DNA from: Raillietiella orientalis
Lineage: Eukaryota
Reading direction: 5' to 3'
Assembly (NCBI GenBank): GCA_036172245.1
Contig: JAYWIR010000001.1
Location: 3,410,001-3,474,000, forward strand
Length of the DNA: 64,000 nucleotides
Shown here in pieces: positions 1 to 64,000 of this stretch. Under the pieces are notes generated by a model. That model searched no databases, was not told the origin of the DNA, and saw only the letters and a program-made list of their open reading frames with translations. The position numbers were made by a program, and so were the translations under genes. Numbering within the stretch: position 1 is the first letter of the stretch; every line of letters starts with the position of its first letter.

Positions 1-432
1 AAGAACTGCTCTTTGCTTCTCCTACAGTGTAGAGAACCCCGAAGGGACGCTTTCAAATTTCTGTGAAAGGCGCTGCCCGAAGGGTGCTGCGCGCTTCTTA
101 ACACTCTGGAGAGGCGACCCCCCGAGGAAATATCAACCAGCTTTACGGAACGGCTGCATTTTCAAATCCTGAAGGGCTCTTTGAAGTCCTGGAGTGACCC
201 GGAGGGTCGACTTTCAATCCCAGCCAATCAACGGGGGCATCTGGGGATTTCTGTCTTCCATCGTTACAGCACCTGAACTCTTCAGATCAGTCCGCGTCAT
301 CCACCGGGGGGGAACTCGAAACCCATAACACTGCCCCCATTTCTCGGCGTCAATCCTTCTTCATTGGGGTTCGAACCCGCAACGCTGGGTACCACGCTCG
401 TGGAGACCAAGGCCGTCTACAACGCGGCCGAA
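1..432 (-). mobile_element. Dispersed repeat, probable tRNA-derived SINE (copy 1, cut by the window start)
   Basis: Shares ordered blocks (ccccgaagggacgctt; ctctggagagg; caac(a)gggggcatc; gcgtcatcca..gggggga(a)ctcgaaaccc; cccc(c)atttc) with 8335-8800 and 33850-34245. A B-box-like GGTTCGAACCC lies at ~368-378, in the 5' head on the minus strand. Confidence 0.65.
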
Positions 433-439
433 CTGGTTG

Positions 440-980
440 AAGTGTGGAGGCGAGATCTTTGATCAGGAAGAGTCTGTTTCTGGGGATGCACCCACAACTC
501 TTCACTGGATACCGGGAATTTTTGCCCTGAAGGAAATCCTGATGTTCCAAGCTGTGCGGGGTCCAAAGGTCGGAGCAGAGAGCTCTTGTGTTCTTGGGCG
601 CAAGAGCGCGTGGTCCCCTTGCTTTTCTTCTTCCATCTGTGCGTCTTCTTGCACCCTTCGATCCCAAACTGCATTCTTCCGTTGCAAAAATGAGAGCTCG
701 CCTTCTGGTGCTGGAAACTCAGCGATCCAATTCATCCAGCTGCTCGGATTCCCTAGTGATCAAATACAAAGCCATCCCTCAAAGCACAGCAGCAGAGTGC
801 AACTGTGGAATGCGTTGAATCTCCACGGTCACACTGGATGTGCTGGCACTTGAGAAAACACTCTGTTCTTCGGTGTGCGAGGCCATCTCTTCCGGTGAAC
901 ACTCGATGGATTTCGAGAGACTCAATCTTGGTAGGACGCTTCTGGTGAATCGATCGGCCCACATGACTCATCTGGGTCGC
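440..980 (-). mobile_element. Highly decayed CR1/L2-like LINE ORF2 3' remnant
   Basis: Minus-strand peptides FTRSVLPRL..SIECSP..VEIQR and TFGPRTAWN resemble the RPxLEY..WSP..LERIQR and SFFPRT..WN motifs; frameshifted. Confidence 0.35.
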
Positions 981-3900
981 TTCTTTCCGTTCTTTCGGAT
1001 TCCTCCATTGACGTTTCGCATGAACCTGAAACTACCCCTCAATCCGTTCCCGCTATGGCATCCTTCCCGCTCGCTTCCTTTCCCTGCATCTCGCTCTTCC
1101 TCTTTCTCTTCTCCGTTCACCTGAGATGGCGGAAGGACCACGTCTCATTTTAGGTTCCCATTGTGCTCGTTTCCTCCTGCTCCAAAAATCCCGGATGAGA
1201 TTTTCGCTTTTTGAAATCATCGCTTGATATCCCCGTGCGAAAAAGGTGAGTCCCCATCCTCTGCTTGTCACCCTAGACGACAGCTTCCCTGGAGTACCGC
1301 CGGTTCTCCGACCTTTGTCGTGTGCTTTTCGCACACAGTGAGAGAAGTGAACTCTTCCCTTCTTCAGTCGGTCGGTTTCCTGCTGGCAAAAGAGAAGGCA
1401 CGCACCCTGCGACCTTACTGGTTTGCTCGCATCCCCGTTCGCCATTGTGCTGTCCACTTCTTGCAGACCGTTTGATTAGGAACGTTCGGTTCCGGTCCGT
1501 CCGTACACTCGGCGCTGCTCTTTTCCAAGCGCCTCGAATGCAGAAAAAAGATAAGGAGGAGCATCTCTCAAATAAGCAACGAAAGCGTCTGACCATCGCA
1601 TATTCGAGTGACATTCCAACCCCAGATACGAGCACTGCCGGAGATGTCTATCTTATCTTGGTAGGGCACTGTGATATCGACACGATTCCAAACCAGGATG
1701 ACCTTGGAGTTTCAAATAATGAAGCAGAATGGCTTCAGCACCAACAATTCTAATCATTCCTTGATCCCGCGAGACGAATTCCACTTAGGTACTCTCGGGA
1801 AGACGTGAATCTTCATTCCAAGATGGGAAAAAATCTTACGGTGTGAAATTCAGATCGTACGGTTCTTCAGTTCCACTCTCTGCATTCCTGGTTCTTTTAA
1901 TTCCTTCTCCTCGTGAAGAACCCGGAAAACTGCTCATCTTCACGGATAAGACCAACAGAGAGACCAAAGAGCAAAACTGCTCGTTCTTTAGGCGAGGAAA
2001 GTGTCCGGCAGCTTAAAACGCTGAGCAAGATGCGCTTCCTATTTTTCATCGATGGCGCGCTCAAAGATCCTCTCCTCTCCTGGTAGAAATCAGGAAATGG
2101 AGAAGAAAGGATCTCAAAGATCCTTCGCACCTCTTGAGGATGCGAGGATCAACGAGTACAGCACACACTTTCAACTTCTTTAAAAAGCCTACGAGGTTTA
2201 CAGCGAACTGCAACTCGCATTTTTTTGGTCCTGATGTCGGAAACCGGATGCGCCTCGAAGATGCTTCAAAATAGCCCTTACAGATTCAAAACAGGAAGAT
2301 GTGTTCGATCCATCCGTGTAGCAAAACTGTTTCGGAATTCAGAACTCCAGCAGGTGGGGATGTCTATTAAGATGCATAAGAGAATGGTGTGTTTAGGCTG
2401 GAAGGAGGAGACTAAGAAGGATTCTGGAAAATAACTGAGGTTCTGGTCCGGGAAACGTAAAAAAAGATCAAGGAGGCAAGCAAAACACCATGTAAGCGCT
2501 TACAATCTGAAGAGAGGAAGTTTTTGGCTTAAAGCTCAAGTTCCAGAATGTTTCCAGTTTTCGAATGACGGCCCATGGCCGAAATACCCGGTAGCATTTC
2601 CGGTGATGACAACACAAAGGGCGAGAAGCAAAAGTTGCCTTCGTGATGAGACTGGACGAAGATTGAACGGTGGTATCGAGGGATGCAATCACGGGGATCA
2701 AGAGAGGCCAGCACTCGCTTCTCCTCCGGAGAGAAGGAGAGAGCTGCAAGCCAGAAACACCAAATTCCGCGTCGGTCTGGATGCTCAGGAGCGAAACTGC
2801 ACGAGAGCAAAAGGTGTGGTCTGAACAGCAGAGTGAAAGAACGGCAGCAGATTTCCGATGCCTTACATAAGGAGGCTCCCAGGAATCAAATGGCCTTCAA
2901 GCCTCGAAACAACTCAAGAGAGGCTACGAACAATAAAGAAAACTGTGGTTTCTGAGTGCTCCGTGCTCCGACCACCAAAGAACCCGTAATTCCTCTCTCG
3001 CCACCTCTAACACGAGTGGCTTAGCCACTTCCTGATGGATTCTCAATGATGATGCATGGGTTTCGTGGACCGGAGGGCGTGTTTTCCTTTGAGGCGACCC
3101 AAGAATCTTCTTACGACTGAGGCGGCTGCAAGATCGGATCGGAAAAACAAAGGTGCTTGGCAAGTTCTTCGAGGCTCATTTCGGATGACGCGGATCAGGA
3201 AAAGGGGAGGAAGATGGCCAGAAGATGCTTTTAGCATTCGCTGCATTTGCTTCCCCTCGTCTTTCCCGTTTGGCCTTTGTAGTGCGGGGAGGAAGGGCAG
3301 AGAAGGGCAGAATCGCTTCCTTTGCCACGTTGCCGGAGGACGAAATATTAAGGAAAAGGAGCCCGAGAGCCCCAAGAAAATCTCACTGCCATCCCCTCAT
3401 ATCCCTAGAGAAGTTTGACCTGCTTCCTTTGAGTTGATCGTGATCCCAGAGCAAAAACAATGCACGTCCTAATTCAGAAGAGGGGATCCCCCTTCTGGAT
3501 CCCGCGATGCGCGTTGCCTCCTGACTGGAAATGAAAGACCCTGTTTTCAGCGTCCATCGAATAGGAGGGATGCTCCGCTGAACATTCAGGAGCGCCGCCC
3601 GAAGTCGCTACAAGTGGTCCGCTCCCTTCTTCCTCCCACCATCACTTTTTCTCGCTTCCGCAATCGTTCCTGAGCTCCAGCCTTCCGCGATGGAGTCTCC
3701 GAGTTACTCACCGCTTGCCACAAGGAGGTGCTTCGGTCACACGATTCTCCCTTTCGCGCCAACTCTTCGCCTTCGAGGCACTGAGACTGCAACCTTCTCT
3801 TCACGCAGCAACTCTTCATGAAGAGAAGGCACCAGTTCCTGTCGCTCTTGTCCACTTCCGGAGGGAGCTCCTGAATCTGGCTGCAGTCCTCCCCCATCGT

Positions 3901-5780
3901 CCCCTGCTTCGAGCCCTCACGGCAGCAGTGAGCGTAGAGGTTCAGGGCTTCGGCTGCAATGAAACATCCCCCTTTTCCTTCTTTTTCTTTTTTACTTTCT
4001 ACCCTCATGCTGAGAGGGAACGTCACCATTCTCACAAAGAATTGGGAACGGGGATTCCTGCCGCGCCAGAGAGGGGACGGCGGCACATTACGCGCTAGCG
4101 GCGAGGCTGCGGTGTCGCAAGCAACACTGTCCCTTTCACTCCATCCTCTCGATTCCTTGAAAAGCGACGAATCACGCGAAAATGGCAAAAGTCTGGGTGC
4201 TCCTTCGGGGAATTTGACTCTCGTTGGCCAGCCTGCGCCATCCCAAGGGACTTCCACCTGACCTCCTGATCCCGGACGGCTTGGCTAGAGCTCAGACAAA
4301 GAGCTCGAGTTTGCTACTGCTGCGAACCAAAGAAACGCCAGACAGCGCCTGTCGGGACTGCGGCATCCGTGACGTCACGCAGTGGTCCACACGCGAAAGC
4401 ACCCGCCGAAGGGACGGCTCCTCGCGGACTCGCGTCGGGGGCCGCGGTAACCTCGACCGTCCGATCCTCTCCGCGCTCTTCTCGACAGACGGTGCGCTGC
4501 TTCCTCGGAGGAAACGGCAAGACGCGAGTCCGCGCTTCGAACCCGCACCGGCGGAGCGGGAGATTCCGCCGCCCCGCAACCGTCGCCACTCTGCCGCGGC
4601 GCTCGCCCTGGAGAGCTGCTGCGAAGGCGCTCCACCATCAAGACCCCCCGGTGCCAGAAATCTGACCTCGGCTGCCGAAGCGATTTCCTCTGCCAGCGCT
4701 TTCGCTCTCTGCTCCGTTCCCGCACGGAGAGAATGACGTGTCGACGTTCGGCCTAGGCAGAGGGAGTGGCTAACGAACCGACGAGGATTCGCGTATCCGT
4801 CGCAGCATTCGGATGCGGAGTCCTGCTGACTTTGCCCCTACCTTGATTTCCACTTCCCTCCAGGGCACGAAATTACCCGCCAGGACATGGGATAGTGGTA
4901 GCCGCGCTTCCGAAACCTGGGGATTCGATGACTTGAGGCGCGCGTGGCGTTGTCGGTCCCGGTGAAAAATCCCAAAGCCGGGCGCGCCCGGAGAACAGGA
5001 AAGAAGAGGATGAGGAACGAAAAGGAAAGGAAGGGGGGGGGGGGAACAACCGCTACAAAAGAAGGGAAGCGCGAGGAAATCCAACTTCCCATTTCTATTG
5101 AATGCGAGAACAGGCTCGGTCCGAGAGGAAGCCTCGCAGACCGTCGAAGGCCAGCAGAACTCCTCCTCTTCCTGCCTCCCCTTTCCTGACTGAGGAATTC
5201 TGCTCTTCGACCACTGCTCCACCACTTCCTTGAGAGGTGGAATTCGCGCGATGGACCCCCGAGCGCTCCTTTGCGGAACAAGCGTGAGCGCGTGGGGGCG
5301 GCGGGCCACGGGCGACGGCTTCCTGGGCGCGCGCTCACGAAGCGAAAGGCACGCCTCCCTCCCTCCTCCCCGCAAGTTCCCAAGTCCCCTCCCGGGAGGA
5401 AATGAGGCGGATTATCTGTGGAGAGCCCGGACCCCTTCGCGAACTCGACTCCAGCGGGTCCAGCGGAAGCGCTGCCCGCCTCCCGTCTCTCTCCTTCTCG
5501 GGGAAGGAAGAGGGGGAGGGGGGAGGAAAGCCGCGGATGAGTCCGCAAGAAAGGGAAGGACTTTTTTTCCATTGGGAGGAGACCCTCATGTTCGGGCACG
5601 CGAGGCAAGCGAAAAGGACATCTACGTGACACATACCGGACAGGGTCAGCATCCATATCGCCGAAGCGGAAGCAAGGAGACAGCACGTCCTCAGCTCGAG
5701 CATTGCTGTTCCTGTCCGCAGGAGAGGCAGCGTGACACTAAAGGCGTTCCATGGCTTTTCTTGTTCTTTTTCTTCTTCCC

Positions 5781-5810
5781 TCTTCTTCTTCTTCTTCTTC
5801 TTCTTCTTCT
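5781..5810. repeat. (CTT)n microsatellite
   Basis: Direct reading; about 9-10 units. Confidence 0.95.
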
Positions 5811-6599
5811 CTCTTCGACTGTTTGGGTCTTATCAAAGGAGACTTATCTGGGAGATTATCTGTCTAAACTCGAACTGAAGATTATCCCGACACCACTCGA
5901 ATCCATTGACGGCGTCCCGACGAAACCCATCAACTCGTCGCCCGCCGCAGAACTGGCCGCTCGCCCTCCGTCGCGGGGAATTCCCTCCTCCCCGTCTGGC
6001 TGTCCACGAAGCTGCCCGTCCGACTACGGAAGTGGGAGCGCGGGGATGCACGAGAGCCGTCGCTGCCGATCCCGCTCGATTCCTTCCTCCTCCCGGACGA
6101 CTTCCAGCAGCGCCTATCGCTCCTCCTCCTTCTCCTTCCCCCTCCTTCCGTCTCTCTCTCTCTCGTGGGCTGCCTTCCGGAGGAACGTTCCACCGCCGCC
6201 TGGCCCACGCACCCTTCCCGCCAGCGACGGCGCGCAAAAGCAAACAGCACTGAAGAGGCAGAGCGTTCGGGCATCCGTTCTACGGAGACGAACCGCGGCC
6301 GGAGCGCGACCGGGAGCTGATGGGGCTCGACGCAGACGGCGACGCCCACGGCGAAAACGGAATGCGGGCGGCGGCGCTCGCTCGCGGTGCTTGCAGGAGA
6401 CTGGGGGTTTGCCTCCCAGCGAAGCCATGGACAAGCGACCATCCGGGACTTCGTTTCCCATAAGGGGTCAGTTCCTGAGTTCCGGTAGAGAACATCTCCT
6501 GGGGCGGGATGTCTGGCGGAGATTAGGAAACTGTGTGCTCTGAAAATGCTTGAGACGTGATCCTGGCTTGGACCCTGGTTGGCGAGCACGTTCTCGTGG

Positions 6600-7730
6600 C
6601 TAAGCCGCTCTAAGGCTAAGACCAGCTCTAAGGATGCGAAAACGGGGCAGCGAACTCGGAGTCTTGAAGCTCGAAAACCTGAAGCCCGAAGGACAGCCCC
6701 GGCGGCATAGTTTTGGAGCGTCTGCTAGTGCGGGCCATCCCGGATCCCGGCCAAGCGAGCAGCCAGCTCGAAAAGATTGACCACGGTCCTCGCTTACAGC
6801 CATCGAGGACTGCTCGCTATGCAGCTGTCAGTTTCGGCAGATGGTTGCCTTGGCTCGGGACCATGCTTGGATATCTCCTGCTTGCCGACGAACTGTAGTA
6901 TCTGGAAGCAGAAAGATGCTCAGAAGATGACGGCGCGACCCTGCAGTACGTCTGCAGCACTCCGGTTGCGCTCGCTGCTTGCTGAAGGACATGGTGGACT
7001 GTTCGGGGAAGGCCCTGTGGTCCCAGCAAACCCCTCTTGCTGCTACGCTCGTCCCCTTGGGATGCTGGACGACGTGTCAGCTGGCTGACGCTTCCATCCC
7101 CTCCTCCCTCTCTCCAAAGGACTTCTTCTCTGGACGGATCTCCCTGGAATCCAGATGGAGGAAGTGTAGGTTCCTGCGGCCCCATGCTTTCCCATGCTTC
7201 CTCTGAAGAGGCAGAACTCGGCGTTGCGACTGCCGCATCGGGTCATCCCATGCAGTGCGCTCCTCCAGCACTCGACTAGGGAAAGTGAGGCTCCAGAGTG
7301 GGGCAGGTGCGACGAAAGGGAAACCTTGCCGCACCTCCTTTTGGAGTTCGCTGCCCATCGATGTGTGCGGGGACGTTTCACCACGTCTCTGAACCTCATT
7401 CAGACCTTCACTTTGCGTGGCAAGATGTCTCCTGCCTCGGCGACGAGCGCAGCTTTGTGCTCCTTCTGCGGGATTCGAGCGGCTGGAAGCTTCGACAGCA
7501 AAGGTCAGAACAGCAGAGAAGCCTCCTCCTTCGTCTTCTCGTTCCTAAGGATGGCGACGAGAAGGCTGCGCCTGAATCTCAGCCGGGAGGAACTTGCCGG
7601 CATCCTTGAGAGGATGTAGAGGTCACCAGTAAGCAGTACAAAATGTTCCTTTACTCCCCAGACATCTTAGTGCTTTTTTTGTTTCGTATTTATTTATTGA
7701 CTTTTTTTGTTTTGTTTCTTTCCCTTCCCC
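6600..7730 (+). mobile_element. Decayed L1/Tx1-like LINE 3' end
   Basis: GRCDERETLPHLLLEF is a degenerate zf-RVT CCHC. Nucleotide similarity to 19600-20050 (caggtgcg...ggaa.cc.t.ccgcacct; ggatgtagagg; T-rich tail). The 5' boundary is approximate. Confidence 0.65.
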
Positions 7731-8334
7731 CTAATTTCCTTGTGCTGACCTCTTCCAGCGGCTCTTCTGGCTACGAGCAGGGACCTCCTCCGGAACATGC
7801 GGAAGTGGTGGCACTGCACTGCCACCACGCGCTTTATTGAATGACTTTTTGCTGAAATTTGCATTTCTTACAATAAACACCCTGGCGTGACCGGGTGAAA
7901 ATGGGACAGGAGCGAAGGAACAAAGGTCGGAAACAAAAGACCAGAGAGGTGAGCTCCTTCTCTCGACTTCTGGAGTCTTTCCTGTAACACGATATGCCCT
8001 GATGCGTTTCCATGATGGAAAGGCTTGAGTCTCCCATCATGGGAACAGAAAGAGAGAGAGAGAGGAGGAGTAGCTTCTGAAACGTTGCCTGGAGACTCAT
8101 CATCCCCTGTGAGAATAGGGGAGGGGCGAAGCTACAAGAACAAGCACCCTCTCGAACTGGCATCGATGTTAGAAATCGGCAAAAAAACGTCCATCACCCT
8201 ATAAATCCAGGAAAGGCTCCGGAGGAAGGGATCCGTCCCTCTCACGCTGGGTGGGAGGGAACCTCAAAGGGAACCACTTCCTCATTCTCTCCGGAGGGAT
8301 CTCTTCTAGAATTTCTTCTCTGGAGGAAACCAGC

Positions 8335-8800
8335 AAGGGAACTGCTCCTTGTTTCTCCTCCTCCGAAGAGGGACCCCGAAGGGACGCTTCCCGATTTCCC
8401 TGGAGGGCACTCCCAGATGGGAGCAGCGCGCTCCTTGATATTCTGGAGAGGTGTCTGTACACCAGCTCCATGGTACGAGATGAAAGGGGTCCTCCTTCCC
8501 CACCCCCCAGGGGAAAGGCTCCATGTTCACAAACGGAGGGGAACCCTGAAGGTAAGCCGACTCCTTGATTCCTAGAGGGACCCCGAAGGCTCAACTTTCA
8601 AATCCCTGCCATCCAACAGGGGGCATCCGGAGATTTCCGGCTTCCATCAATGCCACACCCACACTCAAAAAGGCCGACTGGCGTCATCCAGCAGGGGGGA
8701 CTCGAAACCCCACGACGCAACCCCCGTTTCTGGCGTCGATCCTTCCTCGTGCGGGATTCCAACCCATGACGCCTGGTGCTACGCACGGAGAAACCGCAGC
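8335..8800 (-). mobile_element. Dispersed repeat, probable SINE (copy 2)
   Basis: Colinear similarity to 1-432 (gaactgctc...ccccgaagggacgctt...caacagggggcatc...ggggggactcgaaacccc). Confidence 0.7.
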
Positions 8801-11800
8801 CACAGGGCTGCCCATGCGGGCATTTTGCTGGCGTTCTAGTGCCTTGCTAAGGACCAAATTTTCCGGAGCGGAACTTTGGTCTCGAGGGCGCGGACGACCT
8901 GAAGAGTCACTTCGTGAGGATTTGCATTTCGTAGAGGTGCAGAAGAGTGATCGAAGCGGAGCTGCTCAGCCAAAAAGAATTTGCCGACGCGTCTGCGGCT
9001 GCTGAGACCATTCTTCCTCGATACAGGAGCAGGTGTGGGCATGGAAGGAGATGAAGGAACGTTTTTTTTTTTTTTTTCTTGCTCATCCCACGATCATCCC
9101 GATCTCAGGATGCGACGAGGGGTTCCTTTCGTGACGTGCGCCTCTTCACATGCAAATCGGCTTGCTGTTACGAAATCGGATTCCCTCGCTGTGACTTTGC
9201 TGCGCCCTCCTCCCGAACAAGCAAATGCTTCAAATACGGGATCCGTGTCGCCCGTGGGAGCGCGCGTGTTTTTTTCCCGTCTCTGTTCCGCAATCCTCGC
9301 GAAGTCGCTCCTGTCGCGCACCGCGGTCTTCATCTCTCCGTTCGACTTCGTCGGATGCGTTCTTGCGTTGGATCAACTGACGCTTCCACACTGATCATTT
9401 TTGCCCTAGTGCCTTTCACAGGGTGGCTGCTTCGCCCGGAGGAGAGCTCGCCAAGGATGCCAAAACGCGGACTGCGTGAGATTTCCGAGCCTGCCGGCGT
9501 GCCTGCCTCCAGAGCACGACGTGTTCTTTCATCGTCTTACTAGAGCCGAGAACCCATATCAGCTCCTTCCGCATCGTCCACTTCTGCTTCTTGTGAAGTG
9601 GCTTCTAGGGTGAACTTTACTTTGATCTCCGATCCGAGTAGATGGGATGCGGTGTGATGCTACCGTCTGTCTTTCTGTGTGGCAGTGATGCACGGCTCGC
9701 TCGAATGTGCCGCGATGAGAACTGGCAAGCCTGCGAGGCGCGCGAAATCCCACGACAATGTTCGGGTTTCGTAGGTCTGTCAGGAGGTCCTCAATGTCCG
9801 CCACCCTTAGAGCGTGCCCCTATACATCCGATTCCGGACTTCAGATTACCCGGAAAGCAGGATCGTGCGATCGGGCTGAAGAACATCCGGCTCCGCTTTC
9901 GTTGCAGACGAAGCTCTCCGTGGTCTCGGTTTGAACATTTTCTTCATGGCTCGTTAGCTGCGAGCTCAAAGAACGAGTCTAAAGCTCCTTCCGATGGCTC
10001 ACCAATCACTCTCATGGGCTGTGCTGATTCTCTCGGCGTACATCTGGTAGCAGAAGCGGCGAAGAGTTCGACGTTGACAAGAACAGAGGGCAGCAGTGAA
10101 GCCGCCTTTCTCACTGGGTTTTGGTTTTCTCTCTATTCCGTCACGAGGGAGCTTTCCAGGTCCTCCTTTCAATTGCCTTATTATTATCCAGCAAATAGAA
10201 AGATCTGGAACACCACATTGTTCGTCCTAGGACATCGCCTGCTCCATGCCTCTTGGTGTATCCCTGTGGACCAGGCTGGGTCAAATTGGTCAAAAAGAAA
10301 GTGGAATTTTTTTCATTTTCCTTGAAAAATTTGTCGACATCCTTTCTTGAGCTCCACCCAATCCCTGCATTCGTTGAGTATCCAACAGTCACGAGTGTGT
10401 GCTGTTAGTGGAATTGAAGTGTGTGTGTGTTTTGAATCACCAGTGGATCTGCTTGAACGTCGAACCCGATGGAAATCTCAAGCTCCCCTCGTGCAAGAAA
10501 AGCGTTTCATCATGGAAACCATCGAGCCAGATGTGCAAATTTTTCGTTTTTCTCTCTCAGAGAGCCTCCAAAGTTCGCAAGCATTGCAAGCTTTGCGACG
10601 CTTTCCTCTGTCATCCCGAACGGAACGGAGGACGGATTCGCCGACTGCGGGTGTTTGATCTGTGAACTGCAACTTCTGCCTCGTTAACCATCCCCATGGC
10701 TCAGCGAGAGGGTTGGACACCGCCGTGGATGCTGCAAGGATCCGCAGCTATCGATCAGCTTTGCCTTTACCGAGTTACTCGGTGATTCATTGATGGTTCG
10801 GCATGAATCCTCCCTCCCTCCGTCCCTGCGAATTCCAAGAACTCTCTACTTCCACGACAGGGTTCAGGTATCAGTAAGAGAACTCGTGGTGAGCTCCCTG
10901 CAACTCTGTAGTCCGAGAGACCACGAGGTGCTGAAGATTACTCTCGGAGGCGAGGGAAATATATATCACATTTGTCGTTTTTATTATCATCTTTTTCGTG
11001 TCATATTGAAGAGACACAGTTCCTCAAGGAAAAGATGATTATTAAAATACCAAAAACATGCTCATGCAAAGCTGTTTTATCAAACGACGTCACTTTAAGC
11101 ACTCAAGGGAGGAGGTGATGCGTTCTCACATCCAGCGTGCTCATCGTGTATAGCATCAGATGCATTCGGTTGAGCCACCGGACCTCATATGTGACCCAGA
11201 TCGCTCCACAGGAATACATCGAGAAACCAAGGGGAAGTCATGCCCTGGAATGAACAGTATGATGTTCCAGAATTTGTTGGATATTTCTATTTGTTGGATA
11301 ATAAGTAAGGACTTGAAAGTTACAAATGCACATACGTAGCACTCTTGACATGCTGCCTGTGTAAGCGTCTTTCATCAAAAGATAATGCTGATCTCAGATG
11401 TGGGGGAATGTGTGGTAGGCCCCAATTACTGAGTCAACAAAGCGACCATGAAAATCGGAAGTAGCTTAAATCAAGAGAGTTATCCAGAAACGGCTGAAAG
11501 CTCATACCTTATAGCCTGTCTATTCCAGGAATGGAATCGAAGCTCGAGCTGCTCCTAGGAGATGGAAGAGTGATCGCTCGGGAAGTAGCATGCCCTTCAA
11601 GAGCTCAGTGGAAACTCCAGAAGAGCCAAGAGAGCGGCAGGAGCAAGCAAATGTCGGAGGTTGATCCTACTTAGCTCTCGAAAGGAGTGTCTGAGAAGGA
11701 CTGTTTCTGCTTCCTTGAAGTCATGGAAGCTCAGTAAACGGCTAAGTGAAGAAGGAAACGGAACCACACCGGGAAAGAAATGATGTTCTTGAACTTACCA

Positions 11801-14399
11801 ATACTCCATCGACAAATGCTAGAAACTCTGGTTTGGTCACCAGACGTGGTAAGCAAACCCTGAGCGAATCACACACCCTTCCTGAGAACTTCATGGAAGG
11901 AAGGGTCTTATCAGGGAGGGGATGGCGGAAAAAATCTCCCTCATCATTTGCCTGTCTTTCTCGTGAAAACGAACCGTACACAGCCAAACGAACCGTACAC
12001 GTCAGCAGATGCCACGCTGCAGGATTCTGCAATCCTCCAAAAGTCCAAGAAGATTTGCCATCGATTCTGCTGGCGTGGATCGGATCGCTTTGGGCGTCTA
12101 TTAAGGCACTTGGTAAAGTATTCGAAAATCATACAAGTTCTTTATCTCAGGAGGACAGCGTCCAGACGAACTGGAGTTTGCCAGTAAGCGGAAAGAGTTT
12201 TGCCAAGAACTACCGTTCCTCGTTCCCCTGAACCTAATCTCGAAGAGCCCGAAATGCAAGCCCACTCTCCAGAAAATCCTTGTTTTCTCTCTTCTCGAGA
12301 ACTAACAAGAATGTGAAAGTGCTTCTACGGCTATATCTGTAGGCTGCTGGTGTCCGTTTGTCCACTGCTGAGCGATGGATTCGTCAGCGACTGTATCAGT
12401 CTGTCCAGGCATCGAGGGCAGATACACATCCTCCAGATTCGATTTTTCATTGCTCCCTCTTCTGTCATTTCTGGAGCGTGAACAGAGGTGACTGCGAATG
12501 ATACAAAAGCGACTTTGTACTTAGTGAGGTGTCAAGAGTTCTTGGACTTGCAACGGTCAGTTTGTTCCGCAGTGTTTGGCGTCTGCGTTCACCTTGAGAG
12601 CCCACGAGCGCTCCGACCAACTTATGTCGAGACGCATCTTCAGCATCCGCATCTTCCGAGGGTGCCCGTCTCTTTCTCTTTGCAGGAACACGTCCCAAAA
12701 GGTGCAGGCGAAATTTCGTGATTTCGAGCGGTGCTGAGTCGAGGGGACTTCGCAGGAAAGTAGAACAGGTCAAACGAGGATCTCTTTTTTGGATCTCCCT
12801 CTTGCTCTCTCAGATACGCGCCGAGGTTCCTGGAGACACACGGAACATGGAAGATTCCTGGAGTTTTCAAGGGAACGCAGCTCTTCGCAGAGAGCCCTCG
12901 GTTCTCTGAAGGGGTTACGGGAGCTTTTCGTGCTTCGCTTCGTCGTGTTAACCGCAAGTCGCGCAACTTCATATTCCGCAGGGAAGTGAGGGAAACCTGG
13001 CAGGGAGGAAGGCGAATGAGAGGTGCCATTCCCCAGGAAGCTCTTTGCTGTTGTTTGCTTGCTCCGTGTTTTCCTTCCTGCCGTACTTTCACGAGCACGA
13101 AAACAGCTCATGGTCATCCGATATCTTTGCGGCAACCTTGCTGCGGGGAAACAGTGGGGGAGCATCCGATGTGCCTGCGCGCTTCCAGCAGCCTTCCCAC
13201 TGCCGAGAAAGAAGCATTGCGTGATTTGCTTCGGGTTCCTATGGATCCAGAAGAGTGGACGTTTTTCACTTCCGCGCGCGCCAATCATCTGAGGGAAAAT
13301 TCTTGGGGAAGAATCCGTGGATCTGAGCCACAGATCGTTCCGCTACGCCTTGAGGCCATTTCCATATCACGGAAGAGAACGATCGCATGCCGTGCTTCTC
13401 GAGGTCTCGAACGCTCCAAGACTTCGTCGGTGGGATTTCCGACAAAGACGGAGGCAGGCGTCGCCTCCTATGGTAACCCCGATGACCACCTCAAGGACTG
13501 ACGGCCCGCATCTGGAAGTTGCCTCGGCTCCTTCCACGCGGTTCCCTGGCGACTGCTCCTGAAAACGCTTTCTTACGCGGTCTCTGTTGTCCGTCCTCGC
13601 CGTGGCGGGATTTCTTCTCCGTGCACGTCCCGTGCGGGTTGCCTTGTGATTAGTGAACCTCGTGCGGCGGACCTGCAAACTGCCACAGTGAATTCCGCTG
13701 ATCTGTTCGTCTGTCCCCGCAGCACCCTCAGTTCCCTGTGGCGCTCGCTCGCTGCAGCTAGTTCGAGAGCGAGGTTCCAGTTCGGGAGAGCCATCGCGCC
13801 CATGTGCGTGTGGATCGAAGTGGGGAAGCTTGTCCCGAACGCCAGTGGATGCGGCGAGCTACCACGGGGCATTGCCGCGCGCATCCCGAACGACCCCCTC
13901 TTGAGCGAAGTTGGCGGTCCCGAGCATGCAATTCTTCCAGCTGGCGCCCGCCATGTCGGTTTTCCCTCCCGGACACGAGCTTTCGCTCGATCTGGCTGTC
14001 GTGACTTTCACCACCGCTGCTGTTCGCGCCGGCGGGAGAGGACTTCGGAATCCAGGAGGGAAACTGCTGTGCTTTGTTGATATCCGCGATTTAATGAGAG
14101 AGATGATAAACAGCTTCGAGATGTTCCTCGAAGCGGGCGCACGGGGAGGGAGCTACTCCAGGCGGAAGAACACGATAAAATTCCTCCTGTGGGTTTGAGC
14201 TTCTTTCTTTCTTGGTCCCCCCACGCGCCGTTGCTTTGAGGAGAAGAACGCTCCGTTCAACGCGCCGGGGCTGCTGGCAGCAGAGGGGGATCCAGAATGT
14301 GTTGGCGTGCCCAGGGGTGTCCTTGGACCTCGTGGGGACTTCGGATCATTTTTTATGCAAAGTCCCTTATTTACATCTCTGCGATTGTGCATTCGGGCC

Positions 14400-15260
14400 C
14401 ATTCGATCCCACGACATTCGATTGTGCTCTTGGGAGGACTGCCTTCCGAGTTTCAGCGACTAGCCGTACTAACAGCCACCGATCCTGGGCGGGGACGCGA
14501 GATACATCCCCTAGCACGTGTCCCATCCGAGTTCCATTTCTGCTGAGTGTGTCTCATCCCCCATCACCATGTTCTTCACGTTTTCTACCTTCTCTTTCTT
14601 TGCGGACACCTTGTCGTTGAGGGCTTTCAGAGATCTTACCGCCCTTGGGTGCGGTGCTTACACCGAAACCAGTCGACTACGTTGGTTTATTAGCGGCAGC
14701 TCCTCTCTTTCCTTCGCTGTGCTTCTTCCAGACGATTCTCCGTATCGTTCACTCGATGTGGCCTGCCTTCCGAAGGAACAGTATCGAGCAGGATGACACA
14801 ACCTTGTTCTGGAGCAGCAAGTCTGGGAGGAATCCGCAGTCAACTTTCGGACCGCCAGCATCCCGCTTCCCTGTGCCATCTCCTTGAAGAGTTCGAGCAA
14901 GTGGTCCTAAAGACTGCTGATGTTGGATTTTAGTCATTCTGTTTTTCTCTTTTTTTCGTGCTGTTGGCAGACTCCTTAGCGTGGGAGAGATACAGATTTT
15001 GTTTCCTCTCCAGACTGGTGACGCTATCGGATTCAGTCGTTTCCAACTCACTCCCATCCATCCCAAAGATCGAGATGGCGAGCTCCACTGGGAATGCGAA
15101 GTCGCCTTGATTCAAGCTCGGTTCCTTCTTTTGTATATGGAGATCTCCTCTCGAGCGATTGCTCTGCGTGTCTGTCTCTATTTCTGCTGTGCTTTTCGTG
15201 TGAGAATATTCTTCCGTTGCCCTCTTGTTGATATTGAGCATCCGTGCTGCAAAAGCCCCC
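14400..15260 (-). mobile_element. Decayed RTE-clade LINE 3' remnant
   Basis: Minus-strand motifs in order: LNINK..T, ENRLEEAQRRKER, KW.(W)MGHV (frameshifted), AQDRW. These are typical of the RTE ORF C-terminus. Confidence 0.5.
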
Positions 15261-15749
15261 TCGCTTCAAGGACGATCCTCATCTTTCATTTTTTGGTTTT
15301 GATTGCACGTTTATTTGAAAAAGAGTTCAAGCAGGTAAGGAAAATTTGCACATTAGTCCACACTAAGGATGTTCATGATGGTCATGGAGAAAGAATGGAG
15401 GCTAATGGATCAGAGCAGAAAGAACTGAGCAATCAGTTTCCCAATTTGCGTGATTTTCTGTGCTTTAGATTTCCAAGTATTAAATTGCTCTGGACCTTCT
15501 TCTTGGAGTTGGATTCTTATATGAAAGTAAGACAACGTGACATTCGTTTTTCTCTCTCTAACTATTTCTGCCAGCAGCCGACGCTACTGATATTGCATTG
15601 GGAACTCCTGTGCAATGTGCACCGCTACCACTTTGACTCGGTTGCTGCAGAGCTTTCTTTTTTTTTAAAAAAAAAAAAGTTGAAAGCAAACAGGCCATTT
15701 GGAGTCATCAGTCACTTCCACTACTTCTTCTGTAATAACCTGCGCATGA

Positions 15750-16600
15750 CGCATGCGAAGTCCTGGAATCTGTCATCCTTCCAAGACCATTTTGCCGAGT
15801 CCGACGTCACTGTAGAGTCGAGGCGAGCAGTCCCTCCTCACTGCTGGCGATCCTCCTCACTGTTCCGGGACGCCGCGTTCCTTCCGACGCGACACGGAGA
15901 CGGACGATCGAGGAAACCGCAGAAAGTCCGTCGCGCGTGAATCTGCGCCGCAGCAGCAGCTCTTCTGGAGCGTCTTCAGGTCGAAATGGATCGGCCGCCA
16001 GGCGCTTCCACACGCTGCGAAAGTCGCCGCATTCCGACAGCTGGTGTGCCGGAAGTTTCCGTTCCACCGCATCATTCGCATTCCAGGGAGACGCTCGCTG
16101 CCTTCCAGCGGCGCCGTCTCATGGGAGTCCCCAGTGTACGAACGGCAAGGTTTCTTCGTGCAGCCACCCTGAGGCGGAGCACAGAACTGCTCAGGTAGAG
16201 AATGGAGAAGGGAGGGAGTCACCATTCCCGGCGGAGGAACCCTCAGGCATTCTGTCCAACGGGCGGATCAGTCGGATGCTGTCTGGGATCTCCATGAAGC
16301 AGGAGGTGTCGTCGCTGATCGGCACAGGCGGCAGTCTCCAAGGAGCTGCACAGACTGACACCCTGCGCATATGCGGACGATCTTCTCTTCTTTTTGGAGG
16401 ACGAATGGGATCAGCATCCGTTTCTGCAAGCAGACCGGTTTCCGATAATGAGGGTCAACGTCCAGAAGTCCCAACTTCTGCCCATAGGAATCCGCGTTAA
16501 CGGAGAAGCGAATCCGAGTGGCGGAGCGAATGAAGAACCTGGCAGTCAGCATGGATGTCTCAGAACCTGTGGCAACAAATCCTGAGGGCAGTCACAAGAG
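15750..16600 (+). mobile_element. Decayed L1/Tx1-like reverse transcriptase core
   Basis: CWRSSSL (WRPISL-like), TAQVENG..SPF, an intact AYADDLLFFL (YADD at 16370-16381) and MRVNVQKSQLLPIG occur in the expected order; frameshifted. Confidence 0.75.
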
Positions 16601-18199
16601 GAAGCGGCCAACCATAGTAAACGGAACGGAGGGAAACGCGAGGGCGTGCAGTCTTGGCAGCAGCCACGTCTTCCTAGCTGTCTCAAGTTCCTAACGTCAA
16701 CGAGCGCTCCGCAACGAGCCGGCTGATTTCCTTCCCCCTTAACCCCCACCCCACCCTTTCTTACAAGTTTGAGATCTCCGAGCCACAGTCTTGCTCTTCA
16801 CATGCGAAACGCATTTTCGGATACGGCGATCCGCTCTCCTACGTTATTTAGGTAACCTTCGAAACGGAGAAAGAGAGAGACAAAGATTCCTGACAGAGGT
16901 CATCCATCTGGAAGAAGAATGAATCTAAGGATGCAGGTAAATGCTACTATGGGGGCTAGGTGATGCGGCGGCTGCAGCCTGGCTCTATAGAAAGCAGGTG
17001 AGTGATGCGCATGCGCCGCCGTCCTTTGTTGCGCTGCTTGCCCTTTTTTTTTCCTGCTGCCTCTTACACCCTTCTCTTCCACTACCATCGTCTATCGAAG
17101 TTTCGGATGCGGAAGTTTCGGAAGTTTCGGATCCTCTTGTAGTTGCTTTCCCCTCCTGCTACCCCCTTCCCTCCCCCCCCCATTCTTCTTATTCCAGACT
17201 CCCACGGCCGTGAAGAACGCATGGGAGCAACCCTCCGCGAAAGAGGAGGTTTGTCAGGAAACTCAGTGCCCACTATCAGGAGGCAGGGGGCACTCGAGCT
17301 CATGGTACTGAGAGACCCGGCCCGTTACGTAAGTGAGCCACGCTCCCGAGTTGCGCTAACCGTTCACTCTCTTCCAGGAGACGAGCTCATGCCAGACGCA
17401 CGGTTCCACTATAGGAAGCTTCGGCGGCTGCAGTCAAGAAGTCGACCGGAGCACCAAGGGGTAAGTGCCCCAACGAAATCCTAAAATAAAGCAACTCTTT
17501 CTTCGTAAAATGTGGATCCAATGGGGATGGACACAACCAGTAGGTGGAGGGCGAGCAAGAAAGGTAAAGGGACACACAAACTGGAGTGGGCATGCACCGG
17601 TCTCACGGCGAGGCTTGTGATATCGGAGGAACGGGAATCGGGCGGAGCACATGACGCAATGGGGGGCTAAGACTTGTTTTCAGGTTTTCTGGGCGTCGCT
17701 TCGTCCTTCTACGCACGAAGGGAGCACAAAATCTTCTTAGCATTGAGCCAATCCTTTCTTTTGATTCGGTGGTTCCCCCTTTTGGTGCACGGCAGAAAGC
17801 GAGCAGAGAGTTGCTGGCGGGTAACCTCGAATCCTTGGTCTCCGTCCTTCTAAGCAGGAGCTCTGGTCAAAGCCTAGGAGAGTTAGAGTACCTTGAGACG
17901 CTGGTCTGATCCTCATGCTGTCTCTGTCGCATCGCTCGCTATCCACGCGACTGAGCGGTGCACGCGAATTCTTTGCGGATCTCTTCCGGGGAAGGCTGGT
18001 GCCCGTTCCCCGTTTCAAAGGAGCCTTCAATGCATCAAGTGAGATAGGGAAGGGGAGGGGGTAGAAGCGGCGCAACAGTAATACCGCATGCGTTTGGTAT
18101 CTCCTGTTTCTTGGAGGCTCCGACGTCCTTTGGTTGGTCACCTCTCTGTTAGTGGTCAGCTTCGAAGGCAGAAAAGGAAGAGAAGCATTCGGTTGCTGG

Positions 18200-20050
18200 A
18201 ATGATCTCCAATTTGTCAAATCCTCTATCCCTTCTGTCCTGGACAAAAGGGACTTGTCCTGTGAGTGGATCCCCACAGAATCCCCTTGGAAAATGTAAAC
18301 GTTCCCGCGGTCGACGGAAAGTTCTGCGCTACCCCTGCAGTATGAGGACCAAGATTTGGCTATCCAGCGCGCTCAGACAGCGTGAGAGCATCCGCCTCAG
18401 GGATAAGACGCTCCCATACCTCCCAGGTAAGGGACTTCTGAAGGGACAGATGTGGCAGCGTCACCCCTTTTTCTGGCAGGGCGTCCTCTACGTTCGTCTG
18501 AGATGCGTTCGAGTGAGAGCAGTAAACCTTTTGGTCAATCCGGCGGTGCCTTGCTCGCTGCTGCCGACGCCATCTTCGGCAGCTGACAGCGATGGAACTG
18601 CAGCCTCCCACCAGGGTCTGTAGTGTTCCAGCTTCAGTTCCTGGCGACCAAGGATTGCTCGGACAGCAGGTACCTTATCTTGCATTGCTTGTCTTGTCCA
18701 CTTTGCTGCCATTCTGCGGGCAGCAGCGGCCTTCGGATCGCAGCTCGCCACCAGCAAACCTTCCCTGCCTACTGCAGGTACGTCGCAAGCAATTACCAAA
18801 GGGAAGATCCGCCTGAAGGACTTGTGCGCTCTGCGTCGCGACGGAGGTCTCAGCCTCCTGACGCTGGAGCGGCTGGAGATGCAGCTCCAGTTGAGGACTT
18901 TAGCCCTAGTGGCGAAGTTATGGAGCACCTGTTGGTGCGAGCCTGCGCGACGCCTGGTCCAGCGAGCCAGCGGCTGCGTGGTACTGTCTACCTTCCTGGC
19001 GTGCCGCCAACGTCGGCACCTCTTCCGTTGCGGAGTGGAGCTTCGGTGCGTGGCCAAGCTGACCAGGATGAACACATGGATCTTGTGCGTCCCGCAAATG
19101 GTACTGCCTGGTTGCAGGAAAGCCTTCGCACATGGGTCCAGAACAAGGAAGCGTGCCCGGAGTTGCGACAGCGACTGCTGCGCTCCTTTTACAACCGCCG
19201 CTCCCTGCAGGACGTGATCGTGCAGCGCGCCTCGCGTGCGGGGGCCGAGAAGACTTCCCTAGCCTCGGCTCTACCATACCTCAGGGAGCACTTGGGCAGT
19301 AGCCAGCCGGCGAAATGGGAAGTCCGATATAGGATCTCTGCAAGAGGGAGAGAACAAGGTGGTTGGACCACGGACCAGCTAACTGACGCTACGACCCCAA
19401 GTGCCCCACCGAAGGGACTATTGCGCTGGGGCGAGCTACTGAGCATTCCTCTGGAAGAACTCGAGTGGCCCCCAGTGCTGAGGAATACCCGGGCTTTCCC
19501 CCTGAAGTGGCAGAAGTCGGCATTTCTGGTGTTGCACTGGGAGTCCCCAGTCCCCAGCAACGCCCTCCGATCTCACTGGACGAGGGGGGCAGTGGACCGG
19601 AATTATGTCAGGTGCGGAGCATAGGAATCCCTCCCGCACCTGCTTCTTGACTGTGTTGCCCTCCGGCTCCTGTGGTTGCGTTTTGCAACGGCTCTAGATG
19701 CACCTTTGAAAGCTCCCAGAGACATGATCAAGCGCTTCTTTGTGCGCGACGCCCTGTCCCCTGCCACAGCGCTAGCGGCCCTTTTCTGCCTACGTGGAAT
19801 AGTGGCAACCTGGAGCAACGCCACTGATGGACAGCGCGATAAAGACGCCATCTGCTTCGCCCTGGACGGAACGTACGCTCTTTCTGAGGACGGCAGCCGG
19901 ATGGCCCCATCTGGGACGTATCCGGATGGAACTTGTCAACACCCTGCAAAGGATGTAGAGGACCGCCTTCAGCGGAGAGTGATCCCTTCCCCGGCCCCTT
20001 CTGCTTTTGTAAATAGTGTTTTCTTTTTTTGTTTTTGTTTGTCCCTTCCC
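18200..20050 (+). mobile_element. Decayed L1/Tx1-like LINE ORF2 C-terminal half and 3' UTR
   Basis: KIRLKDLCALRRDGGLSL (P..GGLG motif) and YVRCGA*ESLPHLLLDC (zf-RVT with a stop and C->Y), followed by a T-rich tail; homologous to 7200-7730. Confidence 0.75.
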
Positions 20051-21039
20051 CCTCCGCTGACCAGTATATCTTCGCCGGCCTGCGTGCCGGTCACTCGGCA
20101 AGTTCCGAGTTTTTTTTGGGAGGGGGGACGTTGTAGGGTCTTTGGCCCTACACATGTATGTTTATTCTGGTAATTAACGCCCCGGCGCATACGGGTGTGA
20201 ATCAAAGAAAAGATACCGACGGACACCAGACCCCTCCCGTGCAGGACGCCTTAAAGTGAGTGCTCTTCGAGTACGGTTTGTCTTCTCCTGCCGACGAATG
20301 CCCACGGTTCACGGCGTCCGCAAGTTTACTCAGAGCCTGAGGAGGCACCGCGGTGCCATGTGGGCACGTAAGCGCAAACCGAGGACGCAGCATCCTCGCC
20401 GCATGCGTGTTGTGCACCGCAGAAGACATGGCTGCTCCTCAGGGATTCCGTCAGAATCCATGAGAGTGTCTTCTGTTTGCTCTATCCTGCAGACATTGAT
20501 TTGCTGCTGCTTCCGTAACTGTCCCTTCTTCAGTTGCTTTCCAGCATCCCATTCAGCTTCCCTACAGATGGTCGGTACTCTTGTGAGGGAAAATCCAGTT
20601 TGCTTTTCGCTTCTCCTGCAGGAAGATCCGCCCCACCGTCCACGACGGTAGCTGTCCGCCGCTCCTGCTCCCGTTGCAGTCGGCGATGATGCACGTTCCA
20701 ATCTGCACCATGGCAACCACTGCAGTTACTCCTTGACACTTCCTCGTGAGCACTAAGCGTTCAAATCCTGGAATGGACACCTGAAAGGTCAGCACCCCTT
20801 CCACCGTTCCACGTCTATGGACAGAGGAAAGCTCCGCCCCATTTCTTTGTTCGCGGAGAATTGCATACGTCACTTTGTCGGTACCACTACCAAATAAAAC
20901 TCAACCACGTTCTGCCACAATGAACCGAACTCATTGAAGTCCGATTCAAAAATGGCCACTTTCCCTTGCTTTTACTCTGAAGCAACGGAGAAGTCGGCAC
21001 ATCACCGCTTTCTCTCCCAATGCCGACGCCCATCGCAAG

Positions 21040-21088
21040 GCGCACGCGCACGCACGCACGCACGCACGCGCACACACACACACACACA
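21040..21088. repeat. (GCAC)n(AC)n compound microsatellite
   Basis: Direct reading; alternating purine-pyrimidine. Confidence 0.95.
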
Positions 21089-21604
21089 AGGAGCAGTGTC
21101 ACGTCAATCCTCTGCTCCAATCAACCTCGCTCCCTTGGCCTAGATATACCTTCCGGGACATCTGCTGTGGGTACGACTTCTTGCATCCGATACCTGCGCG
21201 ACGACGGATACGACACGTTTTCCAAGACTTCTTTTCTCAACTTATTCTTCTGAAACAACTTCCCAGTTGGTCCCTGTGTCAATGCAAAATGCACCCATCC
21301 ATCTGAACTGAAGAACAGGCGCAGTTCACGCCCACCCCTCTGCGTGCTGCATCTTCATTACGGCTCTTCATCCGTCTGTATTCCGAAGAGGAATCGCTCC
21401 TAAACAACCTAAACGACGATGCGCACACGCGAAAAAGAGACCGGGCTAAGATTAAAGAGAGCGTTATTGATGGTAATGAGGGAAATAAGTGGTGGCTTAC
21501 GTAGGAGGAATGGTCATTGGATGGATGTGGTGGTTATTTTGGGTGTTCAGCGTTTAGCGTTCGTTAGAAAGTTCTTTTTGCAATTGCAGCATCGTTAGCA
21601 TTGA

Positions 21605-22285
21605 AGGTTTCTCCTTTATTCCTTTTCTCCCTCCTCCTTTTTTCTTTTCCCGATTTCTCTTTCTTCTGCTACTTTTTTGATCCTTCTGCTCCCTTCCGTC
21701 TTTACTTTTTCTCTCTCGTATTCAATTTTCGCTTTTCTGACTTCTATTTTCTTTTTCCTCCATCTCTTCATGCCCTTCCTTTCTTCCAAATTTCCTCTAA
21801 TTTCTTGCTCTCCTGTTCTTTTTTCCCCCTCCTCTTCCTCTTGCTTTTTTAACTTTTGTGCTCCTCCTTTCCTTATTCCTGCACCTCCCTTCGTACTTCT
21901 TTTTCCCCTCCCTCCTTCCCTCCTCCTGCTTGCCTCCTCTTATATCTAAAATGTTTTTTCTCCCTTTCTTATTCTCTTTTTTTCCGCATTCCCACATTCT
22001 CCATTTCGTTTTCCCTGCTCTTTCCGCTTCCTTCTCCATTCTCCCTGTATTATTTTCTTCCTTCGTTCTTTCTTCTCTTTCCCCTTTTTTTCTCCTATTC
22101 TTCCTCCTAGCGGTCCTACTTCTTTTCCTGCTTCTTTCATTTTGCTGTTCTCTCCTTCCTCCTCCTCTTCATCCTTTCATCACATTCCTCCATTCCTGCT
22201 AATCTTCTTCACCCTTGCTCCTCCTTTTGCTCCCTTTCCTCCGCGCACAGTAACCTACTTCCCAATCCCTTCTTCCTCCTTCTGA
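21605..22285. repeat. Pyrimidine-rich (C/T) low-complexity tract
   Basis: About 680 bp dominated by C and T on the + strand, with no fixed period. Confidence 0.9.
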
Positions 22286-22699
22286 AATCTTTGGGATCGA
22301 ATAGAAAAAGAGAAAAACAAAGAAGGTCCCTACGGCATCTGTCCTTATTTCATTGATCTGCTCTCACCTACTCACACATTTTTTCCAAAACGTCAGCTGC
22401 TGTGTACGCAGGAGTAGCGCTCGCGCGTGGACAAGGGATGGGAGGAGGATGAGAAGAGGAAGAAAAGGATAGGAGTAGGAGGAGGGAGATTTGCCTTCTT
22501 GATAAAGGCAGGAATATGAGCGCGTGGTGCTGCTAGGAAAAGCAGAAAGAAGGAAAGCCAACAACACTTTCCACTACCAACTTCAGTTGAGACCTGTCCC
22601 CCATCTTCGCACGACGGACGGCCCATCATTTGCCAGAGCTCAGGTTCTTTGGCTGCCGGTGTTGCCTCAGGAGCTGCCTAAGGAGAAAAGCAAGCATAA

Positions 22700-24500
22700 A
22701 CTGGGAATATGCACTTTTCAACTTTCTCCTCTCGCCCATCTTCCCTTTAGTCCTACGTTGCATGCATAAGCAAGAGAGGGAGGAGCAGCTATTGCAACAA
22801 AACGCGTACTCAAGCGCCTTCATAGAGTCTGCAGATACCTCTACATTCTTGTTCATACTCCTCTTTTCACCTCTCGAACACACCGACGTGGCAAAAGCAG
22901 AGGTCTCGTGTGATGAACCTGGGAGTGCACGCGTATTCAATGGGGTGACGAGGTCTCTACACTGCCCTTTGCGCAATGACTGATCCTTCGGTCTGCAGAC
23001 TGCAAGCGCACAGGAACAGGGATCTCTCCACATGCCTCGGCACCAGCACGGCTCAGGGGAGAAGCGAAACAGGGAGCCTGAGAGGGACCAGGAAACAAGG
23101 ACAACTCTCCTCACCTCCCCATTCTGGACTCCGCCTTCAAAATCGCCATCAGCAGACGCAAGGCAACACTTCGGGGAACAGATCCAGCTTCCCCTTGCCC
23201 AGAAACGTTGAAACAAACGTTTGCAAAGTTCTCGGGTCTCTGGAGGTTACCTTAAGGAAGCTGCTCGAGGGTCAATGGCTCGAAGATGTGCACACGAACC
23301 GTAACTTTCGGCTCAGGACGGAGACCTCCCGTCGCGCAACGGAGGAGTCCACTTCAAACATGCACAGCGCAACCCTGAGGCACTTCAGCTGCACCATGCT
23401 GCCACACAGGACACATGCGACCTACATTCACTCTTGCCATTTACACAAGTAGTGTTTTCACTCTGGTAGGTGGCAGAAAGATGCAGGGAAGCACGCAAAC
23501 GCCGTGTCCCGGTTGGAAACGTTCGGTCCATCCACAGCCACCAGAAGAACTCACGCTCCTTCGTTTCCCATGGAAACACCGAGAGGACACTCCCCATCCT
23601 TCCTTCCACTGGCTCCCAAACACCCATCATACCGCTGACAAAGAAGGCAACCGGAGTCTCCTTCCATTATTCCACATGCAGGACCCCCATTCTTCGACAC
23701 CGGGTTCCGGAACAAGACTCCTGCTCCTGCCACGAACGCCACTCAGCTACGAAGAACCCAAGTACCACGTCAGCGGAGCGAGCCACCCATGCGTCCCTCA
23801 AGTTTGCGCCCCTCGCGCAGCTGCGCGCCCATGCAGGCCAAAACACACGAAGCACAACCAAGGAAGCGGAGGTTCGTCCGCTTGGGCATTCGGGATGCCC
23901 ATCGCACTCGGCCCGCCGACTTCCGCATCTCCCGGACAAGCGCCTCTGCGCAACGGGGCGGAATTCTCCAGCCCACTGTGCTGAGCCACTCGCTGCGCCA
24001 CCCAACCAACACACTGCGAGACCGCGTGCCAAATCCTCCAGCTGTTAGCCTTCCAGAATCGGAATTCCTTCCAGGTCGGAGGGAAAGAAAGGCCGCCAGC
24101 TGAAAGCGGGCGAGTTCCCACTTTCAGGGTCGCAAGCAGCTTGCGCAGCACGCTGACAGAGCCTTCGTGGTAGGGTGGGAGCACGGGGTGCAACACCACG
24201 CAAGTGTCCTTTCCAACCCCACGGGAGGCGAGGTGTGGCGCCGAAGTCTTTCCGGCATCTCTGACGCAGCACCGGACTGACGCAGGAAGAGTAGCGGGCG
24301 GAGCGCCCATCGCAAAATCAGCAGGAACCGCTCGTTTCCTAAGTTTCCGCTGCTCCTTTCCTCTTCCTCCCTCCTCTCTTTCTTTCACGACGCGCGAGAG
24401 AGTGTCTGAGCAAGAGCGCGACGCTCGAGCCGATCTTCGATTCTCCCACGTGAGATGGCACCTCGACCAGCAGAACATCCCCTTCTCGAAAGATGCAGGG
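22700..24500 (+). mobile_element. Decayed L1/Tx1-like LINE spanning the outer border of the left arm
   Basis: gccttc(g)atagagtc reads as AFDRV with a 1-bp deletion. It is followed by VFNGV..CPL, SGLRLQN, CKVLG, ADKEGNRSL (GGLG-like) and aggtgtggcgccgaag..ccggcatct, which resembles the zf-RVT block at 19608. Confidence 0.55.
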
Positions 24501-25972
24501 CTTCTTTTCCACGACGACCAACGTTCCAGGAGAACCCTCCCACGACGTGCCGCAGGCCTCCGTTCCCGTCTTCCTCGCAGCCCTCTTCCTCTGCCTGAAG
24601 GCCACAAAGGACGCGTTGAACGCGGGTGCTTGCCGCAAGCAGGAAAGCGCTGCGAAGGCGCGTTTACGAGGGGAACGGTGCATCCAAAAGTCCTCCATGA
24701 AGCAGCACTACTGACCCACGAAAACGCAGGCGTAGCAGCGAGATTGCCACGCGGGAGCCCTGCACTTTCTACCCCGGTTCTCCGCGACCTCTTCCCAAGG
24801 GGACCTTCGCACGTGGAGGGAACCTCGGCCTCTTTTCCGGAGAAAGCCAAACGCGCACTCGCAAGCCACCTGCTCCTACGTTCCCAAAACGACTAACCGC
24901 TCCAAAAGTGGCCAAAGAGTTCCTCCGTCTCTTGGATTCAGTCCTGGCTTCTCTTCGCCTTCTCTTTCGCAGCCGGCACCACCGACGGACAGTCAGTCAC
25001 CCGACACCTGCCTGTCTGTCCTTCGTCCCTCTGGACGTTGGCTGCTCGGCGTTTGCACGCACTCAGGCGTGCGCTCCGCGTGCGGTGTAGCGGTGTCAGT
25101 GCCACGATGCGCACGTCGCGGTGTACTTCCGCTCCTCGGATGTTCTCCGCAAGAAACCAACCACCACCAGTGGCCGCACGAAAGAGCGTTCGAGGGGGCC
25201 CTTTCGGTCACTGCCTCGAAAACCAGCGCATCATCGTCAGCACGGTGGCCGCCCGCAGCTTCCAGTTGGATGGCCGAGGAAACGAAACCAGCCCTCTCTT
25301 CCAGTCTTCTCTTCCGGCGCTGCCCGTCCACCGGTGCGCCAGCTCCAGGAGGCGAGCCCATCCGCCGGACAGCACGGGCGACGCGCTGGCCCGAGGATAC
25401 ATGCCACGACGCCCGAGCGGGCAGCACCCTGCGATCGGCGAAACCCCGCCCGGGCGCACGCGCGGGCTCTTCGCATCGGGCCGCGGCAGCGAACCACCTG
25501 CGTGAACGCGGCGACCCCGACCCGCCCGGCAAACGCAAAGTCAGCGCCAGACCCTGCGGGCGCACTTTGGCCTTCCCAGCAGGCGAAGGGTGAACCGAGC
25601 TGCCTGTCCGATTTCCTCTTCCCCAGCGCCGATCCTCCACCCATGGGCGAGCCGTCCTGCCGACGGCGGGCACTGCGTGGGTGGCACACGCACGGCCAGC
25701 GAGCACTCCCAGCAGCCGGTTTCCCTTCCGTCCGCTGCGGCAGAGACGCACCCCGCGCCCCGTGGACGGCGTACTCTTTCCTAAACGCAACAACCAAACG
25801 CCCACAGTGTCCGGTGACCCTTCGGAGCGCTGACCGCCCCACTCGACCGCAGGAAACGCGCCGCCACCCCCACCCCCACCCCCACCCCCTCCCACTACCA
25901 CCTCGGCGAGGATCCCAAGTGAATTCCATCCGTCTATCCGTGGATCCGTTCGCTTCTTTCTTCGCTCTCCAG

Positions 25973-28900
25973 CTAGCAGCGCAGGTGGCAGCGGGAGATG
26001 GGAGCGCAGCGGGAGTCCCTGGAGCCGCTGCTGGACCTCCGCGGTCCCGACCCGAACGCGTACGGGTGGGGGCAGGGCTCCCTGAACGAGCTGCCCAAGG
26101 TCGGGCGCGACCTCATGCCGTTGCCCGGCAACGTCAGGCAAGAGCTGTAGGCCTGCCCCACCGGCGACACCGCGCTCAGCTCCACGCCAGCGACGGGCGT
26201 GGCCGCGCCGCACGCGCTGTCGGCGATCGAATGCAGGGCTGCCAGGTTCATCCGGATCTGCTTCTCCAGGGCGTCGTTCCTGTCCTTCTCGGACCGCAGC
26301 ATCGTCTCGAACTCGTTGCGGAACTGCGGGAAGGAGAGGTCAGCGGAGCTCGGTCGCCCACTACTCGCAGCGGGCCGCATCGATACCGGCGCGCGCGAAG
26401 GGCAGCAAGGAAGGGGAGGGAAGCGCAGGCGCTCGCTCGTTCTCCCGGCGCCTTTCGCTGGACGGCCACGTCGATCCGCGCGACGGGGTTGCCCTCGTCC
26501 TCCACGCCTCCTTCCGGCTCGCGCGCCAGTAGGTCAAAGGCCAGGCAAGCGATTCCACCCCCCCACCCCCCATCCTTTCACGGAGCTTCCCGTTAGCAAC
26601 CGCCTGCTCCCCCGTATGCCCAGGGCGAAAGTCGCCCTGTCGGGTCCGGAAGGCGTCCTCCGGGCAACCGACTCTGCTCCGCGGGACGCCTTCGCTCCCC
26701 GAGGGCTCCCGCTGGCGGCGATCGTTCAGCTCGCTCCGAGACAAGGCAGAGCGGAGCGACTCCGCACGAGGAGGCGAACCTGCGGCGGCGTCCGCCGCGG
26801 GCGCGGAAGCTCGCGGCACCGGCACCCTCGGAGGCCACGGACCGTCCCCGTCCCGCCGCGCACGCTGCCATCCGCCACCCGTGATCCCCTTCCCCTCCTT
26901 CCCTGCCGGCATCCAACACTGCTCTTCGTCCGCACCGCGTGGCCTCGGCCTGGGCGGCGGTCCTGGTCGCAGAGCCTGCCTACCCCGCGCAAACAAGCAA
27001 ACGATGGTCGGCGCAGCGCAGTCGCCCGCCGGGAGAGGCGCTGCTGTCCGCGACGCCCACGCCGCGCAGCGTCCCGCGGGACCAGGACGCGGGAAGGGAG
27101 CCTGCTGCACAGGAGCGCTGCGCTGCGTTGCGGGTCGCGCCGCCGCCGCCACCGCTCCGCCTTTCTCTCTCCCTCCTCGACAGGACGCTTCCGCGGTGTC
27201 CGCTCCGGGACCGGCCGACCTTTCGGGTGACCTCCTTCTGCCGCTCCCGGACCCAGCGGGTCGCGCGCGCGCCGAACCGGAACCGGCCCCGTTCGGGGCG
27301 GGAGGCGTACGTCAGGGCGAGAGGCGCGGCCCCGCCCTGGCAGACGCGCGTGCGCGCACGCGGCGCAGAGAGCTTCGCGTACCGTCCGCCTTCGGCGCTG
27401 CCGTTTCCACCAGACCGGCCCGACGGCCTCGCGTCGAGGCGGCCGCGCGCGCATCCGGCAAGCGCCTCGCGCGGCCCCCCCCGCGGCGCGCAGAGCGGCG
27501 CGGAGGTCAGCGTCCCGGAAGGGAACGGACCAGCCCGACGCCAGGAAGACTCCGCCGCGCAAGGAGGAGGAGGAGCGACAGCGAGCAAGTCCTTCCCACG
27601 ACGCGGCGGCGCGCTGCGGAAGCCCACGGTGCAGCGCTCCTGCCGGCGGGGCGGCTGCGCGGAACAACCTTCCGGGACATTCTGCCGCGCGCGCGGCGGG
27701 TGTCCTGTCTGTCCGGGAGGACCCCGTGCAACGCAGCCGCACCTCATTCGCTCCTTCTCCGGGAGAGAATCCCCGGACGAGGACCTGCGCCCAGGGCCCC
27801 CGCGCAACAACTCACCTGCGCCTTGGAGGCCTCCAACCGGCCGAGGCCTTCCGCACGTTTGTCCGCCTCCTCCTGCAGGAACCGCTCCATGGCGGCCTTG
27901 GCGTCGCGCACCTGCGCCTTCAGCTCCTCCTCCCTCTCCAGCAGGCACCGCAGCTCCTCCCGCAGGGCGTCCGCCTGCGACTTCTCCTCCTGGTACCTGC
28001 CCACCAGCGCGTCGTACTCCTCCTTTTCCTTCCTGTCGCGGTCCTCGAGCGCCTGCAGGTCGCTCTCCTCGGCCTCGACGCGCGTCCGCAGCGCTTCCTC
28101 GGCCCGCTTCGTCGACTCGGCCTTGTCCCGCAGCCACAGGACCTGCTGCTTGGCCGCCTGCAGCGCCGCGCTCTTCGCCCGCGTGTCCGCCTCCACCTCC
28201 CGCAGCCGTTCCTCCGCCTCCTGCAGCCGACCCTCCGCCTCCTGAAGCCGACCTTCTTCCTCCCGCAGCAGCCTTCGCGCCTCGCCGATCGACTCCCCTT
28301 CCAGCGCCCTCCTCCGCTCCTCCTCCTCCTCCGCGCTCTTCAGCGCACCCTCCTCCTCCTCGATCTGCTGCTGCTGTCTCGCCACCTCCTTCTCCAGCCG
28401 CTCCGCCTCGCTCCGCGGTTCCTCCGCCGCCCGCTGCAGCCTCTCCGTCTCGCACTGCAGGCGCGCCTTCTCGGCTAGCTGCGCGTTGATCTTCTCCTCC
28501 AGCTCGGCCGCCTCCAGGCTCGCCGCGTCCAGCTGCTTGGTCAGGCCCTCCAGCTCCGCCTCCGCCGCCGACACCTCCCCTTCCGACTGCTTCACCTGGA
28601 GACCGGAGCCATGCTCAAGCGTCACAGAGGACGCGAAGGAGCGATTTGCAAGGCAAGGAGCGGCCCCGGGCCATCCGCCCGTCTCGGGGACGCCTCACGC
28701 CAGCCTCCCCACCACCACCACCACCACCACCACCACCACACACACACACATACACCCTTCTTCCTCACCTTCTCCGTCAGCGACTCCACCTCCTTCTGCA
28801 GCTCCTGCAGCGCGCTCTTCTCGCTCGTCAGCTCGCCCTGCAGGCCGCCCAGCACGCGCTCGCCGTGAGAACGGGCCGCCTCCAGCTCCGCGGTCGCCTC

Positions 28901-31900
28901 CTCCACCTCCCGCCTCGCCCGCTCCACCTGCGCCGTCAGCTCGTCCACCCGGCACTGCAGCTCCTTGGCCTCGCACTCCAGCCGGTTCCTCTCGTGCGCG
29001 CCGCTCTCGTTCTCCCTCTCCAGGTCCGAGATCTCCTGCTCCAGCTCCCGGATTATCCCCTCAGTCTCCTTCAGCTGGATCCGCTTGTCCTTCAGCCGCG
29101 ACTCGGCCTCTTCCAGCAGGCGCTCCTTCTCCTGCTCCTGGAACGCACGCGCGCCGTTCGCGCACCTCCCGGCGCATGCGCACTCCTCTCACCTCCGACC
29201 GCAGACGATCCACCTCCTTCTCCAGCTGCGCGTTCAGGTTCTCCTTCGACTGGAGCTCCTCCTTCAGGTCCTGCATCCTCTTCTCGTGGTCCATCTCCAT
29301 GCTGTCCCTCTCGTTCTTCAGCTGGCTCGACAGCAGGATCTCCTTCTGCAGCGCGTCCTCCACCTCCTCCAGGTGACCCTTCTCCCTCGCGATCTTCGCC
29401 TGCAGCTCCTGGATGCGCGCGTACGCCTTCGACACCTCCCGCTGGCACTCGGAGATCTCCGCCTCCAGGGCCGCGCTGCGCTCGCTCTCCGTCACCAGGT
29501 CGCCCTTCTTCTGCGACAGCCTGTCCAGCGTCGACGACACCTCCTGCTCCAGCCGGCAGCTCTCCTCCTCCGCCTGCCTCACCTCCTCCTCCAGCTTCTG
29601 CCTCGAGGCCACCTCGCGCTGCAGCTCCGCCCGCAGGTGCGACTCCTCGTCCCGCAGCGCCGACAGCGCGCCCTCCTCCGCCGTGCACTTCTTCTCCGCC
29701 TCCTGAGACTGCCGCTGCAGCTCCTCCAGGCGCTTACGCATCTCCCGCTTCTCCTCCTGGATGCACGCCAGCTCGTCCTTCCACGACTTCAGCGACCCCA
29801 GCTTGTTCCTCAGCTGCAGCATCTCCTCCTTCGCCGAGTCCAGGTCGGCCTGGTACCTCTGCTTCTGCTCCTCCACGCCGCGCAGCTCCAGCTCCTTCTC
29901 GGTGATCTTCCTCACCAGGTCCTCCACCTCGCGGATCCTCGACAGCTTCTGTCGGGGGCGCGCACGCCCCCGTCAGGGTCCATCCACACCAAACTACCCG
30001 CCGTTCCACCTCCCCTTTCCTACCCCGGGCGCGCCCGCGAACCACCAGCCAGCGGCAAACAATCCGGCGCATCGCGGCACCCTCCCTGCAAGCGGGCAGC
30101 GCAGAACCACCGGCGCACGTCCGCTTCCAGCCAAACGGCACCGAAGAGGCGCCCTGCAATCGCCCCATTTCCCCTCCACAGAATCCCTCCCATCGCCGAG
30201 CCACGGGTCCGCTGGCCAGCATTCCGACGCTCGTCGTCGCCGCTACCTCGGAAACGGCTTGCGGACGGTGCGGGCACCCTCTCCGACGAACGACGCCCCA
30301 CGCACGCAGCCGCCAACCCTTCCTGCGGACATCCAGCACTTCATCCCTGCATCCGCGGCGCGTCGGAGCGCTTCCCGACGCCACCGCAGCGCTCGATACG
30401 CGTCCGCCTCCAGGCGTACCCAGCAGCAAGGCGCCGGAATCTTTCCGAGCACGCACGCGGACGAACGCGTCGTCCTCGGAAAAGGTGGGCGAAAGAAACG
30501 CCGCTAGGCAGTGGGCATGCAGTGGAGCGGGGGTGGGGATTACCACCCGGGTACGAAGGGAATGCGGGCGCCTCCCCGGCGGAAGAGCAGAACGCTGCGA
30601 GAGCGTGGTCGGCTCGGCACGAGGCACACACGCTTCGCCCTTCCCTGCGCACCCGACGCCCCCCGGAAGGGCAGCGAACAGCGAATCCGCCAGGCGTACG
30701 CCATGGAGCCGTCTGGCACGACGGCTGGCAGTCGTCTGCAGTGGCAGAGTCCGCCCGTGCCGCGTGCGAGAGCGAGGCACGCGAGCTTTGCCGGCAGCTG
30801 CTGCACGACCCGACGGGGGGACTTCGCAGCTGCTGCCACTGCCGCCGGCCAACAGGCAGGTCCCTCCTTCCTGTCCCTCTCTCCGGAAGCAGCGCGCACC
30901 TTCCATAAACGCTGCAAAGGTCCCTCCTCTTCCCTTCCTCCTTACCCGTCCGCCGTCGTCTTCGACGATTCCCCCGCGAGGGCGTACGCACCTCTGCTCC
31001 GAGCGCCGCCGACACCCACCTGCCGCGCGTCTGCCCGTTTAGCTCCCGCAGCAGCGCCGCGTCTTCCGCACCCCCCGTGCCACCCGGAGGGGACCGTGCG
31101 CGAAATCCGCCTCGCCGCGAACCATGCGCTGGACCCGCGCTGCACTCACGTCGCAGTAGTCCTTCCTGGTGGCAAACTCCGCGCTCGGGCAGCAGGAGGA
31201 TGCGGACGGAGAGGACGCTTCCACGAAGAACACGTTGGTGCACACTTGGGACGCCGCGTTCACCTCCGAGCACGGGTAAGACGGGTGGTCGTCCAAAGGA
31301 TACGCGCCTCCCGCTTTGTCTCTCTCCGCGTTTCCCCTTTCCTCTTCCACATTCTAAGCACCAGGGAGAAACCGGTTGGCCGTGGCAACTCCTCCCAGCC
31401 CGCGGTGGCTGGCCGCCATCTCCACGCTCCATCGTCGCCTGAAAATCCCGTCGCCGCGCTCGCGAACCAAAGCCTCTCCGCACTGTCCGCACCCGGATCC
31501 CAGTTCTGCGCCCACTCGCTTCCCGGACGGGTCGGCTCGCTCGCCGGAGCCTTCCGGCGGACGGTGGGCCTGCTGAGAGTCGCGCCGGTTCCCGCAGGGC
31601 CGCCCAGTTTCGCTGGACCGCGCAAGCGGGATAGAAAAGTCCCGAAAGGTGGAGCCCGCGCGCGTCTCCCAACCACGTGGCTTGCAACTCCGACACCTGA
31701 AGCGCACAACGGCCCCTCCTCCGTCTCTCGGAAGCGGACGCGTCCCCGTTCCTCCTGCCGTTTCCCGCGTTACGAGTCAGCGGAGGCGGCAGCAGACCCC
31801 AGTCCCTGCCTGCCTGCCTGCTTCTTCCTTACCCGTGTGTTCCGGCCCTGATGACGGCCACCTCTGTCGGTTGCCGCGTAGTCGATCCCCTGGAAACAAA

Positions 31901-32276
31901 GGGTGTCCAGGTGGCCGTGAACCCTCTCCCTTTCTCTCATCCCGCTGCAGCGATCCAACACTTCTCCTCAAGGGGCGCGCTCACCGCGACGTGCCCTCCA
32001 CGCGACGCGACGGAGCTGCAACGGCGCCGATGGCCGCCGCAGCCATCCGCGCTCGCGTGCGCGCGCGCATACGGCGACCTCGGCGGCAACTTCGGTTTCC
32101 GGATCCGTTTCCTGGAGCCAGCCTCGCGCCGAGGCAAGGGAGATGGCCGCGGGCATTTCGTCCGACCCTAGGAACCAGACGAAAAAAAGGAAGGGTGCGT
32201 GCGAGTGCTAGCGATGCAAGCGACCGACGAATCCGGAGCAGCTCACCATGGTGCCCTTTTCCGCGCTTTCCTCCAT
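25973..32276 (-). CDS. Long coiled-coil protein, ~848 aa, copy A (mirror of copy B). Exons 32276-32247, 31889-31833, 31353-31150, 29948-29193, 29137-28769, 28595-27816, 26323-25973
   Basis: Mirror image of copy B. Translations in the ORF track are identical (29061..29927, 28622..28948, 27744..28625, 25973..26380). Neither observed arm difference falls in a predicted exon. Confidence 0.82.
28710..28752. repeat. (ACC)n(AC)n microsatellite in intron 5 of copy A
   Basis: Direct reading. Confidence 0.9.
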
Positions 32277-32370
32277 GTTTCCCTCCGGCAACACGAGCAG
32301 ATCAATCAACGCAGTCGGCAAATTTGGCACCAAACAAAGTCACAGCACCCAACCTGCGACCTTCCGAAAA

Positions 32371-32384
32371 GTTCTCATAGCAAC
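32371..32384 (-). promoter_or_regulatory. RFX X-box upstream of coiled-coil gene copy A
   Basis: gttctcatagcaac on the + strand; mirror of 41438-41451. Confidence 0.55.
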
Positions 32385-33849
32385 CGAATCCGGAACTCGA
32401 TGGATTTGCTTTTCCATTCACTAAGGCGATGGACAATTGTTGCGGCGCACGCGGAACATCTCCGCGTCGTCACCTTGCGACCGCCGTCCTCATCGTGACG
32501 AGCGCGCACAGGCCGCACTTTCCCGATGACGCGCGCGTTCGTCCCGGGTCAGGACGACGACCGAGCAGCCCGACACTTGCCTGCGCCCCACCGCACCTTC
32601 TTTCTGCTCGCACGCAGAAAGCACGTTCTTGCCCATCCTCCGGGGCATCGCGCATTCTTACCATCCCGCGATTCTCGCGGGAACAGTTACCGAAAGCCGC
32701 GCCTGCTCGCCTTCCCTTCCGGTGGGTCCCGCAAAACGCACTCTCCTCCGCAGGCATTCCGCAGCCCGAGGAAGGCGTCTGCTGATTGCAGGACCGTGCG
32801 GCGCACTGCCACCCGTCCGGTCCCCAATCGCTCAGCCGTCCGAAGAAGAGAGCCAAACCGCCCACGCGGCAGAACCGCAGAACGCGGACCGCGCGACGCT
32901 TCGGCCACGCAACTTCCCTCATTCGCGCACCAAACCGAACGGCACGCTTTCCTATGGGGAGAAGGCAGGCAGGGGTTCGGGGAGAGGCACAGAGTCCGCT
33001 TCCTGACCAGAAATCGCGGAAACGGTTTGGAGTCGCGCAGTCCCCGGAACATCACGCGCTGGCCGACGGCAGCGCATGCCTTCTCGGTCGGCTGGTGCCG
33101 CGGTCGGACGGACACGAGAGACGACGATCCACCAGCGAAACGAACCGAACGAACGGAAATCGGCTGCATGGCGGACGCCGCCGCCGCCTGGTTTGCGAGC
33201 CCGCAGGAGATCCGGCAGCGGGACGCGGCAGCTCGAAGGCCAGTGTTGGGAAGGAGGGCCGACCTGCATGGCCCTCTGGGCGAGCTCGGCAACAAGAAAG
33301 GAGGGAGGTTTTCCGCATCGAAGCGTCGATCCGTACGTTCGCTTTTCGACCGGACACACCGGAGGTGCCCGCGTCCGGTAGGCCGTGCCCTTTTTTTTTT
33401 CGTGCCTTTCGACCTCGACAAAGGGGTATCGGACTTCCTCGCTCGAGAGTCCAAAATCTTCCACTTGGAAGTGAGCGGAGATCAGGAGGAGAGAAGGTGG
33501 AAGGAGCTAGAGCTGAACAGGGAACAGGACAATCTCGTGTTACCGTTCGGTACTGTCTTCGTATCCGGAAGGGCGGCGCAAGGGACAAAGGGGAGAAGAG
33601 GAGACCGAAGCGGGGAGAGTTTGCCACCGAGCAGTTTCTTTGCGAGTTCCCACGCGACCGCATAGTCAGCTTTGGTCTCCCCTCTCGTTTCCGTCGTGCT
33701 TGCTCCGTCTCTGGCCAAACGGTGCGGCGCCTCGGTCCACCAATCGGGTTCTTCTGCACGCACCCCGATCTTCCGGGAACGATTTCGCGCTTCTGTTGCG
33801 CAAGAATTAGGTGGACTCTGTGCTCATGAAGCAGCGGAAGCGGTTCCAG

Positions 33850-34245
33850 GATTCTCTCTTTTCGTGTTTTCAAAGGCGCTCCCTGAAAGAAGCAGCGCGA
33901 CTTCTTCACGCTCTGGAGAGGTGGCTCCCCGAGGGGGTATCAACCACCTCCACGGAACGGCTTCATTTTCACAACCGAAGGGATTGAATGCTGAAGGGAA
34001 CCGCCGCTCCTGGATTCCTGGAAGGACCCCAGATAACGAACTTCCGAAACCGGTTACCTACCGGGTCCGGCAATTTCCTTCTTCAGCCACTGCCGCACCC
34101 GAAGCCTACAGGCCAACCAGCGTCGTCTTGCGGGGGCGGCTCGAAATCCAGGTCGCAGGCCCCCATTTCCCGTCGTCGACCCTCCACGTGGGGACTCTGA
34201 CTCGCAACGCTGGATGTCACGCGCTACGCGCAAAGACCGCAGACA
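33850..34245 (-). mobile_element. Dispersed repeat, probable SINE (copy 3, in the palindrome spacer)
   Basis: Colinear similarity to 1-432 (aaaggcgct...ctctggagagg...tatcaacca...acggaacggct.cattttca...ctcgaaa...gcccccatttc...cgcaacgctgg). Confidence 0.7.
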
Positions 34246-37099
34246 CCCGTTCGCCAGCGCGGGCGCGTGGCCGCCGAGCCACCTCGCTTCGCTCTCTGCC
34301 AGACTCGGCGCAAAAGAGCCGTGCAAACAGCGCACGAGAACCGCCGCGCGCGCGTTGCTCACAGCACTCCAACTACAGCGGACCCGTGCCACCTGGACCT
34401 CGCACCGATCTGGCCACGGCTGGCGACGTCGTGGCGGATTTGCCTCGCCAATTCTTTTCGCAGTCATCTTCGCGTGCCGCGAGACGAGCTCGTTCGCCAT
34501 CATTCCCGTTAGCAGAAGTGGTGCGCGAACATCAGAACGGTGTTCGCGCGAACGGCGAATCATGACCACCAGAACGGTGGTCATGATTCCCTCTTCCCGA
34601 AGCATCCCGGAGCCACCCGCGACGAGCGTTTGCTGCTTGCGCTGCTCGGCGCCGAAGCTCTTCAATCTCTGGTCACGAAAAGAAGTCGCGAAGAAATTCA
34701 CCATCTTGTGGCGGCGTCATCATCTTGCCTCTGGCTCGCCAGTGCCTGCTGCTGACCAACCTCAACGGGGTGGACTCGCGCCAACTCGCCAAGCGCCCTC
34801 GCTTTTCTGTTCGTGCGAAATGTGCGACCAGGAACATCGAGAGACAGGAGAGCACGCACCCTTCTGCTCTTCTCGCTTTCGGCAAACGCGCGGCAATTCA
34901 ATCGCTCTGCGGGGCGAGCAGCAGCTCTTGCGAACGCGATCGGCAAGGCTGCACGCAGTCCCTTGGAACGAGGACGGAATCCAGAGCTGCTGCGAGAGGA
35001 GTGGCCCACCTCGGCCGAATCGCAGTGCGCGCCCCTCGAGGCGCGTTGCCAGTCGTCGCCTCTCCCCCTTCCTCGCAACATAGGCCGAAGAACGCCCGGC
35101 TGCCCAACCAAGCCACGGCCGATATACCTTAGCGTTTCCGCCAAACCCTAACTCTCGCCTTCCCGATGCCACCCTCCCTCCAACGAGGCACCGACCCGAA
35201 CTTGCGACCCGGAGACCAAACGGAGCAACGGTTGCTGCATCCCGACGAGGACGAAAAGCACGTTTCCATTGCAACGGAACGAAGTTGTCCAAGTCGAACG
35301 GCCCGCTTGGGCCACGATCGGGATTGTTCGCTCCTTCCTTCCCACTTGCACGCAACCTCCTGTGCTGCCAATCGAGGACCGCACGCCATCGGACGCAGCA
35401 GAGCAGGAAGACCGACGACTGCCGCGCTTTCGTCCATCGGACGAACGACGGGAATCGTGTCTTACGGTCCGTATCGCTGCCAACTTTCTTTCGGAAAAGC
35501 ACCTCTCCTGAACCGGTTTCCCCAACAAACTTTCCTCTCTGGAGCATGCAAACCTTTTTTTTTCCTTGCCATGAAGTGACCCCTGCGAACGCACATCACT
35601 GTTCTTTCCTTGCATGCGTGATCCAGCGTCCCGATCGCGGGAACGCTCCTGTTGCGCAGCGACACAACATGCTGCTCCGGATACAAGAGAGAAGAAAGAT
35701 TTCGGAAGCAGGGGCAAGAAAAGAGAAGCGTCGCAGAAACCGAAGTCCTCTGCAAAGCGCACGCCTTGCATCGCCAACGGCTGCTCGCGCTGTTCTCGCT
35801 CCTTCTCTCAGAACAGTGATTGCGCGTCTACCGGAAACGTTTCCAAAGCAAAGCGGCTTCCTCATGCCAAATGGAGCAAACAGATATCCACGCCTTTTCC
35901 TCATCCATTCCACGTTCCCAGAGCCGCAATCCGGACCCTTCCTTGTGCACACAAATCGCAAGCGCTCGAAACTTGCAGACGGTTGCAGGCGAACCTGGCA
36001 AGGCACGCGAAGTCGCTGTTTTTTGTTTTCGCGCGTGCGTTTTTCAGAAACCGGTCCTTCCGATGCAGATGCGCCAGCAATCTTCCAGCCAAAGTGAGCA
36101 AGGCAGAGAGGAAATGGAAACCAAAACGTCGGAACGATTCTCGGAAAGCGTGAACGCTTCAGGATAGGCCGCCTGCACAAGAACGCTTCGCTGGCATCCG
36201 CATCCACGCCCGCTCAATGATCATCACAAGCAAACACATCCGCAAAGTGTGCGCACACCTCGGCTCGGCGCAAACCTGAAAAACACCGCCCTGACGATGG
36301 TACGCATCCTCGCGCCCAACTTTCACGCGGAGAGAACAAAAGGGTGTCTTTGGTGCAACTGCTTTAAAGAGATCATGTTTTCTGATTTCATCGAACACAG
36401 AGTGAACCGTTGGTCACGGAGGCAAGCACAACAACGGGCCATCGAAAAGAGGCGAGTTGGAAGTGATCCCAAGGCCTCACGAGATGACGTCTTCCTTCGC
36501 TGAGAGGATTGCGCACCCTTCCGGGGCAGTGCAGTGCTTCCTGCAAGAAGAGGAGGTTCTCCCGGGACGGAAAGCATGTGTGCAGGAATCTGGATTAGCT
36601 GCAACCGTTCAAACCCTGGAAATACACAACAGAAGCATGCAACATGCAACTTTGCATACTTTAGAAGAAAACGAAGGAACGAGGTGAGCAACGTGGCTGC
36701 TGCAAACGAGAAAAAGGCGAAAACAAGCCCAAACCGTGAAGTTTGGGCAACTCGTGGGAAAGAAGGGAAAGTCACAAACTTCAAAGTGTGCCCTCGATTT
36801 CCGATCTCCCAACATGAAAATGGGCTTTTTTTCCCCAAAGACTACTTGAAAGTAAACGTTGCCATGGATTCTGGAGCATGAAAAGCTGCTCTTGTTCACA
36901 CTTGCAAGTCCAAAAGCACCAAGAACGGAGACTGCAAAGTGCTCACGAATCCTGGCTCACCAGAAAATGGGAATTTACGTGGATGTGCTGATGCTGTAGT
37001 TCAACTATACTATTCACTAATCCTTTTTTTCCCTTACGGTTTCCACACTTTTGCACAACTTTGGAAGAATTTACGATTGAGCGCATTTTCCAGGGATCC

Positions 37100-38100
37100 T
37101 CCAGCTTCTTGCAGGAGGCTCTAAAATCCAGTGGCGTCCTGCTCTAGCTTTCCATACATTGCGGTGGTGCTGACACCAGTACCAATCCTCAGAAAAACAA
37201 TTCTCAACAGAAGGCCCTGTTCCAATTCCTGCATGCAAACAAAGCTGCCAGACTCTCCCTCTTTAAAAAAGAGCTCTCAAAGGTCAACAGACTGCTTTTC
37301 AACCATCAATGCATCTTGGGAAGGAAACCATACCCTCCAAAGAGCAACCACCAAGAACCTTTTGCTTTCTTCCTCTTGCACAGTTGGTATCAACAAACTA
37401 CAAGCAGCACCAAGAATTCTTCACCCAAAGAGATGAAATGGAGAATCCGCCCAAAGCTGTCCACCAAGAGGATGCCACTCACAGGAATACAGAGTACTGG
37501 GCACTCTGCATCTCTTCAAACAGATTCAACATGCTGGTGCTCCTTTTGTTCCAAGGATGCTCTTCATGCAAAATTATCTAATCTTGCAATGAATCCACCC
37601 TGATTTCCTCAAGACTCTGAAACTCTACGTGACAAACTCTGATGGGGAAGTATTGAAAGGAACTGGGAATGGGAACCTATGTTGCACCCTGAACCAAACA
37701 GTTCCTTCATCAAACAGGATCACATTAGACAGTCATATGAAAGGTATAACAAACCAGCAAGGAAAATGCAGTGGTTTTGCAGAGCCCATGCCAGTGATTT
37801 CCTTGCAGACTTGAAACTTCAACAGAACTTTGAGCTTAGAGAGCAGTTGCTCTGCCAATGGGGGTCAGCATAGCAAGAACAAAGCATCTCCAACACTTGC
37901 ATGGAATTGCACCTGCACACGGAAATCAGGGTCCATTCCTGTTGCATGTGCAGACATTCTTATTTCCACAGTAAAGGTGCCAAGCCTATCATGTAGGTAG
38001 ACAGTCTGTTGAGCAAGCAATCAAACATCAGGCCAGGTTTGCAATTTTCAATGACTCCCAATCCAATCACAGTTGTTCTGAAGAAGCAATTCAACAATTG
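37100..38100 (-). mobile_element. Highly decayed, CpG-depleted LINE (L1-like) remnant
   Basis: Minus-strand CYADP (YADD-like, ~37862-37876), followed by CKEITGM and PFQYFPI (PF.YLG-like); many stops. Confidence 0.35.
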
Positions 38101-38559
38101 CAAGATTCACACACTAGTGCACCTCGAAACTGCACATGAACAGAACTGCTATTCTCAGCAATGAACCAACACATAGCAAGAGGAGGCACGCTCTCCATGA
38201 AAATACCTACACCTTCAACGCAAGGTAATTTCAAAAAGAGAAACCACAGAACAGGTAATCAAACAACAACAGCAAGTACTTACACATGGGTGAAACCGGG
38301 AATCATCTGCCTTTCCGCTGCCTTGCACATCCCATTTGTACAATACGCCAGAATGCTGAAATGACCTTTTCCATTTCTCAATCGGTCGTTCATCGTTTCC
38401 TTATGGACCTGCGTGATTCTCCCATCGATTGCAAACAAAAAAAAATACCTACACAAAACAAACCCTGAATGCTACCGATTTCCCTAAAGTTGAGTTTGCA
38501 GTGCAACTAACCGCTTCCCGTGCAAACAGCTCTTTAGGAGTTCCTTGCAGTACTTGCTC

Positions 38560-39360
38560 CAACTTGACAACATGCCATCGCTGCTTTCTTCATGAAGCTG
38601 AACGAACAAAACACGGAGGATGCATGCCGTGGATGTCCTCAAACTGCAGTGCACGCTTTACACCCTTTGCACACCATCGTACGTGTGCCTGCAAAGGCGA
38701 GCTCGGGTTCGGCCTGCCTCCTTGCAGCACGTGGAAACTTGCTTGCCCGCCGTGGAAGAGCCTTGCGGTCCATCCGACAAGCCGTTTGCCGATCACGTTC
38801 ACAAGAGCAAACTCTTCGTGCTCGATTCCGCCTAGAGGAGCAGTCCTACACGTTTTCAAAATGGAAAAAAAGACGAAGTTTTGGTCAGCAAACTGACGAA
38901 AGACGGGCGCAACGGATGTCGGGTGCGACATTGCAGTCGCACGGCTGCCAGTCGCCATCGACGCTGCTGCCTCCCTCTCACGCGTCGCTCACCGAAATCT
39001 TCACCAGCCCTCGCGATCAATCCGATATTTCATAACTGGACACGATTCGTGAGAACCTGCCTACCGTGTATTTGCATTTCGTTGCACAATGCTCAGGCAT
39101 GCATGCCGACACTTCGGCACCTCTTCGGTTACCCAGCGCAACGAGCCTTCTGGCGCCAGGCAATGGACATGGAGCGCATTCAGCTCGCGCCTCCATTTGT
39201 GGGTGAAACCTTCCCTCTACGTGTCTTGCCCTCCAGATTCATGGAGAACACACGAGTTGTGGGAACTCGTAGGAAGCGAAGATCCTTGGAGCGCAACACT
39301 TCTCAAGCGAATTATCGACACGAAAACAACAAAAAACAAAAAAAGCAATCTGCTATCATC
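38560..39360 (+). mobile_element. Decayed RTE-like LINE 3' remnant
   Basis: KLNEQNT, KSKLF, KLTKDGRNGC and RLHL...LWELVG...TLLKRIID resemble RTE C-terminal motifs in order; an A-rich stretch follows. Confidence 0.4.
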
Positions 39361-41437
39361 TTTTGAAAGCGCGCGAGAACAAAGAATGGTCTATCCATTC
39401 CTTTTGCCTTTATGCGCTTGCTGGCTGTGCATTACTGAAGAGACTCTCAGTTGGCTGCACGTGTTTCCTGTGTTTTCATTACAGTGGTATTGTGCACCGG
39501 TGCAACTGTGTTTTCCTTAACGGACTTTGCGCGCGAGGGAGGGAAGTTCCGATTTCTTTCTTCCTTTTGATTTTCCAGTCGCCTGTTGCTGGAATTAGAC
39601 GGTCACCTGGACATCGAAGGCATGCGATCCTGACGAGTAGAAAAGAGAGATTCGGGTGGCAGTGTCGATCATCTCCCGGATGCTCCGAGGCGATTATTTC
39701 ACATAAAAAGATAAACATTTCCGATCTCTGTGGTTGGACCAACCACGTGCATGTTAACGAGAAGCTGCCGCGTCACCTGTGCGCAGACCGGTGAGGTCCT
39801 CCACGGCAGAAGAGAGGAGGGATAGAAGAAAAGAAAAAAGGGAAACAAAAATCAAAATAAAGAAACAAATTTCCGGGGTGCGCGGAGGGATCACTTTCTG
39901 CTGAGGGCGGCCACCGTATCCTTTCGAGGATGCCGGCAAGCTCTTGCTGCACGCAGTGCTTCAGTTTGGTTGCCATCTCGTTGCCATCCTTGCGAAGCGG
40001 ACGGCGAAGGGACATCTCTGTGCCCTCCTCTTGAGTGACTTTAGGCAGCTGCAATCCCGCGTAGGCAACGGAGAGCTGCCCACGATGGGCGCAAAATTAC
40101 CCTGCGGGCCGAAAGGCGTCACGAATGAAGAGGGGCTTCCGAGAGTGCCTGTAATTGCCGCCGGGCGTTCCTAGGGTCGCGGGGAAACTGCTCGGTGGCA
40201 AACTCTCCCCGCTTCGGTCTCCTCTTCTCCCCTTTGTCCCTTGCGCCGCCCTTCCGGATACGAAGACAGTACCGAACGGTAACACGAGATTGTCCTGTTC
40301 CCTGTTCAGCTCTAGCTCCTTCCACCTTCTCTCCTCCTGATCTCCGCTCACTTCCAAGTGGAAGATTTTGGACTCTCGAGCGAGGAAGTCCGATACCCCT
40401 TTGTCGAGGTCGAAAGGCACGAAAAAAAAAAGGGCACGGCCTACCGGACGCGGGCACCTCCGGTGTGTCCGGTCGAAAAGCGAACGTACGGATCGACGCT
40501 TCGATGCGGAAAACCTCCCTCCTTTCTTGTTGCCGAGCTCGCCCAGAGGGCCATGCAGGTCGGCCCTCCTTCCCAACACTGGCCTTCGAGCTGCCGCGTC
40601 CCGCTGCCGGATCTCCTGCGGGCTCGCAAACCAGGCGGCGGCGGCGTCCGCCATGCAGCCGATTTCCGTTCGTTCGGTTCGTTTCGCTGGTGGATCGTCG
40701 TCTCTCGTGTCCGTCCGACCGCGGCACCAGCCGACCGAGAAGGCATGCGCTGCCGTCGGCCAGCGCGTGATGTTCCGGGGACTGCGCGACTCCAAACCGT
40801 TTCCGCGATTTCTGGTCAGGAAGCGGACTCTGTGCCTCTCCCCGAACCCCTGCCTGCCTTCTCCCCATAGGAAAGCGTGCCGTTCGGTTTGGTGCGCGAA
40901 TGAGGGAAGTTGCGTGGCCGAAGCGTCGCGCGGTCCGCGTTCTGCGGTTCTGCCGCGTGGGCGGTTTGGCTCTCTTCTTCGGACGGCTGAGCGATTGGGG
41001 ACCGGACGGGTGGCAGTGCGCCGCACGGTCCTGCAATCAGCAGACGCCTTCCTCGGGCTGCGGAATGCCTGCGGAGGAGAGTGCGTTTTGCGGGACCCAC
41101 CGGAAGGGAAGGCGAGCAGGCGCGGCTTTCGGTAACTGTTCCCGCGAGAATCGCGGGATGGTAAGAATGCGCGATGCCCCGGAGGATGGGCAAGAACGTG
41201 CTTTCTGCGTGCGAGCAGAAAGAAGGTGCGGTGGGGCGCAGGCAAGTGTCGGGCTGCTCGGTCGTCGTCCTGACCCGGGACGAACGCGCGCGTCATCGGG
41301 AAAGTGCGGCCTGTGCGCGCTCGTCACGATGAGGACGGCGGTCGCAAGGTGACGACGCGGAGATGTTCCGCGTGCGCCGCAACAATTGTCCATCGCCTTA
41401 GTGAATGGAAAAGCAAATCCATCGAGTTCCGGATTCG

Positions 41438-41451
41438 GTTGCTATGAGAAC
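41438..41451 (+). promoter_or_regulatory. RFX X-box (GTTGCTATGAGAAC) upstream of coiled-coil gene copy B
   Basis: Fits the degenerate X-box consensus RYYNYY-N(1-3)-RRNRAC (GTTGCT-AT-GAGAAC) and ends 95 bp before the predicted ATG at 41546. Confidence 0.55.
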
Positions 41452-41545
41452 TTTTCGGAAGGTCGCAGGTTGGGTGCTGTGACTTTGTTTGGTGCCAAAT
41501 TTGCCGACTGCGTTGATTGATCTGCTCGTGTTGCCGGAGGGAAAC

Positions 41546-44500
41546 ATGGAGGAAAGCGCGGAAAAGGGCACCATGGTGAGCTGCTCCGGATTCGTCGGTC
41601 GCTTGCATCGCTAGCACTCGCACGCACCCTTCCTTTTTTTCGTCTGGTTCCTAGGGTCGGACGAAATGCCCGCGGCCATCTCCCTTGCCTCGGCGCGAGG
41701 CTGGCTCCAGGAAACGGATCCGGAAACCGAAGTTGCCGCCGAGGTCGCCGTATGCGCGCGCGCACGCGAGCGCGGATGGCTGCGGCGGCCATCGGCGCCG
41801 TTGCAGCTCCGTCGCGTCGCGTGGAGGGCACGTCGCGGTGAGCGCGCCCCTTGAGGAGAAGTGTTGGATCGCTGCAGCGGGATGAGAGAAAGGGAGAGGG
41901 TTCACGGCCACCTGGACACCCTTTGTTTCCAGGGGATCGACTACGCGGCAACCGACAGAGGTGGCCGTCATCAGGGCCGGAACACACGGGTAAGGAAGAA
42001 GCAGGCAGGCAGGCAGGGACTGGGGTCTGCTGCCGCCTCCGCTGACTCGTAACGCGGGAAACGGCAGGAGGAACGGGGACGCGTCCGCTTCCGAGAGACG
42101 GAGGAGGGGCCGTTGTGCGCTTCAGGTGTCGGAGTTGCAAGCCACGTGGTTGGGAGACGCGCGCGGGCTCCACCTTTCGGGACTTTTCTATCCCGCTTGC
42201 GCGGTCCAGCGAAACTGGGCGGCCCTGCGGGAACCGGCGCGACTCTCAGCAGGCCCACCGTCCGCCGGAAGGCTCCGGCGAGCGAGCCGACCCGTCCGGG
42301 AAGCGAGTGGGCGCAGAACTGGGATCCGGGTGCGGACAGTGCGGAGAGGCTTTGGTTCGCGAGCGCGGCGACGGGATTTTCAGGCGACGATGGAGCGTGG
42401 AGATGGCGGCCAGCCACCGCGGGCTGGGAGGAGTTGCCACGGCCAACCGGTTTCTCCCTGGTGCTTAGAATGTGGAAGAGGAAAGGGGAAACGCGGAGAG
42501 AGACAAAGCGGGAGGCGCGTATCCTTTGGACGACCACCCGTCTTACCCGTGCTCGGAGGTGAACGCGGCGTCCCAAGTGTGCACCAACGTGTTCTTCGTG
42601 GAAGCGTCCTCTCCGTCCGCATCCTCCTGCTGCCCGAGCGCGGAGTTTGCCACCAGGAAGGACTACTGCGACGTGAGTGCAGCGCGGGTCCAGCGCATGG
42701 TTCGCGGCGAGGCGGATTTCGCGCACGGTCCCCTCCGGGTGGCACGGGGGGTGCGGAAGACGCGGCGCTGCTGCGGGAGCTAAACGGGCAGACGCGCGGC
42801 AGGTGGGTGTCGGCGGCGCTCGGAGCAGAGGTGCGTACGCCCTCGCGGGGGAATCGTCGAAGACGACGGCGGACGGGTAAGGAGGAAGGGAAGAGGAGGG
42901 ACCTTTGCAGCGTTTATGGAAGGTGCGCGCTGCTTCCGGAGAGAGGGACAGGAAGGAGGGACCTGCCTGTTGGCCGGCGGCAGTGGCAGCAGCTGCGAAG
43001 TCCCCCCGTCGGGTCGTGCAGCAGCTGCCGGCAAAGCTCGCGTGCCTCGCTCTCGCACGCGGCACGGGCGGACTCTGCCACTGCAGACGACTGCCAGCCG
43101 TCGTGCCAGACGGCTCCATGGCGTACGCCTGGCGGATTCGCTGTTCGCTGCCCTTCCGGGGGGCGTCGGGTGCGCAGGGAAGGGCGAAGCGTGTGTGCCT
43201 CGTGCCGAGCCGACCACGCTCTCGCAGCGTTCTGCTCTTCCGCCGGGGAGGCGCCCGCATTCCCTTCGTACCCGGGTGGTAATCCCCACCCCCGCTCCAC
43301 TGCATGCCCACTGCCTAGCGGCGTTTCTTTCGCCCACCTTTTCCGAGGACGACGCGTTCGTCCGCGTGCGTGCTCGGAAAGATTCCGGCGCCTTGCTGCT
43401 GGGTACGCCTGGAGGCGGACGCGTATCGAGCGCTGCGGTGGCGTCGGGAAGCGCTCCGACGCGCCGCGGATGCAGGGATGAAGTGCTGGATGTCCGCAGG
43501 AAGGGTTGGCGGCTGCGTGCGTGGGGCGTCGTTCGTCGGAGAGGGTGCCCGCACCGTCCGCAAGCCGTTTCCGAGGTAGCGGCGACGACGAGCGTCGGAA
43601 TGCTGGCCAGCGGACCCGTGGCTCGGCGATGGGAGGGATTCTGTGGAGGGGAAATGGGGCGATTGCAGGGCGCCTCTTCGGTGCCGTTTGGCTGGAAGCG
43701 GACGTGCGCCGGTGGTTCTGCGCTGCCCGCTTGCAGGGAGGGTGCCGCGATGCGCCGGATTGTTTGCCGCTGGCTGGTGGTTCGCGGGCGCGCCCGGGGT
43801 AGGAAAGGGGAGGTGGAACGGCGGGTAGTTTGGTGTGGATGGACCCTGACGGGGGCGTGCGCGCCCCCGACAGAAGCTGTCGAGGATCCGCGAGGTGGAG
43901 GACCTGGTGAGGAAGATCACCGAGAAGGAGCTGGAGCTGCGCGGCGTGGAGGAGCAGAAGCAGAGGTACCAGGCCGACCTGGACTCGGCGAAGGAGGAGA
44001 TGCTGCAGCTGAGGAACAAGCTGGGGTCGCTGAAGTCGTGGAAGGACGAGCTGGCGTGCATCCAGGAGGAGAAGCGGGAGATGCGTAAGCGCCTGGAGGA
44101 GCTGCAGCGGCAGTCTCAGGAGGCGGAGAAGAAGTGCACGGCGGAGGAGGGCGCGCTGTCGGCGCTGCGGGACGAGGAGTCGCACCTGCGGGCGGAGCTG
44201 CAGCGCGAGGTGGCCTCGAGGCAGAAGCTGGAGGAGGAGGTGAGGCAGGCGGAGGAGGAGAGCTGCCGGCTGGAGCAGGAGGTGTCGTCGACGCTGGACA
44301 GGCTGTCGCAGAAGAAGGGCGACCTGGTGACGGAGAGCGAGCGCAGCGCGGCCCTGGAGGCGGAGATCTCCGAGTGCCAGCGGGAGGTGTCGAAGGCGTA
44401 CGCGCGCATCCAGGAGCTGCAGGCGAAGATCGCGAGGGAGAAGGGTCACCTGGAGGAGGTGGAGGACGCGCTGCAGAAGGAGATCCTGCTGTCGAGCCAG

Positions 44501-47500
44501 CTGAAGAACGAGAGGGACAGCATGGAGATGGACCACGAGAAGAGGATGCAGGACCTGAAGGAGGAGCTCCAGTCGAAGGAGAACCTGAACGCGCAGCTGG
44601 AGAAGGAGGTGGATCGTCTGCGGTCGGAGGTGAGAGGAGTGCGCATGCGCCGGGAGGTGCGCGAACGGCGCGCGTGCGTTCCAGGAGCAGGAGAAGGAGC
44701 GCCTGCTGGAAGAGGCCGAGTCGCGGCTGAAGGACAAGCGGATCCAGCTGAAGGAGACTGAGGGGATAATCCGGGAGCTGGAGCAGGAGATCTCGGACCT
44801 GGAGAGGGAGAACGAGAGCGGCGCGCACGAGAGGAACCGGCTGGAGTGCGAGGCCAAGGAGCTGCAGTGCCGGGTGGACGAGCTGACGGCGCAGGTGGAG
44901 CGGGCGAGGCGGGAGGTGGAGGAGGCGACCGCGGAGCTGGAGGCGGCCCGTTCTCACGGCGAGCGCGTGCTGGGCGGCCTGCAGGGCGAGCTGACGAGCG
45001 AGAAGAGCGCGCTGCAGGAGCTGCAGAAGGAGGTGGAGTCGCTGACGGAGAAGGTGAGGAAGAAGGGTGTATGTGTGTGTGTGTGGTGGTGGTGGTGGTG
45101 GTGGTGGTGGTGGGGAGGCTGGCGTGAGGCGTCCCCGAGACGGGCGGATGGCCCGGGGCCGCTCCTTGCCTTGCAAATCGCTCCTTCGCGTCCTCTGTGA
45201 CGCTTGAGCATGGCTCCGGTCTCCAGGTGAAGCAGTCGGAAGGGGAGGTGTCGGCGGCGGAGGCGGAGCTGGAGGGCCTGACCAAGCAGCTGGACGCGGC
45301 GAGCCTGGAGGCGGCCGAGCTGGAGGAGAAGATCAACGCGCAGCTAGCCGAGAAGGCGCGCCTGCAGTGCGAGACGGAGAGGCTGCAGCGGGCGGCGGAG
45401 GAACCGCGGAGCGAGGCGGAGCGGCTGGAGAAGGAGGTGGCGAGACAGCAGCAGCAGATCGAGGAGGAGGAGGGTGCGCTGAAGAGCGCGGAGGAGGAGG
45501 AGGAGCGGAGGAGGGCGCTGGAAGGGGAGTCGATCGGCGAGGCGCGAAGGCTGCTGCGGGAGGAAGAAGGTCGGCTTCAGGAGGCGGAGGGTCGGCTGCA
45601 GGAGGCGGAGGAACGGCTGCGGGAGGTGGAGGCGGACACGCGGGCGAAGAGCGCGGCGCTGCAGGCGGCCAAGCAGCAGGTCCTGTGGCTGCGGGACAAG
45701 GCCGAGTCGACGAAGCGGGCCGAGGAAGCGCTGCGGACGCGCGTCGAGGCCGAGGAGAGCGACCTGCAGGCGCTCGAGGACCGCGACAGGAAGGAAAAGG
45801 AGGAGTACGACGCGCTGGTGGGCAGGTACCAGGAGGAGAAGTCGCAGGCGGACGCCCTGCGGGAGGAGCTGCGGTGCCTGCTGGAGAGGGAGGAGGAGCT
45901 GAAGGCGCAGGTGCGCGACGCCAAGGCCGCCATGGAGCGGTTCCTGCAGGAGGAGGCGGACAAACGTGCGGAAGGCCTCGGCCGGTTGGAGGCCTCCAAG
46001 GCGCAGGTGAGTTGTTGCGCGGGGGCCCTGGGCGCAGGTCCTCGTCCGGGGATTCTCTCCCGGAGAAGGAGCGAATGAGGTGCGGCTGCGTTGCACGGGG
46101 TCCTCCCGGACAGACAGGACACCCGCCGCGCGCGCGGCAGAATGTCCCGGAAGGTTGTTCCGCGCAGCCGCCCCGCCGGCAGGAGCGCTGCACCGTGGGC
46201 TTCCGCAGCGCGCCGCCGCGTCGTGGGAAGGACTTGCTCGCTGTCGCTCCTCCTCCTCCTTGCGCGGCGGAGTCTTCCTGGCGTCGGGCTGGTCCGTTCC
46301 CTTCCGGGACGCTGACCTCCGCGCCGCTCTGCGCGCCGCGGGGGGGGCCGCGCGAGGCGCTTGCCGGATGCGCGCGCGGCCGCCTCGACGCGAGGCCGTC
46401 GGGCCGGTCTGGTGGAAACGGCAGCGCCGAAGGCGGACGGTACGCGAAGCTCTCTGCGCCGCGTGCGCGCACGCGCGTCTGCCAGGGCGGGGCCGCGCCT
46501 CTCGCCCTGACGTACGCCTCCCGCCCCGAACGGGGCCGGTTCCGGTTCGGCGCGCGCGCGACCCGCTGGGTCCGGGAGCGGCAGAAGGAGGTCACCCGAA
46601 AGGTCGGCCGGTCCCGGAGCGGACACCGCGGAAGCGTCCTGTCGAGGAGGGAGAGAGAAAGGCGGAGCGGTGGCGGCGGCGGCGCGACCCGCAACGCAGC
46701 GCAGCGCTCCTGTGCAGCAGGCTCCCTTCCCGCGTCCTGTTCCCGCGGGACGCTGCGCGGCGTGGGCGTCGCGGACAGCAGCGCCTCTCCCGGCGGGCGA
46801 CTGCGCTGCGCCGACCATCGTTTGCTTGTTTGCGCGGGGTAGGCAGGCTCTGCGACCAGGACCGCCGCCCAGGCCGAGGCCACGCGGTGCGGACGAAGAG
46901 CAGTGTTGGATGCCGGCAGGGAAGGAGGGGAAGGGGATCACGGGTGGCGGATGGCAGCGTGCGCGGCGGGACGGGGACGGTCCGTGGCCTCCGAGGGTGC
47001 CGGTGCCGCGAGCTTCCGCGCCCGCGGCGGACGCCGCCGCAGGTTCGCCTCCTCGTGCGGAGTCGCTCCGCTCTGCCTTGTCTCGGAGCGAGCTGAACGA
47101 TCGCCGCCAGCGGGAGCCCTCGGGGAGCGAAGGCGTCCCGCGGAGCAGAGTCGGTTGCCCGGAGGACGCCTTCCGGACCCGACAGGGCGACTTTCGCCCT
47201 GGGCATACGGGGGAGCAGGCGGTTGCTAACGGGAAGCTCCGTGAAAGGATGGGGGGTGGGGGGGTGGAATCGCTTGCCTGGCCTTTGACCTACTGGCGCG
47301 CGAGCCGGAAGGAGGCGTGGAGGACGAGGGCAACCCCGTCGCGCGGATCGACGTGGCCGTCCAGCGAAAGGCGCCGGGAGAACGAGCGAGCGCCTGCGCT
47401 TCCCTCCCCTTCCTTGCTGCCCTTCGCGCGCGCCGGTATCGATGCGGCCCGCTGCGAGTAGTGGGCGACCGAGCTCCGCTGACCTCTCCTTCCCGCAGTT

Positions 47501-47849
47501 CCGCAACGAGTTCGAGACGATGCTGCGGTCCGAGAAGGACAGGAACGACGCCCTGGAGAAGCAGATCCGGATGAACCTGGCAGCCCTGCATTCGATCGCC
47601 GACAGCGCGTGCGGCGCGGCCACGCCCGTCGCTGGCGTGGAGCTGAGCGCGGTGTCGCCGGTGGGGCAGGCCTACAGCTCTTGCCTGACGTTGCCGGGCA
47701 ACGGCATGAGGTCGCGCCCGACCTTGGGCAGCTCGTTCAGGGAGCCCTGCCCCCACCCGTACGCGTTCGGGTCGGGACCGCGGAGGTCCAGCAGCGGCTC
47801 CAGGGACTCCCGCTGCGCTCCCATCTCCCGCTGCCACCTGCGCTGCTAG
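41546..47849 (+). CDS. Long coiled-coil protein, ~848 aa, copy B. Predicted exons 41546-41575, 41933-41989, 42469-42672, 43874-44629, 44685-45053, 45227-46006, 47499-47849
   Basis: Exons 4-6 encode E/K/R/L/Q-rich heptad sequence (KLSRIREVEDLVRKITEKELEL...; EQEKERLLEEAESRL...; VKQSEGEVSAAEAELEG...) with strongly biased GAG/AAG/CTG codons. Every junction is GT..AG and joins in phase 0 (donors gtgagc, gtaagg, gtgagt, gtgaga, gtgagg, gtgagt). Start is aaacATGG (MEESAEKGTM) with an in-frame TGA at 41480; stop is TAG at 47847-47849. Exons 4-7 are secure; exons 1-3 are less certain. Confidence 0.82.
45070..45112. repeat. (GT)n(GGT)n microsatellite in intron 5 of copy B
   Basis: Direct reading; same length as its mirror copy. 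Confidence 0.9.
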
Positions 47850-49321
47850 CTGGAGAGCGAAGAAAGAAGCGAACGGATCCACGGATAGACGGATGGAATT
47901 CACTTGGGATCCTCGCCGAGGTGGTAGTGGGAGGGGGTGGGGGTGGGGGTGGGGGTGGCGGCGCGTTTCCTGCGGTCGAGTGGGGCGGTCAGCGCTCCGA
48001 AGGGTCACCGGACACTGTGGGCGTTTGGTTGTTGCGTTTAGGAAAGAGTACGCCGTCCACGGGGCGCGGGGTGCGTCTCTGCCGCAGCGGACGGAAGGGA
48101 AACCGGCTGCTGGGAGTGCTCGCTGGCCGTGCGTGTGCCACCCACGCAGTGCCCGCCGTCGGCAGGACGGCTCGCCCATGGGTGGAGGATCGGCGCTGGG
48201 GAAGAGGAAATCGGACAGGCAGCTCGGTTCACCCTTCGCCTGCTGGGAAGGCCAAAGTGCGCCCGCAGGGTCTGGCGCTGACTTTGCGTTTGCCGGGCGG
48301 GTCGGGGTCGCCGCGTTCACGCAGGTGGTTCGCTGCCGCGGCCCGATGCGAAGAGCCCGCGCGTGCGCCCGGGCGGGGTTTCGCCGATCGCAGGGTGCTG
48401 CCCGCTCGGGCGTCGTGGCATGTATCCTCGGGCCAGCGCGTCGCCCGTGCTGTCCGGCGGATGGGCTCGCCTCCTGGAGCTGGCGCACCGGTGGACGGGC
48501 AGCGCCGGAAGAGAAGACTGGAAGAGAGGGCTGGTTTCGTTTCCTCGGCCATCCAACTGGAAGCTGCGGGCGGCCACCGTGCTGACGATGATGCGCTGGT
48601 TTTCGAGGCAGTGACCGAAAGGGCCCCCTCGAACGCTCTTTCGTGCGGCCACTGGTGGTGGTTGGTTTCTTGCGGAGAACATCCGAGGAGCGGAAGTACA
48701 CCGCGACGTGCGCATCGTGGCACTGACACCGCTACACCGCACGCGGAGCGCACGCCTGAGTGCGTGCAAACGCCGAGCAGCCAACGTCCAGAGGGACGAA
48801 GGACAGACAGGCAGGTGTCGGGTGACTGACTGTCCGTCGGTGGTGCCGGCTGCGAAAGAGAAGGCGAAGAGAAGCCAGGACTGAATCCAAGAGACGGAGG
48901 AACTCTTTGGCCACTTTTGGAGCGGTTAGTCGTTTTGGGAACGTAGGAGCAGGTGGCTTGCGAGTGCGCGTTTGGCTTTCTTCGGAAAAGAGGCCGAGGT
49001 TCCCTCCACGTGCGAAGGTCCCCTTGGGAAGAGGTCGCGGAGAACCGGGGTAGAAAGTGCAGGGCTCCCGCGTGGCAATCTCGCTGCTACGCCTGCGTTT
49101 TCGTGGGTCAGTAGTGCTGCTTCATGGAGGACTTTTGGATGCACCGTTCCCCTCGTAAACGCGCCTTCGCAGCGCTTTCCTGCTTGCGGCAAGCACCCGC
49201 GTTCAACGCGTCCTTTGTGGCCTTCAGGCAGAGGAAGAGGGCTGCGAGGAAGACGGGAACGGAGGCCTGCGGCACGTCGTGGGAGGGTTCTCCTGGAACG
49301 TTGGTCGTCGTGGAAAAGAAG

Positions 49322-50842
49322 CCCTGCATCTTTCGAGAAGGGGATGTTCTGCTGGTCGAGGTGCCATCTCACGTGGGAGAATCGAAGATCGGCTCGAGCG
49401 TCGCGCTCTTGCTCAGACACTCTCTCGCGCGTCGTGAAAGAAAGAGAGGAGGGAGGAAGAGGAAAGGAGCAGCGGAAACTTAGGAAACGAGCGGTTCCTG
49501 CTGATTTTGCGATGGGCGCTCCGCCCGCTACTCTTCCTGCGTCAGTCCGGTGCTGCGTCAGAGATGCCGGAAAGACTTCGGCGCCACACCTCGCCTCCCG
49601 TGGGGTTGGAAAGGACACTTGCGTGGTGTTGCACCCCGTGCTCCCACCCTACCACGAAGGCTCTGTCAGCGTGCTGCGCAAGCTGCTTGCGACCCTGAAA
49701 GTGGGAACTCGCCCGCTTTCAGCTGGCGGCCTTTCTTTCCCTCCGACCTGGAAGGAATTCCGATTCTGGAAGGCTAACAGCTGGAGGATTTGGCACGCGG
49801 TCTCGCAGTGTGTTGGTTGGGTGGCGCAGCGAGTGGCTCAGCACAGTGGGCTGGAGAATTCCGCCCCGTTGCGCAGAGGCGCTTGTCCGGGAGATGCGGA
49901 AGTCGGCGGGCCGAGTGCGATGGGCATCCCGAATGCCCAAGCGGACGAACCTCCGCTTCCTTGGTTGTGCTTCGTGTGTTTTGGCCTGCATGGGCGCGCA
50001 GCTGCGCGAGGGGCGCAAACTTGAGGGACGCATGGGTGGCTCGCTCCGCTGACGTGGTACTTGGGTTCTTCGTAGCTGAGTGGCGTTCGTGGCAGGAGCA
50101 GGAGTCTTGTTCCGGAACCCGGTGTCGAAGAATGGGGGTCCTGCATGTGGAATAATGGAAGGAGACTCCGGTTGCCTTCTTTGTCAGCGGTATGATGGGT
50201 GTTTGGGAGCCAGTGGAAGGAAGGATGGGGAGTGTCCTCTCGGTGTTTCCATGGGAAACGAAGGAGCGTGAGTTCTTCTGGTGGCTGTGGATGGACCGAA
50301 CGTTTCCAACCGGGACACGGCGTTTGCGTGCTTCCCTGCATCTTTCTGCCACCTACCAGAGTGAAAACACTACTTGTGTAAATGGCAAGAGTGAATGTAG
50401 GTCGCATGTGTCCTGTGTGGCAGCATGGTGCAGCTGAAGTGCCTCAGGGTTGCGCTGTGCATGTTTGAAGTGGACTCCTCCGTTGCGCGACGGGAGGTCT
50501 CCGTCCTGAGCCGAAAGTTACGGTTCGTGTGCACATCTTCGAGCCATTGACCCTCGAGCAGCTTCCTTAAGGTAACCTCCAGAGACCCGAGAACTTTGCA
50601 AACGTTTGTTTCAACGTTTCTGGGCAAGGGGAAGCTGGATCTGTTCCCCGAAGTGTTGCCTTGCGTCTGCTGATGGCGATTTTGAAGGCGGAGTCCAGAA
50701 TGGGGAGGTGAGGAGAGTTGTCCTTGTTTCCTGGTCCCTCTCAGGCTCCCTGTTTCGCTTCTCCCCTGAGCCGTGCTGGTGCCGAGGCATGTGGAGAGAT
50801 CCCTGTTCCTGTGCGCTTGCAGTCTGCAGACCGAAGGATCAG
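49322..50842 (-). mobile_element. Mirror copy of the L1/Tx1 remnant, 5'-truncated at the outer border of the right arm
   Basis: Reverse complement of 22980-24500; the RT motifs upstream of 22980 are absent beyond 50842. Confidence 0.55.
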
Positions 50843-53399
50843 CTAGTGGGACACGTTGTTGGCCCTTTGAGTGCTTTTGTAGCACTTTTAATTTTTCTTT
50901 TAAGTCTTTAAGTGAACTTTCTACCACTTGCTACCTTCTTTTAAGTTATACCACCTGCTGAAATGAAAAGGCTACGTGTTTAAATGACAGGAGTAAATAT
51001 GTAGGTCGCATAGGTTACCCCATGTGACGTCTGACTTTTTTCCGCGATGGAATATTTTCGCTTTTTATTTGCTTCCTGCTGGTGTTTTTAGTGGTACTGA
51101 TGACGTCATAAGGAGACTGTATGAAGCGTGCGATTTACACGCTAGAATCTGCATAGCAGAAATCTTAGTGGCCTCTCGTTTCCTGCCCTTTGATTCGGGC
51201 CATACTTTTGATTGCAGTGGAAGCGAAGAGCTGTCAGGACCAATTTTCTTTGTGCAAAGCCGTACTCCGGGAAGAAAGTCGTAAGAAAACCATGCTCGCA
51301 TTTGGGAGCTGAAGAGCTGCGAGATGAAGGGAGTCCTCTGCGTTTGATTGATGTTGGAACGTTTTTTTTTTTTCTGGGTTTCCGGCTGTCCATTCGATCG
51401 CTAATTCGCAGGCCGCAAGCTAGCGTGAGGGCAGCTACCCGTTTCAAGAAGAGCAAAATGAAGGTGAAGCCTCTGACCATGATCGAAACGAAAACATCTG
51501 CAGGATGAATAATTTAATTTTATGTGAGCGTTTGAATCGAATTCCTCGACCGCACTTATCTGCTGCTGATCCTGAATCGGAAATCGCATGATTTCGCAGA
51601 AATTTGGCCACCTTCCCAATAAGGTTGTGTTACGAATGCATTTTTCTGCAGAGAAGAAGGAAGGAATCGAGCCTTTCGCTGTCCCTTTCGGGATAGATTG
51701 CTGCAGTGCGTTTCAAGAGGAGAGATCCGTCTCTTTTATCCCCTTTGTTCGCGGGAAAAAGGCACCAACAAGACGTAAGCCGTGCAAGGACGCAGAGCTC
51801 GCCTGCGGGCACGCCTCCTTTCGTGCCAAGAACGTCCGTGGTGTCACGCGTTATTTCTTGAACGCTCAGAAGGGATTCTGAAGCTCGATGGCACATTGAA
51901 TGCAATCTCAGGACGTGGCACACCAGCGGTCAGTTAAATGCTTCAGGAGATACGTTGGCTCGCTCTGATTGTTAAGTGCGGATCGGATCTCATCCACCGT
52001 TGGATCTTCAGAGTAGGAGAACAAGAAAAAAGGGGGAAAGAAGAACAGAAGCAGAATGACTTATTTTCTCGAGTCGCAGCTGCCACAGCTAACTACCTCT
52101 TCTTCCGTTCGTCGGATGCGAAAAAACGGCACTGTTTTCTCAAGGCATTCCTTTAAGGATTCTTTACAGCCAACTTGTGCTTCTCGGAATGGAAGCTACT
52201 TGATGAAAATCATCTGGCGGAAGATCCTTGGCTTACAAGGAATTTTCGGATTTTCCTGGTGCGCCCGTTGCATTGAAGCGAAGAGTGGTCTTTGCTGAAT
52301 CGAAATTCCACTTGCATACTCAGCCCGTATTGGCTGGCAGTTGCAGTGCGGTCAGAAGGCCGACTGCAAGTGCCACAGCTTAGCCACGTGGAATACCCAC
52401 AAGATTTGCCGATGCACTGGACGGTTTCGCGTCACATCGGCAGGTGAAGAATTCGTCTAAATTGGATGAACCGTTCTTTTGCAAGTCACCAACAGTCACC
52501 AATCAACTGCTGCCGCTCCCTTCTGCGATGCCTGGTGATGCTGCAATGATCGCCACAGTAGCACAGCGAGAAGCGAAGGGGATCTTTTCGCGGAAGCCCA
52601 ACGTCCTGATATCCAAACGTCGCCCCGAACTCATCAATGATGTGACTGGAACAGAACACAAAAGCCCTCAAGGACTTAAATTGAAGCGCTCTCGGCGACA
52701 CACAAATGGGATGTCGAATGCTGCATTGTCTTGTTAACCAATGCGCTGTATCTTAAATGTCTTTTCCGGTTGCTAAAGCACTTGTTCCTAGAAATGCAAC
52801 CACCCCGGAGAGAAGGATGTGACTCTAGCATGAATCCCCGTAAAGGCGAATCCTGTGCGAACCCACGGCTCAATGTGGTCGCATCTGTTTCAGTTGCACA
52901 CGGACGACGAAGCGTTTTTGATGTTTTCCCGTATGTCGTCGTTCGGGATGTGAGACTGAGCTTCTTGCACGTGAGAAGGCGGCCGACACCGTGTGGGGTG
53001 CGTTACTTTGCCTCGTGCCTATGCGCAGTCCTTCTTGGACAAGGAAGACTCGAGGTGGACTTCACTGAAATGGAATCCATTTCTAGTATCCAACGTCCGC
53101 AAGCGTCATTGAGGTTTGGGTGCTCATCTTACTTGACTAGTACCAGTTGATCCCCAGCCTGTACAGATAATGCTTTACATACTCCCGTGAAATATAACAA
53201 GAGAACTATCTGAAGCCCATCAAGGCATGTATTTATGATTGCTTGCTTTGATTGGTGAGCGCGAATCTCAACGAACCGTTTTCAGGTTCACAAACCAAAC
53301 GGTAGCAAATCCTTGCAAATCACGTAACCGGCGCAGCTCTTTTCCGATTCCGCACACGCTCGTGATGCTGAGGGACCGAACTTGTCAGCGCATGCTCAG

Positions 53400-53750
53400 T
53401 CTCTCATTTGTCTGCAATCTTCGAAACGAAGAGTGAAGGTGCTTGCAGTAACGTTTCGATCAGCTTGATGCTTGATCAGCTTCGCGATCGTGAGTTCCTC
53501 GCCCCCTTTTCAATCTGGAGACCTCGCAGGTTTCACAGGTCTTGCACAGCTTCAGCGACGCTCTCGCCCATTTCCACACTCGGGAATGCTCCACCCACCT
53601 TCACTGATTTCACTGCCTTCGTTTTACCTGCACGGAACATTGCACCGATTCGATTCGTGCGATTCCACCCCCCATATTTCGACAACTGATCGTCCCCAAA
53701 CCCCAGCATACCTTGGTGGATTGCCAGCCATTCCCTTGGCTGCATCATCC
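53400..53750 (-). mobile_element. Possible CR1/L2-like RT C-terminal remnant
   Basis: Minus-strand W..N..AMFRAGKTKAV...MGESVAEAVQDL*NL resembles W..N.M.FN..KTK...E.V...KDLG. Confidence 0.3.
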
Positions 53751-54384
53751 CTAACACCTGTCTACTCACATGCATGCACGGATGCATTCACAGGATTTCT
53801 TCGAAACCCACTATGCAGATCAAAACTAACTTTAAGGAAAACGCTGGGATGAGCACAAATATGCATGAGGGGTTCGCCCTTCCGTTCAGGCCTCGGCATT
53901 TCCATGTTTGCTATCTGCACGCGTGTTCTATCCTTGCACACTGTAGATTCGTGCATTTTTGTGCTTCCGGAAGGTTTCACGATCCAGAAATTTTTATGGA
54001 ACTCTCGCGTCCGAGAGCTGCCAGGGCATTCTGCTTGACCGAGGACTCCTGATCAGTCGTCATGTCGAAACCACAATCTAAAGAGATCATTCCGCACCAC
54101 AGAAGAAAAACAGGAAGAAACACGTGCGGAGAGCCCAAATGGCCGCTAGCGCCCTGGTCGGAAGGCTTCAGCGGGGGCGAAACCAACACCACAGCGACCC
54201 CAGAATAACATAAAGGGGGGATCCTCCAGGTTTGCTTCAGTGTGTGAACTTGTCTGAGCTTCATGAATTTCCGTTTCAATGGATCCAATCACCAAATGTA
54301 CCACAGCATCTTCCGTCTCGATGAGTTGAACTGCAGAACCCCGGCAAAAACAAAAAAGGGATCCACAAAAGGTGCTCTCTGAAG

Positions 54385-54712
54385 CACAGTGGGGCGCGCG
54401 TACAACGTGCGGTTACGTTCCGTGTTATACGAGCTCTATGGATAATGTGATAGTACGTATAAGATAAAAAAAAAACACATCTTCGACATCATGGTAACAG
54501 AATGCATCTATTTCAAACAGAAACGGAAGAAAATAAAAATAAAAGTGTTCCTTTGTTATTCACCCTGAATTGCGAGAAGAGGAAAAAATCGAAATTCATC
54601 CGCAGCGTCGGACGGAGCTGATGTACCGCCCTGCACACGAGGACCGCTGCCATTTTTTTTTTTTTTTTTCGTACACGCTGTACGAATCCGCGTTATACGG
54701 GGGCTTACCGTG
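54385..54712. mobile_element. Possible pogo/Tigger-type MITE with degenerate terminal inverted repeats
   Basis: Left end is cacagtggggcgcgcgtacaacgtgcggtt; the reverse complement of the right end is cacggtaagcccccgtataacgcggatt. CAGT/CGGT termini; the TA target site would have mutated to CA/TG. Confidence 0.4.
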
Positions 54713-57700
54713 CAAAAAAAAAAAAAAAAATTGCAGGAATGACTTTGCAAGATATCTAAAATCGTTTTTTTCATCTTTATTTACCCATTCTGCTTACAAG
54801 CGATCAAAAAGTGCTTCACAGCGCTTTCACTGCTGCTGTGAAAGACGACACGTGAGCCCGATTTTCCGCCGGCGAAACGGACCCCCTCGGTCGCCAAGGA
54901 TACGCGCTGACGGGGCTGTCGGTTCCGCAAAAAACGCTCCAATTCCGCAGGGATGGGAGTTCCGCAGCACCGCACGGAAAAACGAGATGGGGCAGTGACT
55001 CTCTGATTCGCTGCCCAGCACGGATCGCGGAAGCTGCATCTCAGCAGCCGAGCATCACACCGAGAGAGAGGGAGAGAGAGCTTTGTGAGGTTGGACGCGG
55101 AGAGATGCAAGCGTCCAGTCATGCAAAATTTCAGCTTTCCTTCCGGAAAGAAATGGACCAGTACTCGGCAGCAGCAGCAGCAGCAACAGAATCGGGGTTT
55201 AGCCAGCAGTTCCCGGCTCCTCGCAGAGCAGGAGGGAAACGGAACTGCTTCGCGGGGTTGGTGGTGAAGAAACGAAGGAATCGAAGCACGTCCTGTGACG
55301 GGCTGGAAAGTGAGTGAGGGGGAGAACAGCGGAGAAAGGCGCGCGGTCTGTGCGTGTTGGTGCTCCGGTAGCTTCAGCGAAATTCAGTAAATGTGTGCAG
55401 AGTGGTACCAAAACCGCCATGCTCAATGGTGAGGGCGTACACGAAACCGTGCGACCGATTGGTGTCACAAGATCCTGGTTACAAAAGTCATTCAAGAAGC
55501 TGGACCACTCACCGCCGCGAATCCGCAAACTGTTTCTTGACATTCTTCGCAGAGGAAGGGTGGGCCCACGGCAAGCACGCAGCGGCTGTCTTTGGCGTTT
55601 CCGATCACCTCGAGGGAAATCAACGCTAGCGGCAGGTGAACTCCGTCAAATAACGTATGCGAGATTGGCGTGTACGGCGCAGGAAGAAAGCTAGAAAGTA
55701 GCCAACGTTCCGGGTATATAAAAAAAAAAAAAAAAAAAGGAAAAAACGAAAAAAAAGCGGATGCGGGAGTGGTGACTCTTTCAGTATCCTTTCAAATGCT
55801 TCTGCCGAGCATCTTGCAGAACGAGTGAGCTCCAGCTGCCAACAGTGATCTCTCCCGCCTTTTGCTACCTGCGAGTTGGCTTTGGCGTGCCCCCTGAGCC
55901 CGTAACCATAACGCAGGACAGCATTCCTTGATGAAAGCCTGAAAGCTGACCATTTCGATTTTTCTGGATTCGCGGATCCTCAGTGGTGTCCCAAAGAAAG
56001 TTTTCTCCACCGAAGCTGCTTGGCCGTTTCGTCGGAAATTTTTGTGTACGCATCCAGGTACATCTCTTTTGCTCAGCTGAAAATCTTTCGCAGCGAGATA
56101 TGCTGAGAGGATACAAAGCGAAAAGTGATGCAGAAGAACGTCCTCACGTTCTTTGATAAAGTGTAGGTGATTTTTTACTACCGTACCGTAGTTGTATTAG
56201 AACCATCTTCAGAATGCATGTACTATAATCACTGAGCGACGACCATCTGTACACTAAACTTTGATTTGTCTGGAATCCACCTCTAGAAGTATTTTTAGAT
56301 GCCACGGAATCCTGGCGACCGGGCGCGTGAAACCCAGAACCACTTGGTATCTATGCAACGAATAAGTCCGACAGCATGCCTCTGCAAGGCACGTAAGAAC
56401 TTCCTATCAATGGCAACGTTTCGTCGTTAAGGGAGCAAGCAAAAGACCATCTACCTACTTTTTTTCCGGTAGAGGTAAACGCTTCTCTCTTTAAATCAGG
56501 ACTCTCCCGGTGGTTTCTCTTTACGATTTCACAATGCTTTAAGTTACTTGCCGTTAAGTCAAAGCACTGCTCATCTTCAGATGCTTTACTCTAATACCTC
56601 ACCGTTTCGGTGCATCAGATATTGAGGAATCTTCAAAATCCCATGCCGTCAGGCCAAAATAATAAAGCATTTTTAGAATTCATGGCAAACGATCGCGAGG
56701 TCGAAAAGGTCGCAGTAATTTTCCTGTCAGGATAACAGAATTTTTTCGGGAACTAGCGGGTTCAAGATCCCCGGTGGGCTAAGTACCAACTCGAGAACCG
56801 TGGACTCCGAGTCGATCGTTTTGAAGCACACGGCACGTTGTGAAGAGTCTTCCGAGAGCAGCGAAGGAACACAGAAGCGGCATTCCGCAGGAAATGCCAC
56901 ACCAGGGCAGCAAGAAAAACTTTTTGGCTGCAGCATCCTTTGCTGGAGTAGCAAACCCAGCTTTGGGTCCACAAAGGATCGTTAGTTGCATGAGGGACCA
57001 CTCCGAAGCACACATAACGCACATCTAAAGTGCGAAGTTTCACTTTAACGACTCTTCCAGAAACCCAGTATCCAGACTTCACATGTATATACACACCCCT
57101 GGGTTCGCACATGCTGGTGCTATAGCAACGGTGGGCCTTTGAAATTTTTCGCAGGTCTTTTTCAGACTCCAAACCATATCCTCGGAAATTCCAGGTTTCT
57201 TCAAAAAAAAAACAAAAAAAAACCCGGGAAACCTTCAACCAGAGGCTACGCCATCACAAACTCACGGCAGGATATCTGTCTGCCCCATAAGAACCCTCTG
57301 CCGCAATCAGACGGCGATCACAAGACATGAGCCAATCTTGATGAGCAGACACGTGAGATTTCTCGAACTGCCAAATAACCATACAGACTCCAAAACTGAT
57401 GGAACGAAGAAACAAATGAAAATCCAGTGAGAAGATCAACAAGGAAAGATCTGTGTTTACGACTCATTTCGTGTTGGGCTTGAGATGGGCATGCGTTTCG
57501 TCCTCGTGACGATGCTGCAGTGTTATTACTGGACCAACGCAAATGCTTCTTCCATTGTGCTCTGATGAGGCTACATGCGGACGTTGCTCACGCACGGCTT
57601 CTCTTGGGCCACATTGGAAAGTTGGTTTTACGTTTGGAAGAAAACTGACTACTTCCAAAGATTCACAACGAAGACACCTTACTTCGAATCTCTTCGGTGT

Positions 57701-58581
57701 GTCAGAGTGTGGACTGTTTCGAGTCCTCGTTTGAGAAACACGAATGAGAAGTGAAACCGAAAGTCCTCATCGTGGATTTTCATTACCAATTAAAAATTAC
57801 AACTGGATTGGAAAAAAAGGAATAATGAAGGAATTTATTTTTTGGAGGGAGTAGGAATAAAAAATGGCAAACGTCCAACCAAATCCACTCGATCACCTTA
57901 ACGTTAACGTCTCAATTATCTTCGTGTTATTTTTGTTTATTTATCGTTTTTCATTTGTATTATCTTTTGTTGCTTTCATCCCGTGCTTTGGATTTTTCTC
58001 GACCGAATGCCTGGAAGCCGACGTCAAGATATCTCCTGCGAAGGCCAAATCGCGAAGAGGAAGGGACGGTGCCAACGGTTCCTTACGGGAGCACCAAATC
58101 GCGCAAGGAAGCGCGAATGCTGCCCAGCAAAGGGTTCCGCCGTCACGGGAGACCGACGCTCTGGAGCGAATGTTTCCCGTCCGCGGAACACTGAAAGCGG
58201 GGAGGCTTCCGTGTGCCACGAGAGGTCCACAGGAGAGGCGACAACCACAGGGTCGGCGCTGCGCGGCCCTTCTTCCGCTTCCTCAGCCCGTGATCCGGTT
58301 TTGCATTTTCGCGCCTCGGAGCGACCTCTTTCTGCTGCACCACGGAATCAGCGTGCCGCCGGCTCGCGGGCTTGCCGGAGCGAGCGATGTACACATCGTG
58401 CCGACGTGTACGTGCAAGTTTTTCGAACGTGCCATGTACACTGGGCTCACGGCGAATCCCTCGGTGTCGAAAGCGTCGGACCCGATTCCCGGTCGGCACG
58501 GCCTCGTCCGACGCGGATCTTCAGCGGGTTCAAAACAAACCATCGAAGACGATGATAAAATGGAGATTTCGCCAGAGAAAA

Positions 58582-58625
58582 CGCGCGTGCGCGTGCGCAT
58601 GCGCATGCGCACGCGCGCGCGCGCG
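58582..58625. promoter_or_regulatory. Alternating purine-pyrimidine palindrome with two overlapping NRF1/EWG-type sites (TGCGCATGCGCA)
   Basis: Perfect 28-bp palindrome at 58589-58616; TGCGCATGCGCA at 58594-58605 and 58600-58611; ~3 kb upstream of the Regnase-1 ATG. Confidence 0.45.
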
Positions 58626-61604
58626 AGGAACATCCGATTTCCCCCCCCCCCCCTTGTTCCCCTCTTTTCTTTCGTTTTTTCTATTTTTTTTTTTTTCCCC
58701 TCGCTTTGTTTGCTTGCAAACACACAGACTTTCTTTGAAATTTTCCTATGCAGAGCCTGCTTGTTTCGTCGGCGAGCGATTTCCACGTCACTATGAAAAC
58801 GATGGCCAGGCATGATGGAAACGAACAGATTCTTCGAGAGGACAGGTTTACGAAATGGGGGGAAGGAAAAAAAAAAAAAAAAGGAGAGAGAGAGAGAGAG
58901 AAGAAAAAAACTTTCGTACACTTGCGTACTTGCAGAGAACACACCGCGCTGCGCAAGTCAGTCCTACATTACCAAATGACCTGCAGGCCAAGAGAGCGTC
59001 CAAGCCGGATGTATGTCGTGTGCAAAACTCGGAATCCTCTGTTCCGTGCTCTCCAGCGTACGAAAAACACGAATGTGTTGTGTATTATAAATCAAATGGA
59101 AGCGGATCTCTTCCTGATACTGGGACACGTTGTTCTCCACACGTATGCTCTTGCTTACAAGTGTTTTCGTTTAGGCATCGTACACGATTCAGCTAAGCAC
59201 GATAAAATGCACTGCGGAGGAAAGATAAACGTTTGATCAGTTCATCGTTGCAGAATCTCCCATTTTCACGATGCTTAATTGAATCGTTTTTTTTTGTTTA
59301 TTTTTTTCCGTTTGTTTTTCATGTGTTCATTCGCAGGTAAGCAAGTTGTGGTGGCTGGGCTGATTCTTTTGCGCGGAAGGGGTGCACAATTTTTCCAGTA
59401 CGCGTCCGTTTGCAATTCTGGGCTGGTGTGTGTGTGTATGTATGTACGTGTGTGTGTGTGTGGAATTCTGATACGGTGGCTGACATCTGCTTGTTTGTGG
59501 GAATTTTGCATTCGGGAAGACGACGACGGGATTCGTGAAATCTTTGTTTCTCTTTTTTTTTTTTTTTTTTCTGGCATGGCGGATCCAAAAGCCAACGCTA
59601 GATCCACGCCTCATGTGAATTTGGACTGTGTGTGAAACGTGTTTGTTTGTGTTTTTAATTTTATTTTAGGGGGAGGGGGGGGGGTTGAGCGTTATTTTCC
59701 TGGCAAGTTGCTTCCCATAGTGCGCATTATGTGATCAAATTGCGTAATTTTAATTTAATTTAATTTTTTTTTTCTTGCGGGTGGGGGGGGGGAGGCCCTG
59801 TTTTGCAGTACGCAAGCGCGGCCATAATCCATCATAATTTACGTTGATTTTATTAATCCACAGGCTGTTAAGCAGCTAGCCCTTTTATACATGTCTCCGA
59901 TTTATGAATGAAATTGTTTCGTAGATAAAAAAACAAAAAAACAAAAAAAAGTCGAAAACCGAAGTGCTCAAGACTTCTGTCCGGTGTTGGATGTTGAAAC
60001 GGCTAGGTGTGTACGCAAGGCTTCCTGATTCAAAAATTGACATATATATTTTTTTCTTTCCCATTGCATTTGAACTCTGTGCAGGATGGTTCCGATTCCC
60101 ACGTGACCTCGGGGTGAAAAATAAGGTTTCGTTTCAAATTATCCGGTTAGCAAAATTGGAATTTGGAATCGGCTCGAGCGCTCTTCCTTTGCCCTTCCCA
60201 GCCAGGTTTGCTGCAAAACTTGCAACCTGCAAGGAAATTACGTTGAGCAAAAAAAGAAAGAAAGAAAGACGGGAACTGGGTAGATCGGGACCCGGTGGAT
60301 TAACGAAAATGTTTTGGATGGTTTTTGTAAGTATCCCTCGAAATTCTGAGGCAGAATGGTCTGGCGGGAAGGAAGTAGCCGAAAGGGGTTAAGCGCCTGT
60401 ACAATTGCCACAACAGAATGAGGGTTGTGAAAGTAGGCAAATGTAACAAAAGTTTTTTGATGCAAGCCGTTCTCTTGCGAATTTTGCTTTCACCGAGAAA
60501 GAGTGTTTCTACACTGCTTGGTGGTGCGCACGTCCTTTTTCCGGCTGGGGCATCTGCGTGTGTGTGTCAGGAAGGTGGCGTTTCACGGAAGCAGGACGTG
60601 GTTCCAGATCCTAATGTATGAATTGCCATTGATTTCGGTTCGTGATTCTCTTTGATCCAAATGTCATTTCGAAGTCAGTATGCCCCCCTCCCCCTTGTTT
60701 TGTTTTGCTTTCTTGTCTTTTTTTTGAAAAAAAAAATTGTGATCCTTCACAATAATCTTAACGTAACCGGAACAGGTCTTCCTGACGGAAGTTTTGTGCA
60801 GTTTATCCAGCGAGCCATTCTGAAAGCCAGGTCACACACTTGCACCTTACGAATTTCATGTTCAGCAATAAGTTGGTATATTACGATGAATTTTGCCTTT
60901 GACAAGTTTTGTACCTTTCAGCGAGCGGGATGTTCAGCTATGCTTATCAGGTTCGGTTTGAAAAAAGGGGGAGGGGAAAAAAAGAAAGAAAAAAAGGGAG
61001 TAATGTTTCTTCTCATGTTTTGCTCGTAGTTTCGTAGTAGCTTCTTCTGTCCAAAGTTTGTTGTTTGTCTTCACCCTTTGGGAATCCCGGCTACATTTAT
61101 AAACGAGAAACACCGTCGGTGGTGGCAGCAACCAGGTTGCAAACTTGGAGATATCCGGCCTAGAAGGAATCCAAGATTCGCAAACTGCGATTGCGAAGCA
61201 AACATTAGAGTTCCGAGTGAGGATGCCGTTGTGAAAACTATGCGGACAAAGAAGTTTAGAGCTTTTTTCATTTTCATAACGCACGTGTGGTCATTCAGGA
61301 ATAAGCATAAGTAAATATGCCTTACCTCTTTTTTTAAAGGTGTGCATGAGAATTTCAAGTCAAAATTCGTAGTGACTAAGGTGCTTAAAATTTGTATCCG
61401 AAGATTTGCACTTTTTTTTTCTTCCTCTTGTCTCTTTGGCTGATGCATTTGGTTAACTTGTTTTTGCAAAATCGCGAAAACCTTTTTTTTTTTTTTTAGA
61501 AATAATTCAAAAGTTTATTTTTAGAGATAAAAAACAGTATGAAAATACAAATGTTATAGAAGATAAAGCTACCGGTTCGTCATCATGACATAGCTATCAT
61601 CTTC

Positions 61605-64000
<2,396 letters not shown>

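Follow-up and report, generated by a model that had tools for sequence, protein, structure and literature searches.

A candidate young interstitial inverted duplication carrying two identical copies of a putative coiled-coil gene in the Raillietiella orientalis assembly

The stretch of Raillietiella orientalis DNA studied here (64,000 nt, in full called the window; assembly GCA_036172245.1, contig JAYWIR010000001.1, positions 3,410,001 to 3,474,000) contains a large palindrome, in which two near-identical inverted arms, each with a copy of the same multi-exon gene, enclose a unique spacer. We incline to the view that this is a genuine, young interstitial inverted duplication and that the left arm is probably the parent. 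From the assembly, through which alone the structure is known, we infer that the locus is correctly assembled, how it may have arisen, and that youth would account for the likeness of its arms better than conversion does.

A repeat search of the window found one inverted pair (Table 1), and a repeat as long as its 10,666-nt arms cannot arise by chance. An earlier note on this DNA had described two near-identical arms in constant register around a unique spacer of about 6.5 kb, and had called for a full arm-to-arm mismatch count. Counted base by base, the arms differ at 5 positions, with no indel over their entire length and a constant register (x + x' = 73822), and sensitive self-blastn returned them as a single ungapped 10,666-nt alignment with 99.953% identity, which bears the description out. 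The two substitutions already seen by that note, and assigned by it to non-coding DNA, were both recovered, and both fall outside homopolymers; the count adds to them a 3-nt block located 5-7 nt from the inner edge. Due to this block, TTT against CCC at 33639-33641/40181-40183, strict identity extends only to 33638/40184, the boundary adopted in that note. Homopolymers of at least 7 nt (T10, C8, C7, and A7) and microsatellites of at least five units [(CCA)10, (CA)6, (CTC)5, (CG)5 twice, and (GC)5] have equal lengths in both arms, as had also been noted, since all of them fall within the ungapped alignment. Past the four arm edges, no residual similarity was detected by sensitive self-blastn, in agreement with a repeat of the search at word size 7, nor did self-blastn reveal any arm homology inside the spacer. 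Within the window, unique flank extends beyond the palindrome for 23 kb on one side and for 13 kb on the other. A Regnase-like gene is present in the 13 kb of ordinary unique sequence after the right arm.

Table 1. Features of the palindrome (positions are those of the window)
Feature	Position	Strand	Remarks
Left arm	22980..33645 (10,666 nt)	gene on -	GC 66.3%; strict identity up to 33638
Unique spacer	33646..40176 (6,531 nt)	.	GC 52.8%
Right arm	40177..50842	gene on +	reverse complement of left arm
Substitution 1	24840 (left G) / 48982 (right A)		left-arm orientation; non-coding, 1.1 kb past the stop codon
Substitution 2	27082 (left C) / 46740 (right A)		left-arm orientation; non-coding, in the 1.49-kb intron
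Inner-edge block	33639..33645		TTT left, CCC right (40181-40183), then 4-nt match GCGA (partner 40177-40180)
Dispersed repeat copy	33872..34222	.	about 65% identical to 66-397 and 8406-8821; 226 nt into the spacer from the left arm
Second dispersed repeat copy	39742..40084	.	62.6% identical to 7444-7809, inverted; also like 19887-20047; ends 92 nt before the right arm
Right gene copy	43874..47849	+	exons 43874-44629, 44685-45053, 45227-46006, 47499-47849 (stop codon at end)
Left gene copy	25973..29948	-	exons 29193-29948, 28769-29137, 27816-28595, 25973-26323
Candidate first coding exon	41546..41575	+	ATG and 9 codons, GTGAGC donor, phase 0; mirror 32247-32276 (-)

The gene in the arms was modelled with four exons, separated by introns of 55, 173, and 1,492 nt that are all of the GT-AG type. 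The model comprises at least 751 codons including the stop end, with GC1/2/3 values of 0.709/0.392/0.955, and its product is rich in glutamate (20%), leucine (12%), alanine (11%), and arginine (11%). Direct comparison found the left and right coding sequences to be letter-identical. The two genes are divergent, with their 5' ends toward the spacer and transcription directed away from it, in keeping with the head-to-head arrangement previously proposed. Upstream of the first certain exon each arm holds a further 3.7 kb, and downstream of the stop codon 3.0 kb. A single exon in the range 38000-43873 passed our filters for a start exon (ATG, open frame, phase-0 donor score of at least 4/6, and GC3 of at least 0.8); other GC3-biased open reading frame pieces upstream of exon 1 and into the spacer were short and unconvincing. 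The gene's 5' end rests on this candidate exon and completeness of the copies is therefore not established, which leaves the claim that each arm holds a whole gene with its promoter unproven, although the 751 codons and the stop lie inside the arm.

Pfam matches of the exon open reading frames were limited to weak, sub-threshold coiled-coil families. A word-indexed protein search with longer lengths found nothing at E <=0.001 among 7,998 scored candidates, and in a search with the last exon against the Atlas the top score, 0.76, was under the threshold for a lead. When 1.84 billion representatives were searched exhaustively with HMMER, 4 matches reached E <=0.001 and zero reached 1e-10; all 4 were rejected as relatives, being generic coiled-coil or repeat proteins by Pfam. 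Judged by its sequence, this is a putative lineage-specific coiled-coil gene without recognisable relatives. A tblastn search of the window, arms excluded, with the four exons as queries detected no third paralogue (best E 0.14). Look-alikes of the locus were found neither by sequence nor by place among relatives in an index spanning other genomes, and a 33-nt string from the arm edge had 0 exact matches in the metagenome contigs scanned. Rfam searches at gathering thresholds and ARAGORN returned no RNA family and no tRNA, respectively, in the window. A germline connection, sex linkage, or membership in an ampliconic gene family, which the earlier note's parallel with primate palindromes might bring to mind, is thus unsupported for a gene that has neither relatives nor a named domain and belongs to a locus with no second look-alike in the index.

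Base composition differs between the arms and their surroundings. The arms have 66.3% GC, whereas the flanks have 53.5% and 46.1% and the spacer 52.8%, and the enrichment includes non-coding arm DNA (65.7%) and the 1.49-kb intron (73.7%). This GC-rich domain centres on the gene and continues into the spacer for about 2.4 kb, on the left side only, where GC is 54-64% and CpG o/e is 1.19; in the remainder of the spacer, GC is mostly 44-48% (44-56% in 500-nt steps) and CpG o/e is 0.73. Across the inner-left junction (33645/33646), GC remains within 0.57-0.68 over about 2 kb with a step of 0.01, whereas steps of about 0.11 mark each right-arm junction and a step of about 0.10 the outer-left one. 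In the outermost 750 nt of each arm, GC is just 0.54-0.56. Absence of a step at the inner-left junction and presence of steps at the right arm suggest that the left arm is continuous with the spacer and that the right arm was set into lower-GC DNA. The assignment of the left arm as the parent and the right arm as the copy is thus probable on compositional grounds, and copying of a pre-existing GC-rich region would fit the overall pattern better than GC-biased conversion limited to the arms.

Under our preferred reading of a young inverted duplication, one accident of replication or repair would have copied a 10.66-kb GC-rich segment in reverse and placed it 6.5 kb away. The left arm and the left part of the spacer would then be the original stretch and the right arm its copy. 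The probable route is fold-back or template switch, for which inverted microhomology of a few bases would have served as primer at the inner junction, with a nearly blunt join closing the outer one. The outcome would be two identical divergent gene copies and probably a doubled dosage. The inner-edge block could stem from inverted microhomology used in a template switch or fold-back, or from mutations clustered at the breakpoint. Its 4-nt inverted match, 3 nt past the edge of identity, is weak evidence for fold-back; among 149,189 random inverted pairings of the window, 2,195 (1.5%) had a run of at least 4 matches within 8 nt after a break. No adjacent terminal deletion, telomere addition, or translocation was seen, 13 kb of ordinary unique sequence following the inverted copy; the event is thus interstitial and needs a second switch or join. 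Dispersed repeats lie close to both spacer ends, and in an ancestral-arm test we saw no continuation of them across either arm. Pfam domains were not found among the 35 spacer open reading frames.

In the human fold-back inverted duplications described by Hermetz et al. (2014, PMC3907307), the inverted microhomology at sequenced junctions measures 2-8 bp, and the spacers range from 766 to 70,466 bp with a median of 3,428 bp. The locus resembles them in that a non-inverted copy is followed by a unique spacer, here of 6.5 kb, and then by an inverted copy; its 4-nt match at the junction of spacer and inverted copy, displaced by 3 nt, may or may not be comparable to their microhomology. However, the human events in that account are terminal, lie beside a deletion, translocation, or ring, and span kb to tens of Mb, whereas the R. 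orientalis structure is interstitial, has a second junction back to unique flank, and was read from an assembly rather than detected de novo (PMC3907307). Inversions with staggered breaks likewise leave an inverted duplicate at both ends of a segment, here possibly itself inverted (Ranz et al. 2007 and others, reviewed in PMC7584159). The duplicates reported for these cases measure tens to hundreds of bases and lie at inversion ends, unlike the present one, in which the duplicated part (10.7 kb) exceeds the intervening segment (6.5 kb) (PMC7584159).

Youth of the duplication is suggested by the gapless arms, the two isolated substitutions, the four sharp edges, and the unrelated flanks, which together are exactly what a single copying event predicts; in an old palindrome, frayed and partly diverged edges would be expected more often. 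The equal lengths of homopolymers and microsatellites in the two arms point the same way. With the mutation rate assumed to lie between 5e-9 and 1e-9 per site and generation, the 2 differences in 10,659 nt translate into about 1.9e4-9.4e4 generations, if no conversion took place. We therefore think that the arms are still alike mainly because there has been too little time for divergence, and occasional arm-to-arm conversion may contribute.

The choice between a very recent inverted duplication and a conversion-maintained palindrome, with misassembly as a further possibility, had been posed before our analysis, and we end with the same set. Possible, albeit doubtful in our opinion, is an older palindrome with arms kept near-identical by frequent GC-biased arm-to-arm conversion, which would have raised arm GC and brought GC3 to 0.955. 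Work of Rozen et al. from 2003 reportedly showed that primate palindromes are maintained by such arm-to-arm gene conversion. The high GC content of the arms would also be expected from long-standing GC-biased conversion and in this respect speaks against youth, and the equal microsatellite lengths agree with conversion as well. In primate X palindromes, too, arms are GC-enriched over flanks and spacers are intermediate (PMC8981503), with 46.3% GC in human X palindrome arms and 41.2% in their flanks (Jackson et al. 2021, PMC8981503); by analogy, the left part of our spacer, with its high GC, could once have been arm DNA, as some of the primate spacer DNA was. Primate X and Y palindromes further share with the locus arms of >99.9% identity, a unique spacer, and a protein-coding gene per arm, but their arms measure tens of kb to Mb, compared to 10.7 kb here in the sequence of one assembly (PMC8981503). 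Less easily reconciled with the proposal of a conversion-maintained palindrome is the extent of the GC-rich domain. This domain is gene-centred and not arm-bounded, as seen in the modest GC of the outermost 750 nt and in the one-sided 2.4-kb extension into the spacer, entered without a step. The excess of 13-20 points is also several times the approximately 5 points of primate palindromes, and the simulations presented in the primate study credit conversion with <20% of even that excess over 29 million years (PMC8981503). Finally, four sharp edges with no decayed homology outside them are less to be expected of an older palindrome.

That the second arm is absent from the genome or misplaced, through chimeric long reads or a wrong path in the assembly graph, we consider unlikely. 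Near-perfect identity including repeat lengths would be a natural consequence of such an artefact, whole-genome amplification makes artificial palindromic long reads (10.1101/173872), and a published survey warns that palindromes may be assembly errors (PMC7953838). However, a single inverted chimera creates one novel junction and does not return to unique flank, so that two different novel junctions would be needed in one path, with the true join of spacer to flank missing. The 6.5-kb unique spacer, the position of the locus well inside the window, and the two isolated arm differences outside homopolymers also argue against it, and we agree with the previous reasoning that two substitutions, distinct junctions, and a unique spacer weigh against a simple fold-back chimera. 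A mobile or viral element, such as a foldback-type transposon or an endogenous viral element with the arms as very long terminal inverted repeats, is hardly credible, as it has in its favor a geometry in which long inverted repeats enclose a central segment, and the dispersed repeats near both spacer ends, but against it that a target-site duplication is absent from the 27.9-kb unit and from either arm (the last bases of the left flank are AATGA, the first of the right flank CTAGT), that transposase, integrase, reverse transcriptase, and viral Pfam families were found in 0 of 58 arm open reading frames and 0 of 62 from the spacer and near flanks, that the arms carry a spliced host-type gene, and that none of 51 pattern matches in a viral contig collection was confirmed as a relative.

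Gene-bearing palindromes of invertebrates have already been published (PMC5490193, PMC7953838, PMC3924832), and taken by itself the locus is an unremarkable instance of a rearrangement already described. The palindromes of Folsomia candida and Adineta vaga are likewise inverted duplicates of gene blocks on one scaffold, known from assemblies and subject to the caveat of misassembly (PMC5490193, PMC7953838). They were recognised by gene collinearity, are mostly multi-gene, and cover a wide range of Ks, whereas the R. orientalis palindrome involves a single gene and near-zero divergence that includes non-coding DNA (PMC5490193, PMC7953838). Closer in layout are the "palindromic" gene pairs of Drosophila that evolve in concert, Hsp70Aa/Ab, Amy-p/Amy-d, and Amy3/Amy4, also from an arthropod, with one gene per arm, mirror orientation, and high identity of the copies (PMC3924832). 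For the homogeneous coding and non-coding sequence of Amy3/Amy4, the choice between conversion and recent duplication was likewise left undecided (PMC3924832). Concerted evolution in these Drosophila pairs, as reported, is mostly coding-limited and was shown by comparison of species (PMC3924832); in the present arms, the near-identity takes in 8.4 kb of non-coding DNA as well.

It is tempting to speculate that the ordinary chromosomes of this arthropod carry many palindromes that are GC-rich and gene-bearing, this locus among them, and that frequent, strongly GC-biased arm-to-arm conversion keeps them letter-identical, but we regard this as rather improbable. If it were true, conversion would have raised the GC3 of a lineage-specific coiled-coil gene to 0.955 and the GC of its introns to 74%. 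The palindromes would then be an invertebrate counterpart of those on primate sex chromosomes, whose compositional footprint theirs would far exceed, and would lend themselves naturally to the measurement of biased gene conversion. Returning to the young inverted duplication that we favor, the structure, if real, would represent a gene duplication caught at almost zero divergence with both breakpoints readable. It would be useful for understanding the origin of inverted duplications in the invertebrate germline, and it would allow one to ask whether a new head-to-head gene pair starts concerted evolution.

The window contains a single long inverted repeat, as judged by a repeat search over the full 64 kb, whose arms of 10,666 nt each are separated by 6,531 nt (see the table below). 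Base-by-base comparison of the arms in the fixed register x + x' = 73822 revealed five mismatches and no indels. Two of these are isolated substitutions, both non-coding, one located in the long intron of the arm gene and the other 1.1 kb beyond its stop codon; the remaining three form a block at the inner edge. Sensitive self-blastn of the window returned a single ungapped arm alignment with 99.953% identity and no further similarity between left and right flank or between the two spacer ends. All homopolymers of at least 7 nt and microsatellites of at least 5 units, including T10, C8, and (CCA)10, are equal in length in both arms. Arm comparison, self-blastn, and repeat lengths thus bear out the near-identical, constant-register palindrome described in the earlier note, except for the small inner-edge block.

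Features of the palindrome and its surroundings (window positions)
Feature	Position	Strand	Details
Left arm	22980-33645
Spacer	33646-40176
Right arm	40177-50842
Substitution 1	24840/48982		G/A
Substitution 2	27082/46740		C/A
Inner-edge block	33639-33641/40181-40183		TTT/CCC, then last 4 matching bases
Candidate first coding exon, right copy	41546-41575	+	ATG, 10 codons, GTGAGC donor, 1.4 kb inside arm
Arm gene, right copy, four exons built	43874-44629, 44685-45053, 45227-46006, 47499-47849	+
Coiled-coil coding region	43850-46008 (mirror 27814-29972)		Internally repetitive
Dispersed repeat family 1	3-408, 8339-8821, 33872-34222		3 copies, roughly 400 nt, 64-67% mutual identity
Dispersed repeat family 2	7066-7809, 19364-20053, 39742-40084		58-66% identity; spacer copy inverted
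Open frame, left flank	14921-15937	+	339 codons
Regnase/ZC3H12-type gene exons	61560-62114, 62887-63489	+
Short near-perfect local palindrome, right flank	58582-58625		About 42 nt, 95%

One gene per arm was picked out by the periodicity of GC content over codon positions (0.709/0.392/0.955). In the right copy, introns of 55, 173, and 1,492 nt are bounded by the donors GAG/GTGAGA, AAG/GTGAGG, and CAG/GTGAGT and by acceptors that all end in CAG, and splicing yields an open frame of 751 codons with a single terminal stop codon. The left-arm coding sequence is letter-identical and lies on the minus strand; hence, the two copies are arranged head-to-head, with transcription directed outward from the spacer. 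The first certain exon begins at a splice acceptor, so the gene model must lack one or more exons farther upstream, and only one candidate first exon passed our filters. The earlier proposal that an entire gene plus promoter is contained in each arm is thus no more than plausible: the 751 codons and the stop lie inside the arm, and the start is represented by the candidate exon only.

The encoded protein has a high content of E, L, A, and R; its Pfam matches were to coiled coils only, all below threshold. A word-indexed protein search yielded no recognisable relatives. Of 1.84 billion representatives searched exhaustively with HMMER, four matched at E <=0.001; we rejected these as relatives, since they are generic coiled-coil or repeat proteins. 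An Atlas search gave no lead, and a scan of viral contigs confirmed no relative. Self-alignments of the coiled-coil coding region, with offsets between roughly 300 and 1,400 nt, reach about 58% identity along stretches of 0.3-2 kb, and the region contains several tandem tracts of a 21-nt (7-codon) repeat. This organisation points to growth of the gene via internal duplication of heptad-based units.

The arms have a GC content of 66.3%, compared with 53.5% in the left flank, 46.1% in the right flank, and 52.8% in the spacer. Coding sequence does not account for this excess, since non-coding arm DNA reaches 65.7% and the long intron 73.7%. The arms do not delimit the GC-rich domain. It is weakest in the outer 750 nt of each arm (0.54-0.56). 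At the inner-left junction there is no GC step; values of 0.57-0.68 persist for 2 kb, and about 0.45 is reached only near 36.6 kb. The right arm shows steps of about 0.11 at both junctions. Within the spacer, the left part (33646-36500) has a CpG observed/expected ratio of 1.19 and a GC content of 54-64% up to about 36.6 kb, and the right part (36501-40176) has a ratio of 0.73 and a GC content mostly of 44-48%, with a rise to 56% in a single step of 500 nt. Two kinds of DNA appear to be joined in the spacer. From composition alone, we infer that the left arm and left spacer formed a pre-existing GC-rich domain, of which 10.66 kb was copied into DNA of lower GC.

We consider it somewhat probable that this is a young duplication. 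Accumulating two differences over 10,659 nt would take about 1.9e4 to 9.4e4 generations if the rate is assumed to lie between 5e-9 and 1e-9. The sharp edges, the identical microsatellites, and the composition argue for youth. The large GC excess of the arms argues for a palindrome maintained by gene conversion, an explanation we regard as unlikely. The arms of the primate X palindromes described in PMC8981503 are only about 5 GC points above their flanks, and in the simulations presented there 29 million years of biased conversion explain less than one-fifth of the GC excess. Given this small effect, conversion would have to be much stronger, or to have acted for much longer, to produce an excess of 13-20 points by itself. 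Misassembly appears quite improbable. In independent DNA, a scan of metagenome contigs for an exact 33-nt string from the arm edge gave no match. Amplification-induced inverted chimeras are reported to make artificial long-read palindromes (10.1101/173872), and surveys of palindromes in invertebrate assemblies caution about misassembly (PMC7953838). However, a lone chimera introduces a single novel junction and does not lead back into unique flank, whereas the structure here requires two novel junctions; moreover, the spacer is unique, the structure lies well inside the window, and neither of the two sites at which the arms differ is in a homopolymer. Evidence is against the palindrome being a mobile element, as none of the 58 arm ORFs of at least 100 aa and none of the 62 ORFs of spacer and near flanks matched a transposase, reverse transcriptase, integrase, or viral family, and target-site duplications are absent around the whole unit and around each arm.

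A young interstitial inverted duplication could have arisen if a fold-back or template switch copied the segment, leaving a unique spacer and then the inverted copy, and a second switch or end-join returned to the chromosome. The order of copy, few-kb unique spacer, and inverted copy matches that of the sequenced human fold-back duplications described in PMC3907307, in which spacers span 766-70,466 bp (median, 3,428 bp) and inverted microhomology of 2-8 bp is found at the junction of spacer and inverted copy. Unlike those cases, this locus is interstitial, so that the second switch or end-join back would be needed. Three nucleotides past the identity edge there is an inverted match of 4 nt; a run of that kind occurs in 2,195 of 149,189 random inverted pairings of the window (1.5%), and as junction microhomology the match is no more than suggestive. 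The TTT/CCC block may just as well reflect a few mutations clustered at the breakpoint. At the outer junction, no more than 1 nt is shared. The same topology can result from a small inversion whose breaks were staggered, as described in PMC7584159. The models differ in their novel junctions, which would both flank one arm after a fold-back or insertion and would comprise one inner and one outer junction on different arms after such an inversion.

Two dispersed repeats lie near the spacer ends, and neither is interrupted by an arm. The family 1 copy begins 226 nt into the spacer, and the tested ORFs overlapping it had no Pfam domain; the family 2 copy stops 92 nt short of the right arm. The window yielded neither a tRNA nor any Rfam family scoring at the gathering threshold. 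In the left flank, an open frame of protein-like composition (low R, P, A, G, and S) without a Pfam match possibly represents an exon from an unrecognised gene. About 10 kb right of the right arm starts a Regnase/ZC3H12-type gene with a UBA_6 domain (E 3e-15) and an NYN ribonuclease domain (E 4e-33), the nearest solved structure of the latter being a ZC3H12C chain (E 9e-34); its presence identifies the DNA as that of an animal. The tested piece of the NYN exon has a GC content of at most 0.52 at every codon position, in contrast to the arm gene with its GC3 of 0.955.

Gene-bearing palindromes, to which this locus belongs, are already known from primate sex chromosomes (PMC8981503) and from the springtail Folsomia candida and the rotifer Adineta vaga (PMC5490193, PMC7953838), and palindromic gene pairs are described for Hsp70 and amylase in Drosophila (PMC3924832). 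Nothing connects the R. orientalis locus with sex chromosomes, with the germline, or with an ampliconic family; it represents a clean case of near-zero divergence with an orphan gene of extreme GC3.
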